Shown here: piece after piece, positions 1 through 64,000 of the stretch
Layout: every line of letters begins with the position of its first letter
How positions within the stretch are numbered: the first letter of the stretch is position 1
Assembly: GCA_019326865.1 (NCBI GenBank)
Contig: GCA_019326865.1_4101.1
DNA from: a phage
Direction: 5' to 3' (one strand)
Length of the DNA: 64,000 nucleotides
Notes under the pieces: generated by a model
Told to the model about the DNA's origin: nothing
Seen by the model: only the letters and a program-made list of their open reading frames with translations
Database searches by the model: none
Program-made: the position numbers and the translations under genes

Positions 1-27
1 TTTTGTAATTTAAACAAAGGTGATTTA

Positions 28-303
28 ATGCACAGTGCGAATGAGTATATTCATTTTATGGATGGTAAATTCACATTCATTGATTACAGTTCATTACAAT
101 ATCCACATCAAGATATGCCGGACTATACAATAATGAATGAGGCTGAACTATTTCAAGCTTCATTAGTATTTGACAAGAAGTACATCTGTACATTTGAAGA
201 AGTAATTACTATACAAAATGAAATGAAGGAGTATGCATCTTTGAATAAACCCAATGAAGGTATTAATCAAGAATACAAATTCAATATAGAGATTCCAAAA
301 TGA
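28..303 (+). CDS. hypothetical small protein, FamA (acidic-aromatic FQ motif family)
   Basis: 91 aa ORF; C-terminal 'NEAELFQASLVFDKKYICTFEE' matches FamA motif. Confidence 0.55.
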   Translation: MHSANEYIHFMDGKFTFIDYSSLQYPHQDMPDYTIMNEAELFQASLVFDKKYICTFEEVITIQNEMKEYASLNKPNEGINQEYKFNIEIPK

Positions 304-659
304 CATATGATTATTCTATGTACTATTATAAGTTACCTAAAGGATGGGACTTGTGCTGTAATCTTATTAAGGGAGACTCGGAACATGAGTTGAATTTATA
401 TATGCACTACAAAGATTCTTGTTTTAAATTTATTCATGTATCACATGATGACTATGACTATGAATCTGAGAGTCTTATAGATTATACAGTACTGGACGAT
501 GGCGAACTATTTCAGGAAGCATTAGTGTTTGATAAGAATAAGTACTCCTGTACATTTGAAGAAATGGTTTCTTTGCAAACTGAAATGAAGAGATTTGAAA
601 AAGAAAACGTATTTAATCCATCCCCATCAAGAACGAATAATTATTATTTCAATATATGA
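300..659 (+). CDS. hypothetical protein, FamA
   Basis: 119 aa; 'LDDGELFQEALVFDKNKYSCTFEE'; ATGA overlap with upstream ORF. Confidence 0.6.
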   Translation: MTYDYSMYYYKLPKGWDLCCNLIKGDSEHELNLYMHYKDSCFKFIHVSHDDYDYESESLIDYTVLDDGELFQEALVFDKNKYSCTFEEMVSLQTEMKRFEKENVFNPSPSRTNNYYFNI

Positions 660-668
660 GATTATAAA

Positions 669-1151
669 ATGACATTACAGAGTTCATTGGAAAAAGCAAA
701 GAAGATTCATGAGTACATGAATATGGCAAAAGAAGGTTCAGTTTACGGTGTTTTCAAAGACACAAGTACTCAATATTATGTGCCGGATAACCTCCTTTAT
801 AATGACTACTCAGATACAGAAACGTGCGTACTGGATACCGACCCTAAAGATTATGAATGTTTCATTGATATGCATTATGAGTACATGGTCTATATTAATG
901 ATGCAGATATTACCATATACAGTACTGACTGCGATTCTGATGACATTATAATTCCTAGTGAAGTTCTGAATGGCCCGTGGGATAGTGAAGAGTATTACTT
1001 CCAACAAAGTACTGTATACAATGAAGAAGTACTTGATGTTATTATAATTATGTGGTACTTTAAAAATATTGGTTCTGATAACTTCTATTTCGATTACAGA
1101 TACGTAAAGAAAGCTATAGATAACGATATTAATAAACCACACGGGGGTTGA
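669..1151 (+). CDS. hypothetical protein, FamA
   Basis: 160 aa; N-term 'MTLQSSLEKAKKIHEY', C-term 'EEYYFQQSTVYNEEVLDVIIIMWYFK'. Confidence 0.7.
   Translation: MTLQSSLEKAKKIHEYMNMAKEGSVYGVFKDTSTQYYVPDNLLYNDYSDTETCVLDTDPKDYECFIDMHYEYMVYINDADITIYSTDCDSDDIIIPSEVLNGPWDSEEYYFQQSTVYNEEVLDVIIIMWYFKNIGSDNFYFDYRYVKKAIDNDINKPHGG
975..1071 (+). repeat. direct repeat copy A (FamA conserved C-terminal coding segment)
   Basis: about 90 percent identical to 2375-2471 by eye, including identical 26-mer 'ccgtgggatagtgaagagtattactt'. Confidence 0.7.
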
Positions 1152-1152
1152 A

Positions 1153-1623
1153 ATGAGTTTAGAAAGAGCATTAGAGATTGCGAAGTTAATTGATTTATGC
1201 AGCAAAGAAATTGTATCAAATTGTCTCAATGGATATCTATTCAAGGAAGGTAAATCATATTGTCGAATGAGATACGATGACAGTAGTGAGTATATTCACA
1301 TGTATGAAGAAGACCTTGATGATTCCGAAATAACACTGAATGGGTGTGATGTTAATCTGGAAGATAATTACATTTACTTCAGTCGTGGTGCTGATATTTT
1401 AATACAAGAAACATCAATTCAACATGTGAATCCAGATGTATATCTTCCATATTCAGTACTGGATAATGACTGGGGAAGTGAAGAGGTTTACTTTCAGCAT
1501 AATACTATCTACGATGAAGATGTGCTTGACAAGCTTGTCATTCTGTGGTACTTTAAGAACACTGATACTCCCAACTTCTATATGGATTTGGATCTACTAC
1601 GAGTTATAAAAGAGGATATATGA
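1153..1623 (+). CDS. hypothetical protein, FamA
   Basis: 156 aa; 'MSLERALEIAKLI' and 'EEVYFQHNTIYDEDVLDKLVILWYFK'. Confidence 0.7.
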   Translation: MSLERALEIAKLIDLCSKEIVSNCLNGYLFKEGKSYCRMRYDDSSEYIHMYEEDLDDSEITLNGCDVNLEDNYIYFSRGADILIQETSIQHVNPDVYLPYSVLDNDWGSEEVYFQHNTIYDEDVLDKLVILWYFKNTDTPNFYMDLDLLRVIKEDI

Positions 1624-2063
1624 GTTTAGCAAGTGCACTTAAACTGGCACACAAAATACATCACTTCCACGATAACATAAAAAGTGGGTTCAATGGTGAT
1701 AAAGTAAGTGCATTGGGTAATGAGTATTATCTATCAGGTATAAAGACATACTCTGATGATATTTTACTTATGGGACATGATAAAGACAATACTATACAGT
1801 ACTCTTCATGTAGTCAATATACTAGTTTTATGGTATATATTCCAGGTACTAAGATTACGTTTGACACATCAAATTCACCTGTTGACTTCGGGGTACTTGA
1901 TGGCCCGTGGGGTACTGAAGAGTATTACTTCCAACAGAGTCTTATTTTCAACCAAGAAATTCTTGATTCCTTGGTTGTTTTGTGGTACTTTAAGGAATTG
2001 AATTTTGAACCATTCTTTCTTGACTGGGGAGCATGTGAGTATTTAAGTACAGGGGATTTGTAA
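1620..2063 (+). CDS. hypothetical protein, FamA
   Basis: 147 aa; 'MSLASALKLAHKIH' and 'EEYYFQQSLIFNQEILDSLVVLWYFK'; ATGA overlap. Confidence 0.7.
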   Translation: MSLASALKLAHKIHHFHDNIKSGFNGDKVSALGNEYYLSGIKTYSDDILLMGHDKDNTIQYSSCSQYTSFMVYIPGTKITFDTSNSPVDFGVLDGPWGTEEYYFQQSLIFNQEILDSLVVLWYFKELNFEPFFLDWGACEYLSTGDL

Positions 2064-2551
2064 TGTCGTTACAAAGTGCATTAAAAGAAGCAAAGAAAAT
2101 CCATGAGTACATGATTATGGTACAAGAAGGTTCAGTCCCAGGTGTGTATAAAACATCTGATACTGAATTTTTTGTAAAAGACCGTGACGATTATGATGAG
2201 TCAGAGATATGTGCAGAAACGTTAGTACTGCACACTGATACTGGTGATAGTGATAACTGTGAATATCATATGTACAATCAATACATTAGTTATTGCCGTA
2301 ATGAAGATATTACCATCTACAACACAGATATTGATGCTGATGACACTATCATTCCGTATTCAGTACTGGAAGGTCCGTGGGATAGTGAAGAGTATTACTT
2401 TCAGAATAGTACTATCTACAATGAAGAAGAACTGGATGTTATTGTGATTATGTGGTACTTTAAAAGTATTGACTCCAGTAGTTTCTATTTTGATTATGAA
2501 TATGTAGAGAATACAGTAGGAGAAGGTAATGTCATTACAAAGTGCTCTTGA
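2063..2551 (+). CDS. hypothetical protein, FamA (close paralog of 669-1151)
   Basis: 162 aa; 'MSLQSALKEAKKIHEY', 'EEYYFQNSTIYNEEELDVIVIMWYFK'; about 90 percent nt identity to 975-1071. Confidence 0.7.
   Translation: MSLQSALKEAKKIHEYMIMVQEGSVPGVYKTSDTEFFVKDRDDYDESEICAETLVLHTDTGDSDNCEYHMYNQYISYCRNEDITIYNTDIDADDTIIPYSVLEGPWDSEEYYFQNSTIYNEEELDVIVIMWYFKSIDSSSFYFDYEYVENTVGEGNVITKCS
2375..2471 (+). repeat. direct repeat copy B
   Basis: paralogous to 975-1071; N-terminal segments 669-750 and 2063-2145 also similar. Confidence 0.7.
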
Positions 2552-2975
2552 AAAAGCAAAAGAACTACATGGATACTTTGAAGATATAAAGGCAGGAAAG
2601 TTCAAAGAAGTATACAAAGCCGAGAACGGTAACTACTACAAAGATGAAATATATAATAATTCCGTTGGTGTAAGGGTTATTCTTGGGTTGAATTCCAATA
2701 GTCCTGTGTCGTTTTCTGAATACAATAGAGATGCAGAATTCATTAGTTATGTTGAAAATGGTAGCATTCGTTTTATTAATAGACAAAAACCATTAATTTT
2801 GAATTATGAAGTTCTGGATGGTCAATGGGATAATGAAGAGTATTACTTCCAAAACAGTACTGTATACGACGATGAAGTACTTGAAGCATTAGTTATTATG
2901 TGGTACTTCAAGAGTATTAACTGTCCTCGATTTTATTTGGATTTCGAAGAACTTGGTAAAGATCCAGAGGTATAG
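2529..2975 (+). CDS. hypothetical protein, FamA
   Basis: 148 aa; 'MSLQSALEKAKELH', 'EEYYFQNSTVYDDEVLEALVIMWYFK'; GGAG RBS. Confidence 0.7.
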   Translation: MSLQSALEKAKELHGYFEDIKAGKFKEVYKAENGNYYKDEIYNNSVGVRVILGLNSNSPVSFSEYNRDAEFISYVENGSIRFINRQKPLILNYEVLDGQWDNEEYYFQNSTVYDDEVLEALVIMWYFKSINCPRFYLDFEELGKDPEV

Positions 2976-2976
2976 A

Positions 2977-3291
2977 ATGAAAAACTTATTCAGTGTTCAG
3001 TACGTTCCAGGTGAAATTAGTTTATTGTATCTCTTTGACCATGATAATTCATTATTACTAGTAGTAAAGAAATGTCAAGCTAGTTCGTTTGTTGAATACA
3101 TTCACGATAATGAATATATACCTGATTTTTTAGAGTGCGATTATTACGATGATCATGAATCATTTATTTTTCAGGAATCGCTAGTATGGGACAAATCGAT
3201 TAACTTCTTTACGTTAATTGAATTACAAAAGCAAGTGAAGTATCATTGGGATTATTTAATTACACAGGATTACATTGAGATAGAAATATAA
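2977..3291 (+). CDS. hypothetical protein, FamA-like
   Basis: ATG after GAGG (track ORF began at TTG 2953); 'HESFIFQESLVWDK'. Confidence 0.55.
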   Translation: MKNLFSVQYVPGEISLLYLFDHDNSLLLVVKKCQASSFVEYIHDNEYIPDFLECDYYDDHESFIFQESLVWDKSINFFTLIELQKQVKYHWDYLITQDYIEIEI

Positions 3292-3599
3292 TGACTAAAA
3301 ATGAATTTGATTCACTTTGTACTGTTTATAATTCATTAACAGAAATACCTAACTTTATTAGTTATATTTCAGCTTTAAATCACATTATGCATAGTTTTGA
3401 ACAATCGTTTGAGGAGAAATATGCTGGAAGAAAAGTTCTATGTCATATGCCAATGTACTTAGGAGATGGTGAGCCTTACACTACAAGTACTACATGTGAA
3501 ATAAAAAAATATAATATATTATTGGGTACTATAGAATTCACAGTATCCAATGGCGGTAGTTATATGTACTTTAGAGATGGAGTGGTTGAATTATTATGA
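3291..3599 (+). CDS. hypothetical protein
   Basis: 102 aa ORF, stop-start overlap with neighbours, no recognised motif. Confidence 0.45.
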   Translation: MTKNEFDSLCTVYNSLTEIPNFISYISALNHIMHSFEQSFEEKYAGRKVLCHMPMYLGDGEPYTTSTTCEIKKYNILLGTIEFTVSNGGSYMYFRDGVVELL

Positions 3600-4045
3600 G
3601 TTACGAAAGTGCAATCAAGAAAGCAAATGATATTCTACGCGTCGTTCAATTCTTCAAAGAAAATCCTGAATACGTAGATGATAAAAACCAAGAGCACGAT
3701 GAGAGATTGAGACGAAAAATTATCTCTTTATTTGACACTAATAAAGATAATTGGAGTCTAATTGAGTTAGCATACGATTATATTTCATTGAACCGAAATG
3801 ATGATGTAGTTAAGATAGAAAGGCATGAATCAGAAGAATCTTTTAAAATTTCAGATATTTTATCCCTGAGTACTGAAGAAGGGTACTTCCAGGGTAGCAC
3901 TCTTTATAATGAAGAAACACTTGACAATCTATGCACATTCAGTGTAATATATCAGAAATCTGTACTAGATATATTTTATCTTGACACTGCTGAACTGCAT
4001 ACCCTAACCAATTTTGTTACTACCGAAGAGGCTACATTCGAGTGA
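3596..4045 (+). CDS. hypothetical protein, FamA
   Basis: 149 aa; 'MSYESAIKKAN', 'EEGYFQGSTLYNEETLD'. Confidence 0.65.
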   Translation: MSYESAIKKANDILRVVQFFKENPEYVDDKNQEHDERLRRKIISLFDTNKDNWSLIELAYDYISLNRNDDVVKIERHESEESFKISDILSLSTEEGYFQGSTLYNEETLDNLCTFSVIYQKSVLDIFYLDTAELHTLTNFVTTEEATFE

Positions 4046-4578
4046 TGAAAGTTAACATTAATGACTTTGATGCATTACAAGATTTATCAAAAAAGATTCG
4101 CACCATCGTACCAGTACTTAAAAAATGCAGTACTGGTTTAATCGATCCTAGTTCTGTTGTCAATGAGAAGTACAATTTTCATCGTGTATTACAGGGGACA
4201 GGTGCATTTCAGAAGTGTGAGGTACGTGAGAAACATGTAATTGATACATCGTTGTTTTCTATTGGTGCACCTGTGTCAAACAATACTATTTTCCTGGATG
4301 CATCTGGAAATATTCAACAATTAACATTTAAGAAAAGGAAAAAGAATAATAACATTGGTGTGTACGCGATGAAGTGGGGACAGCCAGCGTTGATGCGTGA
4401 CATTCACATTCCTAAGTACAATTTCAATGCATTTGAAGAACAGTGTTTTCAACTTTCTTGTACTGACCCTGACTATGCTATCATTCAATTCTATATGGAA
4501 TTGCAGATTGCATTTAATAGTAATTTGTATATTAACTTATTGGCAATGAACATAGATGAAGTATTCAAAAACATTTAA
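4045..4578 (+). CDS. hypothetical protein, FamA-like
   Basis: ATG 4045 (track start 4042 is GTG); 'EEQCFQLSCTDPDY'. Confidence 0.55.
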   Translation: MKVNINDFDALQDLSKKIRTIVPVLKKCSTGLIDPSSVVNEKYNFHRVLQGTGAFQKCEVREKHVIDTSLFSIGAPVSNNTIFLDASGNIQQLTFKKRKKNNNIGVYAMKWGQPALMRDIHIPKYNFNAFEEQCFQLSCTDPDYAIIQFYMELQIAFNSNLYINLLAMNIDEVFKNI

Positions 4579-4774
4579 TCGAATTGAATACATGAGAACT
4601 GTGAGAGCGGTGTGGAATATATGGTACACTACTAAACCAAAAATGGATTACCATGATTTTAAGCTCTTGTTCTTTGTTGGCTCTAACAAACAGGATGTTG
4701 CAATGAAGGGTTATATTCAGCACTTACAGGAACTAATCCAGAAGAGAATATATGAAAATAATAGACCAAAATGA
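4556..4774 (+). CDS. hypothetical small protein
   Basis: 72 aa ORF, weak RBS, start uncertain (alt ATG 4592). Confidence 0.35.
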   Translation: MKYSKTFNRIEYMRTVRAVWNIWYTTKPKMDYHDFKLLFFVGSNKQDVAMKGYIQHLQELIQKRIYENNRPK

Positions 4775-4943
4775 CATTGCTAAACTATTCAATATATATT
4801 CTACTAGAATGATGCAAACAGATTCATATAGTACTAAATTCAAAGAGTTGAAAGTACTGATGTACTTGGGAACACAATATCAGGAACAAGTTATTTTAGA
4901 ATATATTAATTCATTAAAGAAGGATATCCGTGATGTACGATGA
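4752..4943 (+). CDS. hypothetical small protein
   Basis: 63 aa ORF in co-directional gene train. Confidence 0.35.
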   Translation: MKIIDQNDIAKLFNIYSTRMMQTDSYSTKFKELKVLMYLGTQYQEQVILEYINSLKKDIRDVR

Positions 4944-5493
4944 TTTAGATCTTGCGTTTGAACGCATGAAAATTTTAATGCAATGCAATGAAATGCATGA
5001 GACAATCCGTCGCACCAAAGGGATTGAATATACAAGTAAACTATTCTCATACGAAAGTCGTCGAGGGATGGATCATTTTTACTGCACTGATTGTTCAAAG
5101 TTTTCAGTACTGAAATATTATCATCCTACTGTTTCCAATAATAGTTTAATATCCACATATGACGGTGATCTGTTTAGTGTAATGTATGACACATTACATC
5201 CATCAATTTCAATATATAAAGATTGCGATAGTAGTCTATCGTATATAATTGAAGATTACTTATCTCCTAATACTGAAGAGAATATATTTCAAAACAGTGT
5301 ATTGCATGATGAATTAAGTATAAAATGCATCTATATGTTCAATAAGTTAAAAGAATACGTTGATAATAATTACTTAATTGATGAGTTAGCTGTGTTTTCG
5401 GTTTCAGTTTTCAATACAAATGATGTTGATATGAAATACTATAATGAAATTTGTAAAGTACATAACATGTATAAGGAACTCTTATGCTACTAA
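4930..5493 (+). CDS. hypothetical protein, FamA-like
   Basis: 187 aa; 'TEENIFQNSVLHDE'. Confidence 0.55.
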   Translation: MMYDDLDLAFERMKILMQCNEMHETIRRTKGIEYTSKLFSYESRRGMDHFYCTDCSKFSVLKYYHPTVSNNSLISTYDGDLFSVMYDTLHPSISIYKDCDSSLSYIIEDYLSPNTEENIFQNSVLHDELSIKCIYMFNKLKEYVDNNYLIDELAVFSVSVFNTNDVDMKYYNEICKVHNMYKELLCY

Positions 5494-6086
5494 ATGCCAA
5501 TAAATGTTGTAGTGCAGATGTGCATTTGTTTTTTAAGAAATTGGCAAATGATATTATATATATGCAGGAAATGATTTACCACAAACGAACAGATTTAGAA
5601 AAAGCATTAGTACAGTTCTCCTTTATGCTTGATGGTGATATATTTCTACATGGTGATACATTGCGAACAGTACTGGACGGAAATTCAAATAGAAGTTTCA
5701 TTTGTACAAATAATAAATTTTCTTCCACGATGTGCCGTACTTTTTATAATCCTGATTCGGACTTATATCAAGTGTCGTATTCTAAAGGTGCAGTTGAATC
5801 ATCATATTGTGATAGTTCAGCTTTAGGTAAAAGTCGTCCATATATGCAATCATTTGAAATTGAACTCATCAGTACTGATGAAGATGCAATGTTCACAAAT
5901 GATATAACGATGGATCGTGAATCTGCAATGATATATATTACAAATTCTATGCATACATTCTTTCAACGATTAGAATTTGATAATGTATATATATCAAATG
6001 TAAATATTTTCAATGATCTGTGTCAGTACTTGAAAAGTGTTTGTGATTTTGATGAAAGCTATTGTAAGCTTTATACTGAGGTATAA
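5484..6086 (+). CDS. hypothetical protein
   Basis: 200 aa ORF, weak FamA resemblance. Confidence 0.5.
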   Translation: MLLNANKCCSADVHLFFKKLANDIIYMQEMIYHKRTDLEKALVQFSFMLDGDIFLHGDTLRTVLDGNSNRSFICTNNKFSSTMCRTFYNPDSDLYQVSYSKGAVESSYCDSSALGKSRPYMQSFEIELISTDEDAMFTNDITMDRESAMIYITNSMHTFFQRLEFDNVYISNVNIFNDLCQYLKSVCDFDESYCKLYTEV

Positions 6087-6091
6087 AACAA

Positions 6092-6454
6092 ATGAACACA
6101 TTAAGTATTACATACTATACAACTAAAAAATTAGTTACTTGTTTAATATCATTGAAGTCAAAAAATGATGATATGTTTGATATGGCTGCATATGAATTAG
6201 AATTATCAGAAGATGGTTTCAAGATCTATGAAGTATATAGCTATGTTCGTGAAGATGTAATTGACACTACACTAATGCAAGAGGATGAGTTATTCCAAGA
6301 AAGTTTAGTATGGGATAATAAGTACGATTGTAACTTTGATTTCTTATGTTTAATCCAAAAAGAAATGAAAAGAATCTTTGATAATTATCCAATCAAACGT
6401 TTCAGTACTGCACCTGAGCAATATAAAAGGATTATATTCACCTATGAAGATTGA
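6092..6454 (+). CDS. hypothetical protein, FamA
   Basis: 120 aa; 'QEDELFQESLVWDNKYDCNFD'. Confidence 0.6.
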   Translation: MNTLSITYYTTKKLVTCLISLKSKNDDMFDMAAYELELSEDGFKIYEVYSYVREDVIDTTLMQEDELFQESLVWDNKYDCNFDFLCLIQKEMKRIFDNYPIKRFSTAPEQYKRIIFTYED

Positions 6455-6821
6455 ATTTGAAGTTATTACATATAGTATAGGTGATGGTATCCGTTGCTAC
6501 GTACAAGCAAGGCATATTGTTCCTGATGATAAACTGTCACCCAAAAGTTTCCTTATTACACAAGAACTCTTAGATATTAACAGAGAGAACAAGTATACAT
6601 ATTATCTCACTAAGGGTTATTGTGGTTCGCGTGGTTTTAATATTGTAGCTGTTTCTAGAGATGAAATTGATGATTTAACTGAGTACGGTGAAGAAGAGAT
6701 GTTCCAGTACAGTACTGTTTTTAATGATCTGGATGTGTTTCTGTTACGAAAAATACAACACATTATGCAAGAATGTTTGCATCATAAGAGAGGTATTGTA
6801 TGCGACGTGAAATTGAATTAG
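6444..6821 (+). CDS. hypothetical protein, FamA
   Basis: internal ATG 6444 chosen over overlapping 6378; 'GEEEMFQYSTVFNDLD'. Confidence 0.55.
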   Translation: MKIEFEVITYSIGDGIRCYVQARHIVPDDKLSPKSFLITQELLDINRENKYTYYLTKGYCGSRGFNIVAVSRDEIDDLTEYGEEEMFQYSTVFNDLDVFLLRKIQHIMQECLHHKRGIVCDVKLN

Positions 6822-7141
6822 TTAAAGTAATGTACGCTACTCATATTAAACTACTACTTGTGAAATTTGATTATAATAAAAAACATAATGATTTCTATAC
6901 GTTGATTCGTGATGAAAATTCATTCTCCTTGCGATGCAACAATATACAGTGGACGATAAATGATTTTTCTTCACTTGACGAAGGTGAATTATTTCAAGAA
7001 TCATTAGTTCTTAATAGTAATATAAAAATTGATATAGAAGCTATTAAAAAATACCAGATTTTATTAAACAAAATTATGAATTGTTATCCATGTGAAATAG
7101 GCGGTAATATGCAGTTCAAATCAAAAATGTATGAATTATGA
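6800..7141 (+). CDS. hypothetical protein, FamA
   Basis: 113 aa; 'DEGELFQESLVLN'. Confidence 0.55.
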   Translation: MRREIELVKVMYATHIKLLLVKFDYNKKHNDFYTLIRDENSFSLRCNNIQWTINDFSSLDEGELFQESLVLNSNIKIDIEAIKKYQILLNKIMNCYPCEIGGNMQFKSKMYEL

Positions 7142-7148
7142 GGTTTAT

Positions 7149-7685
7149 ATGTTAGATGAAAAAATGAACGCTGGAACTCAATATAATCATCTTAAGTTGG
7201 ATACATTTGAATCAGCTATCAGTACTGCACAAGATATTATCGATATTATTAAGTACATTAAAGAAAATAAGTTAAAATGTGTGAAAACACCCGAACGTAC
7301 AATGTATAAAGATGACTGTATTCACGTATCTGTTGTTAATCCAAAAGATAAGGATGGTAATAGAGATTTCTATAATAACAGTGAGCAGTTCGAATGTGAA
7401 TATGATCCAGAATTCAGAGGCGGTTTCATGTGTTACAGTATGAAGGATACCTCACACATTGAGATACGTTCATCTAAAGGTGGCATACGTACATTAGAGT
7501 TCATTGATATAGTTTTAAATCAGGAATACTACTTTCAACTATCATTATTGTTTCCTGCATACGATTTAGGAGTTCTATTCATGTATAAGTACTTTTATGA
7601 GCACTTGAATGAAGACTTCTATCTGGACTTAGAAGATTACCAATTAGTTTGGGAAGAAATGGTAGAACTTCGCAACCACCCTTGA
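7149..7685 (+). CDS. hypothetical protein, FamA
   Basis: ATG 7149 after GAGG; 'NQEYYFQLSLLF...FYLDLEDY'. Confidence 0.6.
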   Translation: MLDEKMNAGTQYNHLKLDTFESAISTAQDIIDIIKYIKENKLKCVKTPERTMYKDDCIHVSVVNPKDKDGNRDFYNNSEQFECEYDPEFRGGFMCYSMKDTSHIEIRSSKGGIRTLEFIDIVLNQEYYFQLSLLFPAYDLGVLFMYKYFYEHLNEDFYLDLEDYQLVWEEMVELRNHP

Positions 7686-7711
7686 CACCCACCGATTCTT
7701 TGTGATATAAT
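7682..7711 (+). promoter_or_regulatory. sigma70-like promoter (TTGACA-18-TGATATAAT)
   Basis: -35 TTGACA 7682-7687; extended -10 TGATATAAT 7703-7711; 33 nt upstream of CDS 7745. Confidence 0.6.
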
Positions 7712-7744
7712 CCCTTTATATTAATTTTAAAGGGTTATAACACA

Positions 7745-8221
7745 ATGTCAAACGAACTCACATTCACCAATGCACAAAAGATAGCAAAAGACATTATCAG
7801 GGTTTATAAATTCCTTGCGAATGTTACTGAAGATTTTTTAATTGATAAAAATAAAGTTATTAAGCGAAATGGATACCTTTCCTTTATGGATGGGTTGCTC
7901 TATAGTTCAGATGAGTCAGCTTGTAGTATTAGAGTACTTGATACTGTACCAAGTGGTGATTTTATTTCATACCATTTTCCAAGTTCAGATAAGTTCAAAT
8001 ACTACAATAGTATTCTCATAGCAGAAGACTTTGATACGATTGTAATTAACACTGAAGAAGAGTTCTTCCAGTACAGTACTGTGTACCCAGAGAGGATTGT
8101 TTTCAGTTCAGTGATTTACACTACCCTTAAAAATGAACTAAATTCCGATAGTGATCATTTCTACTTGGACCTGAATAATATCGATTGTATTATTGAGTAC
8201 ATGGAGAAAAATGGTTTATGA
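7745..8221 (+). CDS. hypothetical protein, FamA
   Basis: 158 aa; 'EEEFFQYSTVYPE...HFYLDL'; sigma70-like promoter at 7682-7711. Confidence 0.7.
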   Translation: MSNELTFTNAQKIAKDIIRVYKFLANVTEDFLIDKNKVIKRNGYLSFMDGLLYSSDESACSIRVLDTVPSGDFISYHFPSSDKFKYYNSILIAEDFDTIVINTEEEFFQYSTVYPERIVFSSVIYTTLKNELNSDSDHFYLDLNNIDCIIEYMEKNGL

Positions 8222-8721
8222 TTACTACAGAATATGATTACAATAGTGTCCTTGAATTTGCAGAAAATATATATCGTATTGCAAAGGAGTTCAGAAGTCC
8301 TGAGCCGTTTGGTGGTATGTTCGAATACGATGAGTTTAGTTCATCAAAAGGAAGACTTGCATTTACTAATGGTAGAGGTAATCAAATCTACACAGAGTAC
8401 TTTGATGACAATGACTTTCATCACAAAGCCGAATACATTTCATATTGCCCTGGGTCTGATTTGAAGATTCATATTGAAAGAGATATAGAAAATGTATTTG
8501 TTCCATATACTGATTTAGTCTTCATGTCAGAGGAAATGTACTTTCAGGAATCATTGATTCATGATACAAAAGTACTTAATACTATATTATTATATGGTAC
8601 ACTACTTAATCATTACAAATACAATCAAAGATTCTTTTTAGATTTAGTAGTATACCATCAATGTGTGGATTATTTGAATGCAAAATCAGACAACAATTCA
8701 GTACATGACCGATGGTTCTGA
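8218..8721 (+). CDS. hypothetical protein, FamA
   Basis: 167 aa; 'SEEMYFQESLIHD...RFFLDL'; ATGA overlap. Confidence 0.65.
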   Translation: MITTEYDYNSVLEFAENIYRIAKEFRSPEPFGGMFEYDEFSSSKGRLAFTNGRGNQIYTEYFDDNDFHHKAEYISYCPGSDLKIHIERDIENVFVPYTDLVFMSEEMYFQESLIHDTKVLNTILLYGTLLNHYKYNQRFFLDLVVYHQCVDYLNAKSDNNSVHDRWF

Positions 8722-9040
8722 ATACTTTGTTTCAAGATATGTAATAAATCACAACCATTATGTAACCTATATTCCAGAGTACAATCAATTTTATATCCAG
8801 ATTTATCAACATAATGGAAAGAGAAATGATATATATTCAGAAATAAAAATCCCTGATTATAGTTCTTTATCAGAAGAGGAATTGTTTCAGGAGAGCACTA
8901 TCAGTACTGAAGATGTGTACGAAATAATGGAGTACCAGAAGGTACTTAAACATTTTCATGAAACAAATGATATACAAATAGATATTGTTAAACCGTGGTG
9001 TTACAATACATATGAGGTAAATTATGTTAGAAATGATTAA
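8678..9040 (+). CDS. hypothetical protein, FamA
   Basis: 120 aa; 'SEEELFQESTIS'; start uncertain (alt ATG 8705). Confidence 0.5.
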   Translation: MQNQTTIQYMTDGSEYFVSRYVINHNHYVTYIPEYNQFYIQIYQHNGKRNDIYSEIKIPDYSSLSEEELFQESTISTEDVYEIMEYQKVLKHFHETNDIQIDIVKPWCYNTYEVNYVRND

Positions 9041-9437
9041 AATTATGCAACGCTGTCTTATTGACAAATACGGGATATATGGATATCGTTTAAGTGCTCC
9101 TATTGACAAAAATAAAACAACCTATGTAAGTTATAATGCTGTACAAGGGTTTGATATATTCATTAGTACTAATTATCAAATCAAACAAGCTAAAGATGTG
9201 TCTATAATGACCCCTGATGAGTTATTTCAGTACAGCTTAGTTCTTCCTACATGTATCGATTTACAACGTCTAGGAGCGATACAGAAGGTTTTACGCGAAC
9301 ATAAAGTACAACCCAATAAAGTCACGCACATTCCAGAAACAATCTTCAAAACTATAGAAGTAGAAACCCCTGATTATATGTTAAGTGATGATGAATTCTA
9401 CGAGAAGCACTTCCCTGGTAAAGTTTGGAGAGACTAA
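9024..9437 (+). CDS. hypothetical protein, FamA
   Basis: 137 aa; GAGG RBS; 'TPDELFQYSLVLP'. Confidence 0.55.
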   Translation: MLEMIKIMQRCLIDKYGIYGYRLSAPIDKNKTTYVSYNAVQGFDIFISTNYQIKQAKDVSIMTPDELFQYSLVLPTCIDLQRLGAIQKVLREHKVQPNKVTHIPETIFKTIEVETPDYMLSDDEFYEKHFPGKVWRD

Positions 9438-9919
9438 TGAACCGAAAGTACAGAGAAACTATGAAGTTCGCTAAGGAGTGTTTAGAGACATTTGATTTCA
9501 TTTTCGATAACAAAGACTCACTTGGTCATTACTTCGTAATTACAAAAAAAGAAGATGAGAGATACAAGTGTCAAAGATTAGGATACAGTATTGAGTTATC
9601 CTTAATGAGTGATGGTATGATAAACTCCATATATGAATCTGGTAAGACAGATTACATTTCATTTAGATCATGGAGTGATAATATAATGTTCTTGAGTCCT
9701 AATGGAAGTAAATATCCATTCATTAATGATTTATCAGAAGAAAGTTACTTTCAAAACAGTTTAATTTATACAGAAAAAGAACTCAAAATGTTATTCATAA
9801 TGTCGTACTTTAAAAAGTACTGTAAATTTAAATCATTATCTTTTGAGATTTCTGCGATGAAAGTATTCATTAAAAATGTAAAAGAATTAAAGAGGGCTTT
9901 TAATGTACATAGAAAATGA
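9437..9919 (+). CDS. hypothetical protein, FamA
   Basis: ATG 9437 (TAATG overlap); 'SEESYFQNSLIYTEKELKMLFIMSYFK'. Confidence 0.65.
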   Translation: MNRKYRETMKFAKECLETFDFIFDNKDSLGHYFVITKKEDERYKCQRLGYSIELSLMSDGMINSIYESGKTDYISFRSWSDNIMFLSPNGSKYPFINDLSEESYFQNSLIYTEKELKMLFIMSYFKKYCKFKSLSFEISAMKVFIKNVKELKRAFNVHRK

Positions 9920-10445
9920 GAATGTAAAATGCATCACTGACATTTGTATAAAATTAATGAAAATTTTCATTAACCCAAAATACAAGACTCGTTCTTTACG
10001 TCATAATATTGATGAGCATTGTACCATTAATATCCTAGGTAGTATTCTTGATGTAAAATATGATGGTAAACTGTTATTCGGTATAAGAGAAGAGAAAATG
10101 GATGATGCATTCTTTTCTTGTAAAGATAAATTTGAACCTTCTGATTATAAAGTAATTATTCGTGATGATAGCATCTATATTAGTAGTGATTATTCAAATT
10201 ACTTCGATAAAATATACACTGAAAACGTTGATTACCATTATGAAATGCTAGATTTACCAGTAACAGACATTGATATGGAGAGAATCAAATTTTCATTATC
10301 AGATAATGAGTACTTAGGTATACAAACATATTATTCACTACAAGGAAAGATTCCACCTGCTATGTATATAAGGATTGAGATTGGTAATGTATTCAATGAT
10401 AAGGTTATATCAATTGCTGATAAAATATTGAGGGTTGAATTATGA
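9903..10445 (+). CDS. hypothetical protein
   Basis: 180 aa ORF in array, no clear FamA motif. Confidence 0.5.
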   Translation: MYIENENVKCITDICIKLMKIFINPKYKTRSLRHNIDEHCTINILGSILDVKYDGKLLFGIREEKMDDAFFSCKDKFEPSDYKVIIRDDSIYISSDYSNYFDKIYTENVDYHYEMLDLPVTDIDMERIKFSLSDNEYLGIQTYYSLQGKIPPAMYIRIEIGNVFNDKVISIADKILRVEL

Positions 10446-11005
10446 ATGGCCATGATTACCAATTCCATAGACTAGAATTTAGACACTGTGTTGCATATGC
10501 AAAAACATTAATGTGCATCATTGACACTCTTTCATCCGAACAATTTCGTAAGGATAATGATTTATTGCTGAAAAAAGGTCGTATAACATCATCCGATATC
10601 GGTATTGAACTATTTGTTGAAATCAGTGTTGATACCGGAGACAGTACAAGGGCTGGTTGTATAGGTCATATTGGCACACATTGTTTCACATGGAATCCAA
10701 ATACAAGTCAAGTTAGAATTGATTATAGAAATTCACGTTGGGTTGATCTTAGTACTGAATCAGATTTAGAATCAGTTATGTTCCAGCTAAGTTTAATTCA
10801 CGATCCTAATGAACTTCTTTATATTATTACTTTCAGTTATCTGTTACAAAACTACGATAGTCCATCAGGGTTTTTCATAGAATCAGATATAGATGAAATT
10901 ATGGAAGAGATTCCTAGTTTAAAGAATATTCTGGAAGAAAAAGATTTCTATAAGGACTTCAGAGATTTATACGACATGCACTTGGAGTTATTTAAGAATG
11001 GATAA
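10442..11005 (+). CDS. hypothetical protein, FamA
   Basis: 187 aa; 'LESVMFQLSLIHDPNELLYIITFSY'. Confidence 0.6.
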   Translation: MNGHDYQFHRLEFRHCVAYAKTLMCIIDTLSSEQFRKDNDLLLKKGRITSSDIGIELFVEISVDTGDSTRAGCIGHIGTHCFTWNPNTSQVRIDYRNSRWVDLSTESDLESVMFQLSLIHDPNELLYIITFSYLLQNYDSPSGFFIESDIDEIMEEIPSLKNILEEKDFYKDFRDLYDMHLELFKNG

Positions 11006-11516
11006 AGATGATATTCTAATTAGACTAGTTCAGAGTTTGATAAAGTTCGCAAATAATGATATCAATACATACAAAGTAGGTGATATTGAATTCAAATCAT
11101 TTGGTATGTACGGTGATGACGAAACATATTATGCTTCAATGAAATTTCAAGAATTTCACGAGATGTTAATATCGTTATCATACGAAGATGTTGACCCAAG
11201 ATGGAGTTCCAGTATTTCACTATCGAGAATGGTAATTCGTAGTAAGCATCGTTACATTTCGTCAAAGAATACTCCTAACTTGATTAATATTGTGTTGAAT
11301 GAAAATACAAACCCCCTATCTAAATATGATATCGTACCTTTAACCGATGAAGCAATTTTTCAATTGAGTACCATTTGTGATGAAGATGTGATATCATGTA
11401 TGAAAATTTATGAGAAAGTTGGGGGTGATATTCCCATGAACTATTACCTAACTATAGATGAAACGTATCTCCAAGATGATGTTCTGGCGTACATTGACAG
11501 TGTTTTACCAAAATAA
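10998..11516 (+). CDS. hypothetical protein, FamA
   Basis: 172 aa; 'TDEAIFQLSTICDEDV'; followed by terminator. Confidence 0.6.
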   Translation: MDKDDILIRLVQSLIKFANNDINTYKVGDIEFKSFGMYGDDETYYASMKFQEFHEMLISLSYEDVDPRWSSSISLSRMVIRSKHRYISSKNTPNLINIVLNENTNPLSKYDIVPLTDEAIFQLSTICDEDVISCMKIYEKVGGDIPMNYYLTIDETYLQDDVLAYIDSVLPK

Positions 11517-11540
11517 AGACCCGTTATGGGTCTTTTTGTG
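11516..11540 (+). terminator. rho-independent terminator
   Basis: GACCC-GTTAT-GGGTC hairpin then TTTTTGTGTTT. Confidence 0.7.
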
Positions 11541-11548
11541 TTTATGGC

Positions 11549-11577
11549 TTTACAAGAGCATTCAGGTGTGTTATACT
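11549..11577 (+). promoter_or_regulatory. T4-early-like promoter (TTTACA-17-TGTTATACT)
   Basis: between terminator 11516-11540 and CDS 11593. Confidence 0.45.
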
Positions 11578-11592
11578 TGATTTCAAATAGAG

Positions 11593-12168
11593 TTGGAGGA
11601 ATCTATGAGTACTGAATTAATTAAAGAAGTTACCTTACTTCTGAAGCATTGTTTTAAGTTCATTCCTGATACTGGTTCACGCCAGTACATTAAAGTTAAT
11701 GAGAAATATAACATCAATATCCTTGTATCTGAAACTGCGAGCAGCTATGCTAACATTGAGTTGGATTCTGAAGAAAAATATACAGTATTACAAATCATAG
11801 CAGATGTACAACGTAAACAAGATTATCGTTCTTCATTTGACAACGATTATCTGTGTGTTTGCTCAAACTTCAGTGAGAATAAAATTGTGTATAAGAATTT
11901 ATACACACATGAAGTGATTGATACATATAATTATAAAATTTCATCTGATGAATACAATGTGCTAATGTTCAACGCAAACCTTTTGTATGATGCCAGTACT
12001 GTACGCTGTTTAGAGTTAGCATATAAAATTCCAAAGATCATGGAAAGAAAAGATTTGATTCACTTTAAAACTATTTTAAAATACAGTACAAAAGAATTAG
12101 AAGATTTAGTACAGGCTCTTAAGAATTTCATTAATGAACATGTACCTGTTAAATTAGAGGACTTATAA
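11593..12168 (+). CDS. hypothetical protein
   Basis: 191 aa; GGAGG RBS; promoter-like element upstream. Confidence 0.55.
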   Translation: MEESMSTELIKEVTLLLKHCFKFIPDTGSRQYIKVNEKYNINILVSETASSYANIELDSEEKYTVLQIIADVQRKQDYRSSFDNDYLCVCSNFSENKIVYKNLYTHEVIDTYNYKISSDEYNVLMFNANLLYDASTVRCLELAYKIPKIMERKDLIHFKTILKYSTKELEDLVQALKNFINEHVPVKLEDL

Positions 12169-12752
12169 TGCAAGTTGAACACATTCAAATTATGAAATTG
12201 ATGCATGACATTGCGGAACTATCTGATAAGTACGATATTACTGTTCATGAGCCTATTGGAAATTATCGACTTAAAATTGAAAACAAATCACCACATCGTT
12301 TTGGTTCTGTAACTCTTGAATATTATAAAGTTTACGGTTATGAAACGGCAAAAAAAGGTTTCTGGGATACTATGGCAATGTATATCCGTACATCAAGACG
12401 TAGAGAACAAATCGGTTCAATCACGCCACATATGATATTTGTCAATGCTGTACACAGTGATATTAATCGAATTGTTGAATCTAATTTTGGTGACGTTGAG
12501 AACGATACATATTTAGAAATTCCACCAGAACTAGATCAATGTGAAGACATTCGTGAAGCATACATTTTCCAGAGATCATTACTTGACAACTTCAATGAGT
12601 TTGAGTACTTGATGCTTTGCTATGAAACTGCAAAAGCTATTAAGACTGGTGAATTGGTAATGTATAATAATTTCATTAACTGCAAATCCGATACACTTAA
12701 AGAGTTACACACTGCCATAAAAAACATCAAGGATACATATGAACGCTTATAG
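12168..12752 (+). CDS. hypothetical protein, FamA-like
   Basis: 194 aa; 'REAYIFQRSLLDN'. Confidence 0.55.
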   Translation: MQVEHIQIMKLMHDIAELSDKYDITVHEPIGNYRLKIENKSPHRFGSVTLEYYKVYGYETAKKGFWDTMAMYIRTSRRREQIGSITPHMIFVNAVHSDINRIVESNFGDVENDTYLEIPPELDQCEDIREAYIFQRSLLDNFNEFEYLMLCYETAKAIKTGELVMYNNFINCKSDTLKELHTAIKNIKDTYERL

Positions 12753-13317
12753 TTACATGACAGAACGTCATCAGATATTATATGATATCAGTACTAAAAT
12801 GTTATCAATTGTTAGTAGTGCGAAAGAAATTGAAAAACAATACCTCATCCGTGATGTAGCAATTTCATCTAAATGTTGGTCCAATGAATATTACGATCAT
12901 GGTATTCTTACTATTTCTGGGGCTAGAAATATTTGTATTGTAAAAAATAAGAAAAAATGCAATGAAGAGTGTGAGATTAGAACCGATATACAAATTAAGG
13001 ATGATGGAAGTTTTTCACACCACCCATTCCATATTAGTACTGTTGGTGTTTTATATAATATTAAAGTACTATTCGGTGATGAAGAGTATGTGTTAAAAGC
13101 TATCAATCCAGAATCAAGTACAGTTGAAGAAGAACTGTTCCAGATGAGCACGGTTATACCTGAAGAGGTTCTTAGTACTGTTATTTTTTGTAGTTTAATT
13201 TATCATGAATACAAAAAGAACCAGTTCGATTTCCACATGTTAGGAACGTACATCTTCAATAATTTGAGCGTAGATCGTTTAAAAGCATTAAATTCAGCGA
13301 TGGATAAGGTTCTATAA
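12739..13317 (+). CDS. hypothetical protein, FamA
   Basis: 192 aa; 'VEEELFQMSTVIPEEVL'. Confidence 0.6.
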   Translation: MNAYSYMTERHQILYDISTKMLSIVSSAKEIEKQYLIRDVAISSKCWSNEYYDHGILTISGARNICIVKNKKKCNEECEIRTDIQIKDDGSFSHHPFHISTVGVLYNIKVLFGDEEYVLKAINPESSTVEEELFQMSTVIPEEVLSTVIFCSLIYHEYKKNQFDFHMLGTYIFNNLSVDRLKALNSAMDKVL

Positions 13318-13745
13318 TGACAAGAGATGATTGTTTGTACATATGGGATGTAGTTGAAAATACACTTTCAAATCCAGAAAATTATAAAACACAAAAAAGA
13401 CAGCGACACAAAACATGGATAGATTTGTTCGTTGAGGACATACATGCAGTGACTATTTGGGATTCACCGAGGGCATCAGCATCTACTCTATTGGACAATG
13501 AATGCATTGATTGCATTAATTCCACTTTTCATCTACACGGTTCTACAATTTTTGGTACATTTCTGGATATTGAAAATAAAGATGATATTGATTCACTTGC
13601 GTTACAATATCAAGTACTGTATAATACTAAATTAATTTACGATTTAGTACTAGCTTCTTATGTGTATAAATTAATGATGAAATATAATCACATTTCAGTA
13701 TCAGTTTATACCAAGGATATTCTTTCATTAAGAGACAAAACATGA
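13317..13745 (+). CDS. hypothetical protein
   Basis: 142 aa ORF, ATGA-type junctions. Confidence 0.5.
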   Translation: MTRDDCLYIWDVVENTLSNPENYKTQKRQRHKTWIDLFVEDIHAVTIWDSPRASASTLLDNECIDCINSTFHLHGSTIFGTFLDIENKDDIDSLALQYQVLYNTKLIYDLVLASYVYKLMMKYNHISVSVYTKDILSLRDKT

Positions 13746-14251
13746 GTTTATTAAATGCACGAGAATTAGTTGAGATGTATGAGATCTTATCTTCATATAA
13801 AAATTCCCCAAAAGATGTAATTCTCAACAAAAAGTTCCATGTCAATGTTGATCATATGAAAAATATAGATATGATTTCTTTAGTGGAAAGTAGTAAATCG
13901 GGTCTTGAGCGTGATATCATGCGTTTGATTTATATTACCAAACCATCATATACTAATGATAGTTCAATTAGTAATGAGACATTTTTGTACACTCCTTATA
14001 CTGATTGTACTTTAGTTTCAGTGTCTAATCAGAAACAAGATACTATCCAATTCATCAATACCAGTACTGATAACATTGAAGAAAATGAATTCCAAAACAA
14101 TACATTAAGTTCATGTAGTAGTGTTATAACCTTTATGTCATATCTGTGGTCAATAAAATCAAATGCAATTGTATATAGTTCTAATTACACACAAGATAGT
14201 ATTGTTGAATCATATAAAGCTCTGAAGGAATACTATGAAAATAACAAATGA
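13742..14251 (+). CDS. hypothetical protein, FamA-like
   Basis: 169 aa; 'MSLLNARELVEMYE', 'IEENEFQNNTLSS'. Confidence 0.55.
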   Translation: MSLLNARELVEMYEILSSYKNSPKDVILNKKFHVNVDHMKNIDMISLVESSKSGLERDIMRLIYITKPSYTNDSSISNETFLYTPYTDCTLVSVSNQKQDTIQFINTSTDNIEENEFQNNTLSSCSSVITFMSYLWSIKSNAIVYSSNYTQDSIVESYKALKEYYENNK

Positions 14252-14816
14252 TTTTTTTAAATGTTTAGTACACCCTATGCTGAGTGTTATGAAAAAATTA
14301 CAGAATCTACCGGAAGACAACGATTACAAGTTTAATCGTTTTGATTCAGATGTATTTTGTATTGAAATTGAAATGAATAATAATCGTAATTTGCATTTAA
14401 AATTCAAAGAATCGTCAAGTCCGTATTACAACTTTGATATGAATTTTAAAATAGATACTGACATTGAAGAAAACGTAATATCAAATCATACTAGCAAAAA
14501 TGGTTTTAAGCATAGAACTACTATGTACAATAATAAAAATAGTATTATATCTAAATGGTTTCACCAATTCACCAAAATTGGTGAAATTGAATATAGTGAT
14601 TTTGGTGAAGAGCAATACTTTCAGTTGAGTACAATTCATGAACTTCCACCATATGATTATGTTAAAACATGGTTTGATATTCATAATATAATTGATGATG
14701 CAATCAAACTTCCATTTGGGGTATCAATATCATATACTGCTCCTAAAACATTTGTTTTTACGGAAGATATGATTATGAAAAAGATATGGGCAATTATCCC
14801 ACTTATGATGGATTAA
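14235..14816 (+). CDS. hypothetical protein, FamA
   Basis: 193 aa; 'GEEQYFQLSTIHELPPYDY'; terminator downstream. Confidence 0.6.
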   Translation: MKITNDFFKCLVHPMLSVMKKLQNLPEDNDYKFNRFDSDVFCIEIEMNNNRNLHLKFKESSSPYYNFDMNFKIDTDIEENVISNHTSKNGFKHRTTMYNNKNSIISKWFHQFTKIGEIEYSDFGEEQYFQLSTIHELPPYDYVKTWFDIHNIIDDAIKLPFGVSISYTAPKTFVFTEDMIMKKIWAIIPLMMD

Positions 14817-14820
14817 ATTT

Positions 14821-14848
14821 ATACCAGGGGTTGACTCTGGTATTTTTG
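14821..14848 (+). terminator. rho-independent terminator
   Basis: ATACCAG...CTGGTAT stem, 9-nt loop, TTTT. Confidence 0.55.
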
Positions 14849-14877
14849 TATGATACATTATCCTAAAGGAGAATTTT

Positions 14878-15429
14878 ATGAACTACAATCATGATCTTTT
14901 TACATTATGTGCATCAAAATGTGTTGATGGTTGGGCAGATAAAATCAATACCATAATTCATCGATATCTCGTCTTTAGTTCCCGTGCACGAAGTGAGGGG
15001 GCTATGGATTTCAAATATACACTATCTATTGATGGTGTAACTATCCATGCAGACGAAGAACGTCTGAGCATTAATTTGTATGATTCCTGTGTATTTGCTA
15101 TTCACCAAAAGATGGGGAAAGGATGGGGTTGTAATAACATTAACTCCAAAGCTATCTTTTGGGTTGGTCACCATCAGACAGTACTTGATCCTTCAATTAA
15201 ATCTAATCTTTTATCCGATAATATGGTTTATGATTTATTGTACTCCGAAGAACAACATTTTCAATTAAGTACATTGCATGATCTGGCACAGTACGAGGAT
15301 TGTTACAAAACATTAGAACTATGCCATTCCCTTGAACTCAAAGATAAATTGATACAAGTTTACCCTTCATTCTTTCATGAAGAAGTACAATGCACACTAG
15401 AACATATTTTATATGGGTACGACAAATGA
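14878..15429 (+). CDS. hypothetical protein, FamA
   Basis: 183 aa; AGGAG RBS; 'SEEQHFQLSTLHDLAQYED'. Confidence 0.6.
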   Translation: MNYNHDLFTLCASKCVDGWADKINTIIHRYLVFSSRARSEGAMDFKYTLSIDGVTIHADEERLSINLYDSCVFAIHQKMGKGWGCNNINSKAIFWVGHHQTVLDPSIKSNLLSDNMVYDLLYSEEQHFQLSTLHDLAQYEDCYKTLELCHSLELKDKLIQVYPSFFHEEVQCTLEHILYGYDK

Positions 15430-16028
15430 GAAAAAGTTATCAAAAAACTATTGACCTAATTAGAGAAGTTATTAAAGTGGCTCCTGGTGCGATAGCATTC
15501 AAGAAGTCCCTATATAAAAAGTATGGCTCCATGTCAAATATGTGTTGTCAAAAGAAACGTAGTAAATTCACTACGCAGTACTGGCATGATTCTATTATTC
15601 TTAGTAATGAACATCATCGTATTTTAACAATCGAATCAGTAGATAATCAATATGGTGAAGGAATGATTTGTGTACCTGATTATGATGAAATTAACTTCAA
15701 CTGCGGTGATTTTGAAACAACATTATTACTTCACGAGGGTTATCCAGAAGGTGATGTATTAGCTGAGTACAATCCAAAAACTAAAATTCTCAAAAGAGGA
15801 ATCCAGTTCACTATTAATAACAAAGATGATGTTGAAGCAGCACTAATGCAACTGAGTACAAGTGAACCTATTACTATTAGTGTAGAAGAGTTATGGGGAA
15901 TTATTTCAGTACTTAATGAGTGCTACAAAGTAAAATCATTACGTAATCACACCCTTATATTGCATACTAATATAGCACATATAAAATGTAAGCACATTCA
16001 AGAAATGGCGGTTCCAGATGGACTTTAA
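15426..16028 (+). CDS. hypothetical protein
   Basis: ATGA overlap start at 15426; weak motif 'AALMQLSTSEP'. Confidence 0.5.
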   Translation: MRKSYQKTIDLIREVIKVAPGAIAFKKSLYKKYGSMSNMCCQKKRSKFTTQYWHDSIILSNEHHRILTIESVDNQYGEGMICVPDYDEINFNCGDFETTLLLHEGYPEGDVLAEYNPKTKILKRGIQFTINNKDDVEAALMQLSTSEPITISVEELWGIISVLNECYKVKSLRNHTLILHTNIAHIKCKHIQEMAVPDGL

Positions 16029-16611
16029 AGAAATTGAAAGTAAATTAAAGTACTTCAAAGATATCAAACTTCTTTGGGAAAAGTATAAAATTGATTACAA
16101 ATTCAGTGATGATGAGACAATAAAATCCATTGATATTAATATCAAAATCAAGTTCAAGAATAATAATTATGGTGAAGTAAGCTTAAATCATACTGGTGTA
16201 TCACTCAGGGACTATGATGGTTCAACACTCGCATATTTCGACTTCATTCCAGAACCAGGTGAAACACTACTTAGTGAGATAAATTCCTATGATATGGAAA
16301 TATTCGGCGGGAATCCGTTACTGTTCCGACTGTCCGAAGAGTGGAGTGAAGAATACTACACTTACAAAGATGGTGTAGTACTTGACATTCATGGAGAAGT
16401 TGTGAATGACTTGGAAGAACGTTTGTTCCAAGAATTGTGTGTTTCAAATACTTCATATGCATACAATCATATCCTTGACATGTTTGATTTATATAGTAAA
16501 ATAGATGCTGAAATGAATGCACATGGTATTCATTACCTTACAATTAACGACTATGCACAACTCGAAACCGCTGTGACAGCATTGTCTAAAGTACTGAAAA
16601 TAGGAACGTAA
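16018..16611 (+). CDS. hypothetical protein, FamA-like
   Basis: 197 aa; 'EERLFQELCVSN'. Confidence 0.5.
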   Translation: MDFKEIESKLKYFKDIKLLWEKYKIDYKFSDDETIKSIDINIKIKFKNNNYGEVSLNHTGVSLRDYDGSTLAYFDFIPEPGETLLSEINSYDMEIFGGNPLLFRLSEEWSEEYYTYKDGVVLDIHGEVVNDLEERLFQELCVSNTSYAYNHILDMFDLYSKIDAEMNAHGIHYLTINDYAQLETAVTALSKVLKIGT

Positions 16612-16612
16612 T

Positions 16613-17026
16613 ATGAAACTGTACCATGCGAGTACTGTAAAAATTGATAACTTTTATATCCCGTATGGTGGTCTACATATGGGAGGCAAACACAGTGCTT
16701 TGGAAGCTGCATTACGCAAGCTGAGAAGCCCACTGAACGTCGTAGACGCATGTACAGTATACTTGCATACCTTAGAAGTTGATGTTGATAACGTGCTTCT
16801 GTGTGAAGATTTAGGCAGTGATGATGAGTGGCGTTCACTTATTGAGAATTGCACTGTTCAAGGATATGATGCTGTTCAGTACAAAAATGATTACGAGCCA
16901 GACAATGTTCCTAGTTATATGATTTGGGATGCATCTAAAGTTCGTATAGTTGAAGTTGATGCTATGCATATGGATGATGCTGAAATGATTATCGAAGATT
17001 TTCTTGATGAATATGAAGGTGTATAA
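16613..17026 (+). CDS. hypothetical protein (locally GC-richer)
   Basis: 137 aa ORF; composition visibly GC-richer than neighbours. Confidence 0.5.
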   Translation: MKLYHASTVKIDNFYIPYGGLHMGGKHSALEAALRKLRSPLNVVDACTVYLHTLEVDVDNVLLCEDLGSDDEWRSLIENCTVQGYDAVQYKNDYEPDNVPSYMIWDASKVRIVEVDAMHMDDAEMIIEDFLDEYEGV

Positions 17027-17562
17027 TGTCTGACCCGATGGTAGCACTGGCACGTACTAAATTACTATTAAAGATTGGTGAGATATTCACAGATCTTCTG
17101 TGCAATAAAATTGATATTACCGATCTAGATATTAAGCAACCGTGGGAAGTGACTATGTTCTCGGCGTTCCACCGATTGTCATATAAAGGTGAAAGTGTTC
17201 TTGATTTTAACCCCAAAGCAAAATTCATAGATTATGCCGCGTTGTACCGAGCGTTGCACAAAAATAGTTATTCAGGTTGTATAACCAATAACTTTGAACG
17301 AATTCAAGTTCAAACAGCATCACATGAGTTCAATGATTTACTCTATCCAGAATTTAATCTAACTGAAGAATTACTATTTCAGTACTCGTTAATTCTTACA
17401 AATCTCGAAACGCTAGAGTACTACAAAGAGTTAGTAGATATTTTTATGAATACACGACTTTCAAAAGATATTGTGATATTCTGGTATACAGAGCATATTA
17501 CAGAGGAATTGCTTAATGAATTTCTTCTAAATATGACAGCTATAAAGGAGAAGTTATGTTAG
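17026..17562 (+). CDS. hypothetical protein, FamA
   Basis: 178 aa; 'TEELLFQYSLILTN'. Confidence 0.55.
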   Translation: MSDPMVALARTKLLLKIGEIFTDLLCNKIDITDLDIKQPWEVTMFSAFHRLSYKGESVLDFNPKAKFIDYAALYRALHKNSYSGCITNNFERIQVQTASHEFNDLLYPEFNLTEELLFQYSLILTNLETLEYYKELVDIFMNTRLSKDIVIFWYTEHITEELLNEFLLNMTAIKEKLC

Positions 17563-18029
17563 ATATTTTAGGAAACATCGATACTGCAAATTATTTTATC
17601 CAAGACGCACTATTTAATACACTACAAAAAGGTTTAGAAGTTCGTTACAACGTATATCAAGGTGATGGATATTTTGTTGATATTCTAGAAACACGTAAAA
17701 ATACATTTAATGTTAACATTACGACGTTTGGAAGACAGAACATTGCACGAATTTTAGTAAGTAAAGATGAAATAGTACTGAGATACAGTGCTAAGTTTAT
17801 GTTGACGTACAAGAAAAAAACAGACATGTTCAGTACTAATTTATTTGATGAACCATTTGACCTTGTAGATATTGAAGCTACTTTCTTTACTCAAAGTACT
17901 ATGGTAAAATACACTGATGTTCAATTTTCATCAGACGTTATGTCTGAAACATTACAAATGATCAAGGTATTATTTTATGCATTTGAGCAATTCAGAGAAG
18001 AAAGAAACAAGGTTAACAACCACAGATGA
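17556..18029 (+). CDS. hypothetical protein
   Basis: 157 aa; degenerate motif 'ATFFTQSTMV'. Confidence 0.5.
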   Translation: MLDILGNIDTANYFIQDALFNTLQKGLEVRYNVYQGDGYFVDILETRKNTFNVNITTFGRQNIARILVSKDEIVLRYSAKFMLTYKKKTDMFSTNLFDEPFDLVDIEATFFTQSTMVKYTDVQFSSDVMSETLQMIKVLFYAFEQFREERNKVNNHR

Positions 18030-18390
18030 ACTAATAGAGGCGATCACTAAGGAGTCAAAATACCACAAAGGGATTCGTCTATATTTTATAGATCTTGGTT
18101 CAATGGACGGCATATACATTTATGGTTCACAATCTTTATCTTATGATGTAATGCCAAAAAAATATGTAAAAATCTTTTTAGGGTCAAATAAGAAAACTTT
18201 CTTGACAATTAATGATAAAAACGTTATTATGAATTCTTTGGGTCATGATAAAGTGAAAATTGATCTAAACACGCTGGATGATATTGATTTTTTTCAATAC
18301 GAATGTTTAGGTGTTGACTTACATGGAATCAGTAGTGATATGATAAAATCATTAATCAAATATTTCGAAGGCGTTCATAAATGTATCTAA
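17977..18390 (+). CDS. hypothetical protein
   Basis: 137 aa; 'DIDFFQYECLG'; 53 nt overlap, start uncertain. Confidence 0.45.
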   Translation: MHLSNSEKKETRLTTTDELIEAITKESKYHKGIRLYFIDLGSMDGIYIYGSQSLSYDVMPKKYVKIFLGSNKKTFLTINDKNVIMNSLGHDKVKIDLNTLDDIDFFQYECLGVDLHGISSDMIKSLIKYFEGVHKCI

Positions 18391-18887
18391 CTAAATCGAT
18401 GAAAAATTCATTTGATAAAATCAAGAGTTGTCTTGATGGAGAGAATATTACAAGTGTTACACAATCTGCTGACCAAATTCAATGCAGTTCAAGTGATTGT
18501 ACTGTTATTTTGGGTTTACATAGTCTGCGTTTGTCAATAGTAAATAATATTGACAACACTGCTATTGTAATCACACCGTGCAATATTCAAAATGAGAATG
18601 GTGTATATCTTCATCACATGGGAACCGCATTTTATATTTTCAATACAAACAATACACTCGAAACAATCGTTAAGGAATATAATACACTTAACATTGATCC
18701 TGGTGAGTTATTTCAGATGAGTACGTTGTATTCATGTGATTTTACTGATACCTCACGTATTTTACCATTTTTCTTGGAAATTTTAAAGAAAATGGATAAT
18801 TTAAATCGTCAATACAATAAAAAAATGGTTCCAGAAGCTATATTAAATATTACTGATGCTATGGAAAAATATAAAGCAGTGCCTTAA
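18381..18887 (+). CDS. hypothetical protein, FamA
   Basis: 168 aa; 'DPGELFQMSTLYS'. Confidence 0.55.
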   Translation: MYLTKSMKNSFDKIKSCLDGENITSVTQSADQIQCSSSDCTVILGLHSLRLSIVNNIDNTAIVITPCNIQNENGVYLHHMGTAFYIFNTNNTLETIVKEYNTLNIDPGELFQMSTLYSCDFTDTSRILPFFLEILKKMDNLNRQYNKKMVPEAILNITDAMEKYKAVP

Positions 18888-18930
18888 TAAAAAACGCACA
18901 TGGAGTGCATATGAAGATCAAGGATAGATC

Positions 18931-19404
18931 ATGGAGATTAAAACTGTTGAAAATGGGAAAATTGATGACATTTTAGACTTGGACGCATTCAAAGTTCATG
19001 ATATAATGTTTAATGTGAAGGACATTATTCAATGTCTGTTTTTATGCAGCAAGACTATGCATGATTTTTTTCACAACCCGAATACTAATGTTTTTATACT
19101 TACAATCAGTACTGAAAACTCGTTTATCATGGGTATGCCCATGAGTACAAATGAACAGTATATTGATTGTGTTATTCGCAATAATGATTGTATTACCCCA
19201 CAATCTGAAGTTCGCAAAAAGAAAAACACTTACACAATCAAAGATGATAAAATCATGATGTGTTGCAGTAAAGGATTTATATTGGACAATTTCATCGTCA
19301 AAGATAGTTATCATGACTTTAAAATTTCCGAAAATCAATCCAATGTAGTTCTTTATGCTAGTGATATCGAAAGTTTAACAGTCAAAGATCCTAGTTTGGA
19401 GTAA
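18931..19404 (+). CDS. hypothetical protein
   Basis: 157 aa ORF. Confidence 0.5.
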   Translation: MEIKTVENGKIDDILDLDAFKVHDIMFNVKDIIQCLFLCSKTMHDFFHNPNTNVFILTISTENSFIMGMPMSTNEQYIDCVIRNNDCITPQSEVRKKKNTYTIKDDKIMMCCSKGFILDNFIVKDSYHDFKISENQSNVVLYASDIESLTVKDPSLE

Positions 19405-19406
19405 GT

Positions 19407-19538
19407 ATGGCTAAGAAAGTAAACAATTTCGTACAGAAACACATGAATGAGTTTAACAAGCCTCAGACACATGTGGATCGTAAAAAAGAAATGAAAAATG
19501 GTAAAGTAAAACACAAGTCGAGATTTATTCTCGACTAA
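19407..19538 (+). CDS. small basic protein (43 aa)
   Basis: GGAG RBS 6 nt upstream of ATG; Lys/Arg-rich; terminator overlaps 3' end; not in ORF track (<60 aa). Confidence 0.4.
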   Translation: MAKKVNNFVQKHMNEFNKPQTHVDRKKEMKNGKVKHKSRFILD

Positions 19539-19545
19539 TTTTTTG
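19517..19545 (+). terminator. rho-independent terminator
   Basis: GTCGAGA-TTTAT-TCTCGAC then TAATTTTTT. Confidence 0.6.
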
Positions 19546-19561
19546 TCTAAATTTTTGAGGA

Positions 19562-20416
19562 TTGTATATGTTGGACATTTCAGATTTTCTTAATTTTAAA
19601 AAGTATTCAGTACTTGAACATATCAACGAATTTCTGAATTCCCCAACACCATTTGGTATCAGTACATCAGATTCATACGATGGATATAGAATCTTCCCAT
19701 GCAATGACTTTCAAATTTCTGTCAAAAAAGGTTTTACAAAAGAAGTTGCAATTCGTGATGTAGTAATGTATAGCGATTCTTCTATTTCTTACTGTCATGA
19801 TGTGAACAATTTTGAATCTCTTTCAACACCTAATTGTTCATACTACAAATCCCATGACACGATGATGTATAAAGAACAACATATCAATGGTGTTTCGTTC
19901 TACAAAACTAGCAGTGATAAATCATATACATCTAGAGATGATTTTGGAAAATACACATGTACTATGCACACGGATAATGAAAAAACAAATTACACTCATT
20001 CATTCGAGTCCAAATTCCAAGAGAGTGAAGTTTCAAATATCACTATACAAGAACAGGTTTCAGAAGGCATTGTATATCGTAGTACTGCATTCTTTCGCAT
20101 GAAAGATGTTGCCACAGGCAGACCAATGATGTACAATATTGACATATACATGAAAGGTGATATATCAGAAGTAGTGATTAGTACTGGTTATCGTGAAAAA
20201 TATACAGTTACAATGGAATCACCAGATGCATCGTTAGTTCACCTCTTTAACAATTTATATACATTCCAATTCGAACTTAGTTTAGACTACAATGAATATC
20301 AAATATTCGATATATTAAAAAGTAATATTATTAATAAGTTAGAATATTACTACAAGTTAGGTGGTAAGATGTGCATAGTTAATACTATGTTACATAACAT
20401 AAAAGAAACATTATAA
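19562..20416 (+). CDS. hypothetical protein
   Basis: 284 aa; GAGG RBS. Confidence 0.6.
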   Translation: MYMLDISDFLNFKKYSVLEHINEFLNSPTPFGISTSDSYDGYRIFPCNDFQISVKKGFTKEVAIRDVVMYSDSSISYCHDVNNFESLSTPNCSYYKSHDTMMYKEQHINGVSFYKTSSDKSYTSRDDFGKYTCTMHTDNEKTNYTHSFESKFQESEVSNITIQEQVSEGIVYRSTAFFRMKDVATGRPMMYNIDIYMKGDISEVVISTGYREKYTVTMESPDASLVHLFNNLYTFQFELSLDYNEYQIFDILKSNIINKLEYYYKLGGKMCIVNTMLHNIKETL

Positions 20417-20432
20417 ATCTGGAGGATTTGGT

Positions 20433-20726
20433 ATGGATACTAAATTCAAAATTATTTTTAAAACTAAGCCGTATATTCCACATACAGCAGAACGTTTTAT
20501 ACCACATGATGCAGAGGAAATTATTCATCAAGATGGTACAAAGTTATATCTAGTGCCATGTTCATATGAACGTGCAGTAGAAATGTTACTCATGAATTCT
20601 AAATTATGTACAAACAAGTACATTAGTTACTTATATAATGAACATATTTTAGATTTTAATGATGAAAATATGTTTATTCTGGCAATTGAAGATTTTAATA
20701 ATTGGTACAACATTATTAAAATCTGA
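20433..20726 (+). CDS. hypothetical protein
   Basis: 97 aa; GGAGG RBS. Confidence 0.5.
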   Translation: MDTKFKIIFKTKPYIPHTAERFIPHDAEEIIHQDGTKLYLVPCSYERAVEMLLMNSKLCTNKYISYLYNEHILDFNDENMFILAIEDFNNWYNIIKI

Positions 20727-20733
20727 TAAAATA

Positions 20734-20770
20734 TTGTGAACATATTAAATCTTTATGATATAATGTTCAC
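20734..20770 (+). promoter_or_regulatory. promoter with extended -10 TGATATAAT inside an inverted repeat
   Basis: TTGTGA 20734-20739; TATAAT 20759-20764; arms GTGAACAT 20736-20743 and ATGTTCAC 20763-20770. Confidence 0.45.
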
Positions 20771-20796
20771 ATATTTTTTTGATAATGGAGATATAG

Positions 20797-21183
20797 ATGA
20801 ATACAAGTTCAATCCTAAAAGCAATTGGTGGTGTTTTACTTATTGAAGTGAAAGGTGAACCAAAACTGTGCTGTTTGGAAGATATGAAGAATACAAAACA
20901 CTTCAGTACTGGTCAGATTTTTAATGCCATTCGTGTTCTAAATGATAAATCAATCGCTGATTATGGTAAAGTTTGGCCTGTATATCAAAACGCAGATGGT
21001 GATATCAGTTCTGACTGGAAAACCATTGAAGCAGTCCGACAAAGTTGTGATAGCGACTGGGACTTCATTGTAGAAGTATGTGACCAACTTCAAGAAGATG
21101 TACCAGAAATTGTGGAACGAAAGGAAGTTCTGGCAAATCTAGAAAAGTTCCGTCATGGAACACTACCATATGATACAATCTAA
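20797..21183 (+). CDS. hypothetical protein
   Basis: 128 aa; GGAG RBS; promoter with inverted repeat upstream. Confidence 0.55.
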   Translation: MNTSSILKAIGGVLLIEVKGEPKLCCLEDMKNTKHFSTGQIFNAIRVLNDKSIADYGKVWPVYQNADGDISSDWKTIEAVRQSCDSDWDFIVEVCDQLQEDVPEIVERKEVLANLEKFRHGTLPYDTI

Positions 21184-21233
21184 TCTACTTATTAAAAAAT
21201 AGCTAGTTAACATTATATAAAAAGGAATTTAAA

Positions 21234-21539
21234 ATGGAAGATAATGGAATGAAATTTGATATGTTTGAGGGTGTACCTGAGTTTGATTTTAACAAACTAG
21301 AAAATGGTGAAGAGTCAGAACTCGTTAGTGTTACACTTAAAGCAGATTCTAAGAAGAAATATTCATCAGCAGTACGTTCACGTTCACAAGAAGAATACGA
21401 AACATTTATTGAAAGTATTCATTATGAAACATTCCATCATGCAGATGGAACTCCATATGAAGTACGTGTAACAGTACTGAAGCCTGAAGTAAATCCAATG
21501 GAAAATCTACGTCCTGTTTACTGCTGGGCAAGTCACTAA
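21234..21539 (+). CDS. hypothetical protein
   Basis: 101 aa; AGGAA RBS; terminator downstream. Confidence 0.55.
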   Translation: MEDNGMKFDMFEGVPEFDFNKLENGEESELVSVTLKADSKKKYSSAVRSRSQEEYETFIESIHYETFHHADGTPYEVRVTVLKPEVNPMENLRPVYCWASH

Positions 21540-21547
21540 TAAACCAA

Positions 21548-21580
21548 AGGACGGGATTTGTTATTTCGTCCTTTTTTTTG
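21548..21580 (+). terminator. rho-independent terminator
   Basis: GGACG...CGTCC stem followed by eight T. Confidence 0.65.
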
Positions 21581-21591
21581 TCTGGAGATGT

Positions 21592-22446
21592 ATGAAACTT
21601 TATCTAATCGTTGACTACAATAAGGATTATGCTGGTAACTTCACCGAAGATTCGGATGGATATTGCACATCGACTAATGTCAATGTACGTAGCAGTAGTG
21701 CTCATGAACATGAATCTTGTAAAAATCTAAAAGATTTTATCACATACCGAGCATTTGAAAAGAACTTCTGCCGCAGTAGATATTCTAAGTTTGAGTACCC
21801 ATTAATTGATGTTCCTGATGAATTGATGTTCCAGCTAATGTTAACTGGAGTTCAAGATTATGATTATATTGCTTATAATCACATAACAAAGAAGATTTAC
21901 ATTGGAACATCAGTACACGATACTTCCATGTATGCATCATGCCCAGATGATCGAATGAAGCATAGAAATTCATACTATAGTGGATCAGTTGGTTCAAATA
22001 ATTCATCAAATAAAAATTCATTCTTTGAGTACGTGTATGATTACCATCACGAGAAAAAAGAACGTGAAGATTACTGTATAGAGATTGATAGTACTAATGG
22101 ATATGAAGACGTAAAAGAAGCTCTTATGCCATACATTATAGAAAAATACTACAAAGATTTTCAGTACTGTAGTAATTTTCTAATCAGAAATTCTATTCAA
22201 ATCGGTCGTCAATCCACTGCATACGCTATGTACTACAGTGATTCTCCAGTTGTAGCAGGAAATGAAAGGGGTGATATCCTACCAATTCCACGTGAAGATA
22301 TGACATTCATTTTTACATCTTTTATTGAGGATGATGAATTGTACGTTAAAAATAAGCATCGTTTCATGCCAAGTAAAATTGAGATTATTAGAAGCATCAG
22401 TGTTGATATATTAACCAATTTTACTGAAAAAACTGAATATAACTGA
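21592..22446 (+). CDS. hypothetical protein
   Basis: 284 aa; contains 'DVPDELMFQLML'; strong terminator downstream. Confidence 0.6.
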   Translation: MKLYLIVDYNKDYAGNFTEDSDGYCTSTNVNVRSSSAHEHESCKNLKDFITYRAFEKNFCRSRYSKFEYPLIDVPDELMFQLMLTGVQDYDYIAYNHITKKIYIGTSVHDTSMYASCPDDRMKHRNSYYSGSVGSNNSSNKNSFFEYVYDYHHEKKEREDYCIEIDSTNGYEDVKEALMPYIIEKYYKDFQYCSNFLIRNSIQIGRQSTAYAMYYSDSPVVAGNERGDILPIPREDMTFIFTSFIEDDELYVKNKHRFMPSKIEIIRSISVDILTNFTEKTEYN

Positions 22447-22463
22447 GACAAAATAGAAGTTAA

Positions 22464-22472
22464 TGATATAAT
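22464..22472 (+). promoter_or_regulatory. extended -10-like TGATATAAT element
   Basis: exact motif 5 nt upstream of terminator hairpin; functional status unclear. Confidence 0.25.
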
Positions 22473-22476
22473 GTGA

Positions 22477-22506
22477 GGTGACAGTATATACTGTCACCTT
22501 TTTTTA
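22477..22506 (+). terminator. rho-independent terminator (22-nt perfect palindrome)
   Basis: GGTGACAGTATATACTGTCACC then TTTTTTT. Confidence 0.8.
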
Positions 22507-23123
22507 ATCCTGAAAGGTTCCTATAAGGAAATGATTAAAAGCCTAATCCACTCGAAAATGTAGAGGGTAGATGAGTAGTCCTTTCAGTACGAACAGCAGA
22601 TGAAACCCGTTAGATGATGGCATAGTTTGAACCACTCACGGCAATGCGGCTGTATAAAGAACTCCAATAGGATAAAGAGAGTTCCTAGATAGACATATAA
22701 GGATCGCACCTTACCAATTATCTAAGGGAGATTTCATAAGAAATATGCGGTCGGAATTATACAATATAGTTGCGTCCAAATTTTGTGAAATCAAATACAA
22801 GTACTGGTCATATGGTATTTGTATTATGTGTCGGGATGTTTAAGACCGACGACCGTTGCTACAAGAACCGCGATAGAGAGAAACAGAGCAACCCGCTTTC
22901 GTCTCGTAAGAGAATTCGTGATATGAACTATGTGAAGGCCACCAGCGTCAAACTTTTTTGTTCTTTCCCCTGCGGGGGGATGAAATATGCTCAAGCAAAC
23001 CTCGTCAATATTAATTAAAAGACTTTATAATACTTGTAGAATTGTACATGCACCGCATGGAGAATTCTACTGATGTTGATGTAATCAACATCACGTATAT
23101 TCATTGATGTTTCCATAGGAATA
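22507..23123 (+). other. GC-enriched non-coding island (candidate structured RNA or foreign remnant)
   Basis: no convincing ORF; sampled 60-nt lines 42-48 percent GC vs about 27-33 percent in flanking genes; bounded by terminator and palindrome. Confidence 0.4.
23071..23093. repeat. perfect inverted repeat TGATGTTGAT-gta-ATCAACATCA
   Basis: 10-bp arms, 3-nt spacer, 30 nt upstream of CDS 23124; no T-run. Confidence 0.6.
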
Positions 23124-23669
23124 ATGATGGCATTTATTAAAAAAGAAAAAACTATTACTTATAAAACTTTGAATTTTGATGATTGTATTAATCAATCACA
23201 GGACGAAAATATTTTTACTGGATATGTGGTTATTAAAGAAAAAGGATGCATTTCTTATATAAAGGAATTGCAAAATGGCATTGAAGTCACTTCAGTTAAA
23301 TTACTTCCTACACAAAAACCAACAATATCAAAAGCCCAGTACGGTAATTATTTCGAGGAAAGATACAGTAATAATTTAATAAGTGTTAAAGCTCATATTG
23401 TAAAAGGAGAACTAGAAGGAGAATATAGAAAATTCAACCCACAAGGAAAATGTGTTTGGGTTAAATACTACAATTCAGGTGTTGATATAACATCTGAAAT
23501 TATAGAGTTCTTAGGGTTGTCATGTACACCTGAAACTCTTCATGACTACAAATTTAATACTGAAGAAGAGTTTAATCTGATGATGCGTTATGGATCACAT
23601 TTTAAATTTTTATATGAATATAACGTTGACAGTAGTATTTTTGATAAAATAGTACATAACTGTCTATAA
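23124..23669 (+). CDS. hypothetical protein
   Basis: 181 aa; AGGAA RBS; palindrome just upstream. Confidence 0.55.
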   Translation: MMAFIKKEKTITYKTLNFDDCINQSQDENIFTGYVVIKEKGCISYIKELQNGIEVTSVKLLPTQKPTISKAQYGNYFEERYSNNLISVKAHIVKGELEGEYRKFNPQGKCVWVKYYNSGVDITSEIIEFLGLSCTPETLHDYKFNTEEEFNLMMRYGSHFKFLYEYNVDSSIFDKIVHNCL

Positions 23670-23685
23670 CAAAAGGATTTATATA

Positions 23686-24207
23686 ATGTCGAAGAAGGAT
23701 ACTTCGAATAAGCACTCAGTTCATTTCAGTACTGGAAAAGATAACTGGACAACCCCAAAAGATTTTTTTGAAGATTTAGATGAGTTATGGGGATTTACAC
23801 TTGATGCTGCTTGTGTAGATGAGACTGCATTGTGTGATAATTTTTTCACTCCAGAAGATGATTCACTGTCACAGGATTGGGGAAATAATATAGTTTGGTT
23901 GAATCCACCATATAGTGACTTAAAAACATGGTTATCTAAAGCTGTAGATGCATATAATAACGGAGCAACTGTAGTTATTCTTGTACCCTCAAGAACCGAT
24001 ACAATTGCTTTTCAGGATTATGCTGCTAAAATATGTGATTGTATTTGTTTTATTAAGGGAAGATTGCGATTTGGTATACCAGAAGAACCCGATAAGAAAA
24101 CTGATTCAGCACCATTTCCTTCGTGTCTGATAGTTCTGGATAAGTACTTAACCACTGCTAAAATCAATTGTCTTAAATCTCTCGGATTGGTGATGAAGAA
24201 TTTATGA
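23686..24207 (+). CDS. DNA methyltransferase, phage Dam-like (N6-adenine type by NPPY motif)
   Basis: 173 aa; catalytic 'WLNPPYSD' (D/N-P-P-Y/F) motif; size typical of small phage MTases. Confidence 0.7.
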   Translation: MSKKDTSNKHSVHFSTGKDNWTTPKDFFEDLDELWGFTLDAACVDETALCDNFFTPEDDSLSQDWGNNIVWLNPPYSDLKTWLSKAVDAYNNGATVVILVPSRTDTIAFQDYAAKICDCICFIKGRLRFGIPEEPDKKTDSAPFPSCLIVLDKYLTTAKINCLKSLGLVMKNL

Positions 24208-24737
24208 AAGAAACATGTATATTATCATTTATGAGATGTAACCCAGTCCACAATGGACATGGTTTAGTTTTTGAAAAGGCCAAAACATTACAAGAACAGT
24301 ACAATGCTGATTTAAAAATTTATCTAAGCACTAGTACTGACAATATAAAAAACCCACTACCACCTGAACTAAAAATGTATTATACAGAGGGATTCTATCC
24401 TTCAGTGCAAGAGAACATCTACACAGAGGACAATCTATTTGATATAATGAGAGAACTGGATGGAAAGTACTTAGATGTTCTCTTCATATGTGGTTCTGAC
24501 CGTATTGATTCTTTTCAGAAAACCCTTGACACTTACAATGGGAAGTTGTATAATTTTTGTAATATAAAAGTAATTCAAGCAGGTATTGACCGCCAATCAA
24601 GTCGATATAGCTCAACACAAATGCGTAAGTTTGCCAAAAATGAAGATTTTGATAGTTTTCGTGAGTTTTTGCCTGGAAATGACGAGAACTTAAAAATTCA
24701 ATTATTTGAAGATGTTATAAAATACATGAGGAAATAA
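24204..24737 (+). CDS. HIGH-motif nucleotidyltransferase (NMNAT/PPAT-like)
   Basis: 'SFMRCNPVHNGH' (HxGH) and 'SSTQMR' (ISSTxxR-like) motifs; ATGA overlap with MTase. Confidence 0.65.
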   Translation: MKETCILSFMRCNPVHNGHGLVFEKAKTLQEQYNADLKIYLSTSTDNIKNPLPPELKMYYTEGFYPSVQENIYTEDNLFDIMRELDGKYLDVLFICGSDRIDSFQKTLDTYNGKLYNFCNIKVIQAGIDRQSSRYSSTQMRKFAKNEDFDSFREFLPGNDENLKIQLFEDVIKYMRK

Positions 24738-24739
24738 TT

Positions 24740-25033
24740 ATGTCAGTACTGTTCAAAACTAATCCAGTACTTTGGGAACAAAATGAACAATCAGGATTTC
24801 GTTCCATCCATGTTGAATACAAAGGTAATACAGTAGTTGCAATTATTGCTAACAAAACTCTAGGAAAATGGACCGCACAGGTTGTTCCTATGGGCTATTC
24901 TTATACATCTGATGAGGTTCAATTTTTAGCTGAACTTTATCGTCAAGTTCCTTTTATTATTAATGTGTTAGAAGGCAATGATACATTATCACATGAAGAT
25001 GTGATTGATTTTCTTGGAAACTTACATGTGTGA
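24740..25033 (+). CDS. hypothetical protein
   Basis: 97 aa ORF. Confidence 0.5.
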   Translation: MSVLFKTNPVLWEQNEQSGFRSIHVEYKGNTVVAIIANKTLGKWTAQVVPMGYSYTSDEVQFLAELYRQVPFIINVLEGNDTLSHEDVIDFLGNLHV

Positions 25034-25313
25034 TGAAATAAATCTTACAGGATATTTTTTACAAGAATCTATGATCAAATTTAGTGAACATTTCCCAGTA
25101 CTGGATGGTATCGAAATGTGGCATGTCAAACCACTGTTTCACACTTTCAGTAAAGAGCACAAAATGTTATTGACTGAAGCGAGTAAATCAAATAACATAT
25201 GTGAAATCAAAATTGGTGTAAATGTCTATAAAGGGATGGTTATCTTTTTTGACAATAACAGCAACTACTTTTATATTGTTAAGGAGCAATACGTTGACAA
25301 ATACAAATACTAA
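25005..25313 (+). CDS. hypothetical protein
   Basis: 102 aa; alt in-frame ATG at 25026. Confidence 0.45.
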   Translation: MIFLETYMCDEINLTGYFLQESMIKFSEHFPVLDGIEMWHVKPLFHTFSKEHKMLLTEASKSNNICEIKIGVNVYKGMVIFFDNNSNYFYIVKEQYVDKYKY

Positions 25314-25902
25314 TACATACTTCCGTTATCTTCGTTTAGGTCTTTCCCTTCGACCAATCCGTGGAAAGTGTGATTCACTCGCAGACCTTGACTATGCATA
25401 TGCATTACATCATGAGGGTGTACAGTATGTATTGGGTGATTATGGTGAATTTGAAGAAACAAATGACAGTACTGGAATTAATGCTGGTGTAGAAAATCTC
25501 AACAACATTGCAAACAGTTCGCGTCATGATATTGTGTTACAGATTCAAAACTTTATTGAGCAACACACTGGTAAACGTGTTTGGTGTTATGTCGGAACTG
25601 ATGCACAAATGTCTATTTCATTCGGTAATGATGACGGATATGTCGCACAGCTAATTATGGATTTTGAATCTGAAGAGAAGTTTTTAGAATTTAAAGATAA
25701 AATCATCAAATCACTCGTTGATATGGGTATCCCAGAAGATAAAATGCCAGAAGTTCAAAACATTGATGAATTTGTTTTGATTCCATCTGATGAGAAATAC
25801 GATGCTATGTTTTCTGCTCTTAATATTCCAGGAGTCATTGTGGAGTACTTTGATGATGGTGATGATAGCATCTATATCGATTTAGATGACGATGATGAAT
25901 AA
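25294..25902 (+). CDS. hypothetical acidic protein
   Basis: TTG start 7 nt after AAGGAG (25281-25286); Asp-rich C-terminus 'DLDDDDE'; terminator downstream. Confidence 0.45.
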   Translation: MTNTNTNTYFRYLRLGLSLRPIRGKCDSLADLDYAYALHHEGVQYVLGDYGEFEETNDSTGINAGVENLNNIANSSRHDIVLQIQNFIEQHTGKRVWCYVGTDAQMSISFGNDDGYVAQLIMDFESEEKFLEFKDKIIKSLVDMGIPEDKMPEVQNIDEFVLIPSDEKYDAMFSALNIPGVIVEYFDDGDDSIYIDLDDDDE

Positions 25903-25906
25903 TATA

Positions 25907-25935
25907 TAGCCCGACATAAGTTCGGGCTATTTTTG
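25907..25935 (+). terminator. rho-independent terminator
   Basis: TAGCCCGA-CATAAGT-TCGGGCTA then TTTTT. Confidence 0.75.
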
Positions 25936-25946
25936 TAAGGGGAAAT

Positions 25947-26222
25947 ATGAATTATAAATTTCTACAATATACATACACAATATTATTTGATTTACATCAC
26001 AATGGACGATATATCAACACAATACGAGAAAACACATTTACTCATATGTTATGGATTGATTACTTAGAAACGATTCGTGCATATTTTGTTAATACTGAGA
26101 TAATCATTCGTGGTAAAAAACAGAAGATTCAACATGTTAATAGTTATGGTGGTAAATTAACTCTAACATTTACCGATAATAATACTAATGAAATGTGTTG
26201 TATCGAGTTGGTGAACATATGA
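25947..26222 (+). CDS. hypothetical small protein, FamB
   Basis: 91 aa; 'KFLQYTYTILFDL' N-term and 'GGKLTLTFTDNN' C-term. Confidence 0.55.
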   Translation: MNYKFLQYTYTILFDLHHNGRYINTIRENTFTHMLWIDYLETIRAYFVNTEIIIRGKKQKIQHVNSYGGKLTLTFTDNNTNEMCCIELVNI

Positions 26223-26485
26223 ATTATAAAGATTTCCAATTAACATATAAGATTATTCGCAATCTAGCACACAGCAATAATAGCCCTAGTCTAGAAGACA
26301 CATGCACAGAAATGATCCATACGATTCGTGCAAAGATTGAAGAAAATTTCAGTACTGTTATTATTAATGATGACCATGCAGAATTTTCTGATATAATCAT
26401 TAGACGTGATGGTAAAGTTGAGGTTCAGTACTACACTGATTTTGGATTTACAAGTGTACCGTTGGAGATATTCCCTTGGGATTAA
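26195..26485 (+). CDS. hypothetical small protein, FamB
   Basis: 96 aa; 'DFQLTYKIIRNL', 'DGKVEVQYYTD'. Confidence 0.55.
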   Translation: MLYRVGEHMNYKDFQLTYKIIRNLAHSNNSPSLEDTCTEMIHTIRAKIEENFSTVIINDDHAEFSDIIIRRDGKVEVQYYTDFGFTSVPLEIFPWD

Positions 26486-26787
26486 ATTTAAATGATATAC
26501 AATTCACTTATAAGGTACTATATGATTTGTATGATGCATACCTTGTTAGTAACAAAATAGGTTCACATAACCCAACCAAAGAACAATCATTTATTGATTT
26601 ATATATTGAGTACTTAGATTCTATTGAAAACTATCTCAAAAAGAATTACAGTACTTTTATCGATGGAAATGATACATTCGATTTCTATGGTGTGCAATCA
26701 TATGATGGTATAATCCATGTTCAATTTCAGGAAAGAACCGATAGGGAATTTATCGAAATTAAAGTTGTGAAGTTGGTGAATTTATAA
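26476..26787 (+). CDS. hypothetical small protein, FamB
   Basis: TTG start after GGAG; 'DIQFTYKVLYDL'. Confidence 0.5.
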   Translation: MGLNLNDIQFTYKVLYDLYDAYLVSNKIGSHNPTKEQSFIDLYIEYLDSIENYLKKNYSTFIDGNDTFDFYGVQSYDGIIHVQFQERTDREFIEIKVVKLVNL

Positions 26788-26797
26788 GAGGTTACAT

Positions 26798-27109
26798 ATG
26801 TTATTAAATGATATACAATTTACATACAAATTTTTGTATATCCAATTCGCAACGGTTGATGCTGGTGAATATATCTACAGTGAAGTTTATCGTTCGATAT
26901 GGATAAAGTTTTTAGATGAATTACATGAATATTACCATGATTTGCGTATAGTTCGTAATAATAAAATATACAAATTCCGCGATATTGTTAGTCATAGCGG
27001 TAAGCTACGATTGGAATTAAGTACTGATAGTGATGTTGATTGGATTGGTGTAAATTTACTGGAGTTGGAGAATGAAAAGCAACTTAAAGGAAATACAAGT
27101 ATTTTATAA
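26798..27109 (+). CDS. hypothetical small protein, FamB
   Basis: 103 aa; 'DIQFTYKFLY', 'SGKLRLELSTDSD'. Confidence 0.55.
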   Translation: MLLNDIQFTYKFLYIQFATVDAGEYIYSEVYRSIWIKFLDELHEYYHDLRIVRNNKIYKFRDIVSHSGKLRLELSTDSDVDWIGVNLLELENEKQLKGNTSIL

Positions 27110-27356
27110 ATTCTTATACTTGTCATATGTTAAAGATGAGTACTATGAAAGTGTGTATTATTTTTTATGGCAACATTACCGTACTATAGTAAGAGATTTA
27201 TATCTAGGAAAATCTATCATATACAATGGTGAAAAATGTACATGTACGGATGTAGTTAGTTTTAATGGTTCTTTAACACTGTGTTTCAGATGCGATAATA
27301 ATAGTGGGTCATTTTCATTAAACGTATATCAGTTAGAAGGAATAAATTTTGAATAA
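27072..27356 (+). CDS. hypothetical small protein, FamB
   Basis: 94 aa; GGAG RBS; 'EIQVFYKFLYL', 'NGSLTLCFRCDNN'. Confidence 0.5.
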   Translation: MKSNLKEIQVFYKFLYLSYVKDEYYESVYYFLWQHYRTIVRDLYLGKSIIYNGEKCTCTDVVSFNGSLTLCFRCDNNSGSFSLNVYQLEGINFE

Positions 27357-27549
27357 GTGTCCATATTGTAACAGTACTCAATTAGCTCGTTTCCGTTTAG
27401 ATTCAGACTGGGCAACTGGTGCTGGGGATTTCTTCCCTATTAATGATGATGCGGAATACACCGAAGAACAACACAAAGATTTTGATAAATCATGGCGACC
27501 GGACATTGAGTGCATTTATTGCCTTAATTGTGAGCGTGTCCATGACTAA
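27349..27549 (+). CDS. small zinc-ribbon protein
   Basis: 66 aa; 'CPYCNS...CIYCLNC' paired CxxC. Confidence 0.5.
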   Translation: MNKCPYCNSTQLARFRLDSDWATGAGDFFPINDDAEYTEEQHKDFDKSWRPDIECIYCLNCERVHD

Positions 27550-27805
27550 AGCTGAACTAATAGTTCATACATATAAAATGATATCAAGTACTGAGTTATC
27601 ATATAGTGAAGATAATCCGGTACTGGATTATTTTGTGGAATTATTGAAAGACCATTATATTGGTAAATCACTGAATCTTAATAATATTAATTTCACTGTA
27701 AAGGATGTAGCACCAGGTAAAAACGTACTAATAGTATGTGTTACTTCATCTGATAACCCAGTATACCCAATATCAATAACTTTTGAGATATTAGGGGATG
27801 TATGA
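27542..27805 (+). CDS. hypothetical small protein, FamB/C-like
   Basis: ATG 27542 overlapping upstream stop; 'HYIGKSLNLNN'. Confidence 0.5.
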   Translation: MTKAELIVHTYKMISSTELSYSEDNPVLDYFVELLKDHYIGKSLNLNNINFTVKDVAPGKNVLIVCVTSSDNPVYPISITFEILGDV

Positions 27806-28092
27806 ATATCATTTTAATACAAAAAACATATACTCTACTAATGAAAGAATATGCTAATACTTATGATGAAAGGTGTAGTGCAATTCATAATATGTATGAA
27901 TTTATTACTCAAGAGTACAGGGATTATATATATGCTGCGTTAGTGGGTAGATATTTCAGTACTAGAAAATACCCAAAACTTCAAATAGTTGATGTTTCTT
28001 TTTATTTCAATGGTCATATTACTATTCATAGTTTAGACCAAGATTCAACAACGTACTTAAACTTTTCATTTGATGAGGTAACATTTTTATGA
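27802..28092 (+). CDS. hypothetical small protein, FamB
   Basis: 96 aa; 'IQKTYTLLMKEY', 'NGHITIHSLDQD'. Confidence 0.5.
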   Translation: MNIILIQKTYTLLMKEYANTYDERCSAIHNMYEFITQEYRDYIYAALVGRYFSTRKYPKLQIVDVSFYFNGHITIHSLDQDSTTYLNFSFDEVTFL

Positions 28093-28271
28093 GAACAGTA
28101 TTTTTTATCTGGAGTCTTTTTTCATTGGCAGTACTGACAGTTTCAGGTGCTTATTCATTTTTAACAATGAACACATGGTATGTTAATTTACTATTCCCAA
28201 TTGTTGGTGTTGGTTTAGGATTTAGTTTACATAGTGTATGTAAGGATTACAATGACAAATACAACAAATGA
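28089..28271 (+). CDS. small membrane protein
   Basis: 60 aa, two hydrophobic helices. Confidence 0.4.
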   Translation: MRTVFFIWSLFSLAVLTVSGAYSFLTMNTWYVNLLFPIVGVGLGFSLHSVCKDYNDKYNK

Positions 28272-28536
28272 AGTTCTTATTGCTGAAACAATGAAGATGA
28301 TTTACTTTATTACTACGGCACAGGATTTGTCTTATCCAGTGAAATCGTTACTTAGGTCAATGTATCTTGATATTGTAAAAGAATATTATAAATCTAAACA
28401 CAGAAGCATTATTAGTGTTTATCGTGATTATGAAAGGATTCGTATTTTATTCTGGAACAAGAATCGAGTACGTTCTGAATGTGATCTAGTAGATTTTAAA
28501 TTAGAGAATCTTTATTCTTACAAAGCGGGACAATAG
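28234..28536 (+). CDS. hypothetical small protein, FamB-like
   Basis: 100 aa; alt start ATG 28252. Confidence 0.45.
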   Translation: MYVRITMTNTTNEVLIAETMKMIYFITTAQDLSYPVKSLLRSMYLDIVKEYYKSKHRSIISVYRDYERIRILFWNKNRVRSECDLVDFKLENLYSYKAGQ

Positions 28537-28554
28537 TTTAAATCATGATATAAT
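28527..28554 (+). promoter_or_regulatory. promoter-like element (GGGACA-16-TGATATAAT)
   Basis: upstream of CDS 28595. Confidence 0.4.
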
Positions 28555-28594
28555 AATGGATAAGGAACAATAACTAACACAAGGAGTGTGTAAA

Positions 28595-29323
28595 GTGCTT
28601 GACCGTATCCGTTTCGCTACAGAGATGGCGAATGAATTAAACATGGCAAATTTCCAAATGTTAACATCAGTAATGGCTGAACATGCATGTGCTTATTCTG
28701 TAAGCGGGGTGCAGTGTGGTCAGGAAAATATGTTAGCAGATGTTTATAGTGAAGTTCAAAGTAAACAATATAGTGTAAAGACTTACAAGGACAAGTTTGT
28801 CAGTCTTTACATGAATGAAGATATTAAAGAAGATCGTAAATTCACTGATTTTATTATTGAACGTCGAGTATCGGGTGTATCTAATCCTAATGCATCAAGT
28901 GATGAAGTATTTGTGGAAGTACTTCAAGATATATATGAAAATGAATTGAAAAGTAAGAATCATTACAATGTACGTGAAACTAGCACAGTGCTCTTGGGAT
29001 ATGATGAAGACGAACAATATTATTATTTCCGTATGACTGAAGTTCCATTTGAATATAAATCACCAAACACCACATCAGTTAAAGAATTTACTGAAAAAAG
29101 TAAAAATTACATGAAACATGAAGGTAATCGCTGTAGTGTGAATGGTTATGATGAAAATGGTGTTCATGTTTACGAGTGGATTCATCCTAACTGTCAGACA
29201 TACACCCGTTGCTTGAAAAAACGTTATAATTTAGAAGAGCATGACTCATTCTATTTTAAGGTAAAGAAACAAGATTACCGTCGCCCTGATGATTCTGAAT
29301 TAATGGGGATGGTCTATTTCTAA
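28595..29323 (+). CDS. hypothetical protein
   Basis: GTG start 8 nt after AAGGAG; 243 aa; promoter-like element upstream. Confidence 0.6.
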   Translation: MLDRIRFATEMANELNMANFQMLTSVMAEHACAYSVSGVQCGQENMLADVYSEVQSKQYSVKTYKDKFVSLYMNEDIKEDRKFTDFIIERRVSGVSNPNASSDEVFVEVLQDIYENELKSKNHYNVRETSTVLLGYDEDEQYYYFRMTEVPFEYKSPNTTSVKEFTEKSKNYMKHEGNRCSVNGYDENGVHVYEWIHPNCQTYTRCLKKRYNLEEHDSFYFKVKKQDYRRPDDSELMGMVYF

Positions 29324-29333
29324 AGGAATCGTC

Positions 29334-29618
29334 ATGGATTTATACTCACATGCTTGGACATTCGAACAGTATATTTCATTATATAATGAAATTTACAATA
29401 CTGATATGTCATACTGCAATTATTTTCGCAATATGATCGATGAATATTCAAAGGAATTTAATAGTTTATACCTTTATGTTAATAAAGAAGTTACACATAA
29501 GACTATGAATAAAACAGGTACAATTGATGAAATTTCATTTGATTCCTATGGTGTGTATTTCTATATTACATTTTCTGATGATACTTTAGGTATACACACT
29601 TATAGTGAGTTAAAATAA
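29334..29618 (+). CDS. hypothetical small protein, FamB-like
   Basis: 94 aa; 'SYGVYFYITFSDD'; terminator downstream. Confidence 0.5.
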   Translation: MDLYSHAWTFEQYISLYNEIYNTDMSYCNYFRNMIDEYSKEFNSLYLYVNKEVTHKTMNKTGTIDEISFDSYGVYFYITFSDDTLGIHTYSELK

Positions 29619-29625
29619 AAATATA

Positions 29626-29650
29626 GGCCAGCGTTTGCTGGTCTTTTTTC
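29626..29650 (+). terminator. rho-independent terminator
   Basis: CCAGC-GTTT-GCTGG then TCTTTTTT. Confidence 0.65.
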
Positions 29651-29662
29651 GCAGGTACAAAG

Positions 29663-29965
29663 ATGATCAGTATAGATTTAATTGATAGTACTATAAAAAT
29701 GTTGGCTGATTTAGTGAGACAATCCAATGAAACTTTATACCAATCAATGTATAAAATGTTTGACCGATACATCAAGGATTGTAACATATCATTATATGGA
29801 CTTGCTGTTGATATAGACGATTACTATGGTATTAATACTTCATATGAAACAGGAATTTTAATTGGTATTAATATAAAGATGGGATATTATCCTTATTACT
29901 GTATAGGATTACCAGATAATACGTTGGTAGAATATCCAGCCAGTACTATTAAATTAAGAGGATAA
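29663..29965 (+). CDS. hypothetical protein
   Basis: 100 aa ORF. Confidence 0.5.
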   Translation: MISIDLIDSTIKMLADLVRQSNETLYQSMYKMFDRYIKDCNISLYGLAVDIDDYYGINTSYETGILIGINIKMGYYPYYCIGLPDNTLVEYPASTIKLRG

Positions 29966-29972
29966 AACTAAA

Positions 29973-30551
29973 ATGAATGTATTAGAATTAAGTACGAAGC
30001 TGATTAGTATGCGTAACGAGTGGTACGATTGGTTTTATAATGGTACTGATATGGATTTTTCAAAATATCCATTTATGGAATCAGGATGTGATTCAAGATA
30101 CCGCTGGTTGAGCAAAAGTGGTTCTGGTTTATTCATTCGTGTTGATGATAGTGGTCGAGGAATTATAAAAGATTTCATTCAAGTTGAAGAACTCGTCTAT
30201 GATAATTGGGGTGATAACGATCCATACCTTGGAAATATGATTTATGTAAGTGAAAATGATTGCATATTCGTTATCCAGCGTCATGGTGATTCTATGTTTT
30301 ATGTAGCGGACAACAATACACCTGACGGTGCAGCAGCCGATGGACTTATGCCTAAGATTGATATATTGGAATTTGGATTACCTGAGCATTTTCAGATTAG
30401 TACTTTATACGATATCCCACCACTTGAGTTCTTTGAAGAATTTAAATTATACTACAATGAACTTCAAAAATTGAGTACTGAACATCGAATTGAAATAACA
30501 GTCAAGTACATAGATGGGACAAAATTAACCGATACGGGGATAGAATTTTGA
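29973..30551 (+). CDS. hypothetical protein, FamA-like
   Basis: 192 aa; 'GLPEHFQISTLYDIPPLEFFEEF'. Confidence 0.55.
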   Translation: MNVLELSTKLISMRNEWYDWFYNGTDMDFSKYPFMESGCDSRYRWLSKSGSGLFIRVDDSGRGIIKDFIQVEELVYDNWGDNDPYLGNMIYVSENDCIFVIQRHGDSMFYVADNNTPDGAAADGLMPKIDILEFGLPEHFQISTLYDIPPLEFFEEFKLYYNELQKLSTEHRIEITVKYIDGTKLTDTGIEF

Positions 30552-31237
30552 TTAAAGATTTAGATAGAATTTTATATGTACTAAGGGGTGTAATTACATT
30601 ACATCCACACATCAATCGAATTGAAAGTACATTTCAGTTGGAGTCAAGAGAAACTCAATATTCACATATATCAAATGTAGTTGGCTCACTTAGTACTGAA
30701 GACTCGCCTTACGATATTTGTGTATGTGAAGTACAACCAAGTTCGGATCTTGGATTTGCTATTTTTGATAAAAATCAAAATCTCATTAGTATGTTTCAGT
30801 GCAATAATCCTTTTTGGAAAACATGCCTGTATCCAGAGTGGGCTATGCTTGATCCAACCAAGAGCACCATTAAAGTTTATGACTCTAAAAATGATGAAGT
30901 CGTTATTGATTTGGATGAGTCAATGTCCGAGGAAGAACACTTTCAGCTAATGATGATGCGTGCTATGCCTGAATACAATGCAATGATTAACACTGTGCAA
31001 TACATTAAGGATACCATGCCATCATTGCGTACACATGAGTTTTGTCATCCGGTATTGTATGAACATTTAGATTTAGATTTCAGTACTATTAAATTTAAAG
31101 ATAGTGTCATTGAGTATATCCAAGAGGTTACTAAATTCGATTTCATTAGTACAATGAATAATAACCCTGAAACAAATTTCAGACGACAATACAATGAATC
31201 TTTGTCTAATGGACGTGATACAAGTTGGTGGAAATAA
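30548..31237 (+). CDS. hypothetical protein, FamA-like
   Basis: 229 aa; 'SEEEHFQLMMMRAMPEY'; ATGA overlap. Confidence 0.55.
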   Translation: MIKDLDRILYVLRGVITLHPHINRIESTFQLESRETQYSHISNVVGSLSTEDSPYDICVCEVQPSSDLGFAIFDKNQNLISMFQCNNPFWKTCLYPEWAMLDPTKSTIKVYDSKNDEVVIDLDESMSEEEHFQLMMMRAMPEYNAMINTVQYIKDTMPSLRTHEFCHPVLYEHLDLDFSTIKFKDSVIEYIQEVTKFDFISTMNNNPETNFRRQYNESLSNGRDTSWWK

Positions 31238-31238
31238 T

Positions 31239-31502
31239 ATGAATATTCAAGATAGATTACAATTACTATACACTATTGAACAGGCTGCTTTTGAACTTGT
31301 TAATAAAATCTCCGAAGAACTTCCCAAAGGAACTATAGTTCGTGTACGTGAGAGGGATTATGAATCTGGAGAAATTGAAGAACTAGTACTGACCGTGAAT
31401 AAAGTAACATACTATGAATCTGAGTTGGCTATCCAATGTAGATCGGAAGATGGTAAAATATACTATTATGACACTGGTGTAGATATAGAGGTAATAAAAT
31501 GA
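31239..31502 (+). CDS. hypothetical small protein, FamC
   Basis: ATG 31239 (TAATATG junction); 'LPKGTIVRVRERD'. Confidence 0.5.
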   Translation: MNIQDRLQLLYTIEQAAFELVNKISEELPKGTIVRVRERDYESGEIEELVLTVNKVTYYESELAIQCRSEDGKIYYYDTGVDIEVIK

Positions 31503-32641
31503 CCCTTTTGCAAATATATGAAGATTTAATGCACTTGTGCAATACAAACGATGCGTTCTTTTATGTGGATCATAAAAGTCCTGCTGGTGGAACGTATCGT
31601 GTATTCAGTTATCGTCTAGCATCATATACTGATTTCATGCAACCCAATGCATTAGAAACCCGTGGATCTATGTGGGAAATTGATGAAGAAGGTAATATGA
31701 TTCGTTGTGCTGCTCGTACTATGAAAAAGTTCTTTAATGCTTACGAGAATCCTGCTACAATGTTCCCTGCTAACACCACATGCGATGACATTGCAGTAGT
31801 GATGCCTAAATTGGATGGTTCAGTGATCAGTACTTACCGTGACAATGATGGTGAGATTCGTTGTAAATCACATACTGCATTGTATTCTGACCATGCGATT
31901 AACAGTACTCGACTTATTAACGAGAACCAGAATCTATATCAGTACATCGATGAAGCTGAACGTTTAGGTTACACAGTTAATATGGAGTATACAAGCCCAG
32001 AGTACCGAATTGTATTACCGTATCAGGTAGAACAATTGTTTGTGCTGAACGTTCGTCATCGTGTAAGTGGTGAGTTGCTATGTGGTAAAGCATTACGTGA
32101 TAAGTTTCCATGTCTTTCACAGTACAGCACTAATATGACAGGAAAAGATATTCATCACACTTTTCCTGTGCGAAATTCATTCCGTGAAAGCGTTGATGAA
32201 GTTCATAAAATGCTTGACATTGAGGGTTTTGTTTGCATTTTAAAAGATGGGACAATGTGTAAAATAAAGACTGACTGGTACAGTTCATTACATCTTACAA
32301 AAGATAGTATTATTATTGATTCTCATTTATATGAAGCTGTATTAAATGGTTCAAGTGATGATTTAAAACAATTGTTCAGTTCTGACGAATATGCTATGCA
32401 AAAGATATTAAGAATGGAACAGTTGGTTTTTTCGTGCTATAATGCATTACAAGATGAAGTAGAAAGCTTCGTCAATGAACACAAGCACTTAGAGCGAAAG
32501 GAATTCGCATTGAAGGTTCAGACGTGCTTATCTAGTGAACTGAATCGTCAGGGCTTGGCATTTGCAATGTATAATAATAAGAAAGTTGATTACAAAGATA
32601 CACTTATCAAATACATGAAAATTATACTAAAAGATTTTTAG
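31499..32641 (+). CDS. rnlA: RNA ligase 1 (T4 RnlA-like)
   Basis: 380 aa; KxDG motif 'MPKLDGSVIS'; N-term 'FYVDHKSPAGGTYRVFSYRLASYTDF' parallels T4 Rnl1. Confidence 0.9.
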   Translation: MTLLQIYEDLMHLCNTNDAFFYVDHKSPAGGTYRVFSYRLASYTDFMQPNALETRGSMWEIDEEGNMIRCAARTMKKFFNAYENPATMFPANTTCDDIAVVMPKLDGSVISTYRDNDGEIRCKSHTALYSDHAINSTRLINENQNLYQYIDEAERLGYTVNMEYTSPEYRIVLPYQVEQLFVLNVRHRVSGELLCGKALRDKFPCLSQYSTNMTGKDIHHTFPVRNSFRESVDEVHKMLDIEGFVCILKDGTMCKIKTDWYSSLHLTKDSIIIDSHLYEAVLNGSSDDLKQLFSSDEYAMQKILRMEQLVFSCYNALQDEVESFVNEHKHLERKEFALKVQTCLSSELNRQGLAFAMYNNKKVDYKDTLIKYMKIILKDF

Positions 32642-32671
32642 TACTAACTAGCCTAAGCACAAGGAGAAGTG

Positions 32672-32926
32672 ATGGCTAAACCTAAGTATAAAAATGACGG
32701 TTCCCTTTCTCCAACTGAGTTCAGGAAAATACAACAAGAAATCGATGAATTACAGCACAAACGCTCAATGAAAGGTGTGAAGATAAGTAAGAAGAGAATC
32801 GAGAATACTTTCGGATGTAGTAGTACTGAATATAAGAAGAAAAGGAAACCGAAGGGTGTTAAGCCGAGAATACATGATGTAACTCGCTATACATCAAAAC
32901 GTGAAAATAAATTTGATCCACTATAA
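32672..32926 (+). CDS. small basic protein
   Basis: ATG 32672 after AAGGAG; Lys/Arg-rich 84 aa. Confidence 0.5.
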   Translation: MAKPKYKNDGSLSPTEFRKIQQEIDELQHKRSMKGVKISKKRIENTFGCSSTEYKKKRKPKGVKPRIHDVTRYTSKRENKFDPL

Positions 32927-32935
32927 GGAGTTCAT

Positions 32936-33166
32936 ATGAAAGTTGAAGTTCAGCATAGTATTGTTCAAGATATGTCTGTAGTTAAATTTCTTTCATTAAA
33001 AGATTACTTTAGATGTATCAAGTTCCTAGAAGAATCTCATTTAAAATGGACTCCATTAAAGTACAGTTCATCCAAAGACACTGCTAGTATTCGTTGTGAT
33101 GAAGCTGTACTCGTAAAAATCTCTAAAAGATTTGGGATAGGTAAAGTGAATGAGCACAGTAAATGA
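32936..33166 (+). CDS. hypothetical small protein
   Basis: 76 aa; AGGAG RBS. Confidence 0.45.
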   Translation: MKVEVQHSIVQDMSVVKFLSLKDYFRCIKFLEESHLKWTPLKYSSSKDTASIRCDEAVLVKISKRFGIGKVNEHSK

Positions 33167-33404
33167 ACTAAAATACTACAACAAAATTGCGGATACGTTT
33201 ATTACTCATTTATATGAAGAATTCAGTAGTATCCGCAAGGAATATACAGGTAAATGTATTTTATATAGTTCTTATCTTAGTGGAAGAATTGAACGTGCTT
33301 ACATTACTAAAGTGAAGTTTTCTGATGATTATCAATTACTATTTGAATTGGATGATTGTTTAGTCATTGAAGCTGATTTAATAGTAGATGTGCTGAACAA
33401 TTGA
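33150..33404 (+). CDS. hypothetical small protein, FamC
   Basis: 84 aa; 'KEYTGKCILYSS'. Confidence 0.45.
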   Translation: MSTVNELKYYNKIADTFITHLYEEFSSIRKEYTGKCILYSSYLSGRIERAYITKVKFSDDYQLLFELDDCLVIEADLIVDVLNN

Positions 33405-33410
33405 GGACAT

Positions 33411-33725
33411 ATGAATAAAGAACTTGCATATAAGGGTATCGAAAAGCTAAAGTTCGTTGAAAAGGAACTAATAGAATCAGTTGAAACAATGGTTGAAGAT
33501 TACGTTTTTGATTTTAAGAAAACATTAATTGGATGTAAAGTCAAATGCTGGGATCATACCATTAGAGAATGGTTCAGTGCTATAATTCTTGATGTTAAAG
33601 TATCTCGAACTGGTATTGGTAACTTAGTAAATGGTGAATGCTTTGTATACACTGAATACAATAACGGTACAAGACACCTTTCAAAAGGATGGCACAATCT
33701 CGAAGATGTAGAATTCATTGAGTAA
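33411..33725 (+). CDS. hypothetical small protein, FamC
   Basis: 104 aa; 'KKTLIGCKVKCWDH'. Confidence 0.5.
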   Translation: MNKELAYKGIEKLKFVEKELIESVETMVEDYVFDFKKTLIGCKVKCWDHTIREWFSAIILDVKVSRTGIGNLVNGECFVYTEYNNGTRHLSKGWHNLEDVEFIE

Positions 33726-33737
33726 CAAGGAGTAATA

Positions 33738-34670
33738 ATGCCAACTATCACCTTAACAATTGGGTTGCCTGGGTGTGGTAAAACTACATGGGCAGTGCAA
33801 GAGATTAAAAACGCCAAATCTAAGACTATCAACATCAACCGTGATGATATTCGTGAATCTATGGCGGGGTCACATGATGCTTACAAATTCAACGATGCTA
33901 ATGAGCAGTACGTAACTACTTTACAGTTCAGTGCAGCAAATTTAGCAGCAGAGAATGGTTGGAACATCATCATATCCGATACGAACCTTAAACAACATTT
34001 CCGTGATCTCTGGAAAGTATGGGCTAAAGATAATGATTATGATTACAAAGAAAAGAACTTCTATGATGATTTTGTACCTAATGAAGACCGTGGTGCAGAT
34101 GTTCATGAATTCTTTAAGATTAAAGAGTTCGTAAAACTTTGTAAGAAATATAACCGCCAGCGTGAGCGTTCAGTACAAGATAATATCATTGACACTATGG
34201 CAGATACTTACTATTATAGTAAAGCAATGCACATTGGTTACTATGGTAATTCAAGAGAAGCCGCTGTTATCGTTGATATTGACGGAACTCTTGCTCATAA
34301 ATGGGGTCGTAATCCTTACGATGAAAGTACTGTACTACAAGATACACCAGATGAAGAAGTTATTTTGTCTATTATCGCTGAAGCAGTTTTCCATAAACGT
34401 AAGATTATTGTAATGAGTGGGCGTACTGAAGGGTGTCGTGCAGACACAGAACAGTGGCTTAAGAATTGGGGTGTTCCTTACGATGCATTGTTTATGCGAG
34501 GCATCGATGATAAACGACCCGATGATGTGGTAAAATATGAGTTGTATATGAATAACGTCGTGCATCATTACGATGTTAAAAAAGTATACGATGACAGATC
34601 ACAAGTCGTATTCATGTGGCGTAAACTACTTGGATTAAAAGTGATGCAAGTTGCAGAAGGAAATTTCTGA
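33738..34670 (+). CDS. pseT: polynucleotide 5'-kinase/3'-phosphatase (T4 Pnk/PseT-like)
   Basis: 310 aa; Walker A 'GLPGCGKTT'; HAD motif 'VIVDIDGTLA'; terminator downstream. Confidence 0.9.
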   Translation: MPTITLTIGLPGCGKTTWAVQEIKNAKSKTININRDDIRESMAGSHDAYKFNDANEQYVTTLQFSAANLAAENGWNIIISDTNLKQHFRDLWKVWAKDNDYDYKEKNFYDDFVPNEDRGADVHEFFKIKEFVKLCKKYNRQRERSVQDNIIDTMADTYYYSKAMHIGYYGNSREAAVIVDIDGTLAHKWGRNPYDESTVLQDTPDEEVILSIIAEAVFHKRKIIVMSGRTEGCRADTEQWLKNWGVPYDALFMRGIDDKRPDDVVKYELYMNNVVHHYDVKKVYDDRSQVVFMWRKLLGLKVMQVAEGNF

Positions 34671-34677
34671 CACAAAA

Positions 34678-34705
34678 GGGATCAATGTATGATCCCTTTT
34701 TCTTT
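34678..34705 (+). terminator. rho-independent terminator
   Basis: GGGATC-AATGTAT-GATCCC then TTTTTCTTTT; follows pseT. Confidence 0.7.
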
Positions 34706-34719
34706 TAAGGTATATTATA

Positions 34720-34895
34720 ATGAATGTAAAAACACAGATGTTATTACAAAAAGAATACTTAGAAAATATAGAAATGTTCTATAGATTGTCTTTATACGAA
34801 AATAAACATAAAAAATATAACTTTTCTAAACAACTAACCACAAGTACTAATGATTATCTATTTTCATCAATGTTTTATGTGAGAGGTTTATTATA
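34720..34895 (+). CDS. possible small protein (58 aa)
   Basis: ORF below track cutoff; TAATG junction with next gene; weak RBS. Confidence 0.25.
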
Positions 34896-35153
34896 ATGGA
34901 TAAATTTCACACAGATATAACACAGATAGGTAATCTTATCAATAGTCTAATTACTGATTTAGAAGAAAAGTACTTAGGTCGAAATGTATACGTTGAAATG
35001 TATGAAACATATGGTGTTATTGATATGATTTATTACAGTGCATTGAAGTGTGAAATACGTTTAACAGTATGTTTGTTTGAAAAAGATACATTCAACAGAA
35101 GTACTGCAATTCGTCAGGTTGGTGTAGATGACATTGAATTATATGAGGAATAA
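34896..35153 (+). CDS. hypothetical small protein, FamC
   Basis: 85 aa; 'EEKYLGRNVYVEMYE'. Confidence 0.5.
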   Translation: MDKFHTDITQIGNLINSLITDLEEKYLGRNVYVEMYETYGVIDMIYYSALKCEIRLTVCLFEKDTFNRSTAIRQVGVDDIELYEE

Positions 35154-35407
35154 TGATGTTTGAACAGGACGTAGAGCTATTCAAAAGACATATTGAATAT
35201 TTGACTGTTTTAGAGAATGATTTAACCACAAAATACAAAGGAATTAGAGTCCAGTGTTGGTATGATGACTGGGATTATAAAAGGGAACTTACTATTGACC
35301 GAATTTATTTCAGTGATGGTGTACTGAATGTACATGGTGTAAATGATTTTGGTCATTCATATACATATTCTAATAATGCTAAATTTAAAAGGATCTGCAA
35401 TGAATGA
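35153..35407 (+). CDS. hypothetical small protein, FamC
   Basis: 84 aa; 'TTKYKGIRVQCWYD'. Confidence 0.5.
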   Translation: MMFEQDVELFKRHIEYLTVLENDLTTKYKGIRVQCWYDDWDYKRELTIDRIYFSDGVLNVHGVNDFGHSYTYSNNAKFKRICNE

Positions 35408-35702
35408 ATATTATCATAATTTATTCGATTACATAAAACTAATAGATGATCTTTCTTTTGAATTTCTCAGTACTGAAAAAGTTGATGAACCTCTCTATTA
35501 TGATTGTATTAGTTCACTGTGTTTAGATGAAAAAGAGATATTAGCAAATAACTTACCATCCACGGTCTGTGTAATCAATGGTTCCAAGGCTGTGGTGTCT
35601 GAGGTTAATTTTCATAAATCACTTAATACAATTGTTTACAAGTTCGATAACACTTGGTTTAATCACGTAACTAGTAATATTAAATCTGTGAGATTTTTAT
35701 GA
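35400..35702 (+). CDS. hypothetical protein
   Basis: ATG 35400 after AAGGA; 100 aa. Confidence 0.45.
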   Translation: MNEYYHNLFDYIKLIDDLSFEFLSTEKVDEPLYYDCISSLCLDEKEILANNLPSTVCVINGSKAVVSEVNFHKSLNTIVYKFDNTWFNHVTSNIKSVRFL

Positions 35703-35995
35703 ATATAAAAAAATTATTTGAACAAGTAAATTTATTGTACTGGTGTTCAGACGGCTCAGATAAGGAATATAGTGAAGTTTATTTAGAACTATTTAGAACT
35801 GAAATACATCTAATTCGAAGATACCTAATTGATAACAAAACTGAAGTAAAAGTTAGATACCATAATGGTACTTTAAAGAATGGTATAATTATTGGATTGA
35901 TAGTTACACGAATGTCCAGTAATATTAAAGTTGCAGTAAGATTAATGACTGATGATGGTGTCTACACAATAGAAGCTAATGAGATTATATATTAA
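35699..35995 (+). CDS. hypothetical small protein, FamC
   Basis: 98 aa; 'RRYLIDNKTEVKVRYHNGT'; ATGA overlap. Confidence 0.5.
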   Translation: MNIKKLFEQVNLLYWCSDGSDKEYSEVYLELFRTEIHLIRRYLIDNKTEVKVRYHNGTLKNGIIIGLIVTRMSSNIKVAVRLMTDDGVYTIEANEIIY

Positions 35996-36301
35996 ATGGA
36001 TATACAAACATTCAATAAACTAAAGTACTATGATAATGGTTTTGTATTAATAATTAACGAACTTGATAGTATACCATACGAATATCATAATCAAGTAATG
36101 AATATAGTAAAAAATATATGTGAAGAACTAAAAAGTATATTTAAAAATGAATATGTTTATGATTTAGGTAATAATAGAACAAAACTATACATAAAGAAAT
36201 TCTGGGGAACACATTGTGGTTTGATGGTCGATTTGGGTTTAAGTTTAGACAATAATTTCGAATCATGTTCATTATATTTGGACGAAATGAGAATCTCATG
36301 A
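35996..36301 (+). CDS. hypothetical protein
   Basis: 101 aa ORF. Confidence 0.5.
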   Translation: MDIQTFNKLKYYDNGFVLIINELDSIPYEYHNQVMNIVKNICEELKSIFKNEYVYDLGNNRTKLYIKKFWGTHCGLMVDLGLSLDNNFESCSLYLDEMRIS

Positions 36302-36318
36302 GACATAAGGACATTCGG

Positions 36319-36327
36319 TGATATAAT
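36319..36327 (+). promoter_or_regulatory. extended -10 element TGATATAAT
   Basis: 32 nt upstream of CDS 36359; no clear -35. Confidence 0.35.
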
Positions 36328-36358
36328 TTGATTATATCATTAATAAGGAGAGGTTGAA

Positions 36359-36685
36359 GTGAATGGGTCGTTTTTAGAAATACTAGAAAAGACAACTGGG
36401 ATGCTTTCAAGTTCACTAATGCACATTTTCAGTACTAGTAATTTTTACGATTCGCGTGTGTTAGATGTAATTTGTAATAGCTATGTTGAATGTGTGTCTA
36501 ATACAATATGTCCATTTAACGCTTATTCAAATGATGGTGTTGAAAAGTTTATTATATCCAAGATTCAATGTGGTTTTGGTGATTGGATAGTTCTATGTGA
36601 ACGTAGTGGTGTGTCTTTATACATCGAAGAAATTGGAAAATTTATATACAAAGGAGTAGAATATGTTAGTCCCAATTATTATTAG
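36359..36685 (+). CDS. hypothetical protein
   Basis: GTG start after AAGGAGAGG; 108 aa. Confidence 0.5.
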   Translation: MNGSFLEILEKTTGMLSSSLMHIFSTSNFYDSRVLDVICNSYVECVSNTICPFNAYSNDGVEKFIISKIQCGFGDWIVLCERSGVSLYIEEIGKFIYKGVEYVSPNYY

Positions 36686-37310
36686 TAGTGCATATGTCAT
36701 CGGTATTATTATTTCTGGTATGCTTGCATATAACTATAACAGAAGTATTCTAGGTTATGCAGTACTTGGTGCAGTTCTAAGTCCAGTAATTGCAATTGGT
36801 GTTCTTATCATCTTAGGTGAGAAAAACACAAAATATTTTATTACTGAAGAACTTGATAAAATCACTCCAGCACCGGAGACGGTTATTCCAGAAGTTGAAG
36901 AAGAAGTAAAAGAAGTTGAAGTTCAAATGCAAGTTAAAGTACATAATACACTCGAAGAAACTGATCCTAAAGTTGTGGTGAATGTAGTTCCTGTCGTTGA
37001 AGATGTAAAACCAAAAGCCCAAAGATCCAAAAAAACCACTAAAACACAGAAAAATACTAAAACTGCAAAAAAATCACGTAACACTAAAGGTAAGAATAAA
37101 GGGAAATCGACGGATGAACAACAACTAGGTGTTCATAACCATACTGCACAAATTACATCGGCAGCGGCAGCGGGGGCAATCGTAACATCACCAATCTACA
37201 ACAATGATGATTACAGTGATTATAGTCGTCACAGTAGTTCCCCTTCTGATTCTTGTTCTTATGATAGTTCTAGCTCTGATTCAAGTTCATCTTCTGGAAG
37301 TTGTGATTAA
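36663..37310 (+). CDS. membrane protein with low-complexity Lys/Glu and Ser/Asp-rich tail
   Basis: two N-terminal hydrophobic helices; KKTTKTQKNTKTAKK stretch; C-term 'SSSDSSSSSGSCD'. Confidence 0.6.
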   Translation: MLVPIIISSAYVIGIIISGMLAYNYNRSILGYAVLGAVLSPVIAIGVLIILGEKNTKYFITEELDKITPAPETVIPEVEEEVKEVEVQMQVKVHNTLEETDPKVVVNVVPVVEDVKPKAQRSKKTTKTQKNTKTAKKSRNTKGKNKGKSTDEQQLGVHNHTAQITSAAAAGAIVTSPIYNNDDYSDYSRHSSSPSDSCSYDSSSSDSSSSSGSCD

Positions 37311-37639
37311 TGTCAATGAAACCACTAATTCAACATAATATTTTTTATAGTTCATTATTCAAAATACAAGATGATTTTTATCAGACGTTGAGTAATGATC
37401 TTATAGGTAAAACTGTACGATATTCGGACCAATACATCAAACGTATGACAAGTCAGTATATTGACCCTGAATACGAATACGACATTGAACACATTAATCC
37501 CAATACTAGAATGAAAATCATTGAGATATTTAAGAATGGGAGAACTATAGGTGCTGAAATTGAGTACTTGAATTGTGATTGTTATATAGATACAGAGTTG
37601 AGTTTGGATTATCTTGTTTTAGTGGATGATGAGGAATAA
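37310..37639 (+). CDS. hypothetical small protein, FamC
   Basis: 109 aa; 'NDLIGKTVRYSD'. Confidence 0.5.
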   Translation: MSMKPLIQHNIFYSSLFKIQDDFYQTLSNDLIGKTVRYSDQYIKRMTSQYIDPEYEYDIEHINPNTRMKIIEIFKNGRTIGAEIEYLNCDCYIDTELSLDYLVLVDDEE

Positions 37640-37641
37640 TT

Positions 37642-37857
37642 ATGATAACATTTTTCGCAATATATGGATTTGTGGTATTTGTCACATTTATAACCAACTT
37701 TTTAGTACTTAATTGGGGTTGTTTTAAAGATGAAATCATGATTGCCATGAATCTCCAAACAGCCGCACTAATGGCTATTATTTGGCCTGTAACGTTAGTA
37801 TACCTTTTTATTTCACTTACTCAAGATATTATTAACAAATATAAGAGAAAGAACTAA
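37642..37857 (+). CDS. small membrane protein
   Basis: 71 aa, two hydrophobic helices. Confidence 0.45.
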   Translation: MITFFAIYGFVVFVTFITNFLVLNWGCFKDEIMIAMNLQTAALMAIIWPVTLVYLFISLTQDIINKYKRKN

Positions 37858-38114
37858 TGTTCAAAACCGACTTATCACATTTTCGATATCTTAGGTCTTT
37901 GGCTGATGATTTTATAAATGATCTTAAGCCAAAATATATTGGTCAAGAAGTACGATTAATAAACTCCAGAGGGTATGGAAAGTATATTATATCGGATATG
38001 TATATTAGTGCAGGTGAGTGGCGTTTTAAAATTAACACTTATCTTAAAGATGGTTCTTTTGCTGGAACACAAGTTACTAAACATACTAATATTATATGGT
38101 TGGAGCAACAATGA
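37857..38114 (+). CDS. hypothetical small protein, FamC
   Basis: 85 aa; 'KPKYIGQEVRLIN'. Confidence 0.5.
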   Translation: MFKTDLSHFRYLRSLADDFINDLKPKYIGQEVRLINSRGYGKYIISDMYISAGEWRFKINTYLKDGSFAGTQVTKHTNIIWLEQQ

Positions 38115-38854
38115 AACACTTTTTAGAAGTAACCGTGCCTGATGATAAAGATTTATATATTGTAGGTGATTTGCATGGTAATGGTAAACTATGGGATGCT
38201 ACAGTAAAAGAATTTGGTATTACACACAATGATTATGTTTTCAGTGTAGGTGATGTTATCGACCGTGGAGAACAAAATTCAAAGCTCCTATTTGAATTTT
38301 TGTTCGGAGAAAATCGTTACATGATTGCTGGAAATCATGAGATGATGTGTGTTGATTCAGAAACACTTCGAGATTGGTATCATTGTTGGATAAGTAATGG
38401 CGGTGATAAATTCCTTGATGAAGTTGGGGGAACAGGCATTCAATTCTTTCGTCAGTACTTGAAAGATTTACCTATGATTATCCAAATCAACCATAGAGGC
38501 TTGAAGATCGGGTTAGTTCATGCTGGAGTTCCTTTGGAATATACAACATGGGAACGATTTGTTAATGGGACAAAATCACTTAGTGCTGATATAGTTGATA
38601 AGTGCTTGTGGGATAGGAAAACATTCGATTATTGTAGAACAAATAATACCTATTATGCACCTAAGTTAGATGGTGTGCATTGTGTCTTTAGTGGACATAC
38701 TGCCGTTACTGATCCACTCATTTATGGTAATCGCATTTGGATTGATAGTCAGTTCTTGACGGGTGACTTAACTCTCGCTACTCCACAAAGTGGTGGGATG
38801 AGATACTTACGTAAAGAAAAAGATGAGTACTCATTCAGTCGTTTCAAAAGGTAA
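38111..38854 (+). CDS. PPP-family Ser/Thr protein phosphatase-like metallophosphoesterase
   Basis: 'GDLHGN', 'GDVIDRG', 'GNHE' signature; ATG 38111 after GGAG. Confidence 0.8.
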   Translation: MKHFLEVTVPDDKDLYIVGDLHGNGKLWDATVKEFGITHNDYVFSVGDVIDRGEQNSKLLFEFLFGENRYMIAGNHEMMCVDSETLRDWYHCWISNGGDKFLDEVGGTGIQFFRQYLKDLPMIIQINHRGLKIGLVHAGVPLEYTTWERFVNGTKSLSADIVDKCLWDRKTFDYCRTNNTYYAPKLDGVHCVFSGHTAVTDPLIYGNRIWIDSQFLTGDLTLATPQSGGMRYLRKEKDEYSFSRFKR

Positions 38855-38859
38855 TAATT

Positions 38860-39129
38860 ATGCATGATGTAGTTAAAAAATATTTGAATGATAGATATAT
38901 CATGGAAAAATCTATTAATTCTATCCTAAAAGATCATGATAATCAAATACGTGAGATTCTATCAAATAAACTTATTGGTTGTTCAGTTGAGTTCAACTAC
39001 AAAAAGAATGTAGTGAAGATTGGAGTTATTAAACGTGTAGTTGCTGTTTATGTCCAAAATGTATATGTTGAAATTGAATATGATGGTAAATTATCACAAT
39101 TAAGTACTGAAGATTTAACATTTTTATAA
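38860..39129 (+). CDS. hypothetical small protein, FamC
   Basis: 89 aa; 'NKLIGCSVEFNYKK'. Confidence 0.5.
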   Translation: MHDVVKKYLNDRYIMEKSINSILKDHDNQIREILSNKLIGCSVEFNYKKNVVKIGVIKRVVAVYVQNVYVEIEYDGKLSQLSTEDLTFL

Positions 39130-39139
39130 GGAAATAGAA

Positions 39140-39367
39140 ATGAAAGTAATTCAAGTTATGGTAGAAAAATACCAAACTGAAGATGGTCGTATTTTTGATT
39201 CAGCTAAACAAGCTGAACATCATGAACGTATTATTTCGGGTACACGTAAAGTGTGTCCTACATGTAATGGAACACAACAAGTGCCGTCAGAAGATTACCG
39301 CAGCTTTTATGCTTGTCCATACTGTGATGGGAAAGGCTATGTAGAAAAACAAGAGGTATGGAAATGA
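39140..39367 (+). CDS. small zinc-finger protein (DnaJ-type CxxCxGxG repeats)
   Basis: 'CPTCNGTQ' and 'CPYCDGKG'. Confidence 0.5.
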   Translation: MKVIQVMVEKYQTEDGRIFDSAKQAEHHERIISGTRKVCPTCNGTQQVPSEDYRSFYACPYCDGKGYVEKQEVWK

Positions 39368-39777
39368 AATTGTATTGCTTAACTAATATGTACTGTCAAG
39401 GTGTCCAAGCTGGTATTCAAGCATTTCATGCTGGTGTTAAACTAATCAAAGAATATGAAGGTACTGCTTTCAGTACTATGATTGATGAATGGTATAATGA
39501 GCACGAAACTATTGTAGTACTAAATGCGGGTGGACATGATAAATTAAATTCTTATTATAAAGACCTTAACAAACAGGGAACAGTTCCGTTTGCCAAATTC
39601 AATGAAGCTGGATTGAATGATGCTATTACATGTATCGCAGTACTGTGTACATCTGAAATGATTGAAGACATGGCTGTTATGCGTATGAATCTTCCTGCTG
39701 GTGATCAGCTAATGCAAGTGAAATATGGTGCATTGTTTGACACACTTAAAGCAATCAGTACGATGAGGACAATTTGA
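39358..39777 (+). CDS. hypothetical protein
   Basis: 139 aa ORF. Confidence 0.5.
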   Translation: MEMKLYCLTNMYCQGVQAGIQAFHAGVKLIKEYEGTAFSTMIDEWYNEHETIVVLNAGGHDKLNSYYKDLNKQGTVPFAKFNEAGLNDAITCIAVLCTSEMIEDMAVMRMNLPAGDQLMQVKYGALFDTLKAISTMRTI

Positions 39778-40976
39778 TGGATTTTCCAGAGAAGTTATTT
39801 GTTGCACGTTCCTATGTAAACCACAACCAAGTTGATGGTTTTATCATTGATGCAACCAAATCACACACAAAAGCATTTGAGACAAAGAAAGAAAGAGCAG
39901 AGTATTGGGCAAAGAAGAACAATCTTCCATCGTTGTTTATTGACAACGTTCCAACCACTGGATTTTGTGTAGTTGATAAATTAACAATTCATGCACGAGA
40001 AACATATTTCACAATCCGTCACCCAGAAGGATTTGAATTTATGATTAGTGCAAAAAACATGAATGATTTAATTATCAATAATGATATCATTAAAGGTGTT
40101 TTTGTAGACCCAATGTTTTTTAACAATAACTTAGAATTGATTAATGGTAAAACAAAAACATTTGCTAAGTTAGTTGAAAAACAAAATAAAAAAGAACAAC
40201 AAAAAGAAACTGTGGCAAGTCTTAAAGTTGGTGATGGTTTCACTTATCTTAAAGAAGATTACTATTACTGCGGTAAAGTACATGCAATTTGTATCAAGAA
40301 AACTAAAGAATTTGCATATCCAGATAAAAGTTCAATATATCATTTAGTTTTTAATAGTACTCGTGGAACTTATGCATTGAATCAACGTTTGGATAATTAC
40401 AATCTGGAACCTCGTGCACTCTTGAATAAGAAGACTACGACAGATGAAGAAATTAAACTTGCTAATGAATTTTGGCAAAGCTATAGAACAAACAGACATA
40501 ACCCATTAGGTGAATCTAACATTCCAGTACTGGTACACAATAAATCATTTAAAGCAAAAGACCTAAAAATTAAATACGAAGAAATAAATGTTGATGACCT
40601 TATGAATAATGGACGTTTTAACGAGAACGTACCATTCATGACTAAAGATAATGAACAATCTTATCGCGTATTTTTTGGTGTAAGTAATAATACAACGCGT
40701 AGTTATTATGGACGTAACGGGGATTATACTATTCATTATATTGATAAATTTGAACGCTTTAGTGCATACCCAGTTCAAATTGATGATAATGGAATTATGT
40801 CAATGGATGTTGATATTAATGAGCACACATCATTTAGTACATGGAATGGTTATCGTTCTCCATTCTTTCCACCAAATGAACGCAAAACATCAAGTACTCG
40901 TTACTATCAGGATAAACCATGTCACGTCCAATTATCAATTAGCAATCCACTTTTTATTGGAAAGTATTATCTATAA
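39777..40976 (+). CDS. hypothetical protein
   Basis: 399 aa; ATG 39777 overlapping upstream TGA. Confidence 0.6.
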   Translation: MDFPEKLFVARSYVNHNQVDGFIIDATKSHTKAFETKKERAEYWAKKNNLPSLFIDNVPTTGFCVVDKLTIHARETYFTIRHPEGFEFMISAKNMNDLIINNDIIKGVFVDPMFFNNNLELINGKTKTFAKLVEKQNKKEQQKETVASLKVGDGFTYLKEDYYYCGKVHAICIKKTKEFAYPDKSSIYHLVFNSTRGTYALNQRLDNYNLEPRALLNKKTTTDEEIKLANEFWQSYRTNRHNPLGESNIPVLVHNKSFKAKDLKIKYEEINVDDLMNNGRFNENVPFMTKDNEQSYRVFFGVSNNTTRSYYGRNGDYTIHYIDKFERFSAYPVQIDDNGIMSMDVDINEHTSFSTWNGYRSPFFPPNERKTSSTRYYQDKPCHVQLSISNPLFIGKYYL

Positions 40977-40987
40977 AGGAATATACA

Positions 40988-42406
40988 ATGAGCATTTTAG
41001 CAATTCTTGAAAGCATTAAAAATACTAGCAGTACTCTGGGTAAAAAAGCTATCCTTGAACAAAACAAAGATAACCAAACATTACAAAAAGTACTGAAATA
41101 TACACTAGATCCTTCAATTGTAAGTGGGTATAAAAAGCTACCACAAGCTGATGATGTATACCAACATATGACATTAGATGAAGCAATTGATAAGCTAGAA
41201 TGCATTTACAAACGTGGTGTAACCGGAAATGCTGGACGTGACTTCATTGCTTCAGTACTGGGTTCTGTATCTGAAGATGATCAGGAAGTTCTACGAAGAA
41301 TGCTCACTAAGAACCTTGATTGTGGTATTCAAGAAAAGAACTGCAATGATGTGTTCGGGAAAGGTTTTATCAAAGACGAACCATACATGCGTTGTTCTTT
41401 GATTGACAAAAAGACTGCAAAGAACATTAACTTCAAAGATTATGGTTATGCTATATCAGAAGTGAAAATGGATGGTCAGTACTTGAACCACGTTGTCATT
41501 AATGGTTCATTAACTTCTACATCCCGTAATGGTAAACTATACGACTTCCTGGGTTGTCGTGATGGTGAGATGGCAGGTCTTGCTCACATCATCCAAAGTA
41601 AAGATGAACGTTTTAGTAGTGGTGTAGTCTTTATGGGTGAAGGTGTAGTACTGGACAATGATGGAGAAACCATTCTCCCACGCACTACTGGCAATGGTAT
41701 AATTCAGAAAGCTGGAAAAGATAGTATCAGTCAGAATGAAGCAATGCGTACTGTATTTGTTCTATGGGATGTTGTTCCATATGATGCATTTTGTGAAGGT
41801 GTATGGGATGTAAAACGTAAAGAACGTCGCGAGATCTTAGTAGATGCAATTAACGAACTCAGTAGTGATTTTGTTCGTATGGTTGGATTCCGTAAAGTTC
41901 TAAACATCAAAGAAGCATTTGAGTACAATAGTGAACTAATGAACGAAGGTGAAGAGGGTTCAGTACTGAAATGTGAAGATGGTATCTGGAAATCTCACAC
42001 TTCTCCTAAGCAATTGAAAATGAAACTCAAAATGCAACTGGACTTGCGTATTGTTGGTTTCAATGAAGGTGAAGGTAAGCGTAAAGGTAGCCTTGGTTCT
42101 TTACAACTGGAAAGTGCGTGTGGTACATTGAAAGTTAATGTAGGTACAGGTATCCGTGAAAAAGATGCCGAATGGACATTTAAAACTATCTGGGAAAGAA
42201 TGCAAGAACTTATTGGTAAAGTGGTTACAGTTGAGTGTAATGACATTGTATTCGATAAGCGTACTGGTGAACCATCACTATTTTTACCTGTATTTATTGA
42301 ATTTAGATTTGACAAAAACACTTGCGACGATTATACTCGTATCTTAGAAATTCGTGATAGTGCAGTTGAAGTGTTTTCAAACAGTATTATTGAAGCATTA
42401 GGTTAA
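40988..42406 (+). CDS. lig: ATP-dependent DNA ligase (T4 gp30-like)
   Basis: 472 aa; KxDG adenylation motif 'EVKMDGQY'; N-term 'GKKAILEQNKDNQTLQKV' parallels T4 ligase. Confidence 0.9.
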   Translation: MSILAILESIKNTSSTLGKKAILEQNKDNQTLQKVLKYTLDPSIVSGYKKLPQADDVYQHMTLDEAIDKLECIYKRGVTGNAGRDFIASVLGSVSEDDQEVLRRMLTKNLDCGIQEKNCNDVFGKGFIKDEPYMRCSLIDKKTAKNINFKDYGYAISEVKMDGQYLNHVVINGSLTSTSRNGKLYDFLGCRDGEMAGLAHIIQSKDERFSSGVVFMGEGVVLDNDGETILPRTTGNGIIQKAGKDSISQNEAMRTVFVLWDVVPYDAFCEGVWDVKRKERREILVDAINELSSDFVRMVGFRKVLNIKEAFEYNSELMNEGEEGSVLKCEDGIWKSHTSPKQLKMKLKMQLDLRIVGFNEGEGKRKGSLGSLQLESACGTLKVNVGTGIREKDAEWTFKTIWERMQELIGKVVTVECNDIVFDKRTGEPSLFLPVFIEFRFDKNTCDDYTRILEIRDSAVEVFSNSIIEALG

Positions 42407-42425
42407 CCATTTATTGGAGGTAATT

Positions 42426-43217
42426 ATGAAATTTGTCGTAACATCTGATGTACACGGTAGCACTGATTACCTTCATAGTGGGGATTACAGCGATACAGTA
42501 CTGTTCATTGCTGGAGACTTCGATGAAGTTAAACGCAGTCGTTACCGTACTGGTATCGAATCACTATGTAAGCAGTTCAAAAATGTAGTGCTGGTTCCTG
42601 GCAATCACGAATACTATGGTTCTAATATCCACAAAACGCATAAAGTTCTGTCTGACATGCAAGATGAGATTCCCAATTTCATCTTTTTGCAAAACAAATT
42701 TGTATGGCTGGATGGGGTACTTCTTGTTGGTAGTACTCTGTGGACAGACTTCGATAAAGGTAACTCTTTGACTAAGTTTGATGCTCGTCAGAAGATGAAT
42801 GATTATAAACATATCCGTCATGGAACAACATCCGAGCCTTGGCGTAAGAAGTTGACACCAGATGATACGGAGTTCATGCATTATAAAGATAAACAATTTA
42901 TTAAAAATTCTATTGACACGGCTCGCTTTATGCATGATAATGATTTCAAGGTAATTGTGATTACACATCACGCACCAAGTTATCAAAGTGTTTCACCAAA
43001 ATATAAAAATGATTCCCTGAATGGCTGTTACTGTTCAGATATGGATCAGTACATTGAAGATTTGGGTGCTGATATTTGGATTCATGGTCATGTTCATAGT
43101 AGCTTTGACTACCACATTGGTAAGACACGTATCATTTGTAATCCACGAGGCTATGAATCGTACAGTGGTGCTTGTGAAAATTTTGATTACAATCCTAAAT
43201 TAGTATTTGAAATTTAA
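42426..43217 (+). CDS. calcineurin-like metallophosphoesterase
   Basis: 'SDVHGS', 'GDFDE', 'GNHEYYG' motifs; ATG after GGAGG. Confidence 0.75.
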   Translation: MKFVVTSDVHGSTDYLHSGDYSDTVLFIAGDFDEVKRSRYRTGIESLCKQFKNVVLVPGNHEYYGSNIHKTHKVLSDMQDEIPNFIFLQNKFVWLDGVLLVGSTLWTDFDKGNSLTKFDARQKMNDYKHIRHGTTSEPWRKKLTPDDTEFMHYKDKQFIKNSIDTARFMHDNDFKVIVITHHAPSYQSVSPKYKNDSLNGCYCSDMDQYIEDLGADIWIHGHVHSSFDYHIGKTRIICNPRGYESYSGACENFDYNPKLVFEI

Positions 43218-43229
43218 TAAGAGGATATT

Positions 43230-43613
43230 GTGTCATTAATTTATTTTGAACTACCAGAATATACCAATTATCCAAGCCGAGTTATTTGCTCAATATATAG
43301 TAATGCATATCATCACTTGTTATTGAATAGTAATAAAGCTGTGCATTATTATCGAGATAAAGAACCAATTATATTAAAGAATCGTTATGGATTTAACTCA
43401 ACTGATCCTGAAGTTAAACTCTGTGATTTATCAGGGGAAGTGTTGGTTGTGATGAAATGTGATACTAATCTTTTCCATACATACAAACTTAATCAGTACT
43501 TTATGGAAACACTTTCTATACGTTCACATTCTCCGATGATTAAAGTTGATTTGAATGATGTTGAAGATAAATTGAAATACGATTTTATTAACTCAATTGT
43601 GTATTTGGAGTAA
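43230..43613 (+). CDS. hypothetical protein
   Basis: GTG start after AGAGGA; 127 aa. Confidence 0.5.
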   Translation: MSLIYFELPEYTNYPSRVICSIYSNAYHHLLLNSNKAVHYYRDKEPIILKNRYGFNSTDPEVKLCDLSGEVLVVMKCDTNLFHTYKLNQYFMETLSIRSHSPMIKVDLNDVEDKLKYDFINSIVYLE

Positions 43614-43614
43614 T

Positions 43615-44019
43615 ATGAATATGCGTTCAGTACGAATATTTTCATTTGTTGATAAGAATGAAAAACACTCTTATGTGTTTGAAAGTGTCAATAAGTTAAA
43701 TCCACATACATCAAAAATGCTTGAAACAATGAAAATCTTTAGTTGGCAGATAGAACAGTACTGTCTCCATGATGATTCTGTTTTTATATATGATGATGGA
43801 TGGTATGACGGTGTATTTTATGAGGACATTTTCACATCAGCAGATTACTACTTTCTAGTGAGTAATCCACTTTTCAGTACTAACACGTTGTTTGACATTA
43901 CCATTTCAAACGCGTATGAAACAAGTCATGTTGAGTTACTTAAGTTTGATCCCGTATTATTCAATAAAGAAACAGCTTACTGGATGACTGATTTCTTTTC
44001 AAATATTCCAGTAAAATAG
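43615..44019 (+). CDS. hypothetical protein
   Basis: ATG 43615 after GGAG; 134 aa. Confidence 0.5.
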   Translation: MNMRSVRIFSFVDKNEKHSYVFESVNKLNPHTSKMLETMKIFSWQIEQYCLHDDSVFIYDDGWYDGVFYEDIFTSADYYFLVSNPLFSTNTLFDITISNAYETSHVELLKFDPVLFNKETAYWMTDFFSNIPVK

Positions 44020-44020
44020 T

Positions 44021-44049
44021 TTGGACATTTTAAATCTTAGTGATATAAT
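44021..44049 (+). promoter_or_regulatory. sigma70-like promoter (TTGGAC-17-TATAAT, extended TG)
   Basis: TTGGAC 44021-44026; TGATATAAT 44041-44049; upstream of clpP. Confidence 0.6.
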
Positions 44050-44083
44050 ACTCACAACAACGAAATAATAGAGGAAATTAATA

Positions 44084-44779
44084 ATGGTTGAACAATTCAA
44101 TTTTGGTGGTTATGCTAATGGTGAAGTAAGTAACATTTCTATTCCGTATGTAGTTGAAAAAGTTAATGGTTCAGAGCGTACATATGATCTAGCATCTCGT
44201 ATGATGCAAGACCGTATCATTTTCCTTGATACTGATTTCAATGACCAGATGGCACATATCATCAAACAACAATTGGTGTGGTTAGACTCACAAGGTGATT
44301 CCCCTATTACATTCTATATTAGTTCACCAGGTGGTTCAGTACATGCAGGTTTGGGCATCGCTGATATTGCTAAATCTTGTGTATCACCAATCCGTACTGT
44401 AGTAATGGGTTATGCAGCATCAATGGGGTGTTATACACAATCTGTTATTGGGACTAAAGGTTTCCGTTTGGGTGGTAAACGTTCCTACTTCATGTGTCAC
44501 CAAGTAAGTTCTGGTACGAAAGGTCTAATTACTGACCAGAAAATTTCACTTAAACATTCTGATGAACTGAACACGTTGCTGACGAAAGAAATCGCTGAAG
44601 CTGTTGGCGTTTCTCATGAACAACTACTGAAAGATGCAGACCGTGATTTGTGGTTGAATGCTGAAGAAGCACTCGAATATGGTGAAAAAGGATTTATCGA
44701 TGGTATTATCCTTGGACCACGCAACGAGAAAGGTCAATACCTAGTCAAGCGTCGTGGTGGTGTTGAAGAGTGGGTTTGA
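44084..44779 (+). CDS. clpP: ClpP-family serine protease
   Basis: 'SSPGGSVHAGLGI', Ser in 'GYAASMGC', His in 'MCHQVSSG'; strong promoter at 44021-44049. Confidence 0.85.
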   Translation: MVEQFNFGGYANGEVSNISIPYVVEKVNGSERTYDLASRMMQDRIIFLDTDFNDQMAHIIKQQLVWLDSQGDSPITFYISSPGGSVHAGLGIADIAKSCVSPIRTVVMGYAASMGCYTQSVIGTKGFRLGGKRSYFMCHQVSSGTKGLITDQKISLKHSDELNTLLTKEIAEAVGVSHEQLLKDADRDLWLNAEEALEYGEKGFIDGIILGPRNEKGQYLVKRRGGVEEWV

Positions 44780-44834
44780 TTTAGTGATGATTACACTTTA
44801 TACCCACATTGTGTGGTATTTCTAAGGAGCAAAA

Positions 44835-45131
44835 ATGACAAAAACTTTAGTTCGTAATAATTCAGCACAAGAGGCTGATGTTCTTGAAGATTCAGAATTC
44901 ATCACTGTTGCACTGGAACAAATTAGTACTCAAGCATTGGCACTAAAAGATACTACACAGTCAGAAGACCTACTGGTTGGGATGGCTAATATCCTTGAAC
45001 TAATGCAGGAAGTTCTAGTAAAGAACAATATTACACCAATTGATGCAGTACAATATGCTGCAAATCTACGAGCAGAATTCGGTTCATTCTGTGATAAGAA
45101 ATATATCAGCACTGAAGAGGAAAAAGAATAA
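44835..45131 (+). CDS. hypothetical protein
   Basis: 98 aa; AGGAG RBS. Confidence 0.5.
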   Translation: MTKTLVRNNSAQEADVLEDSEFITVALEQISTQALALKDTTQSEDLLVGMANILELMQEVLVKNNITPIDAVQYAANLRAEFGSFCDKKYISTEEEKE

Positions 45132-45132
45132 T

Positions 45133-45579
45133 ATGTCTAATGCACAATACAAAGAAGGTTCTGCCGCGTTTAAAAACAAAGTAGTTTTTAACAATGAACA
45201 GCTAAAATCACAGCACCCACTATTCCGTCAAGGTTATCGTGCTGCACAAGCTGAAGCAATGAAGAAAAGTAATGTGACATTCCCAACTACATTATATGAT
45301 ATTCCTAAACGTCCACATATTTTTAAAGCAGAATGGACTGATATTATGGCAGCGACAAAGCGACCTCGTTTTGCTAAACTTCATACTGATCAAGGACGTT
45401 GGCTACTAATTGGTATTATGAAAGCAGTAGAAAATCAATCACATAAGATTTCCCGATATAAAGATGTTATTGCTATGGTCGATAAAGCATTTGATCTTGT
45501 TCTGCAATATGGTTATGACGAAGGTGTTCTAACTGTTGCTGATTGTGAGCAATATCAGTACACTCCATATCAAAAATGA
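45133..45579 (+). CDS. hypothetical protein
   Basis: ATG 45133 preferred over overlapping 45040; terminator downstream. Confidence 0.5.
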   Translation: MSNAQYKEGSAAFKNKVVFNNEQLKSQHPLFRQGYRAAQAEAMKKSNVTFPTTLYDIPKRPHIFKAEWTDIMAATKRPRFAKLHTDQGRWLLIGIMKAVENQSHKISRYKDVIAMVDKAFDLVLQYGYDEGVLTVADCEQYQYTPYQK

Positions 45580-45587
45580 TATAAAAA

Positions 45588-45620
45588 ATAGGAATCCCAC
45601 ACAAGGATTCCTATTTTTAT
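45588..45620 (+). terminator. rho-independent terminator
   Basis: ATAGGAATCC-CACACAA-GGATTCCTAT then TTTTT. Confidence 0.8.
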
Positions 45621-45670
45621 TATTGCACGTCAAATTGGATTCATTGATGTTTATAATCTAGAGGGACATA

Positions 45671-46195
45671 ATGAAATATACACACCTAAGTATAGATGAT
45701 ACTAATATCTGGTTAGATAACATAATCAAGACATTAGAATTAATTAAGCTTACATTACAGAAATCAATTGATATTGAAACTAATATTAAACACGAAATAT
45801 TAAATTATTATCACAAAAACAAATATTGTAAGTTTTTCTCTAAATTAATTTATGGATTATATGATAGTGAAGATATTTGTATCGGTTACAGTACTGGTAT
45901 TTGCTTTACAATTAATGGTCTTATGAATGATTTAAATTTCCGTCTTTCAGAAGAACAGCGAAATTTTCGTCTATTTTGTAAGGATATTATGGATGAAGAT
46001 GAAATATCATTTGTTGTTGAATTGAATAGAACATGGTCTACATATGCAGATAAACCATTTGAAATCAATGAAACCGATGTGTTAAACTATTTTCGAGTTA
46101 TGAAAATTCATGATTTGTGTAAAAACGCATTGTTAAGTATTGGAGCTTATAATGAAACATACGACTTGGTTGAAGATAGCAGAAGTAGTTGCTGA
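45671..46195 (+). CDS. hypothetical protein
   Basis: 174 aa; GAGGG RBS. Confidence 0.5.
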   Translation: MKYTHLSIDDTNIWLDNIIKTLELIKLTLQKSIDIETNIKHEILNYYHKNKYCKFFSKLIYGLYDSEDICIGYSTGICFTINGLMNDLNFRLSEEQRNFRLFCKDIMDEDEISFVVELNRTWSTYADKPFEINETDVLNYFRVMKIHDLCKNALLSIGAYNETYDLVEDSRSSC

Positions 46196-46631
46196 AGAAA
46201 GTAAATGTATTTCACAAAAAGTTGGTTGTGTTATTGTTAAAAATAATCGAGTATTGAGTACTGGATATAACGGTACACCATCAAAGCAACCTAACTGTTG
46301 TGATGTTAATAAACATCTCGTAAACAATGGTCAATTTCAAAATTGGATTGATGACGATGCTAAACACTTACATCACGAGTGGAGTAATATTCATGAGATC
46401 CATGCAGAAATGAATGCATTACTATATAGTTCACCACAAGAACGTCAAGGTGCAACACTTTACACCACACTCCAACCGTGCTATACTTGTTCTAAGTTAA
46501 TTGCCGGTAGTGGTATTTCTCGTGTAATTTACGAAAAATCGTATCGTCGTACTCCACCAGAAGCTATTAAAGTACTGGAAGATGCTGGAATTATTGTTAA
46601 TTGCATTTATGATAAGGGTCTTGATAAATGA
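46152..46631 (+). CDS. cd: deoxycytidylate (dCMP) deaminase
   Basis: 'HAEMNAL' and 'PCYTCSKLI' zinc-binding motifs; ATG after GGAG. Confidence 0.85.
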   Translation: MKHTTWLKIAEVVAEESKCISQKVGCVIVKNNRVLSTGYNGTPSKQPNCCDVNKHLVNNGQFQNWIDDDAKHLHHEWSNIHEIHAEMNALLYSSPQERQGATLYTTLQPCYTCSKLIAGSGISRVIYEKSYRRTPPEAIKVLEDAGIIVNCIYDKGLDK

Positions 46632-46885
46632 CAGTAATAATTATTATTGCTTTTCTAATAACAGTGTTTTTTATTTTTATGTTATATATAGTTGCTATGG
46701 ATGAACCTAATAGTTCTTTTAGAAATTATGAAGTTCGTTTTTCTGCACAAAATAATAAGTACTATATTGTAAACTGTGTACATTGTAGTGAGAAAAAGGT
46801 AACTGGTAGGTTTGGGTTTACAATTTATTATAAAGATCGAGTAGAAGCTGATATGGTTTGTCAAAAACTTAACACAGTAGAATAA
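46628..46885 (+). CDS. small membrane protein
   Basis: 85 aa; N-terminal TM 'VIIIIAFLITVFFIFMLYIVAM'; bidirectional terminator follows. Confidence 0.5.
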   Translation: MTVIIIIAFLITVFFIFMLYIVAMDEPNSSFRNYEVRFSAQNNKYYIVNCVHCSEKKVTGRFGFTIYYKDRVEADMVCQKLNTVE

Positions 46886-46912
46886 AAAAAGGAGCCGCAT
46901 GGCTCCTTTTTT
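46884..46912. terminator. bidirectional rho-independent terminator
   Basis: AAAAAAA-GGAGCC-GCAT-GGCTCC-TTTTTT between convergent genes. Confidence 0.75.
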
Positions 46913-47111
46913 ATGTTTTTACGTAAGATGTATAGATCATTATGTAATTTGATTTTGTTAATCATATACATAGTACAAAAACCTTCAACATCTGCTTTTT
47001 CATCTTTCAATTTAATGAAGAAAGTATCATCTCTTAGACTTTCATCTGAATTTTCGATACTATCAATAGAAAAAGGAAGTCTTCCGGTTAATGTAATTAT
47101 TCTTCTCTAAG

Positions 47112-47135
47112 GAAAGTGCATGATAATTATCATGC
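47112..47135. repeat. 24-bp perfect palindrome AGTGCATGATAATTATCATGCACT
   Basis: 17 nt downstream of the stop of minus-strand gene 47152-49824. Confidence 0.6.
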
Positions 47136-47151
47136 ACTATATTATTAAAAA

Positions 47152-49824
47152 TTACGCACTGATTGTTACAGTTGCAGTATCTTTTTTATTACCATCCACA
47201 GTAGTCACTGTAATGATTACAGAACCTTCTTCTAGAGCAGTTACTAATCCATCATCACTAATAGATACTTTAGTAGGTTCATCTGCACTATAAGTTACTG
47301 ATTTGTTAGTTGCTTTAGCTGGAAGAACTTCAGGAACTAGTTGAACTGTTTTAGTTCCTGATAGTGAAAGTTCAGTAGTTTTAGGTGTTAAACTAACACT
47401 GGATACTGGAACTGGAATATTAACGATTACTGATGTTTGACCAGTAACATCACTACCATCAGCGGCAGTAGCGATAATATTTGCAGTACCATTAGTTAGT
47501 GCAGTTACGATACCAGTATTAGCATCTACTTTAGCAATTTCTGGAGCACTGGATGACCAAATTACTTTTTTATTGGTTGCATTACTTGGGGTAATTGCAG
47601 CAGTCATCTGTTTAGTTGCATTCAATGTAGTCAAAGTTTGATCTTTAGGAGTTACATCAATTGCAGTTACTGGCACTGGAATATTAACAGTAATAACACC
47701 TTGACCTGTTTTACCACTTCCATCAGCAGCAGTTGCGATAATGTTTGCAGAACCGTTAGTTAACGCAGTTACAACACCAGTACTAGCATCTACTTTCGCT
47801 ACAGCAGGTTTACTGGAAGACCATGTTACAGATTTATTTGTTGCGTTAGTTGGAAGAACTTCAGCAGCCATTGCTTGAGTTGCGTTAACAGCAGTCAATG
47901 TTTTAGTTGCTGGAGTAACATTAATAGATGCGACTGGAACTGGAATTGCTACAGTTACCGCACATTTTGCAGTTTTTGCTCCATCAGCAGTTGTTACTGT
48001 GATATCAGCAGTGCCATTTGCTACAGCAGTGATTAAACCAGTTGGACTAACAGTTGCCACTCCATCAGCAGAAGTACTATAAGTTACTGCTTTGTTGGTA
48101 GCATTAGGTGGTAGTACAGTTGGTGTTAGTTGTTGAGTATCACCGACTGAAGTTAATTTAGCACTTGTTGGAGATACTGATACACTTGCAACAGGAACTG
48201 GAATATTAACATTTACCACGCAAACTTTAGTAAATCCACCATCAGATGTGGTTGCTGTAATATTTGCAGTACCGTTTGCAACAGCAGTGATTAAACCAGT
48301 TGGACTTACCGTTGCGACACCCTCAGCAGAAGTAGTGTATGAAATATCTTTACGACGAGCGTTATCTGGAATAACAGATGCAGTTAGTTGTTGAGTAGCA
48401 CCTACAGAAGTTAGGGTTGCTGTCAACGGAGTCATATTAATACCAGTTACTGGGATCGTTACATCAATCACTGATTCAGCAGTTTTAGCACCATCATCAG
48501 TGGTAACAGTAATAGTTGTAGTACCGTTATCAACCGAAGTTACTAGACCAGTATTACTAACTTTTGCCACGTCTGGATATGAAGAAACATATGAAACTGC
48601 TTTATTGGATGCAGTTGTAGGAGCAACGGTTGTTTCTAATTGTTTAGTATCACCTAATGTTGAGAATGTATAAGTACTAGGAGTCATAGTGACACCAGAT
48701 ACAGGTGTTTTCACAGTGATAGTAGTAGTATCAGTTTTAGCACCATCTTCGGTTGTTGCTGTAATCACCACTGTACCGTTAGCAACACCAGTTACTAGAC
48801 CAGAAGTAGGGTTAACAGTTGCTATATCAGGTGTTGCTGAAGACCACGTGACGTTTTTATTAGTTGCATCATCAGGAGATATTGTAGCAGTTAATTGTTG
48901 AGTACCGCCAACGTTAATTGTTGCAGTTTTAGGAGAAACAACAACACCACTAACTGGAGTTGTTACAGTAACAGTACATTTTGAAACAAATATGCCATCA
49001 ACAGTAGTTGCAATTACATCAGTACTACCATCTGCAACACCAGTTACCATACCAGTTGGACTTACAGTTGCGACGCGTGGTATACTAGATAACCAATTAA
49101 CACGTTTATCACTTGCATCATCGGGTGATACGGTAGCTGTTAGTTGTTGAGTTTTACCAACACTAAGAGATAGAGTTGAAGGAGAAACAACAACACCACT
49201 AACTGGAGTTGTTACGGTAAATGCACAAACATCCGTGAAACCACCATCATGAGTAGTAACTGTTACATTTGCGTTACCATTAGCACGGGCAATTGCTAAA
49301 CCAGTTTGAGCATCAACTTCAACTATTGTTGGAGCAGAGGAACTATAACTTACTGTTTTATCATTTGCATAATCTGGATCAATTGTAGCTGATAGCTGTT
49401 GTGTACTACCAACTTTAAGTGCTACTACTTTAGGTGAAATAATTACACCATCAACTGGAGTAGTATAATCACGTTTAACCACACGACCATTGTTCAATTT
49501 AATAATACGACCCATATAAAGAGTAGTATATCCTTTACTAATCCCATCATCTACATAAATCATGAATGAATTGTCTTGAACCATATTAATTGCGTCTACT
49601 GGTTTAACGGAATTTGGAATGTCGATACCACGGGTATCATACCAACACATGGAAACTTTGTAATAGATATCACCATTATCATTTATGAGATCATAAACGT
49701 TACTGGAACGTTGACGGTTAATATATAAAGTTTCGGTTAACACCTTACCATCGATTTTAGCGACAGAAACTTTAATACCACCAATACCAAATGGCAATTT
49801 ACCTTCACTAGATATTGCTTTCAT
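47152..49824 (-). CDS. virion surface/decoration protein with nine Big_2 Ig-like repeats (Hoc-like or fibre-associated candidate)
   Basis: 890 aa; nine copies of 'NATNK.V.WSSS.P..A.V...G.VTA...G.A.I.AT..DG' pattern; only minus-strand gene; TATAAATA upstream. Confidence 0.8.
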   Translation of the reverse strand: MKAISSEGKLPFGIGGIKVSVAKIDGKVLTETLYINRQRSSNVYDLINDNGDIYYKVSMCWYDTRGIDIPNSVKPVDAINMVQDNSFMIYVDDGISKGYTTLYMGRIIKLNNGRVVKRDYTTPVDGVIISPKVVALKVGSTQQLSATIDPDYANDKTVSYSSSAPTIVEVDAQTGLAIARANGNANVTVTTHDGGFTDVCAFTVTTPVSGVVVSPSTLSLSVGKTQQLTATVSPDDASDKRVNWLSSIPRVATVSPTGMVTGVADGSTDVIATTVDGIFVSKCTVTVTTPVSGVVVSPKTATINVGGTQQLTATISPDDATNKNVTWSSATPDIATVNPTSGLVTGVANGTVVITATTEDGAKTDTTTITVKTPVSGVTMTPSTYTFSTLGDTKQLETTVAPTTASNKAVSYVSSYPDVAKVSNTGLVTSVDNGTTTITVTTDDGAKTAESVIDVTIPVTGINMTPLTATLTSVGATQQLTASVIPDNARRKDISYTTSAEGVATVSPTGLITAVANGTANITATTSDGGFTKVCVVNVNIPVPVASVSVSPTSAKLTSVGDTQQLTPTVLPPNATNKAVTYSTSADGVATVSPTGLITAVANGTADITVTTADGAKTAKCAVTVAIPVPVASINVTPATKTLTAVNATQAMAAEVLPTNATNKSVTWSSSKPAVAKVDASTGVVTALTNGSANIIATAADGSGKTGQGVITVNIPVPVTAIDVTPKDQTLTTLNATKQMTAAITPSNATNKKVIWSSSAPEIAKVDANTGIVTALTNGTANIIATAADGSDVTGQTSVIVNIPVPVSSVSLTPKTTELSLSGTKTVQLVPEVLPAKATNKSVTYSADEPTKVSISDDGLVTALEEGSVIITVTTVDGNKKDTATVTISA
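47155..49452 (-). repeat. intragenic tandem repeats encoding nine Big_2 Ig-like domains
   Basis: about 255 nt coding unit repeated nine times within CDS 47152-49824. Confidence 0.7.
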
Positions 49825-49860
49825 ATACTTTCCTTTATAAATTGTATTGTATTGTTATAT

Positions 49861-49868
49861 TATTTATA
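49861..49868 (-). promoter_or_regulatory. T4-type late promoter motif TATAAATA (minus strand)
   Basis: plus-strand 'tatttata' 37-44 nt upstream of minus-strand start 49824; AAGGAAAG RBS between. Confidence 0.5.
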
Positions 49869-50136
49869 TTATAACAAAATTATTTTAGTATTAAAAAGGA
49901 GTTCTAATGTTCCTTTATATTTTAAAGGAACATACTGTGTAAATCTGGTTTGGTCAGGTAAATCTTTCGGAGAGAAGGAAGTAGTGAATGACATTTTATC
50001 ATTAAAATCATCTCCTTACCTTTAAAATAGAATTGTAAACTGCCTCCTAATATGATACCATAGTTCAAATGGTAAATCAATGAACTTAACAAAAAAAACA
50101 CTTGATACTACAGTCATAATTGTTCAGTTTTTGTGC

Positions 50137-50165
50137 TTGACATAATTAATCAATTATTGTACTAT
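50137..50165 (+). promoter_or_regulatory. candidate promoter (TTGACA-17-TACTAT)
   Basis: in 376 bp divergent intergenic region upstream of CDS 50201. Confidence 0.35.
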
Positions 50166-50200
50166 TAATAATGTTCCTTAACTCAAATCCGAGGTAATTA

Positions 50201-50806
50201 ATGAAACGATTATTGAAAGAGATTATACAAACCGTTGTTATAATTGCTGCATTAAACTTTCCAGCGGCGGCAGAAGTTTCAAAAAAAGCATCTGTTTTTC
50301 TATTAAATGATCATGTTGGGTCAATTGATGGTGAACTAAATGATAAAACTGTACAAGATGTGGAGCAGTTGTGGAAAGAAAAAAAATTTAAAATTTTAAC
50401 AATTACATCACCTGGGGGTGATTTTGATGCTGGTATTAAAATGGGAAATTTTGTTAGAGACAATGGTATAAATTTAATTGTTTCTAGATATTGCAATTCA
50501 GCATGTACTGTGGTATTCTTTAGTGTGTCCCCTGAAAAACGATATATGACAAATCAATCAGTACTGGGATTACATAACATTTCAATCAAAAGTAACGTTA
50601 GAGATAGGGATAATACTTTTGTATCTGTTAGACAATTATCAACATTTACTGAAGAAATGGCAACAAAAGTAGGATTTTTATTTACACTATATTCAGCTAA
50701 TGGAATTCCACCTAGCGTTCTATATAGAGTTAGTCGTGCACGTGGTGAAGATGTTGTTATCTTAACAAAAAAAGACCTAATTCATTACGGTTCGGTAAAT
50801 CCATAA
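50201..50806 (+). CDS. secreted ClpP-fold (S14/S49-like) serine peptidase-like protein
   Basis: N-terminal signal-like 'VVIIAALNFPAAA'; 'ITSPGGDFDAGIKMGNFV' resembles ClpP SPGG core. Confidence 0.55.
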   Translation: MKRLLKEIIQTVVIIAALNFPAAAEVSKKASVFLLNDHVGSIDGELNDKTVQDVEQLWKEKKFKILTITSPGGDFDAGIKMGNFVRDNGINLIVSRYCNSACTVVFFSVSPEKRYMTNQSVLGLHNISIKSNVRDRDNTFVSVRQLSTFTEEMATKVGFLFTLYSANGIPPSVLYRVSRARGEDVVILTKKDLIHYGSVNP

Positions 50807-50874
50807 AAATAATTATAATAACAGGATGATTATGTTGTTCTTCCTTTGTTATTAACTATATCGGAAATATAACT

Positions 50875-51135
50875 ATGACAAACATCCAGAATTTGACGTC
50901 TATTATTTTTTATGCTACAGTGGTGATGTATGCTATTGTACTTATTTTAACAGTTTTTATTTACAAAGATTACAAAAAAGGCTTTATTAATAGTACAACA
51001 ATGAAGTTCAATTCTAAATTTGAAGCAATTATATTTTATGTTTTGACAACATCATATTTGTTGTGTATAATGTTACTAGGGTCATTGATTTATATTTTAT
51101 ATACAACATTATTTGCAATTGGAGCTATTTTATGA
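50875..51135 (+). CDS. small membrane protein
   Basis: 86 aa, multiple hydrophobic helices. Confidence 0.5.
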   Translation: MTNIQNLTSIIFYATVVMYAIVLILTVFIYKDYKKGFINSTTMKFNSKFEAIIFYVLTTSYLLCIMLLGSLIYILYTTLFAIGAIL

Positions 51136-51728
51136 CATGTATTATTGCACACACTGATGGTGTAACTTCATTTATTGCAGGGGACAAGATGGGGAGTGAT
51201 GGTTTTACGAAATCAATCCAAACAGAGCCTAAAGTGTTTGAGAAAGAATTTGTAAAGATTAGTGGTGATGACGGCTTGACTCGTACAAAAGATGTTATGA
51301 CAATTGGATTCACTACATCATTTCGTATGGGTCAACTGCTAACTTATAATTTAAATTTACCAGACCAAAATTCAAATGAGACGTTTCTACAGTATTTAGT
51401 ACTGAAAGTTATTCCTCTTATTCGTCAAATGTTTAAAGACGAATGGGGTGCACGTGATACAACACAAGATGTTGGTGGTGGTCAATTTATTATTTTACAC
51501 AATCATACGATTTATGAAATTCAGGAAGATTTTTCGGTTCTCCAGTCAAAATCAAGAGTTGCATCTGTTGGTAGTGGTACATATCATGCAATTGCAGCTA
51601 TGCAAGCATATATTGATCTTGAGAAAGAAACTAACGTACAACTACATGAACGTATCAAATCCATTTTCAAAATTGTTAGTGATAATGTATCGAGTGTAAG
51701 CGAAGAGTTTGATGTATTAAAATATTAA
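51132..51728 (+). CDS. HslV/proteasome beta-like Ntn-hydrolase peptidase
   Basis: ATGA start; 'MTCIIAHTDGVTSFIAGDKMGSDG' vs HslV 'TTIVSV...VIAGDGQATLG'; 'VGSGTYHAIAAMQAY' vs HslV GSGG motif. Confidence 0.55.
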   Translation: MTCIIAHTDGVTSFIAGDKMGSDGFTKSIQTEPKVFEKEFVKISGDDGLTRTKDVMTIGFTTSFRMGQLLTYNLNLPDQNSNETFLQYLVLKVIPLIRQMFKDEWGARDTTQDVGGGQFIILHNHTIYEIQEDFSVLQSKSRVASVGSGTYHAIAAMQAYIDLEKETNVQLHERIKSIFKIVSDNVSSVSEEFDVLKY

Positions 51729-51743
51729 AATTATAAGAGAGAA

Positions 51744-51938
51744 ATGATGGCATACACAATTTATGAATGGATTTTGAGTTTTATTATAGTATTTTTTATG
51801 GTTGTAATTTACAATAATGCTAAATGCTTATATAGAGATTTAAAATCCAATGGTTATCATGCAAACAATAATTTAATGTATGCCTATCATATTGGAATCA
51901 TTCTATTATTATCAATATATTTAATTGGTTTTATTTAA
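51744..51938 (+). CDS. small membrane protein
   Basis: 64 aa, two hydrophobic helices. Confidence 0.45.
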   Translation: MMAYTIYEWILSFIIVFFMVVIYNNAKCLYRDLKSNGYHANNNLMYAYHIGIILLLSIYLIGFI

Positions 51939-51947
51939 GGATTGCGT

Positions 51948-52700
51948 ATGATATCAGAAAAATTTATAAGTAATGAGGGAAACAAGAGATTACTTATTAT
52001 CTCAGGAGCAGGTCTTTCCGTTGAAAGTGGGATGGAGCCATTTCGATTTGATGATGGCTTATGGGATACATTTAAAATTAATGACGTATGTAATATTGCA
52101 AATTTAGATACAAAATATCATGTTGTTCATTCGTTTTATAACACACTGCGTGTTAAACTGGGTCAATGTGAACCAAATGCAATGCATTATTTTATAAAAT
52201 CCTTAGAGGACCAATATGGTGATTGTTTTCTTCATATGACCTCCAATATGGATGATCTTTATACACGTATTGGTGGCAAAGAACTAAAACTTCATGGTAA
52301 TTTATGTGAAGTGATAGAAAATTATAGTATTAATGGTGATGATTATAACATTGTTAACTGTGGTTATGAGCCATATATACCAAAACATGATGTTTTTGCT
52401 AAACCAAATGTAGTGATGATTGGTGAATATCACCGTTATGTTGATGGTGTTCGTTTGCCAATATATGAAGAAAGAAATAATGTTTTAAAAACACTTAATG
52501 AAAACGATACTGTGATTGTTATTGGAAGTAGTGATACAGTACTTGTGTGGTCCAGATTAGCTGCGGCATTACCCTGTTATAGCGTTAATGTTAACATTCG
52601 TAAAAATGATAATGATTTTCTGTTCAATGAAAAAATTATTCAACCAGCTACCAAAGCAATACCACAATTAGAGACTATAATTAAGGAACGTATGAAATGA
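51948..52700 (+). CDS. Sir2-family (sirtuin-like) NAD-dependent enzyme
   Basis: 'ISGAGLSVESGMEPFR', 'TSNMDDL', catalytic 'LHGNL', 'PNVVMIGEY'; ATG after AAGG. Confidence 0.75.
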   Translation: MISEKFISNEGNKRLLIISGAGLSVESGMEPFRFDDGLWDTFKINDVCNIANLDTKYHVVHSFYNTLRVKLGQCEPNAMHYFIKSLEDQYGDCFLHMTSNMDDLYTRIGGKELKLHGNLCEVIENYSINGDDYNIVNCGYEPYIPKHDVFAKPNVVMIGEYHRYVDGVRLPIYEERNNVLKTLNENDTVIVIGSSDTVLVWSRLAAALPCYSVNVNIRKNDNDFLFNEKIIQPATKAIPQLETIIKERMK

Positions 52701-53248
52701 GTGTTAAAGAAGTTCCCTTTGGTGAATATGGTTCACGTGCCAATTTTGTATTTTGCTATTTCTTTGCAAGAAAATGTAACCCTTACGAAAATTACGAATT
52801 GAATGATATACCAGAAGTAAATTTAGTATTACTTCAATTACGTTGGGATGGCCTTCTAGGGGGATGTGGTGGGACAGTTGAAAGTACTGATATCTCACTA
52901 GAAGATGCGTTACGTCGTGAAATTCAAGAAGAGATGGATTACAATATTTTTGTTTCCCATCTTCGACCACTTAAAACTTTTGAAATTTACCCAGGTGCAA
53001 ACAGTCATAGTTTTAGCTATGAAGTAACCTATGATGAGTTGAAACACATTAGAGATGGATACACTAATGCTAAACATGCGAGTGCTGAAGTGGCTGGTGT
53101 AAATTTATGTCATATTTCTCGTTATTCTAAGGGACAAAATCGAGAAGCGGGATATAATAATCTTATGACTCAGAACTTCATTGGTACAGCAAAACAAGAA
53201 TTGGAGTATCTGGTTCAAAAAGAAAACTTACTAATTAGTTATCTATAG
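52697..53248 (+). CDS. Nudix hydrolase-like protein
   Basis: Nudix-box-like 'GGCGGTVESTDISLEDALRREIQEEMDY'; ATGA overlap with Sir2. Confidence 0.6.
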   Translation: MSVKEVPFGEYGSRANFVFCYFFARKCNPYENYELNDIPEVNLVLLQLRWDGLLGGCGGTVESTDISLEDALRREIQEEMDYNIFVSHLRPLKTFEIYPGANSHSFSYEVTYDELKHIRDGYTNAKHASAEVAGVNLCHISRYSKGQNREAGYNNLMTQNFIGTAKQELEYLVQKENLLISYL

Positions 53249-53257
53249 GAGTTTAAC

Positions 53258-53578
53258 ATGTCTTACTCAATGTTTTTGGATGATATCCGTGATGCAAATC
53301 TATATTATCCAAACCAAGATATGGTGGTATGTCGTGACTTTAAAAGTGCATGTGAATATGTTATTGAAAATGGAATTCCAGCATTTGTATCATTCGACCA
53401 TGACTTGGGTGATGTGAGCGAAGACGAAAAGACTGGATATTCTTTTGCTAAGTTTCTTATTGATTATATGTTTGATAATAATATTAAAGAACCGTTTGAG
53501 TACTTTGTTCACAGTAGTAATCCTGTTGGTAAAATTAATATTGAAACATACTTAAACAATGGGTTTAACGCATTATGA
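53258..53578 (+). CDS. hypothetical protein (possible receiver-like domain)
   Basis: 106 aa; acidic 'FLDDIRD' and 'SFDHDLGD' pattern; assignment tentative. Confidence 0.45.
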   Translation: MSYSMFLDDIRDANLYYPNQDMVVCRDFKSACEYVIENGIPAFVSFDHDLGDVSEDEKTGYSFAKFLIDYMFDNNIKEPFEYFVHSSNPVGKINIETYLNNGFNAL

Positions 53579-53877
53579 TTCAAACACACATCAAAAGTCT
53601 TATTTGTACTGTTCTGTTAGGTGTAGGTGTTCTTTGGTTCGGATATTATCACGAGAACACTAAGCGTACTAACATTCACTACAATACCGCAGAAGTTGTT
53701 AGTTTAGGGCAATGTAGTGAGTCAAAATGTGCATTTACGTACAAAACCAGTAATGGTGAAATACGTAATGGACTATCAAGAGAACCAGTTTCGATTGGTC
53801 AACTTGTTTACCAGGAGTGCTGGGAAGAAAAGGTTCGAGGTTCACGTTGCTATGTTGAATACGAACCAAATATGTAA
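53575..53877 (+). CDS. small membrane-anchored protein
   Basis: 100 aa; N-terminal TM 'LICTVLLGVGVLWFGYY'. Confidence 0.5.
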   Translation: MIQTHIKSLICTVLLGVGVLWFGYYHENTKRTNIHYNTAEVVSLGQCSESKCAFTYKTSNGEIRNGLSREPVSIGQLVYQECWEEKVRGSRCYVEYEPNM

Positions 53878-53937
53878 TAATCCAAGTCAATAACATTAGT
53901 CGAGTACAAGGATGTACTCATAACTCAAGGATGTTTT

Positions 53938-55377
53938 ATGAAAAAATATACAATTGACACAAACGTACTACTATCTGATCCAAATGCGTCTGTTGCTTTT
54001 GATGGTGCTGCAATCATTCTACCATTTACAGTACTGGAAGAATTGGATTCGATTAAGAGTCGCAATGTTGATGTTTCACGTGATGCTCGTGTTGCGATTC
54101 GTAACATTGAAGCAATTATTGCAGAGGCATCACATAATGAGATTAGTTGTACTGGTGTTAATATTGCTGATGTTCATACCAATATGAATCCTGATAGCAA
54201 ATTGTTTGTTATTACAACCGAAGAAGCTGAGGCACTAATTCGTACTAAAGGTTCAGACGAGAAAGTTCAAACCCTTCTTAAAAGTACTGTACCTGATGAT
54301 AAAATTATTCTGGTTGCTTTAGCAACCGAATCAGTACTGGTAACTCGTGATATCAACATGCGTATCAAAGCACTAAGTTATGGTGTCGAGGTACAAGACT
54401 ATCGTCATGATATTGTTATTGGTGATAGTGATTTGATGCACATTGGTCAACATCATTTGGAACTCAATTTTTGGGATGTATATAGCAATTTAGCAAATAC
54501 AAATATTAAAACTGAACAAATTGGTCGTCGATTGTATCATTACATTCCTAAAAGCTTGATTGGTCATTTACTTCCACAAAATCTATGCATTGGTGATTAT
54601 CTATATGATGATGCTGATGTATTATTTGTATATGAAGGCCAATCAGCCATTGAGGAAGATGATGGCACACTAACACCAGAAGATATTTTGGTATTCCAAG
54701 ACATTGGTCAATCTGTAGCTTTGCGTGCTAAAGTATGGGATATTAAAGCAAAGAATATTCAACAAGCACTTGCAATCAACAGTATTCTCGATCCTGATGT
54801 ACACCTAACAGTGCTGCTAGGTTCTGCTGGAACTGGCAAAACATTAATTACGATTGCTACTGCACTAGAGTTAGTACTGGAAAAACGCAAATACGACCGT
54901 ATTATCTTCTCTAAAACACAAGATTCACAGTTTGAAGATATAGGATTCTTGCCAGGTTCTGAGACAGAGAAAGTTATCCCATTCTGTGGACCTGCAATTG
55001 ATGCTCTTGAGTATCTTCATAAAGATGATGTATCACCACAAGGTAGCATCGAAGAGATTCTCAAACGTAACGTGATGCAATTTAAAGCATTGAACTTTAT
55101 TCGTGGTCGTTCTTTTGCCAATACAATTCTAATTGTGGATGAAGCACAGAACTTAACACCAGCCCAGTTAAAAACTGTCTTGACAAGAGCCGGAGAAAAC
55201 TGTAAAGTAATCATACTTGGTAACCTAGCACAGATTGATAACAAGTTTATCAGTCCAGTAAACAGTGGTTTGACATATGTAACTGAAAAATTCAAGGATT
55301 GGAGTGGTTGTCGTATCATTGAATTAGAAGGTGTTGTTCGTTCACCACTTGCTGAATTTGCTGAAGAAAATATGTAA
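53938..55377 (+). CDS. phoH: PhoH-like ATPase with N-terminal PIN domain
   Basis: PIN 'YTIDTNVLLSDP'; Walker A 'GSAGTGKT'; Walker B 'LIVDEAQN'. Confidence 0.85.
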   Translation: MKKYTIDTNVLLSDPNASVAFDGAAIILPFTVLEELDSIKSRNVDVSRDARVAIRNIEAIIAEASHNEISCTGVNIADVHTNMNPDSKLFVITTEEAEALIRTKGSDEKVQTLLKSTVPDDKIILVALATESVLVTRDINMRIKALSYGVEVQDYRHDIVIGDSDLMHIGQHHLELNFWDVYSNLANTNIKTEQIGRRLYHYIPKSLIGHLLPQNLCIGDYLYDDADVLFVYEGQSAIEEDDGTLTPEDILVFQDIGQSVALRAKVWDIKAKNIQQALAINSILDPDVHLTVLLGSAGTGKTLITIATALELVLEKRKYDRIIFSKTQDSQFEDIGFLPGSETEKVIPFCGPAIDALEYLHKDDVSPQGSIEEILKRNVMQFKALNFIRGRSFANTILIVDEAQNLTPAQLKTVLTRAGENCKVIILGNLAQIDNKFISPVNSGLTYVTEKFKDWSGCRIIELEGVVRSPLAEFAEENM

Positions 55378-55405
55378 TATAATATGGGATGTACTGTCCC
55401 ATACA

Positions 55406-55414
55406 TGATATAAT
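55406..55414 (+). promoter_or_regulatory. extended -10 element TGATATAAT
   Basis: 31 nt upstream of CDS 55446. Confidence 0.35.
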
Positions 55415-55445
55415 GTTGTTATCATAATACAAAAGGAGATATAAA

Positions 55446-55634
55446 ATGGCTAAACAACCCAAGAAAAAAGAACCAGTAGCTAAAGTTAAAAAAGAAAAAG
55501 TTATTCAATCCAAAGAACAACGTATGTACGAACAACGTAAGAGTGAAACTCTATCTGGGCTACAAGCTCTACGCAAACAAGGTATTCTAACTCGTGCACA
55601 ATATCGTGAACTAGTATCTATGAAAGGTTTTTGA
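55446..55634 (+). CDS. small basic protein
   Basis: 62 aa Lys-rich; AAGGAG RBS; TGATATAAT element upstream. Confidence 0.5.
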   Translation: MAKQPKKKEPVAKVKKEKVIQSKEQRMYEQRKSETLSGLQALRKQGILTRAQYRELVSMKGF

Positions 55635-55737
55635 TTCATTTGAAGCAATATTATGGAGTTCTTAATAAATACTTTTATAAGAATAATAATACTTTTTATT
55701 AAATTAAAAAGAACTCCATGTGTTATTTCAGTTTTTT

Positions 55738-55765
55738 ATCCCTGTCAATTGGCAGGGATTTTTTC
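55738..55765 (+). terminator. rho-independent terminator
   Basis: ATCCCTG-TCAATTGG-CAGGGAT then TTTTT. Confidence 0.7.
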
Positions 55766-55860
55766 TATCTCTATCTTGACAAAAGGTTTAAAACATGAGA
55801 ACATACATTAAAGGTAGAATGACATTCCATTAGGTTATTTTTAACTTAAAGGAGATATAT

Positions 55861-56418
55861 ATGTTTTTTGACCAAACATTTACGTTGTATCACGATTCTG
55901 GTAAAGTTGAGATTATTGATAATCTGCTACTGTACATTTCTGAGCATGAAGGGATAGACCGTTTTCATAGTAAGATGAAATTCGATTTAGCTGAATTCAA
56001 CAAAAAGAATCGTGAAACTTTTTGGAAGAACCGATTCTATTATGAAATGTTCCCAGAAAGGTTTGTTGGTTATTATCTTTGTACTGAGAAAGGTTTATTA
56101 GTATCTCCAGATTTACTTATGGGTGAATACATGGTTCTCTATAATGAGTACTGGAAAAATAAACGTAACGCTCGTGACATTGAATGGAGACACAAGCGTT
56201 CGTACATGTACAAACACAACCACTCCCGATACAAACGTCCTAAGACTCAACAAGAGCGTCGTATGGCGTGTGCGGTATTGAAGGATGAGGGGGAACCTGA
56301 TATACGTGGTAAGCGTAAAATGCGTTCAATACCTTCATACTGGGATGATATCAGAACAAGACACAGTACTGGCTGGAAATACAGTACTAAGCGTAAAAAA
56401 CAATACAAAGGGAGCTAA
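55861..56418 (+). CDS. hypothetical protein with basic C-terminus
   Basis: 185 aa; AGGAG RBS; terminator overlaps stop. Confidence 0.55.
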   Translation: MFFDQTFTLYHDSGKVEIIDNLLLYISEHEGIDRFHSKMKFDLAEFNKKNRETFWKNRFYYEMFPERFVGYYLCTEKGLLVSPDLLMGEYMVLYNEYWKNKRNARDIEWRHKRSYMYKHNHSRYKRPKTQQERRMACAVLKDEGEPDIRGKRKMRSIPSYWDDIRTRHSTGWKYSTKRKKQYKGS

Positions 56419-56433
56419 TGCTCCCTATTTTAT
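56410..56433 (+). terminator. rho-independent terminator
   Basis: GGGAGC-TAAT-GCTCCC then TATTTTA; overlaps stop of 55861-56418. Confidence 0.6.
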
Positions 56434-56445
56434 AGGTTAAACTTT

Positions 56446-56775
56446 ATGAGCAAAATTAATGTTGATGTAGTTATTGGTTATATTGAAATTGAACCGTGTA
56501 GTATTGATACAATGATTGACACTCTTAGTAAGTATCGTTTAGAGTACAGGGGACATATTAGTATTTCGCCCGACGGTGGTTACGGTGGATTCCATGGATA
56601 CAATGTAATTTGGACCAGAGAAGAAACTGACGAAGAATATAATACACGAATTGAAGCTGAATCTAAAAGACGTGAAGAAATTGATCGTCAAGAAATGAAA
56701 CAATTAATGAACAAGAAATCATTAAGTTCCGAAGAGAAAGAAAAACTTCTAACATACATCAAGGATTACATGTAA
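56446..56775 (+). CDS. hypothetical protein
   Basis: 109 aa ORF. Confidence 0.5.
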   Translation: MSKINVDVVIGYIEIEPCSIDTMIDTLSKYRLEYRGHISISPDGGYGGFHGYNVIWTREETDEEYNTRIEAESKRREEIDRQEMKQLMNKKSLSSEEKEKLLTYIKDYM

Positions 56776-57614
56776 TGAAAAATGTAACTCAAGAAAAGAT
56801 TCTGTACCTTGCAAAGTACAATGGTGGTTTCAATATCATTAGCCGTGAGTATCGTGGTAATTTGGCTAAGTTGATTGACAGCTTGTTAGAATTCGATTTC
56901 ATTAAATGGGAAACTAATGAACTTTGGTATGAATATGCTGGTCAGAAATGGGAAAGTGATTATGATAATGCAACACATACCTATACTATCACCAAAGCAG
57001 GTGAAGTTCGTCTATTGATTTATCGTCTAGCATATGCTTATAAGAATCATAAAGATACTGATAAGCACCAACGTAGGATTGATGAATTACAGCAAGCACT
57101 TCAACAATATGATTTAGATATTAATAATTTCAAAGATTGTTGTTCTAAGAATGAACTTAAAGCAATTAATGATTTCAATAGTAAGACCACAAATGTTGAA
57201 TTAACTGATTCTGTTGACTTAGAACTTTCACCATACAATACCAATCCTACTTGGGGAAGAACTCTTACTAATATCAATGATATTGATTTCAGCCAACCAG
57301 CACTGAATAATATGTTCCAAATGAGTTCAATGCTGGGTGCTAAAGGTTTTGATGCGTCAAGAACTGATGATTATGTTCTTCGTAAAATAAATGAAGAACT
57401 TGGTGAAATGACACTTGAAATGAACATCCGTGATGGGTTATCATATAAAGAAGCAGGTAAAGATGGTGTCAAAGGTGAAGCTGTAGATCTTTGCATTTGT
57501 GCACTTGACATGTTCGCTTTGCAATGCGATAATATGAGTCCAGAAGAGATGGAACGTGAGTTCCTTACTTACATGAATGTTAAACTAGCCAAATGGCGTA
57601 AATCAATTCAATAG
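56775..57614 (+). CDS. protein with MazG-like NTP pyrophosphohydrolase domain
   Basis: C-terminal 'INEELGEMTLEM...KGEAVDLCICALDMFA' (EExxE...ExxD pattern). Confidence 0.55.
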   Translation: MKNVTQEKILYLAKYNGGFNIISREYRGNLAKLIDSLLEFDFIKWETNELWYEYAGQKWESDYDNATHTYTITKAGEVRLLIYRLAYAYKNHKDTDKHQRRIDELQQALQQYDLDINNFKDCCSKNELKAINDFNSKTTNVELTDSVDLELSPYNTNPTWGRTLTNINDIDFSQPALNNMFQMSSMLGAKGFDASRTDDYVLRKINEELGEMTLEMNIRDGLSYKEAGKDGVKGEAVDLCICALDMFALQCDNMSPEEMEREFLTYMNVKLAKWRKSIQ

Positions 57615-57622
57615 GTTTTTTA

Positions 57623-58594
57623 ATGAAAACTAAAATTATTTCTGAACAAAAAATCGGCAATACTACAGTACTGAATCTTGAAGTTCAAGATCTTAGTAAT
57701 GTTCGTTCTCTTACTGTTTGTACTCAGAGAGATGATTTGACTGATTTTTATAACTCCGAATACATGTCAGAAGAACATTGGGATATGGGATGGTTAGACG
57801 GTAGTAGTTATATCAGTTCTCGTTATAGTTTTGGTTCTCATGAAAATATTGAACAAGTAAAAAATGAGTATATTAAACTCAGTGATACTATTGAAATGAA
57901 AGAAGAAGATTGTGTAGAACTTTTCATTTTTGAATTCGATGCAGGAAATGGTAATTCATTACTAGTAAGTAATATTGAAGAACATTTAATGTATCATGAT
58001 ATTGAAGATGTAGATTTTAAAAGTATTAAAAATGTTGTTCATATGGTTGGTGGTAGTATTACTGATGATTCAGATATCGGTCATAATATTTCACTGTGCT
58101 TAATTTCTCATCCAAAAACTCGTGGTTTTAAAGTTCCACAAGATGAAACTTACGTGTTTGAAACTGCTGATGAAGGAATTTATCCTTGGAATGATTATGT
58201 AGAATACTATGGTCATTTCTGTTCTGATATAAAAGAACTGAAAAAAGGCGAACGATATTTTGATATGTTCCGTGCTGCACAGCGTTTAGTACTGAATAAT
58301 ACTGAACTATTTCCTGAACGCGGTGAAGAAAATATGATTGATATTATCTTCAAGAACTATGATTATGTGCAGAACATTCCTGATAATGTACATTTGGAAT
58401 ATGTTCACGGTTCTTCAAACAAATTCTATAATATTGAATTGAATGCTCCAGTGTGTGAAGTAATCATTGAGTACGGTGCTATTGGTAAAACCAGTACTAC
58501 CGATGGTGAAGAATTCGAAACTATTGAAGAAGCACGTAAGTTCTTCGAGAAGAAAGTAATTTCCAAAATTAAAAGTGGTTATATCCCAAAATGA
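57623..58594 (+). CDS. protein with C-terminal WGR-like domain
   Basis: 'SSNKFYNIELNAPVCEVIIEYGAIGKTSTTDGEEFETIEEARKFFEKKVISKIKSGY' fits WGR pattern. Confidence 0.5.
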   Translation: MKTKIISEQKIGNTTVLNLEVQDLSNVRSLTVCTQRDDLTDFYNSEYMSEEHWDMGWLDGSSYISSRYSFGSHENIEQVKNEYIKLSDTIEMKEEDCVELFIFEFDAGNGNSLLVSNIEEHLMYHDIEDVDFKSIKNVVHMVGGSITDDSDIGHNISLCLISHPKTRGFKVPQDETYVFETADEGIYPWNDYVEYYGHFCSDIKELKKGERYFDMFRAAQRLVLNNTELFPERGEENMIDIIFKNYDYVQNIPDNVHLEYVHGSSNKFYNIELNAPVCEVIIEYGAIGKTSTTDGEEFETIEEARKFFEKKVISKIKSGYIPK

Positions 58595-58604
58595 GAAAAA
58601 TATC

Positions 58605-58838
58605 ATGAAAAATATATTCATTACATTAACAATATTTGTATCCATTATTCTCTGTGGTTGTGCTCCTAAAGTTGATGAGATGGATGCTGAAATCATCCGT
58701 CAAGGTTTAACAAAACTAAATCACCAAGGAACACTATACGCATGTCATACTATGCGTCATGGGCAAGATCTTAATCTCATGTGCAGGAAGATTGTGAACC
58801 GCAAACGTCTTAATACTATTCCGAAGGATGCACAATGA
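58605..58838 (+). CDS. putative small lipoprotein
   Basis: signal plus lipobox-like 'FVSIILCGCAPK'; start chosen at ATG 58605. Confidence 0.45.
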   Translation: MKNIFITLTIFVSIILCGCAPKVDEMDAEIIRQGLTKLNHQGTLYACHTMRHGQDLNLMCRKIVNRKRLNTIPKDAQ

Positions 58839-59005
58839 AAGAAGTAATTGGCTACAAATGTAAAAATTGTGGCAAAGATATGGGTAAGCATTCAGTACAA
58901 GGTATGGCTTGTCCAAATCCAGGACGTGGTAATTTTAGAGGGTTCAGCACTGAAAAGTCTTACGAACCGGATCATACCAAACCTGTAATGGGTTATAAAT
59001 TATGA
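58835..59005 (+). CDS. possible small zinc-ribbon protein (56 aa)
   Basis: ATGA-coupled at both ends; 'CKNCGK...CPNPG'; below ORF-track cutoff. Confidence 0.35.
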   Translation: MKEVIGYKCKNCGKDMGKHSVQGMACPNPGRGNFRGFSTEKSYEPDHTKPVMGYKL

Positions 59006-59361
59006 GTGATTATGTAGCATTTCTTCATCGCTTTGGAGAAGCTAAAGAAAAACATATTATCCGTATGCCATTATATGGTGAAAAAGACTGGTACAAAAGT
59101 ACTATAAGTGTAGGTGCATTTCGTGACCGTGAAGCTGGATTCTTTCTGAGTAAGCAACATGAACGAGAGGTACTTTGCTCACTGTGGCGTTTGGATGAAT
59201 GGGATAGTGAGAACGTAAGAACTGCTGAATCAATGCTGGCTATTGTTGGTATTGCGAACTATCAGCACCCATATGACCTATTACCTACATTTGAACATGC
59301 TTCTTTGTTTGACTTTTACAAAGCAGTAGGGTATGATTATACAAAGAAACGTTACATTTAA
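59002..59361 (+). CDS. hypothetical protein
   Basis: 119 aa; terminator downstream. Confidence 0.5.
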   Translation: MSDYVAFLHRFGEAKEKHIIRMPLYGEKDWYKSTISVGAFRDREAGFFLSKQHEREVLCSLWRLDEWDSENVRTAESMLAIVGIANYQHPYDLLPTFEHASLFDFYKAVGYDYTKKRYI

Positions 59362-59364
59362 TAT

Positions 59365-59393
59365 CAGTACTGTCATAGTGGCAGTACTTTTTA
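59365..59393 (+). terminator. rho-independent terminator built on AGTACT motif
   Basis: AGTACTG-TCATAGTGG-CAGTACT then TTTT. Confidence 0.6.
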
Positions 59394-59406
59394 ATTGGAG
59401 ATTACT

Positions 59407-60021
59407 ATGACTACATCGGAAAAGTACTGGTGGATTTTGGGTCATCCTAAATTCATAAACAAAGATATGGTTCCAGCTAGGATTGATATAGAACCTCATG
59501 ATGTGTGTCCAATGACAAATCGAATTGAAGATTTCAAAGCATTGAATACAAAGACTCAATTTTGGGTAGAATTTCTTTCACCAATGTATATTGAGCAAGA
59601 CGACGAATGGGTACAAGCACATGATTATGAGTTAGATTGCGGTGGTGATACTTATGATGAGGCAATTGACGCACTATACAAAAATGTGCTAAACACTTAT
59701 GGTGATTACACCCAACAAGAAGCAGACGATACGTTTAATAAGATCCATGCAGCCATTTCTACATCATCAATTTACAATCCAGCAAAAACAGTTTGGGAAG
59801 AACGTCACGGGTGGAGTTCATCTGTAATTGATGCAGAAGCCAAAGAAACAATTCTCGAAGACATAAAAAATATAAAAAGTACAATAGAAGCCTTGCGTGA
59901 ATTTATAAAGTCTTGTACAATAGAACAACAGAAAGAGGCAAAGATGCATTTGGAAAGTGAAGAATGTAAACTTTGGGTTCTAGAGAAATCTATTGAAAAG
60001 GGTATAGACTTAGACTTATGA
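59407..60021 (+). CDS. hypothetical protein
   Basis: ATG 59407 after GGAG; 204 aa. Confidence 0.5.
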   Translation: MTTSEKYWWILGHPKFINKDMVPARIDIEPHDVCPMTNRIEDFKALNTKTQFWVEFLSPMYIEQDDEWVQAHDYELDCGGDTYDEAIDALYKNVLNTYGDYTQQEADDTFNKIHAAISTSSIYNPAKTVWEERHGWSSSVIDAEAKETILEDIKNIKSTIEALREFIKSCTIEQQKEAKMHLESEECKLWVLEKSIEKGIDLDL

Positions 60022-60386
60022 ATAGTAAATTGGAGAAATTAATCGAAGAATTACGCCAGATGCCGCCGATTGAACAAGTAGGTAATTATAAACGGTATCG
60101 TATTATTGCTCGTGCACTTGATAAAAAAGGTCGAGTTCTGGCAACTCGCACCAATTCTTATACACAGACACATCCAGTACAGAAGGGTTTCGCCATCCGT
60201 GCTGGAAGACCACAAGGTGAGTTTCTTCATGCTGAAATTTCATGTTTATTAGCTGCACGTGCTGATGTTCATACTTTGTTGATTGCACGGATAAGTAAAG
60301 ATGGAATTCCTGTTCCAGCCAAGCCTTGTGAGATTTGTACGTTGGCAATAGCAGAATATGGTGTGAAAGAGATTATCCACACATGA
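60018..60386 (+). CDS. cytidine/deoxycytidylate deaminase-fold protein (small, second deaminase)
   Basis: 'LHAEISCL' and 'PCEICTLAI' zinc-binding motifs about 30 aa apart; 122 aa. Confidence 0.65.
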   Translation: MNSKLEKLIEELRQMPPIEQVGNYKRYRIIARALDKKGRVLATRTNSYTQTHPVQKGFAIRAGRPQGEFLHAEISCLLAARADVHTLLIARISKDGIPVPAKPCEICTLAIAEYGVKEIIHT

Positions 60387-60607
60387 AGAAAATCGAACGC
60401 CACAAAAACCATACAGTTGTGGCTGAAGATGATATATTTTATTATTATATTTTCAGACCCACACACTGTTTACAAATAACGACATTTGAGAATGATAATT
60501 TCAAAGATGTCAACTTCCATATAACAGATTTAGCTAAATATTCCAGTACTGAACACTTTAGTAATCTAGTATTTGTGTACTGTATTCCAAACTCAAATAA
60601 TAAGTAG
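60383..60607 (+). CDS. hypothetical small protein
   Basis: ATGA-coupled start at 60383; 74 aa. Confidence 0.4.
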   Translation: MKKIERHKNHTVVAEDDIFYYYIFRPTHCLQITTFENDNFKDVNFHITDLAKYSSTEHFSNLVFVYCIPNSNNK

Positions 60608-60616
60608 GAGATTAAA

Positions 60617-60976
60617 ATGGCTAAAACAATTTCTTTAAAAAATGAAAAGGTAGGACAACGAAAAGATGGCTTCTATGGCTTTTCTTGGACTACATTATTT
60701 TTTGGACCTTTCCCTGCATTGTTCCGTGGTGACTTTATTACGTTTATCGGTGCATTTGTAATTTACTTCATCCTAAACGCAGTGTCTTTTTGGATTGTAG
60801 GTTCTATTGCCATGATCGTATGGGCATTTCTTTATAATAAGTACTACACAGTGAATCTCATCAAGAATGGGTATAAATTCAATGGCACACATGAAGAAAA
60901 TGCTGAAGCTGCAATGGCTTTGCAAATTGATTTGAATAAAAACAACACAGTTGATAAAAATAAAGATCCTGAGTAA
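60617..60976 (+). CDS. membrane protein
   Basis: 119 aa; GGAG RBS; hydrophobic helices. Confidence 0.5.
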   Translation: MAKTISLKNEKVGQRKDGFYGFSWTTLFFGPFPALFRGDFITFIGAFVIYFILNAVSFWIVGSIAMIVWAFLYNKYYTVNLIKNGYKFNGTHEENAEAAMALQIDLNKNNTVDKNKDPE

Positions 60977-61195
60977 ATGGAAAAATACGATATAATTTAC
61001 GATTATTATGGTAAGGCTTATATGAAGTGTGGGCGTTATGTTGAACTCTCTAATAGAGATTCAATAGATCCTCACACTATTATAACAATTCACAACTCTT
61101 ACTATAAAAAAGTTACAATAGCTAATTTTGCAACATACGTAAATAATCCTTTATTTCCTTACATTATTCAGTACTACTGTCGAGTTATAAAATAA
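60977..61195 (+). CDS. hypothetical small protein
   Basis: 72 aa ORF. Confidence 0.45.
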   Translation: MEKYDIIYDYYGKAYMKCGRYVELSNRDSIDPHTIITIHNSYYKKVTIANFATYVNNPLFPYIIQYYCRVIK

Positions 61196-61206
61196 GGTAA
61201 AAAGAC

Positions 61207-61617
61207 ATGTTAGCCGATGATTTTATGTCTCTAAGTACCAAAATATTTGATATATTAGGAGATGAAATCGATTTTCATCTAAATGATGCAACTATACCGT
61301 TAGAAGATGGTGGTTATTTTTTCGCAATTGGTTATAAGTACAATGTTGATTTTTCAATTCCGATTCCTGATGGAAGTGATTACACATCATCAACATATTT
61401 TGAATTTCAGTTCAGAGGACACAAAGAGCGTTTACTAACATATAGACGTAAAGGTAATTTCAGTAGACCAGAGATTATATTAATGGATATTGAAAAACGC
61501 ATAGAAATTGCAAAGAATAATCCATTCTTCAGTTCTTATGCGTTAAATCAACTTATTGAACTATTTGATGGCTATCCAGACAGAATACGAGGGTCGTTAC
61601 GTATAAATGCAGAATGA
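61207..61617 (+). CDS. hypothetical protein
   Basis: 136 aa ORF. Confidence 0.5.
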   Translation: MLADDFMSLSTKIFDILGDEIDFHLNDATIPLEDGGYFFAIGYKYNVDFSIPIPDGSDYTSSTYFEFQFRGHKERLLTYRRKGNFSRPEIILMDIEKRIEIAKNNPFFSSYALNQLIELFDGYPDRIRGSLRINAE

Positions 61618-61792
61618 AATCTTTAAAAAAGAATATGATGGTGAAAGCCTTTATGATATTCAGAGAGATGTTCATGAAGCCTTTGATTCAAAATTTAACC
61701 CATTAGCTGAACAAATCCCACAAGATGAATTTGGTTTTCAGGAAGGCACTTTCACAGTGACTATTACATGGAGTCCAGATGAGACTAGCTAA
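61607..61792 (+). CDS. hypothetical small protein
   Basis: 61 aa ORF. Confidence 0.4.
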   Translation: MQNEIFKKEYDGESLYDIQRDVHEAFDSKFNPLAEQIPQDEFGFQEGTFTVTITWSPDETS

Positions 61793-61896
61793 ACTTGTCA
61801 TAGGGTGTAGTGCAATTGCTGCATATATGATTTTTTCACCTCCAACCAATGTATTACTGCTAATTTGGGCGGTTGTTATATTAGCAGTACTTTAAA

Positions 61897-61918
61897 AGCA
61901 CCTTAGTGGTGCTTTTTA
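61897..61918 (+). terminator. rho-independent terminator
   Basis: AGCACC-TTAGT-GGTGCT then TTTT. Confidence 0.6.
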
Positions 61919-61951
61919 TATTTGTGCAAATAAAAACCAATGTGACTTTTC

Positions 61952-61994
61952 CTTGATATATATCAAGAGAAATAGCCTGTTCTGACGCTATAAT
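61952..61994 (+). promoter_or_regulatory. 16-bp palindrome CTTGATATATATCAAG plus TATAAT upstream of nrdD
   Basis: perfect palindrome 61952-61967; TATAAT 61989-61994. Confidence 0.35.
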
Positions 61995-62055
61995 ATTGTC
62001 TGGTGATATTAAATATCTTCACCCCCAGATGATTTCAAAATACAAGGAATGTACA

Positions 62056-63861
62056 ATGCAGCTAGATAAATTATATAATGACGTAACGAATTTCCTAAAT
62101 CAGAGTAATACAGATCTCACAAATGAAAATGCGAACAAAGATGCGAAGTGCGTCAATACACACAGGGATTTACTTGCAGGTATCCTATCTAAACATTATT
62201 CACAAGATGTTATCCCAAATGAACTAATGCAGTGGCATAATGATGGTTATGGACATATTCATGATTTAGACTACTATATCAGTCCATTAACCAACTGTTG
62301 CTTAGTCAACTACCCAGATATGCTAAAAAATGGATTTACTATTGGCTGTGCTAAAATTGAAGAACCAAAAAGTTTTAGTGTTGCATGTACAGTACTAACA
62401 CAGATTGTACAAGCTGTAGCTAGTTCACAATACGGAGGTCAATCGTTGGCTCACATTGATGTCGGGTTGGAACCTTACGTTAAAAAGTCATGGTATAAAC
62501 TATTAGAAAAACAAAAGAAATATAATCTAAGTGATGAATACATTGAAGAAGAATTACGAAAAGAAGTATACGATGGATGTCAAACATTACTTTATCAAAC
62601 TAATTCAATGATTAGTACTAATGGTCAAGCTGCATTTATTTCTCTTAGTTTAGGTTTGAATACTTCCAAATTTGGTAAATTAATCACCGAACAGTACTTA
62701 AAAGTTCATGAGAATGGTTTAGGTAAAGATAAGATTACTCCAGTGTTTCCTAAAGTTATTTTCTTTTTACAAGATGGTATAAACATGAATACCAATGATT
62801 GTAATTATGACCTTAAACAGTTAGCTATGCGTTGTGCATCAAAGCGAATCTACCCAGACTTTGTTTCAGTTCCATTAAATCACAAAGTGACGGGAAGTAG
62901 TAGTACTGCGGTAACACCAATGGGTTGTCGTTCATTCTTAGGAAAATGGGAAGATTCAAATGGAAATGAACAATATAACGGTCGCTTCAATTTAGGTGTA
63001 GTTTCTATCAATTTACCACTAATTGCTCTTGAAAGTGCTACAGATGGAGAGTTTTTTGATAAGATAGATGAGCATATGAATATTGCATATCGTGCTCAGA
63101 TGAACCGCGTAGAGCGTTTAAAAGGTACAAAAGCGAAACAGAATCCAATTTTGTTTATGGAAGGTGCATTAGCACGTTTAGATGCAGAAGAAACTATTGA
63201 CAAGCTATTTTACAATGGTTATGCTAGTATTAGTATTGGTTATGTTGGACTTGTTGAATGTTCGGAAATCCTCACTGGTTCTATCAGTAAGGAGTTTTGT
63301 ATGTCAGTACTGAATTATATGAAAGTAAAATGCGATGAGTTTAAAAAAGAAAGTAATATTGCTTTTAGTTTATATGGAACTCCAGCAGAGTCACTTTGTT
63401 ATAAATTTGCACGTTGCATTGAAGCAAAGTATCCGTCTGTTCTAAAACGTAATTATATTACAAATTCATTCCATCAACCAGTATGGGTTGAAAGTTCTGC
63501 TTTTGAAAAGTGGGATTATGAGGAAAACTTTGCTTATCTAAGCAATGGTGGTAATATTAGCTATGTCGAAACACCAAACTTAACAAACAACATTCAAGCA
63601 CTTGAAACATTAATCAATTATGCCTATAAAAAAATTCCATATTTTGGAATAAACCAGCCTATAGATCATTGTCATAAATGTAATTTTGAAGGTGAATTCA
63701 GCGTCGATAAAAACGGTTTCCACTGTCCAGTTTGTAATAATAGAGATGAAAAATCTATGTCAGTTATTCGAAGAGTTAGCGGATATCTTAGTGCACCAAA
63801 TAGTCGCCCATTCAATAAAGGAAAGCAAGATGAAGTGATTCAGAGAATTCGCCATTTATAA
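62056..63861 (+). CDS. nrdD: anaerobic ribonucleoside-triphosphate reductase
   Basis: ATG 62056 after AAGGA; 'DLTNENANKD...RDLLAGILSKH' parallels T4 NrdD; glycyl-radical 'RRVSGYL'; C-terminal 'CHKC...CPVC'; uninterrupted. Confidence 0.9.
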   Translation: MQLDKLYNDVTNFLNQSNTDLTNENANKDAKCVNTHRDLLAGILSKHYSQDVIPNELMQWHNDGYGHIHDLDYYISPLTNCCLVNYPDMLKNGFTIGCAKIEEPKSFSVACTVLTQIVQAVASSQYGGQSLAHIDVGLEPYVKKSWYKLLEKQKKYNLSDEYIEEELRKEVYDGCQTLLYQTNSMISTNGQAAFISLSLGLNTSKFGKLITEQYLKVHENGLGKDKITPVFPKVIFFLQDGINMNTNDCNYDLKQLAMRCASKRIYPDFVSVPLNHKVTGSSSTAVTPMGCRSFLGKWEDSNGNEQYNGRFNLGVVSINLPLIALESATDGEFFDKIDEHMNIAYRAQMNRVERLKGTKAKQNPILFMEGALARLDAEETIDKLFYNGYASISIGYVGLVECSEILTGSISKEFCMSVLNYMKVKCDEFKKESNIAFSLYGTPAESLCYKFARCIEAKYPSVLKRNYITNSFHQPVWVESSAFEKWDYEENFAYLSNGGNISYVETPNLTNNIQALETLINYAYKKIPYFGINQPIDHCHKCNFEGEFSVDKNGFHCPVCNNRDEKSMSVIRRVSGYLSAPNSRPFNKGKQDEVIQRIRHL

Positions 63862-64000
63862 TATAGTATAACATGATTACCTCGATTTAACATAAATATT
63901 TAAAATTAAATCGAGTAAACTAATTATGAAATGAAAAATGAACAAAGAATCTAATTTTTTGTTCATTTGTTTATGAAATATCGTTTGATGATAGAATATT

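Follow-up and report, generated by a model that had tools for sequence, protein, structure and literature searches.

The mirror-symmetric DNA word (C)AGTACT(G) is found about 10–40 times above chance in a giant E. coli virus

We have studied a stretch of 64,000 nucleotides (the window) which belongs to an Asteriusvirus, a RaK2-like jumbo coliphage. Almost all of its genes are on one strand. The first part is occupied by FamA, a large family of paralogs in which no recognisable fold was found. The main features are the following:

1–64000, no strand: the AGTACT core, with 165 copies scattered over all three frames and between genes, on average one in about 383 bp
28–18887, + strand: FamA array, 25 divergent paralogs with a conserved EE..FQ.ST, with 59 of the 165 AGTACT sites
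13613–13625, + strand: promoter-type module AGTACTGTATAAT, in which the motif abuts the -10 hexamer; no other full copy lies on the + strand of the window
23686–24207, + strand: gene of a PF05869 "Dam" N6-adenine methyltransferase, a candidate modifier of the motif
47152–49824, - strand: Ig-like structural gene, with four AGTACT and no octamer
59366–59393, + strand: intrinsic-terminator-like hairpin AGTACTGTCA-tag-TGGCAGTACT (59366–59388) followed by TTTTT; -13.5 kcal/mol, z = -2.7

An exact search for the palindromic octamer CAGTACTG, which has no strand, gave 43 copies:

487–494
920–927
1454–1461
2361–2368
2855–2862, AGTACT being the codons of the conserved FQxST Ser-Thr in a FamA paralog
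4128–4135
5105–5112
5668–5675
5870–5877
6403–6410
6710–6717, FQxST Ser-Thr codons of a FamA paralog, as above
7220–7227
8074–8081, FQxST Ser-Thr codons of a FamA paralog, as above
8902–8909
11994–12001
14062–14069
15576–15583
19107–19114
20904–20911
21472–21479
22162–22169
23727–23734, within the PF05869 methyltransferase gene
24744–24751
25096–25103
25467–25474
26350–26357
28129–28136
35468–35475
39638–39645
40525–40532
41253–41260, within the DNA ligase gene
41961–41968, within the DNA ligase gene
42496–42503
43756–43763
45889–45896
50559–50566
54029–54036, within the PhoH-like gene
54332–54339, within the PhoH-like gene
56364–56371
57666–57673, within the WGR-domain gene
59365–59372, 5' arm of the terminator hairpin
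60544–60551
63305–63312, within the NrdD gene

These 43 octamers should be compared with 0.90 ± 0.95 (maximum 4) in shuffles of the window which preserve its dinucleotides; for the AGTACT core the expected number is 17.1 ± 3.9. An earlier sequence-only reading had estimated about 40 exact octamers, with less than one expected by chance. Both estimates are correct, and the ten positions it gave as examples are all present. It had also suggested counting k-mers against a Markov expectation, and such a count places the AGTACT family at the top: the word with the strongest over-representation is GTAC for k = 4, AGTAC for k = 5, AGTACT for k = 6, CAGTACT for k = 7 and CAGTACTG for k = 8. A maximal-order Markov model predicts 77.6 octamers on both strands of the window, where 86 are observed. 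The octamer is thus not a sharply bounded 8-mer but the extreme of a graded signal which has GTAC/AGTACT at its centre. Its flanks are symmetric, as TTCAGTACTG is found 10 times and CAGTACTGAA 8 times. The AGTACT sites are evenly spaced in the window (gap CV 0.81) and their counts per gene are under-dispersed. The Ig-like gene had been described as depleted: its counts were right, but 6.9 AGTACT are expected there at the density of the window (P(≤4) = 0.18), so the depletion is not significant. This gene is still about 5 times above chance, and its lower density matches that of late/structural genes. No previous report of the (C)AGTACT(G) motif was found in the literature.

The motif occurs in all three frames, not just the two or more noticed before: in the + strand genes of the window the distribution by frame is 69/34/48 for AGTACT and 3/19/18 for CAGTACTG. 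It is also found in non-coding DNA, with 21.7 sites per 10 kb as compared with 17.0 in coding DNA. A by-product of codon usage, of dipeptide content or of the FamA peptide motif has to be considered here: AGT, ACT and GTA are common codons, and Ser-Thr is conserved in FamA. When synonymous codons are shuffled within each gene, which preserves protein sequence and codon usage, 42.0 ± 5.9 AGTACT are expected in genes against 155 observed (z = 19), and 3.0 ± 1.7 octamers against 40 (z = 22); this comparison of synonymous alternatives had also been proposed in the sequence-only reading. Synonymous-shuffle and codon-shuffle nulls together give z = 19–41. The motif is used to spell 45% of the Ser-Thr contexts (14% expected), 33% of x-Val-Leu (8.5%) and 30% of x-Tyr-x (5%). 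The conserved Ser-Thr of FamA explains just 5 of the 165 AGTACT sites, while 106 lie outside the array, and the excess spans unrelated genes over 350 kb. A single protein motif is thus insufficient, as had been claimed, and the by-product reading is refuted: we give it practically no weight.

In UE-S1, the closest complete genome, AGTACT is found 727 times while 90 copies are expected (8x). No other palindrome is strongly enriched there, the second in rank reaching 1.5x. Of the 64 hexamer palindromes 21 are absent from UE-S1; those rich in GC have been purged to zero. The contrast with palindrome avoidance, already pointed out from the window, is real and stronger than had been claimed. The excess covers the whole genome of about 350 kb, non-coding DNA included, and affects every frame. 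All genera sampled among the RaK2-like jumbo phages of Enterobacterales share it, with a 7–14x excess of AGTACT again in Alcyoneusvirus, Mimasvirus and Salmonella relatives. Its size is 8–14x for the hexamer and 35–60x for the octamer; the flank preference varies between genera, with a constant core. No such excess appears in PA5oct, in a T-even-like contig or in a 50 kb sample of E. coli K-12. The phage has about 700 dispersed copies, one per ~480 bp; in the host sample the density is about one in 17 kb.

The motif is maintained across this group of related giant viruses by purifying selection on the DNA sequence itself. Synonymous third positions inside the motif change 3–7 times less often: they are unchanged in 95–98% of cases, compared with 83–85% when the same codons lie outside the motif (p down to 1.5e-6). 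At about 91% identity the hexamer is intact in 92–93% of its sites, compared with 61–63% of phase-matched controls; at about 71% identity the values are 44–57% and 16–18%. The motif is present in three frames and outside coding DNA, exceeds the codon-aware nulls, is under selection at synonymous sites and is conserved in the clade. All this indicates a functional signal at the DNA level, as had been proposed, which is neither a peptide motif nor an effect of codon usage.

Both enrichment and conservation depend on the flanks. Enrichment is 3.9x with no good flank, 11x with one, 43x with both and about 79x for TCAGTACTGA; conservation with respect to TH47 is 0.50 with none (control about 0.46), 0.77 with one and 0.86 with both. 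A neutral drive, either mutational or due to repair (very-short-patch-type mismatch correction, biased gene conversion), could regenerate the word without any function. Repair drives over-represent short palindromes in bacteria, as in the case of Vsr and CCWGG, and a strong drive can mimic site conservation. However, none of the nine classes of one-mismatch neighbours is depleted as the substrate of a drive would be (the observed/expected ratio of AGTATT/AATACT is 1.25 at order 1 and 0.97 at order 2). The variation of conservation with flank class and the differences in flank preference between genera around a constant core also speak against such a drive. Furthermore, a drive would be expected to keep the sites at equilibrium, but through loss the lineage of the window has about 25 fewer than its sisters. 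We consider this origin quite improbable.

In four genera the core is surrounded by a weak pattern with dyad symmetry, which reaches about ±12 bp. In 502 intragenic sites positions -2 to -4 are T-rich and -7 to -9 are A-rich in both arms, even though almost all genes are on one strand; the pattern is reproduced in Alcyoneusvirus, Mimasvirus, Munch and EJP2. The extended consensus is aaa..TTC-AGTACT-GAA..ttt.

A two-fold symmetric reader could be an enzyme. The main rival to the interpretation given below is that the motif is the target of a phage-encoded DNA methyltransferase or of another base modification, its methylated or hemimethylated state being used genome-wide, for example in discrimination of strand or age, sequestration or promoter timing. 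Palindromes of 6–8 bp are typical sites of such enzymes; the PF05869 adenine methyltransferase is encoded in the window and a C5-cytosine methylase in the genome. A 6-mer which acts as a density-dependent mark would need enrichment in order to reach about one site per 500 bp. There is also a precedent, since the abundance of HIP1 in cyanobacteria is tied to orphan methyltransferases (PMC4390886). The Dam-like enzyme had been put forward from the sequence alone, but no specific link with it has emerged. Enrichment is multiplicative with flank quality and not all-or-none, bare AGTACT hexamers are conserved no better than control hexamers, and the symmetric preferences reach some 12 bp away from the dyad. 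Within the clade the PF05869 enzyme has only 41–67% identity, no closer than homologues outside it, and substitutions at decayed sites have no base-specific signature. Other AT-rich palindromes are tolerated at their expected frequency, so AGTACT needs no special protection. This explanation is unlikely. It is nevertheless compatible with our main interpretation, as the reader could itself be a methylase.

A type II topoisomerase of the phage, or another two-fold symmetric DNA enzyme, might prefer the motif, with staggered cleavage around the central GTAC; such sites would make a 350 kb genome easier to decatenate or relax. The dyad symmetry, the central 4 bp and the weak symmetric AT pattern over about 24 bp, which resembles a bent G-segment footprint, are consistent with it, and the phage encodes topoisomerase II subunits. 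The site preferences of these enzymes are weak and we know of no genome which enriches them; a topoisomerase would also leave unexplained the fixed register in early promoters described next. It appears improbable.

In the early-gene hot zone of the relatives the motif is found in a fixed register inside σ70-type promoters: it abuts the -10 element, and often it is also found against the -35 element and about 24 bp further upstream. This zone consists of tiny early ORFs, and each of them has a σ70-type promoter of its own, nearly identical to the others. The modules lie mainly on one strand: in UE-S1 AGTACTTGCA occurs 19 times on the + strand and twice on the - strand, and AGTACTGTATAAT 13 times and once, with pairs of motifs 20–24 bp apart; in KP13-7 the module TTGACA-N11-C[AGTACT]GTATAAT is found 12 times and once, and RaK2 has 10 promoter modules within 11 kb. 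The coupling with promoters is conserved across genera, but those of the hot zone are evidently paralogous cassettes, and common descent instead of constraint may account for part of the fixed register. The AGTACTGTATAAT-type module marks early promoters in the relatives; the copy in the window (13613–13625) is probably not a promoter, since it is intragenic and has no good -35 upstream. Dispersed copies have no association with gene starts or -10 elements.

Most copies are transcribed, given that almost all genes are on one strand, and the motif could act in phage transcripts as CAGUACUG, a signal for cleavage, binding or structure. The hairpin at 59366–59388 might be taken in this sense. It lies directly after the stop codon of the ORF 59002–59361 and its 10-bp stem has at its base two copies of the motif, 17 bp apart. 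Its motif-built stem had been noticed before; the energy of the hairpin and the T run make a terminator plausible. However both the word and the longer flanks around it show mirror symmetry, a property that an RNA signal does not need, and the promoter copies lie upstream of transcription starts. The window has no surplus of close pairs which could form hairpins (19 AGTACT gaps below 60 bp, about 24 expected) and no Rfam family matches. A role in RNA is thus extremely improbable.

The motif is most likely the landing site of a putative DNA-binding protein. Among the candidates of the sequence-only reading, whose interpretation is partly supported overall, a protein-binding site fits best; no support was obtained for a recombination hotspot or for a cue in packaging or replication. 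More precisely, we tentatively propose, at somewhat less than even probability, an operator-like site of a candidate dimeric protein which marks the phage chromosome and also touches early promoters. The reader would be abundant, clade-specific and probably phage-encoded, and it would bind as a dimer to sites of the form TTCAGTACTGAA. A dimer centred near -16.5 or -37.5 could occlude or remodel the contacts of RNA polymerase at early promoters, and early transcription would thereby be switched. The approximately 700 dispersed copies would load the same protein along the whole chromosome, and this loading may set it apart from host DNA, by marking or organising it. Neighbouring dispersed sites have no helical phasing, so that outside promoters nothing suggests cooperative arrays. 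Methyltransferases and enzymes like a type II topoisomerase are likewise two-fold symmetric readers. None of the 71 uncharacterised proteins of the window has a sequence-specific DNA-binding Pfam domain, and no homologue of HU, IHF, TF1, Fis, H-NS, Cro or MotA was found, nor, in these phages, one of SlmA. A weak IHF-like stretch is present inside a baseplate gene.

The closest known phenomenon is HIP1 (Highly Iterated Palindrome 1, GCGATCGC) of cyanobacteria. Both are palindromic octamers in large excess, 15–300x for HIP1 (PMC5861425, PMC4390886) and about 43x in the phage, and both occur in all frames and between genes. Their sites are conserved between genomes beyond controls (PMC5861425, PMC4390886), which indicates selection and not neutral replenishment, and the dispersed copies show no sign of a peptide, RNA or per-gene regulatory role. 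They differ in several features: the phage word has an AT-rich AGTACT core, its enrichment is graded and its footprint covers about 24 bp, it sits in early promoters in a fixed register, its cognate methyltransferase is at most a candidate and it characterises a virus clade instead of a bacterial phylum.

The SlmA-binding sequence of E. coli (SBS, GTGAGTACTCAC) has the same central hexamer (PMC3020112). It is also an AGTACT-centred palindrome with many chromosomal sites outside promoters, read by the dimeric HTH protein SlmA; the SlmA-DNA complex blocks FtsZ. Phages of the genus studied here make cells filament: cells infected by Sharanji become filamentous and are filled with phage DNA, and none of the known inhibitors of division was found (PMC11895373). 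Phage DNA studded with SlmA sites might thus hijack this nucleoid-occlusion factor of the host, activating it cell-wide and blocking division; the clade with the motif infects Enterobacterales, and its Pseudomonas relative PA5oct lacks it. However SlmA requires G1, T2 and a purine at position 3 (PMC3020112), while T-T-C is the consensus in the phage. The positions read by SlmA are the outer G1, T2, A4 and G5, and changes at the centre are tolerated, whereas the phage word is invariant at its centre and prefers C at position 3. There are no strict SBS matches. In five genomes the sites with at most one mismatch at the outer key positions number 2/727, 1/360, 0, 0 and 0, and GTR half-flanks make up less than 1%. 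We consider such a hijack very improbable.

Other systems share part of these features. TF1 of phage SPO1 is an abundant DNA-binding protein of the HU family, whose preferred sites overlap early promoters and are also found elsewhere on the phage genome; it has been proposed to shut off early transcription. TF1 recognises hmU-containing DNA and flexible sequences, not a sharp palindrome, and in our phage no HU/IHF-type gene was detected apart from the IHF-like stretch mentioned above. Chi, KOPS and DNA uptake sequences are also 8–12-mers strongly over-represented in coding DNA and selected for a DNA-processing protein, but they are asymmetric and strand-skewed, while the phage word is a perfect palindrome and thus carries no directional information. 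Finally, the hyperplastic regions of T4-type phages carry promoter-early/stem-loop cassettes, which recall the hot zone of tiny early ORFs with their own near-identical σ70-type promoters; here, in contrast, the promoters carry a palindrome against -10 and -35, and the same palindrome is also dispersed over the rest of the phage genome.

The palindromic octamer CAGTACTG occurs 43 times in the window by exact search, against 0.90 ± 0.95 in dinucleotide-preserving shuffles, and its hexamer core AGTACT is found 165 times against 17.1 ± 3.9. A sequence-only reading had estimated about 40 octamers where fewer than one is expected by chance, in good agreement with this count, and the ten copies it gave as examples are all present. 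The most over-represented words at k=4 to 8 are GTAC, AGTAC, AGTACT, CAGTACT and CAGTACTG. With a Markov expectation of maximal order the octamer is accounted for by its own 7-mers (86 on both strands, 77.6 expected): the signal is thus graded around a GTAC/AGTACT core and is not a sharp 8-mer. In general our expectations are order-1 Markov or shuffle-based. The sites are evenly spread (gap CV 0.81, under-dispersed counts per gene), with no favoured position within genes. An apparent depletion of the minus-strand Ig-like gene, noted earlier, is not significant: it has 4 sites, 6.9 are expected at window density (P = 0.18), and it simply looks like an ordinary late gene in this respect.

A by-product of codon usage, of dipeptide content or of the peptide conserved in FamA has practically no chance of explaining these numbers. 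FamA is a family of 25 highly divergent paralogous ORFs of 91–193 aa at window 28–18887, with a conserved EE..FQ.ST. We called 122 non-overlapping ORFs in the window by a simple longest-ORF procedure. A synonymous-codon shuffle within genes, which keeps protein and codon usage, gives 42.0 ± 5.9 AGTACT and 3.0 ± 1.7 octamers, against 155 and 40 observed in genes; a shuffle of codon order gives 25.5 and 0.9. In plus-strand genes the hexamer is distributed 69/34/48 among the three frames and the octamer 3/19/18. Non-coding DNA has 21.7 sites per 10 kb, coding DNA 17.0. The Ser-Thr of FamA is spelled AGTACT in only five members, 5 of the 165 sites, and 106 of the 165 lie outside the FamA array. 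The earlier argument that a word found in more than one frame and in unrelated genes is not a single protein motif is borne out, and the enrichment is neither confined to the array nor due to codon usage and the FamA motif. When synonymous alternatives are compared, the motif spelling is preferred in each frame:

Use of the motif spelling in UE-S1, the closest complete genome (observed; codon-usage expectation)
Ser-Thr as AGT-ACT: 45%; 14%
x-Val-Leu as nnA-GTA-CTn: 33%; 8.5%
x-Tyr-x as nAG-TAC-Tnn: 30%; 5%

With Escherichia phage UE-S1 the window shares 95.7% identity, with phages of the PBECO4, G17 and phAPEC6 types about 90%; by this identity it belongs with Asteriusvirus, the RaK2-like jumbo phages. 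UE-S1 was analysed in full (349,778 unique bases). It has 727 AGTACT, 90 being expected (order-1 Markov), and 2129 GTAC against 1067. AGTACT is its sole strongly enriched palindrome; the next one, GTGCAC, reaches 1.5×. All regions of the genome are enriched, to different degrees:

AGTACT density in regions of UE-S1 (sites per 10 kb)
Replication module: 8–16
Structural/late module: 9–16, still 4–5× chance
Accessory regions, including the window: 19–29
Hot zone, an early-gene region at 110–140 kb, outside the window: 52–61

The fraction of synonymous opportunities which are used follows the same regional order, 58–67% in the hot zone against 13–42% in replication and late genes.

Phage genomes are known for palindrome avoidance. 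The sequence-only reading had contrasted the motif with this rule, and the contrast stands: beside the AGTACT excess GC-rich palindromes are purged. GCGC is absent from UE-S1 (174 expected), as are 21 of the 64 hexamer palindromes (e.g. CTGCAG, CAGCTG, GCATGC, GGATCC, GAGCTC) and CGATCG; GATC, GGCC and CCGG are at about half expectation. CGTACG and GGTACC, with no copy in the window, fall under the same purge. GAATTC, GATATC and other AT-richer palindromes are found at expectation, so that what calls for an explanation is not that AGTACT is tolerated but that it is in eight-fold excess. For the same reason we rejected the idea that tolerance implies protection by methylation. As for other words, E. 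coli Chi, GCTGGTGG, has 15 copies on the plus strand of UE-S1 and 8 on the minus strand, with a rough composition-based expectation of about 1 per strand.

The excess is found throughout the clade. Relatives, with DNA ligase identities from 98% down to 61%, were sampled in about 41 kb around this gene:

AGTACT in related phages (observed/expected)
Window segment: 98/11.3
EC22.5-2: 126/11.0
121Q: 129/11.2
EJP2: 178/14.5
Salmonella phage Munch: 113/11.6
TH47: 108/10.5
Pectobacterium phage CBB: 153/10.7
KP13-7: 120/9.3
RaK2 (structural region): 77/10.8

While the core stays the same in all these phages, the flank preference drifts, being C..G in Asteriusvirus and Alcyoneusvirus but A..T in Munch and in CBB, a Mimasvirus. 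Exact-pattern scans of IMG/VR gave about 220 loci of at least 3 kb. Those with O/E ≥ 9 all lie on contigs of 345–390 kb (RaK2, GAP32-sized, CBB, BF, fHe-Yen9-04, 121Q, besides uncultured ones), on pieces only a few kb long or on a single contig of 38 kb; the others have a median O/E of 1.5, despite being selected for containing the word. Host and outgroup samples of 20–50 kb each have no excess: 1 site against 4.7 expected in a T-even-like coliphage contig, 3 against 14.3 in PA5oct, a more distant Pseudomonas jumbo phage, and 3 against 4.8 in 50 kb of E. coli K-12. From this small K-12 sample the host has about one site per 17 kb, and the density in the phage is about 35 times higher.

Individual sites are also conserved. 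Window hexamers are intact in 92–93% of cases in relatives at about 91% identity (phase-matched control hexamers 61–63%), in 72% in a relative at 85% identity (controls 46%) and in 44–57% in relatives at about 71% identity (controls 16–18%). A stricter control compares third positions of ACT, GTA, TAC and AGT codons inside and outside motif copies:

Unchanged third positions (inside; outside; p)
EC22.5-2: 95.3%; 84.8%; 8e-4
121Q: 97.6%; 82.8%; 1.5e-6
TH47: 90.5%; 74.9%; 2.7e-4

AGTACT is a clade-wide DNA word kept by selection. At polymorphic sites the variants are AGTTCT, AGTGCT, AGCACT, AATACT and AGTATT, all compatible with the protein; no base-specific decay signature was seen at these sites, and a signature of modified-base decay was thus rejected. 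Compared with 121Q and EC22.5-2, the lineage of the window and UE-S1 is about 25 sites short in the DNA that they share in alignment. In window 28272–32378 the site variants are shared with the divergent TH47 and not with UE-S1, which suggests a mosaic recombination tract. A neutral repair drive of the Vsr type, which would regenerate the word, should leave a depleted one-mismatch neighbour. None of the nine neighbour classes is depleted, and AGTATT/AATACT have an O/E of 1.25 (order-1) or 0.97 (order-2); such a drive is highly unlikely and we rejected it.

Two kinds of copies can be distinguished. The hot zone is made of tiny ORFs separated by near-identical σ70-type promoters, which contain the motif in a fixed register. 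In the module aaaaAGTACTtgcaattagttttcAGTACTgtataatg one copy adjoins the -35 element and another adjoins the -10 element twenty bp downstream; a variant has a spacing of 22 bp, and a third copy is often found about 24 bp further upstream. The orientation is strongly biased in UE-S1 (AGTACTTGCA +19/-2, AGTACTGTATAAT +13/-1). The distant Klebsiella phage KP13-7 (Alcyoneusvirus) shares the hot zone, with 240 AGTACT against 12 expected and 97 octamers against 0.4 in 50 kb; it also shares the promoter module, TTGACA-N11-C[AGTACT]GTATAAT, found +12/-1. RaK2 has ten modules of this kind within 11 kb. The hot-zone promoters are paralogous, so that part of the fixed register may be due to common descent. 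Both UE-S1 (117990–119670) and KP13-7 (21080–22640 of the segment L017) have within the hot zone an unannotated non-coding stretch of about 1.6 kb with 17–19 motif copies and other repeats, in KP13-7 including several Fur-box-like gataatgataatcatt elements. Possible roles of the stretch are those of a regulatory hub, a non-coding RNA locus or an origin.

Promoter-embedded copies are only about 60 of the 727 in UE-S1. These hot-zone copies, in UE-S1, KP13-7 and RaK2, have the fixed -10/-35 register of a σ70 element; the dispersed ones, to which almost all the 165 copies of the window belong, do not. Outside the hot zone dispersed copies have no meaningful tie to the next start codon (maximum ratio 1.6) or to -10-like hexamers at fixed offsets, and we rejected them as internal promoters. 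Pooled pair distances show only the 20–22 bp promoter spacing; helical periodicity or phasing was not found, including between neighbouring dispersed sites. One pair in the window forms a hairpin:

Window 59366–59393: terminator-like hairpin, stem formed by two motif copies 17 bp apart, GC-containing, with a T-run, 3' of a stop codon

It is a plausible intrinsic terminator, as the sequence-only reading had proposed; the other 163 copies are irrelevant to terminators. An RNA signal as the general role of the motif is extremely improbable: close pairs capable of forming hairpins are not in excess in the window, which has no Rfam match. At window 57623–58591 and about 33738–34667 the RNA-repair neighbourhood (RnlA ligase, polynucleotide kinase/phosphatase) comes with proteins that have cREC_REC ('cyclic-phosphate processing receiver') and WGR domains.

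The flanks of the hexamer are informative about what may read it. Good flanks are a C at -1 and a G at +1, and enrichment multiplies with their quality:

AGTACT by flank class in UE-S1 (observed; expected; ratio)
Neither C at -1 nor G at +1: 218; 56; 3.9×
One good flank: 341; 30; 11×
Both flanks, CAGTACTG: 168; 3.9; 43×
TCAGTACTGA, outside the hot zone: 30; 0.38; 79×

Conservation relative to TH47 follows the same classes: 0.50 with no good flank (near the control level of 0.46), 0.77 with one and 0.86 with both (Fisher p = 0.012). In the window the flanks are used symmetrically, with 10 copies of TTCAGTACTG and 8 of CAGTACTGAA. At 502 intragenic sites of UE-S1 outside the hot zone the flanks are mirror-symmetric up to ±9 bp from the hexamer: A-rich at -9..-7, T-rich at -4..-2, C-AGTACT-G, A-rich at +2..+4 and T-rich at +7..+9 (p 1e-4 to 5e-7). 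Since almost all genes are on one strand, coding bias cannot produce this symmetry. Both arms recur in Alcyoneusvirus, Mimasvirus, Munch and EJP2; T at -3 has a frequency of 0.46–0.48 in three of these four lineages and 0.35 in Mimasvirus CBB, A at -9 has 0.40–0.46 in three and 0.37 in EJP2. The pattern suggests a footprint of about 24 bp. Graded enrichment, graded conservation and symmetry together point to a two-fold symmetric protein whose binding strength is what selection acts on, and not to an all-or-none enzyme site; a topoisomerase-type site has a slim chance.

A methylation target is unlikely, but it deserves to be weighed, and it is compatible with a binding site. The window encodes a PF05869 'Dam' methyltransferase. 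In UE-S1, outside the window, UES1_076 (positions 728–2605 of segment L002) is a C5-cytosine DNA methyltransferase of 626 aa, split by an intein that carries Hint and LAGLIDADG homing-endonuclease domains. A type II site is expected to be sharply bounded and independent of its flanks, whereas here enrichment and conservation both rise with flank quality and the symmetry extends to ±9 bp. AT-rich palindromes at expectation and a purge of GC-rich ones alone also speak against it. Co-variation with the methyltransferase was rejected, since the PF05869 enzyme has a wide distribution and shows no special conservation in the clade: its identity is 67% in KP13-7 and 41.5% in an Erwinia clade member, no closer than the 40–43% of homologues outside the clade. 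In the one published set of digests from a relative, virion DNA of fEgEco12 was cut exactly as predicted by ten ordinary restriction enzymes, none with GTAC in its site (PMC13070987), so that this DNA is not globally hypermodified.

A known host protein offers a further candidate. E. coli SlmA binds GTGAGTACTCAC and requires G1, T2 and, at position 3, a purine (PMC3020112). The central hexamer of this site is common to the phage motif, but the flanks are incompatible: the phage motif lacks the SlmA-binding (SBS) pattern of G1, T2, purine 3, A4 and G5 in each half of the 12-bp palindrome. Strict SBS matches are zero, at most 2 of the 727 copies come within one mismatch at the outer positions, and GTR half-flanks are below 1%. 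No SlmA homologue was found in the clade's phages. A hijack of SlmA is very improbable, and SlmA sites were rejected.

We prefer, tentatively and at somewhat less than an even chance, to consider the motif as an operator-like site for a putative dimeric DNA-binding protein: one protein would touch the early promoters and also load all along the phage chromosome. The role of the dispersed copies is inferred. No homologue of HU, IHF, TF1, Fis, H-NS, Cro or MotA was found. The baseplate hub/tail lysozyme gene of UE-S1 contains, at 302268–302405 on the minus strand (segment L007), a stretch with weak similarity to IHF-alpha (E = 4e-4, 38% identity over 50 aa, beta-arm region). A Pfam and PHROG scan of the 71 uncharacterised window proteins turned up no domain for sequence-specific DNA binding. 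FamA has no Pfam match, and its AlphaFold model (pLDDT 79, pTM 0.75) has no significant PDB neighbour. A blastp cluster defines a second local family, four paralogous ORFs of 91–103 aa at window 25947–27356; they are probably the four scanned proteins which match the uncharacterised phrog_21004.

A broader proposal, rather a long shot, is a 'phage chromatin' system: its DNA half would be the approximately 700 copies, read by a clade-specific protein which acts cell-wide once bound to DNA. The putative reader would load every 500 bp or so on phage DNA and hardly on the host, with its one site per 17 kb or so; the same protein would time the early promoters. It might be, for example, a DNA-activated antagonist of host cell division, like SlmA-SBS, or it might protect the AT-rich DNA of the phage against silencing or nucleases of the host. 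Cells infected by Sharanji, a phage of this genus, filament and fill with phage DNA, and a known division inhibitor was not found (PMC11895373). A DNA-activated antagonist would explain filamentation without such an inhibitor; filamentation and the motif may also be unrelated. If the proposal is true, no virus genome has previously been described with such a self-marking sequence code.

In this clade GC-rich palindromes are driven to zero, yet one palindrome takes up a third to half of the synonymous opportunities, and its use has persisted through protein divergence to about 60% identity: a strong, unrecognised sequence-encoded function is implied. The phages concerned have 350 kb genomes with over 80% of their genes uncharacterised, and they are being promoted for therapy. 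The motif provides a one-line clade diagnostic for metagenomes, it predicts about 700 ScaI sites per genome, and an oligonucleotide such as aaaTTCAGTACTGAAttt could fish out the putative reader directly.

The motif is not mentioned in the full-text literature searched, including the genome papers on Sharanji, phAPEC6, CBB, fEgEco12 and UE-S1. It differs from Chi, KOPS and DUS, which are asymmetric, strand-skewed words, in that it is perfectly palindromic and its flanks are symmetric. Among described phenomena the nearest is cyanobacterial HIP1, a palindromic octamer 15–300× over-represented and conserved by selection, without a role at the peptide, RNA or gene level (PMC5861425). As in that case, the phage octamer exceeds a level of about 15-fold over the genome (43× in UE-S1), the AGTACT word is found in all frames and between genes and is not a peptide motif, and its sites are conserved beyond matched control words. 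HIP1 abundance has been linked to orphan methyltransferases (PMC4390886); here the two methyltransferase genes are a candidate link to the motif, which the indirect evidence does not favour. HIP1 proper is GCGATCGC in a cyanobacterial genome: the phage word and its host are different, and CGATCG is absent. The AGTACT word is a viral analogue of HIP1, not HIP1 itself, with an added conserved link to early promoters. It offers a tractable viral counterpart to this decades-old puzzle: the genome is small, the E. coli host can be cultured and early promoters give a clear read-out.

Follow-up and report, generated by a model that had tools for sequence, protein, structure and literature searches.

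We analyzed a window of 64 kb, the whole stretch of DNA considered here, which comes from an Asteriusvirus (a 121Q/PBECO4-like E. coli jumbo phage) and is 97% identical to UE-S1, against 92% for 121Q and PBECO4. Positions 669–2975 contain five tandem plus-strand paralogues, g1 to g5 (Table 1). All five match phrog_9317 at full length, with E-values from 3.5e-52 to 2.7e-66 and coverage of profile positions 1 to 152–158 of 160; membership in this catalogue family, or in the related phrog_12674 and phrog_34017, comes without functional information. Iterative HMM searches place the five genes in a superfamily of 25 or more members within the window, most of them in one long tandem array and two outside it, at 18381–18887 and 30548–31237. 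The superfamily signature is E-x-x-h-F-Q-x-S, in which F and Q are invariant and E and S are conserved at 90% or more. A putative promoter sits in the single real intergenic gap of the array and is listed for context.

Table 1. Coordinates of the five paralogues, their conserved segments and the surrounding array
Feature	Position	Strand	Basis
g1, 160 aa, phrog_9317 (PHROG match 8e-64)	669..1151	+	ORF list; nearest paralogue g4
g2, 156 aa	1153..1623	+	ORF list, PHROG match, orthologues
g3, 147 aa	1620..2063	+	ORF list, PHROG match, orthologues
g4, 162 aa	2063..2551	+	ORF list, PHROG match, orthologues, AlphaFold2 model
g5, 148 aa	2529..2975	+	ORF list, PHROG match; 23-nt overlap with g4
g1 conserved core, encoding VLNGPWDSEEYYFQQSTVYNEEVLDVIIIMWYFK; 26-mer at 975-1000 inside	957..1100	+	Repeat family D1, alignment
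g2 conserved core	1450..1593	+	Repeat family D1, 72% to reference copy
g3 conserved core	1887..2030	+	Repeat family D1, 63% to reference copy
g4 conserved core; 26-mer at 2375-2400 inside	2357..2500	+	Reference copy of repeat family D1
g5 conserved core	2805..2948	+	Repeat family D1, 75% to reference copy
Conserved 5' end of g1 (start codon and N-terminal helix MxLxSALxxAKxIH)	666..716	+	Repeat family D4, 61-78%
Segments matching 666..716	1150-1200, 1617-1667, 2060-2110, 2526-2576	+	Repeat family D4
Larger tandem superfamily array	28..15429	+	23/25 window members (iterative HMM)
Perfect sigma-70 consensus promoter-like site (TTGACA, 18 nt, TATAAT, with TG)	7682..7711	+	Consensus match only

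An AlphaFold2 model of g4 (pLDDT 86.5, pTM 0.83) predicts an N-terminal helix, a 7-strand sheet and a C-terminal helical core, and the conserved 5'-end segment corresponds to helix 3–22 of this model. The core motif partly matches the pattern of a TEV/3C-type protease cleavage site, E-x-x-Y-x-Q followed by G/S, for example as EEGYFQGS near 3875; a site of this kind would lie in an exposed, flexible segment, and in the model the motif forms a confidently predicted helix, H109–117. Two minus-strand ORFs (144 aa at 810–1244 and 85 aa at 2360–2617) were considered as genes and rejected; both mirror the conserved core. The stop-free run opposite g1 ranges from 44 to 115 aa across orthologues, so this ORF is not conserved.

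We then compared the copies with one another. The 26-mer CCGTGGGATAGTGAAGAGTATTACTT, which the initial annotation had reported as shared exactly, has its two perfect copies at 975 and 2375 and none at any other site in the window, and the segments 975–1071 and 2375–2471, which the annotation had called near-identical, align without gaps at 86 of 97 positions (88.7%). The likeness that it had seen between the 5' ends of 669–1151 and 2063–2551 is also real (668–781 versus 2062–2175 at 75%, repeat family D6), as is a related stretch shared by 1620–2063 and 2529–2975 (1893–1994 versus 2811–2912 at 74.5%). Such similarities lie far beyond chance because g1–g5 are homologous genes. The figure of about 90% identity between copies holds only for a core of ~100 nt encoding VLxGPWDSEEYYFQxSTxYxEEVLDxxVIMWYFK, to which the ~89% identity is limited; across their full length, g1 and g4 share ~71% of their nucleotides and 56% of their amino acids, and all other paralogue pairs share 27–41% of their amino acids. 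With blastn, g1 and g4 align at 645–1111 versus 2040–2511 (70.9% over 475 nt), and the remaining pairs align in the core only. Segments 959–1070 of g1 and 2807–2918 of g5 are 84% identical, and, with the exception of the g1/g4 core, the 64-kb window has no pair of segments longer than 100 nt with an identity above 84%.

Synonymous sites beyond the core have reached saturation. Identical residues of g1 and g4 use the same codon at 28 of 49 positions versus 24.7 expected (NG86 dS 1.96), and across all ten paralogue pairs dS is 1.2–3.0 and the number of shared codons is that expected from codon usage. The 1394–1400 nt spacing between g1 and g4 hinted at duplication of a three-gene block; this candidate was rejected, as g2 and g5 (34% amino acid identity) are no closer than other pairs.

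Orthology was assessed in ten close relatives and in the divergent phage A4. Intact positional orthologues of g2–g5 are present in nine of the ten close relatives and of g1 in six, and where the gene is intact they share 72–100% amino acid identity, compared with 27–58% between paralogues. Orthologues of g1 occur in seven relatives at 83–93% amino acid identity; the gene is disrupted in SD-1_S14, and ph0011, TH47 and CMSTMSU, which lack it, carry a different family member in its slot. Orthologues of g1–g4 are present in A4, and in each genome that has both g1 and g4, A4 included, the two are ~56–59% identical in amino acids. Each orthologue group is monophyletic whether the tree is built on all columns or only on those outside the core. 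Judged by these sequence comparisons, the duplications are older than the sampled genus rather than recent, because g1–g5 have positional orthologues in the close relatives. Synonymous saturation outside the core in the pairwise alignments, together with these orthologues, speaks against the recent gene duplication proposed in the initial annotation, a claim that fails for the whole genes.

The same genomes show how alleles and copy number vary. The g2 protein is 100% identical to its UE-S1 orthologue; g3, in contrast, shares 96.6% of its amino acids with the EC.P1 orthologue and only 80.6% with that of UE-S1, and its ancestry is therefore mosaic. Across phages, g5 falls into two allele classes that differ by ~23% in nucleotides. 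A 6-kb query is covered to at least 80% in one place by 23 records, with length differences below 0.5% for most of the matches at full coverage. The relatives examined contained no additional copy and no g1/g4 hybrid, the product expected of unequal crossing-over. The proposal that the repeats serve as substrates for expanding or contracting the array draws little support from the replaced or disrupted g1 slot in certain relatives, and none from extra or hybrid copies.

Within the core, the similarity of g1 and g4 is greater than the protein sequences would predict. Nucleotide identity is 88.5% versus 76.0% (sd 3.2 percentage points) expected when the two protein sequences are encoded with the codon usage of the genome (P < 2e-4). 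Identical residues share a codon at 21 of 24 positions versus 12.2 expected (z = 3.75), and dS is 0.47, a noisy estimate in a core of only ~36 codons. The shared codons include ones that are rare in the phage, namely CCG (5% of Pro), GAG (23% of Glu), TAC (37% of Tyr) and TTC (35% of Phe). Neither the core nor the 26-mer shows a loss of synonymous diversity among orthologues (0.097 and 0.152, with 0.097 for the 26-mer, versus 0.10–0.14 elsewhere), and several genes have a higher orthologue dS inside the core than outside. A scan of IMG/VR with a degenerate form of the 26-mer returned one contig only.

Trees and tract scans point to occasional short-tract gene conversion between paralogues in the core. 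In the core-only tree, noisy given the few codons, g1, g4 and g5 lose monophyly: g1 of CRJP21 falls inside g5, and g1 of UE-S1 groups with g4 of ph0011. We searched for tracts with a run-finding scan; as the background match is ~45–50% in this AT-rich DNA, runs of 3–5 sites are noise, and we used the longest clustered tracts. Among the 16 sites that differ between g1 of CRJP21 and g1 of JP4, seven in a row that lie within 24 nt are identical to g5 of CRJP21, as if copied from g5 into g1 (P = 0.025 for the run and 2e-4 for the clustering), although the clearest tracts, this one included, are post hoc picks from many comparisons. A 3' patch that matches g1 is found in g4 of SP27, EC.P1 and TH47, with 8 of the 9 sites that differ between SP27 and CRJP21 matching and with a polarity that can be read either way. 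Concerted evolution was not detected, as paralogues of one genome are no more alike in the core than paralogues from different genomes (0.852 within versus 0.860 between for g1–g4, 0.845 versus 0.843 for g1–g5, and 0.812 versus 0.810 for g4–g5). These equal values give no sign of ongoing homogenization, and no conversion is confidently assigned to the lineage of the window. What stands of the gene conversion suggested in the initial annotation is a set of rare, short (tens of nucleotides) and for the most part old events within the core only.

Other explanations for the near-identical core differ in how well they accommodate these data. The least probable is a recent tandem duplication, with g1/g4 and other pairs young and ~90% identical in an actively expanding array. 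The exact 26-mer and the 86 of 97 matches in one segment would be expected from it, and the absence of g1 from the ph0011, TH47 and CMSTMSU clade could be read as a lineage-specific gain; however, whole-gene identity between g1 and g4 is far lower, dS is ~2 and saturated outside the core, the two genes are already distinct in every genome that has both, no other pair in the window exceeds 84%, and no extra copies were seen in the relatives. Also very improbable is that the conserved run acts at the DNA or RNA level as a functional element repeated in each gene, be it an internal promoter, a structured RNA, or a site for recombination or for an endonuclease. An exact 26-mer with phage-rare codons that is common to several copies and phages would fit such a role. 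Its synonymous variation among orthologues, however, is that of its surroundings, g2 and distant members keep the peptide motif without the nucleotide run, no promoter-like or terminator-like site is listed within the 26-mers, and orthologues do not preserve the ORF antisense to g1.

Selection alone, without conversion, deserves more consideration, although we regard it as unlikely. Under this explanation, a conserved motif would be combined with codons favored because they aid accurate or rapid translation or folding during translation. This motif hardly varies among paralogues and orthologues and by itself yields ~76% nucleotide identity. CCG, TAC and TTC are optimal codons in E. coli; these host-preferred codons are among the shared ones, and accuracy selection at conserved residues could contribute. 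Nevertheless, non-preferred codons (GAT, AGT, GAG, TAT and CAA) are mixed into the shared string, distant superfamily members use varied codons for the same motif, and synonymous variation among orthologues is as high in the core and 26-mer as in other regions. The multi-site patches that match a paralogue, in g1 of CRJP21 and g4 of SP27, are also left unexplained by selection acting site by site.

We favor, with a probability of about three in four, an old tandem family in which core similarity reflects protein-motif selection plus occasional short-tract conversion, with allelic exchange between phages. Tandem duplication preceded the diversification of the sampled genus, and the copies have since diverged to 27–56% amino acid identity. 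Strong purifying selection would act on the C-terminal helical core motif GPWDSEEYYFQxSTxYxEEVLDxxVIMWYFK, and this alone may account for ~76% nucleotide identity. Conversion between paralogues over tens of nucleotides, mainly among g1, g4 and g5, would keep synonymous sites in the core unsaturated, the core being the sole stretch with identity runs long enough to pair. Gene-by-gene allelic exchange among co-infecting phages would be superimposed on these processes. The molecular mechanism may be homologous recombination, probably via the phage's own RecA-like recombinase; a relative encodes such an enzyme (PMC11895373). The outcome is ordinary multigene-family dynamics. A short near-identical stretch within diverged paralogues is thus not proof of recent duplication, a tempting misreading that is corrected here. 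The data do point to exchange of short tracts among paralogues, and to alleles being shuffled gene by gene from phage to phage, within a large multigene family.

The pattern resembles interlocus (ectopic) gene conversion in tandem families, as described for duplicated blocks in Drosophila (PMC2588116) and in a review of tract lengths (PMC3924818). Common to both are synonymous divergence between paralogues that falls locally, in the most similar segment only; tree incongruence of that segment with short clustered paralogue-matching tracts; and raised allelic diversity in the converted tract. Unlike those examples, the tracts in g1–g5 are very short (~24–46 nt), events are rare and there is no concerted evolution, and the setting is a lytic jumbo phage in which co-infecting genomes also shuffle alleles. 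Another large dsDNA virus system with a tandem array of one family, plausibly tied to host interaction, is the poxvirus-type genomic accordion. Accordions are rapid adaptive amplifications of one gene, in which copies are near-identical and their number varies between isolates. The copies studied here, in contrast, are 27–56% identical in amino acids, their order is fixed in most of the genus, and expansions were not observed.

The family is confined to the Rak2-like lineage of jumbo phages and has only 91 cluster representatives in a set of 1.84 billion proteins. No significant sequence or fold match was found in Pfam, NCBIfam or the PDB, and a literature search retrieved no description of the family or of its duplication dynamics. 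No array protein is among those listed for the phAPEC6 virion proteome (PMC7247149 Table 1). Our guess, from an inferred role, is that the proteins are diversified early host-takeover or anti-defence effectors. A more elaborate and rather doubtful version is a battery of early non-virion effectors in which the helical core with E-x-x-h-F-Q-x-S would serve as a scaffold or docking element and the variable beta-sheet as a specificity surface, with microconversion and allele shuffling acting as a combinatorial variant generator. An uncharacterized family that occupies ~15 kb of genome is a reasonable target for work on host takeover by jumbo phages, and its 25 or more tandem members have a confident predicted fold without a solved relative.

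Predicted folds resembling the g4 model occur in uncharacterized paralogue sets of other Rak2-like jumbo phages, in Klebsiella RaK2 (H6X4L9, H6X4M2 and H6X4M3), Cronobacter GAP32 and Serratia BF, with Foldseek probabilities up to 1.0 and TM-scores of 0.5–0.7. These sets differ in sequence, sharing only 12–21% identity with g4, and tblastn with g4 at E ≤ 1e-3 did not recover those of RaK2, GAP32 and BF. The consecutive accession numbers of the RaK2 paralogues suggest that they adjoin one another.

Over its first 6 kb, the window shares 97% identity with Escherichia phage UE-S1 and ~92% with 121Q, PBECO4, phAPEC6, and other Asteriusvirus jumbo phages (~350 kb). G+C content in the window is ~32%, GC skew is positive all along, and the + strand carries most ORFs of at least 70 aa. 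Positions 669-2975 hold five abutting or overlapping + strand ORFs (g1-g5). All five match phrog_9317, a family of unknown function, along the entire family profile, and none has a match in Pfam or NCBIfam. With an HMM built iteratively on ORFs of the window, we placed them in a superfamily of at least 25 members in the window. The signature E-x-x-(Y/L/F/I/M)-F-Q-x-S is common to all 25; an alignment of 31 sequences shows no variation at F and Q and at least 90% conservation at E and S. Two architectures occur: a longer one (~150-190 aa) that carries an N-terminal helix, and a "short" form of ~90-120 aa.

Coordinates of array genes and transcription signals in the window
Feature	Coordinates	Strand	Basis
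g1	669-1151	+	ORF; phrog_9317
g2	1153-1623	+	ORF; phrog_9317
g3	1620-2063	+	ORF; phrog_9317
g4	2063-2551	+	ORF; phrog_9317
g5	2529-2975	+	ORF; phrog_9317
Superfamily members, 23 of 25	28-15429		Iterative HMM
Superfamily members, remaining two	18381-18887; 30548-31237		Iterative HMM
"Short" forms of superfamily, examples	28-303; 300-659; 6092-6454		
Promoter-like site, perfect sigma-70 consensus (TTGACA, 18 nt, TATAAT, upstream TG)	7682-7711	+	Consensus match
Strong predicted hairpin terminators with T-run	11515-11535; 14821-14843		

The family is narrowly distributed: a search of 1.84 billion proteins with its profile recovers only 91 cluster representatives, and tblastn with g4 finds it in 36 phage records, all from Escherichia/Salmonella jumbo phages of 310-386 kb and nearly all classified as Asteriusvirus. 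In phage A4, an FQ-motif superfamily member (A4_348, …SPEEYFQESLV…; positions 2474-3010 of array locus L011) is annotated as "DNA ligase", likely a mis-annotation.

The similarity among these genes that was noticed in the initial annotation is real and far above chance. An exact 26-mer occurs at 975 and 2375, and 86 of 97 positions agree between 975-1071 and 2375-2471; g1 and g4 agree at 75% of 114 nt at their 5′ ends, and g3 and g5 share a stretch of 74.5% identity over 102 nt. The figure of ~90% identity between copies nevertheless holds only for a conserved core of ~100 nt and not for whole genes, so the observation was over-described. Over their full length, g1 and g4 are 70.9% identical in nucleotides and 56% in amino acids, and all other pairs among g1-g5 are 27-41% identical in amino acids. 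Beyond the g1/g4 core, the best match in a self-blastn of the whole window is 84% over 113 nt.

We compared the genes with those of ten close relatives (121Q, CRJP21, SD-1_S14, CMSTMSU, EC.P1, ph0011, UE-S1, SP27, TH47, and JP4). Wherever a gene is intact, positional orthologues are 72-100% identical in amino acids versus 27-58% for paralogues, and each positional group is monophyletic in neighbor-joining trees of all columns and of non-core columns. The more divergent phage A4 has recognizable g1, g2, and g3 (81-96%) and g4 (61%). Outside the core, g1 and g4 use the same codon at 28 of 49 identical residues (24.7 expected from phage codon usage), and synonymous sites are saturated (NG86 dS 1.96), while the deepest orthologue dS is ~0.4-0.7. 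The duplications are therefore much older than the sampled genus, and their reading as recent is wrong; outside the core, this is the very result that the initial annotation had named as refuting its claim. The 669-2975 region reflects ordinary multigene-family evolution, with a duplication pattern usual for such families, in a phage family that is already catalogued (phrog_9317) and uncharacterized.

The core encodes VLxGPWDSEEYYFQxSTxYxEEVLDxxVIMWYFK, near-invariant in paralogues and orthologues, which forms the C-terminal helices H109-117 and H121-135 in an AlphaFold2 model of g4 (pLDDT 86.5, pTM 0.83). When codons for the two actual proteins were drawn at random by genome usage, the expected g1-g4 core identity was 76.0% (sd 3.2 percentage points) versus 88.5% observed (P < 2e-4), so the protein motif accounts for the larger part of the identity, though not the whole. 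In the g1-g4 core, 21 of 24 identical residues have the same codon (12.2 expected, z = 3.75; core dS 0.47), and in the g1-g5 core 17 of 19 do (9.4 expected). Shared codons include ones rare in the phage: CCG (5% of Pro codons), GAG (23%), TAC (37%), and TTC (35%). Codon choice for this peptide motif varies among more distant superfamily members. Selection alone, to which the conserved motif would point, is an unlikely explanation of the core likeness. Constraint at the nucleotide level is very unlikely, since it would make orthologue synonymous sites invariant in the core, and they vary there (synonymous difference fraction 0.097 for the 26-mer region and 0.152 for the remaining core, versus 0.10-0.14 elsewhere).

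Exchange between paralogues fits the core better. In several genes, the core shows a higher orthologue dS than the sequence outside it (0.42/0.12 for g1 vs UE-S1; 1.0/0.29 for g2 vs 121Q), as expected from import of paralogue sequence. In trees of core columns only, g1, g4, and g5 are no longer monophyletic; CRJP21 g1 falls inside g5, and UE-S1 g1 groups with ph0011 g4. The clearest single conversion event is in CRJP21 g1, which differs from JP4 g1 at 16 sites, seven of them consecutive, within 24 nt, and all matching CRJP21 g5; ~46 nt around this tract are identical to g5 except for one base. Exact probabilities are 0.025 for the run and ~2e-4 for the clustering, for a tract picked post hoc among ~190 comparisons. 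A 3′ patch in g4 of SP27, EC.P1, and TH47 matches g1 (8 of 9 differing sites, SP27 vs CRJP21), with ambiguous polarity. We saw no sign of ongoing homogenization, core identity between paralogues being equal within genomes and between them (g1-g4, 0.852 vs 0.860). These patterns probably reflect rare conversion between paralogues over short tracts, in the one segment that has long runs of identity; most of the events would date back roughly as far as the deepest allelic splits of the genus. Gene conversion, as first proposed, thus stands in a limited, mostly historical sense (core patches and tree incongruence).

The further suggestion that the repeats are substrates for array expansion and contraction is unproven: the g1 slot is variable, but no extra copies or g1/g4 hybrids were seen in the relatives examined. 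Among relatives that cover the entire 6-kb query, most match over a stretch whose length deviates by under 0.5%. Instead of g1, its slot in ph0011, TH47, and CMSTMSU is taken by an extra short-subfamily paralogue (1667-2190 in ph0011 locus L006; equivalents in L009 and L004), followed in ph0011 by an annotated 61-aa ORF. Salmonella phage SD-1_S14 has a disrupted g1 (2736-3184 in locus L003), and in A4 the g5 slot is occupied by a distant superfamily member. Ancestry is mosaic among Asteriusvirus genomes: relationships shift gene by gene across g1-g5 in loci L001-L010, so array alleles are shuffled by homologous exchange between co-infecting phages. Nucleotide differences between the window and UE-S1 number 1 in g2, 3 in g5, 68 in g3, and 33 in g4; g5 has two allele classes ~23% apart in nucleotides, and SP27 changes class between g4 and g5. 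A RecA-like recombinase has been reported in a relative (PMC11895373). Some g1 orthologues (P0008, P0013, P0016; L003), from phAPEC6-type and SD-1_S14 phages, carry a 21-nt internal tandem duplication (TETCVLD twice) that is absent from the window; it is small-scale slippage inside a variable sheet region.

The predicted g4 fold resembles only uncharacterized Rak2-like jumbo-phage proteins in BFVD (RaK2, GAP32, Serratia BF), and the superfamily's predicted fold has no match in the PDB. The phAPEC6 virion proteome contains no array protein, with nothing listed between gp347 and gp549; phAPEC6 gp442c is the orthologue of g1 (PMC7247149 Table 1). Orthologue dN/dS is roughly 0.1-0.5 and now and then near 1. 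Solely by analogy with other tandem early-gene families, our best guess for the array proteins, held at low probability, is that they would be diversified early intracellular effectors of host takeover or anti-defense. The motif present in all members (e.g., EEGYFQGS at 3875-3898) resembles the TEV site (ExxYxQ then S/G) and the picornaviral 3C protease site (LEVLFQ then GP), probably by coincidence, because the AlphaFold2 model places it in a confident helix.

Genes in the array are closely spaced, and the promoter-like site sits in its only sizeable intergenic gap. This site, followed by two predicted terminators, suggests several host-RNAP transcription units. Another tandem array, unrelated to the first, consists of five ~91-103-aa paralogues (25947-27356, +) that share the N-terminal motif (D/E)IQFTYK(F/V)LY; the single member searched against Pfam (26476-26787) had no match. 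Finally, an 890-aa ORF (47152-49824, −) contains nine Big_2 Ig-like domains, which account for an internal repeat of 264-nt period found by self-comparison (~65% identity), and is probably a virion decoration or fiber protein.

Follow-up and report, generated by a model that had tools for sequence, protein, structure and literature searches.

The stretch of phage DNA analyzed here (the window; 64,000 nt, from an Asteriusvirus, a RaK2-like jumbo coliphage) contains repeated copies of a 9-mer, TGATATAAT, and the intergenic copies probably supply the -10 of sigma-70-type promoters that form a phage-specific class in Asteriusvirus. The full unit consists of a 7-mer in the -35 region, TG(A/G)GAC(A/G), followed by 13 nt (sometimes 14), TG, one base, and a perfect TATAAT. 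The class is not new, since in silico work on two related phages, CBB and GAP32, had already predicted it; we found no Asteriusvirus transcriptome in the literature searched, and no promoter annotation in the accessible Asteriusvirus records and papers. A sequence-only reading had proposed extended -10 promoters with the exact 9-mer as their unit. The first part of this proposal is very probably right, given the restriction to the coding strand, the fixed spacing, and the conservation of the element despite replaced flanks. The second part is not, for the real unit is the longer one described above, and at least one probable member, at 32435 and also present in ECO103, lacks the exact 9-mer.

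We counted 11 exact copies of TGATATAAT in the window, 10 on the + strand and one on the - strand, where dinucleotide shuffles gave an expectation of 3.81 +/- 1.91; none of 100 shuffles contained 11 or more. All seven + strand copies listed in the sequence-only reading (7703, 20756, 22464, 28546, 36319, 44041, and 55406) are exactly where it placed them, but it overlooked four others, at 18999, 24440, and 26389 on the + strand and at 36331 on the - strand. The intergenic DNA, approximately 3 kb or 4% of the window, holds seven copies on the + strand, compared with 0.09 expected from shuffles within the gaps. The motif search relative to start codons that had been suggested as a check bears the promoter proposal out: at six copies, the T of the TG lies 40 to 43 nt upstream of a + strand start codon, and in the complete genome of a relative, ECO103 4-12-1, the main coding strand carries the full pattern (7-mer-N13/14-TGnTATAAT) 19 times, and the opposite strand lacks it. 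The features are collected in Table 1.

Table 1. Probable and candidate promoters, remaining + strand 9-mer copies, and RNA features of the window
Feature	Position	Strand	Elements	Remarks
Probable promoter	7682..7711	+	canonical TTGACA, 18-nt spacer, TG-extended TATAAT	gene start 7745
Probable internal promoter	18979..19007	+	TTGGACG-N13-TGATATAAT	conserved in 121Q
Probable promoter	20736..20764	+	GTGAACA-N13-TGATATAAT	gene start 20797
Probable promoter of structured RNA gene	22444..22472	+	TGAGACA-N13-TGATATAAT	
Hairpin	22475..22507	+	11 pairs and U-run	terminator-like; begins approximately at predicted transcription start
Unannotated structured RNA gene	22479..23013	+		~520 nt; downstream of 22464 promoter
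TGATATAAT copy	24440..24448	+		intragenic; no correctly spaced upstream 7-mer
TGATATAAT copy	26389..26397	+		intragenic; no correctly spaced upstream 7-mer
Probable promoter	28526..28554	+	CGGGACA-N13-TGATATAAT	gene start 28586
Candidate internal promoter	32415..32443	+	TGGAACA-N13-TGCTATAAT	inside RnlA-type RNA ligase gene
Probable promoter	36299..36339	+	TGAGACA-N13-TGATATAAT	gene start 36359
Candidate internal promoter	38567..38595	+	GGGACA-N14-TGATATAGT	inside Ser/Thr phosphatase gene
Probable promoter of clpP-like protease gene	44021..44049	+	TTGGACA-N13-TGATATAAT	gene start 44084
Probable promoter	55386..55414	+	GGGATG(T)-N14/13-TGATATAAT	121Q has GGGACA

It might be argued that the 9-mer copies are functionless chance products of an AT-rich genome (32% G+C). 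Bare TATAAT is indeed frequent and strand-symmetric (74 versus 76 occurrences), scans of the window with generic sigma-70 consensus sequences returned matches at the level of shuffled sequence, and chance probably does account for two or three exact copies out of 11, intragenic and random in appearance. For the intergenic copies, however, this explanation is already refuted by the counts, both the total and the intergenic excess. The fixed distance to start codons, the 19:0 strand split, and the persistence of the element where its flanks have been replaced and over 30 RNA loci (see below) also speak against it, and we give it almost no weight. Because the generic scans perform at chance, the argument for promoters depends on the specific 7-mer-N13-TGnTATAAT architecture. 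The copies at 24440 and 26389, whose number agrees with the roughly 2.4 per strand that chance would give, are probably chance occurrences. Variants of the form TG[C/G/T]TATAAT (seven on the + strand and three on the -) are all intragenic under a crude gene model.

Every TGATATAAT site has the exact TATAAT, and the TG one base before the hexamer occurs as TGATATAAT at the eight probable sites and as TGCTATAAT at 32435. Allowing at most one mismatch, a 7-mer of the form TG(A/G)(A/G)AC(A/G) is present at six of the eight probable sites (TGAGACA twice, cGGGACA, tTGGACA, gTGAACA, and tTGGACG); it is shifted by 1 nt at 55406, and at 7703 TTGACA lies 2 nt further upstream. The spacer between the 7-mer and the TG measures 13 nt at six sites but is longer at 55406 and 38587 (14 nt) and at 7703 (15 nt). 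A -35-like hexamer had been noted at several copies, and both examples given are present, TTGACA at 7682 with a spacer of 18 nt and TTGGAC at 44021, the latter alongside TGGACA at 44022. An upstream element thus exists, but it is the phage-specific TG(A/G)GAC(A/G), and the canonical TTGACA stands at 7703 only. The departure from TTGACA is systematic, in that Asteriusvirus members lack the TT save at 7703, and Mimasvirus has TGAAACG. With a relaxed pattern, [A/G][A/G]AC[A/G]-N13-14-TGnTAnnnT, we found eight matches on the + strand of the window and one on the -, compared with 2.3 +/- 1.1 per strand in simulations. In ECO103 4-12-1, 40 copies of TGATATAAT lie on the + strand versus 7 on the -, and the spaced -35-like element accompanies 21 of the 40 and none of the 7. 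All of the window sites are conserved in 121Q.

Several sites deserve separate description. The promoter at 7682..7711, conserved in both 121Q and ECO103, combines features of the canonical class described below with those of the TGATATAAT class. The copy at 18999 is intragenic, 68 nt into the annotated ORF 18931-19404, yet its class-typical upstream 7-mer makes it a probable internal promoter; a terminator-like hairpin (19516-19536) lies downstream. The counterpart of 38567..38595 in 121Q and ECO103 is an exact TGATATAAT. The clpP promoter has the form TAGACA-N13-TGATATAAT in Ec-M-J and JNE01, despite a different upstream gene and spacer sequence, while in Alcyoneusvirus the position alone is shared (TTGACT-N18-TACAAT there), and in CBB and GAP32 this promoter is absent.

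In T4-type phages, promoter-early stem-loops serve as recombination cassettes that shuffle gene modules, and the element could likewise be mainly a module-shuffling cassette, or a regulator's operator, with its promoter likeness secondary. At the clpP locus, homology between Asteriusvirus lineages restarts exactly at TGATATAAT (query position 441), and inverted repeats overlap the sites at 20756, 36319, and 55406. The first of these promoters is flanked by TGTGAACAT/ATGTTCACA; the -10 of the second is the left half of a palindrome, TGATATAAT-TTG-ATTATATCA, which gives the sole - strand copy (36331-36339); and the -35 region of the third sits within a small hairpin. However, the position of the inverted repeat varies by site, and 121Q does not retain the repeat at 36319, its right arm being degraded there, which makes it improbable that the - strand copy is a promoter. 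An element can lie at a mosaic junction and still be a promoter. A strict coding-strand orientation and a set distance to the start of a gene or RNA are needed by promoters but not by operators or recombination sites. We therefore regard this explanation as very unlikely.

The promoters had also been expected to delimit transcription units. They do not do so alone: no terminator-like hairpin was found within 60 nt upstream of six of the eight promoters, and most lie directly after the stop codon of the preceding gene, so that transcription from upstream should continue across them. Separate downstream terminators close the units instead, at 21546-21574 for the unit from 20756, at 29625-29644 for that from 28546, and at 55738-55759 for the one-gene unit (55446-55634, 62 aa) headed by 55406. 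Nor is 22464 the promoter of a gene block as supposed, since no ORF follows it and a structured RNA gene is found there instead. Motif, positions, orientation, and conservation are observed; the sigma reader, start sites, timing, and strength are predicted. Host RNA polymerase with sigma-70 would bind TATAAT through sigma region 2.4 and TG through region 3.0, with the GAC(A) portion of the 7-mer contributing no more than a partial -35 contact. The start of transcription would lie approximately 7 nt past the -10, giving leaders of about 25-28 nt ahead of six protein genes, and the predicted start for the 22464 promoter would be the 5' end of the RNA gene. Within long co-directional gene arrays the promoters may act as internal boosters that add to upstream read-through, while four promoters with downstream intrinsic terminators would form short units, presumably highly expressed.

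Pectobacterium phage CBB has the closest known system, a predicted class named 'Promoter 1' or the 'divergent RpoD-like promoter', which has been reported in Cronobacter phage GAP32 too and has the form TGAAACG-N13-TGnTATAAT (Buttimer et al. 2017, PMC5259590, Table S6). These phages belong to the same group, and the promoters share a 7-mer at the -35 position, a distance of exactly 13 nt, and TGnTATAAT. They differ in the 7-mer, TGAAAC(G/A) or TGGAACG in CBB versus TGAGACA, (T/C)GGGACA, or TTGGACA in the window, and in the base after the TG, for which CBB mostly has G or C and the window nearly always A. The CBB class lies mainly before DNA-synthesis genes, and the MEME search behind its prediction covered no more than the 100 bp preceding ORFs (Buttimer et al. 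2017, PMC5259590), so that its link to RNA genes was missed.

Judged from its -10, a perfect E. coli extended -10, the class is likeliest to be read by host sigma-70. E. coli extended -10 (TGn) promoters carry TG one base before TATAAT, read by sigma-70 regions 2.4 and 3.0. The window promoters share the TGn-TATAAT and the weak or partial -35, but their -35 region is a conserved phage-specific 7-mer at fixed spacing. An alternative, which we consider improbable though not negligible, is that they form a middle-type class requiring a phage factor, either a phage sigma or a MotA-like binder of the 7-mer acting with host sigma-70. T4 middle promoters, which depend on AsiA and MotA, combine a MotA box, (a/t)(a/t)TGCTT(t/c)A centred at -30, with a sigma-70 -10; extended -10 promoters, by the logic of T4, withstand remodelling of sigma region 4. 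The window promoters resemble these in having a host-type -10, often TG-extended in T4, together with a non-canonical conserved upstream element, and a second, canonical early class is present in the T4 genome as well. A MotA box centred at -30 is absent from all of the window sites, where TG(A/G)GAC(A/G) is found instead, and this element, unlike that of T4, retains a likeness to the GACA portion of a -35.

Conservation of the 7-mer, TG(A/G)(A/G)AC(A/G), across genera in a form unlike TTGACA is what a phage factor reading it would produce. The genome that carries this class also has a separate canonical one, TTGAC(A/T)-N16-18-TA(T/C)AAT (41 on the + strand versus 1 on the -), whose clustering in regions of tiny ORFs suggests two temporal classes, and the placement of the CBB class before DNA-synthesis genes points the same way. 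The phage also encodes a sigma-70-family protein: a homologue of CBB_513 is found in the Asteriusvirus ECO103 genome (34% identity, E 1.7e-55), its gene lying beyond the window. However, the sigma-70 residues that read TATAAT and TG, W433/W434, Q437/T440, and H455/E458, are replaced in this protein by Ser/Ser, Met/Tyr, and Tyr/Val, respectively, in an ungapped alignment with RpoD, which makes it unlikely to take the place of the host sigma at a perfect host-type -10. Furthermore, prophage copies of the RNA described below, in bacteria without a jumbo phage and hence its factor, retain the architecture (TGAAATG-N13-TCCTATACT), and the 7-mer can itself be read as a 4/6 match to the -35 consensus, with a spacer of 16 nt for GACA or of 18 nt for xTGA.A. 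With host sigma-70 as the likeliest reader, the question becomes what the phage sigma-like protein reads, as it seems unsuited to the -10 of this class. For therapeutic-candidate jumbo coliphages, the result is a testable transcription map of three classes: 7-mer-N13-TGnTATAAT, the canonical class, and a T4-late-like class, TATAAATA.

The promoters themselves are of practical value and their class is ordinary; of greater consequence is the strongly covarying RNA, some 520 nt long, behind the 22464 promoter, unannotated before this analysis and now findable by sequence and promoter. Its consensus has 108 pairs, 61 of them with compensatory changes, and the window copy forms 96 of the 108, including long-range helices, for example that of 22688-22692 with 22939-22943. 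Members of the family measure about 450-590 nt with approximately 23 helices, sit in unannotated gaps, and are conserved from Xanthomonas to Escherichia jumbo phages. Both Asteriusvirus genomes examined have four dispersed paralogues, several other RaK2-like genomes have at least three copies, and temperate enterobacterial prophages and islands carry the family adjoining an integrase. The 7-mer-N13(14)-TGnTATAAT element precedes 30 of 32 distinct members, in at least 12 jumbo-phage genomes, and at these 30 loci it ends 1-45 nt upstream of the conserved RNA body. The promoter before the type-A RNA gene, site 22464 of the window, has a matching location in 121Q, GAP32, CBB, Yen9-04, and several uncultivated viral genomes (UViGs); the orthologous RNA genes and promoters lie in the GAP32_066/GAP32_067 and CBB_70/CBB_71 gaps.

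No Rfam 15 model matched the window or the prophage loci at gathering score, and no relevant match was found in 22400-23200 at E <= 10 or in nine homologous RNA loci at E <= 1. Covariance models of RNase P, tmRNA, group I/II introns, GOLLD, ROOL, and HEARO gave no match to the RNA at 22479-23013, and a search for tRNA or tmRNA found none. The likeness to GOLLD and ROOL is in kind only: these too are stand-alone RNA genes of phages or prophages, several hundred nt long with many helices. In the jumbo phage PA5oct, promoters of the form TTGAC / TATAATA surround RNA-seq-defined starts, four RNA-seq-defined ncRNAs are known, and unannotated RNAs in the range of 236-619 nt are abundant (Lood et al. 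2020, PMC7318152). PA5oct is a distant relative that likewise depends on host RNA polymerase and has sigma-70-like promoters and unannotated RNAs, but its ncRNAs have no sequence similarity to the window family (nhmmer, all filters off). We see about an even chance that the most conserved targets of TGATATAAT-type promoters are an undescribed family of large structured RNAs, a new class of phage RNA with which the promoter travels as a cassette. Such an RNA would act as a ribozyme, as the scaffold of an RNP, in anti-defence, or in cis at several genome positions (for example, in origin priming).

A terminator-like hairpin with a U-run directly after the 22464 promoter is odd for a productive promoter. 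Its stem is maintained by compensatory changes, and the hairpin occurs in this RNA paralogue type only.

The 9-mer TGATATAAT, that is, TG, one base and TATAAT, is a real feature of this DNA and occurs far beyond chance. The window holds 11 copies, compared with 3.81 +/- 1.91 in dinucleotide shuffles (0 of 100 shuffles reached 11), and 10 of the 11 lie on the + strand; the expectation under an order-3 Markov model is 2.4 per strand. The sequence-only reading had located the 9-mer at seven coordinates, all of which we found to be correct; it had missed four copies, at 18999, 24440 and 26389 on the + strand and at 36331 on the - strand. Its statement that the element lies upstream of gene starts was also borne out: at six copies a start codon follows 40-43 nt downstream, and about 3 kb of intergenic DNA holds seven + strand copies, where shuffling within the gaps gives 0.09. 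Variants of the form TG[C/G/T]TATAAT (7 on +, 3 on -) were all intragenic under a crude gene model. A consensus scan of the window for TTGACA-N16-18-TATAAT stayed at shuffle level (118 versus 129.5, 135 versus 116.5, and 92 versus 98.3), so a generic sigma-70 scan is unusable for promoter calling here and the signal is specific to this element.

Alignment of the sites revealed a longer unit, in which a 7-mer in the -35 region, TG(A/G)GAC(A/G), is followed by exactly 13 nt and then by TGATATAAT (see the table). The interpretation of the repeated 9-mer as marking a promoter class is well supported, but the 9-mer is the core of a longer class and not the whole element. The copies at 24440 and 26389 have no 7-mer, and their number fits chance expectation. 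A relaxed pattern, [A/G][A/G]AC[A/G]-N13-14-TGnTAnnnT, matched eight times on the + strand of the window and once on the - strand, against 2.3 +/- 1.1 in simulations. It contributed two intragenic candidates, both with the full architecture, that may be internal promoters.

Probable promoter sites, intragenic candidates and homologues of the structured RNA. Positions are those of the window (for promoter sites, of the 9-mer) unless a compared locus (L) is named; further RNA homologues exist.
Feature	Position	Strand	-35 region	Spacer	Remark
Promoter site	7703	+	canonical TTGACA	18 nt to TATAAT hexamer	
Promoter site	18999	+	tTGGACG	13 nt to TG	short unit, terminator 19516-19536
Promoter site	20756	+	gTGAACA	13 nt to TG	short unit of two genes, terminator 21546-21574
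Promoter site	22464	+	TGAGACA	13 nt to TG	
Promoter site	28546	+	cGGGACA	13 nt to TG	short unit of two genes, terminator 29625-29644
Promoter site	36319	+	TGAGACA	13 nt to TG	
Promoter site	44041	+	tTGGACA	13 nt to TG	
Promoter site	55406	+	GGGATG (121Q: GGGACA)	14 nt to TG	short unit of one 62-aa gene, terminator 55738-55759
Intragenic candidate	32415-32443	+	TGGAACA	N13	then TGCTATAAT; within RNA ligase gene
Intragenic candidate	38567-38595	+	GGGACA	N14	then TGATATAGT; within phosphatase gene; exact TGATATAAT in 121Q and ECO103
RNA homologue	L010:47470-48060				
RNA homologue	L016:327-816				
RNA homologue	L055:1750-2222				
RNA homologue	L011:421-944				
RNA homologue	L012:420-912				
RNA homologue	L125:3026-2468	-			
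RNA homologue	L122:6316-6861				

The window has a G+C content of 31-35% across its 64 kb, and its ORFs are almost all on the + strand. Its sequence identity is 97% with its closest relative, Escherichia phage UE-S1, and about 90% with G17, 121Q, PBECO4 and phAPEC6, and on this basis we assign it to Asteriusvirus, in the RaK2-like jumbo coliphage group with genomes of about 350 kb. For a genome-wide count we used the complete genome of ECO103 4-12-1 (351,992 bp), put together from eight pieces. Its main coding strand carries 40 copies of TGATATAAT and the other strand 7; 21 of the 40, but none of the 7, have a -35-like element at the right distance, and the full pattern (7-mer, N13/14, TGnTATAAT) occurs 19 times on the coding strand and never on the opposite one. 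In phages Ec-M-J and JNE01 another gene lies upstream of clpP, and similarity to the window begins exactly at TGATATAAT (window 44020-44049), with TAGACA-N13 kept despite unrelated spacer sequence. At the clpP position, relatives from Klebsiella carry TTGACT-N18-(TGt)TACAAT, and in CBB and GAP32 there is no intergenic gap. The clpP promoter is also a mosaic junction between Asteriusvirus lineages, reminiscent of the way modules are shuffled at promoters in T4-type phages.

The class has a published counterpart. The CBB genome paper (Buttimer et al. 2017, PMC5259590) predicts three promoter classes: one RpoD-like with an UP-like element, one "divergent RpoD-like" in which TGAAACG replaces TTGACA and which is also found in GAP32, and one T4-late-like, ATAAATA. 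Its Table S6 gives 18 sites of the form TGAAAC(G/A)-N13-TG(G/C/A)TATAAT (PMC5259590). The window sites have exactly this architecture, with a lineage-specific 7-mer, and because the architecture is identical, we take the window class to be the Asteriusvirus counterpart of the class predicted in the sister genus. As a promoter finding, then, it had been predicted before and is of modest interest alone. The RaK2 genome paper is silent on promoters; the word 'promoter' is absent from the UE-S1, JP4 and phAPEC6 papers and from those on the Asteriusvirus phages fEgEco12 and Sharanji, the latter two also not discussing non-coding RNA. In GenBank, the UE-S1 and G17 entries carry annotations for ribosome-binding sites and for terminators but none for promoters, and a full-text literature search for the 9-mer returned irrelevant papers only.

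The further suggestion that these promoters delimit transcription units did not hold for the promoters by themselves. Terminator-like hairpins occur at two to three times shuffle frequency (13 versus 5.5, 16 versus 6.5, and 18 versus 7.2), and four promoters head short units that end at one. At six of the eight promoters, however, no such hairpin lies within 60 nt upstream, and most follow directly on the stop codon of the preceding gene, which argues for internal or booster promoters, not unit boundaries. The other two are 20756, which has an opposite-strand hairpin some 10 nt ahead of it, and 55406, whose own -35 region is overlapped by a short hairpin. Among the genes that come after a terminator, several are without a promoter of the TGATATAAT class, for example those at 11593, 14878, 21592, 25947 and 29663. 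Pfam and PHROGs searches with the promoter-proximal proteins gave 'unknown function' only, except for ClpP.

Window positions 1-19000 hold a long back-to-back run of similar-sized + strand ORFs (about 140-200 aa). Within it, the class is represented by a single promoter, at 7703, and strong terminators lie at two places, 11515-11535 and 14821-14843. The only - strand gene of the window (47152-49824) encodes a probably structural protein of 890 aa that contains nine Big_2 Ig-like repeats. The T4 late-promoter consensus, TATAAATA, has its sole copy on either strand of the window at 49861-49868 (-), 44 nt upstream of the start of this protein.

The -10 of the window class is a perfect E. coli extended -10, an element at which the E. 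coli sigma-70 holoenzyme works without a good -35, and the 7-mer can alternatively be taken to agree with the -35 consensus at 4 of 6 positions. RaK2-like phages also have their own sigma-70-family protein; in ECO103 the homologue of CBB_513 (34% identity, E 1.7e-55) lies outside the window. In RpoD, W433/W434, Q437/T440 and H455/E458 serve to wedge and recognise the -10 and to recognise the TG. An ungapped, high-confidence alignment places S/S, M/Y and Y/V, respectively, at these positions in the ECO103 protein, and because the -10- and TG-reading residues are replaced, it is unlikely to recognise TGnTATAAT. In bacteria without a jumbo phage, prophage-borne copies of the RNA described below carry aTGAAATG-N13-TCCTATACT. 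An early/middle two-step programme that depends on a phage co-factor is rather improbable; it would account for a 7-mer that is both conserved and non-canonical, and for a second class in ECO103, TTGAC(A/T)-N16-18-TA(T/C)AAT, that is clustered in tiny-ORF regions and divided 41:1 between the coding and the other strand. We infer that host sigma-70 alone probably reads the class.

The promoter finding gains in value through one of the flagged sites, from which we were led to a large, strongly covarying RNA family that is unannotated. No ORF lies downstream of site 22464. The 680-nt ORF-poor stretch that follows is shared, at about 70% DNA identity, with CBB and GAP32 and with phages of Yersinia, Erwinia, Serratia, Xanthomonas, Salmonella and Klebsiella aerogenes, mostly without annotation and with 4-5 matching places per genome. 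Pattern scans of IMG/VR followed by nhmmer gathered 32 distinct full-length members, which come from 12 or more jumbo-phage genomes. Phage 121Q has four copies (at about 90, 193, 247 and 327 kb), ECO103 also has four, and several other RaK2-like genomes have three or more. In ECO103 the phage's sigma-70-family gene (332205-333170, window orientation) lies directly upstream of RNA copy C and its TGATATAAT promoter (333205-333233). In UE-S1 (23459-24027) about 55 nt of the 5' part of the RNA gene are tandemly duplicated, and profile positions 109-163 match twice. An unannotated 1.2-kb gap in CBB (329405-330631), beside transcriptional-regulator and sigma genes, has no match to the family profile.

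From an alignment of 29 sequences, RNAalifold derived a consensus structure with 23 helices and 108 pairs. Standard pairs form in 93.6% of cells, compared with 37-47% when partners are slid by 1-3 columns and 79.5% in column shuffles. Changes on both sides affect 61 pairs (24-30 slid, 40.5 shuffled) and 416 cells (49-74 slid, 116.4 shuffled), and none of 500 shuffles matched any observed pairing value. Conserved G-U pairs establish that the RNA strand is +. The window copy, an RNA of about 520 nt (22479 to about 23013), forms 96 of the 108 consensus pairs; its paralogue type has an inserted 5' hairpin and a U-run, with the stem kept through compensatory changes. The single-sequence folding z-score is only -2.35. 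No Rfam 15 family matched at any threshold tried, ARAGORN found nothing, and a text search of the literature for conserved strings gave nothing relevant. The RNA has no detectable relationship to the PA5oct ncRNAs (nhmmer with filters off, no match). A resemblance by eye to RNase P J18/2-P4 or to a hammerhead CUGAUGA core was dropped, as no model matched and the predicted pairings did not fit.

In 30 of the 32 members the unit 7-mer-N13(14)-TGnTATAAT ends 1-45 nt before the conserved body; in one exception the model start overlaps the -10, and the other has TCCTATAAT. In most paralogues the body starts at the predicted transcription start site. A scan of bacterial genomes added four members, among them copies in Enterobacter chinensis and Enterobacteriaceae RIT714 that lie in chromosomal prophages, between the integrase and a CI-like repressor; 2 of 5,426 E. 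coli genomes have a partial match in an integrase-bearing island. In the bacterial members, which were outside the structure prediction set, 80-83 of about 102 scorable pairs form, compared with 38% in the slid control. No neighbouring protein family is common to the four copies of one genome, which tells against a protein partner, and one copy has no co-directional gene downstream, which means that the RNA is more than a leader; these are therefore stand-alone RNA genes. Possible roles are a trans-acting ribozyme or scaffold, an anti-defence RNA, or a cis-acting origin or primer RNA.

The second, canonical class of ECO103 clusters at about 30-50 kb and 294-350 kb (window orientation), and in the window it is represented at 13613. 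The form TTGACA-N9-AGTACTG-TATAAT is seen in many of its copies, and AGTACTGTATAAT has 17 occurrences on the + strand and two on the - strand, which ties an excess of the palindrome AGTACT to probable early promoters. The window has 165 copies of AGTACT against 21.5 expected, and 43 of CAGTACTG against 0.6. Since AGTACT is evenly spread, uses all three reading frames and has only six intergenic copies, it is a DNA-level signal. The 6-bp palindromes CAGCTG, AGGCCT, AGCGCT, ACCGGT and CGATCG are absent. ECO103 has 919 copies of AGTACT against 119 expected, and the excess is 6.5-11-fold in each RaK2-like genome piece checked (121Q, CBB, GAP32, Yen9-04, Serratia BF and UViG loci).

Several promoters have inverted repeats overlapping or next to them, at positions that vary between sites. 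TGTGAACAT/ATGTTCACA brackets the 20756 promoter (20734-20772); TGATATAAT-TTG-ATTATATCA lies at 36319-36339, its right arm degraded in 121Q; GGGAT-GTACT-GTCCC (55385-55400) spans the -35 region of 55406; and CCCTTTA...TAAAGGG (7712-7735) lies within the 7703 leader.
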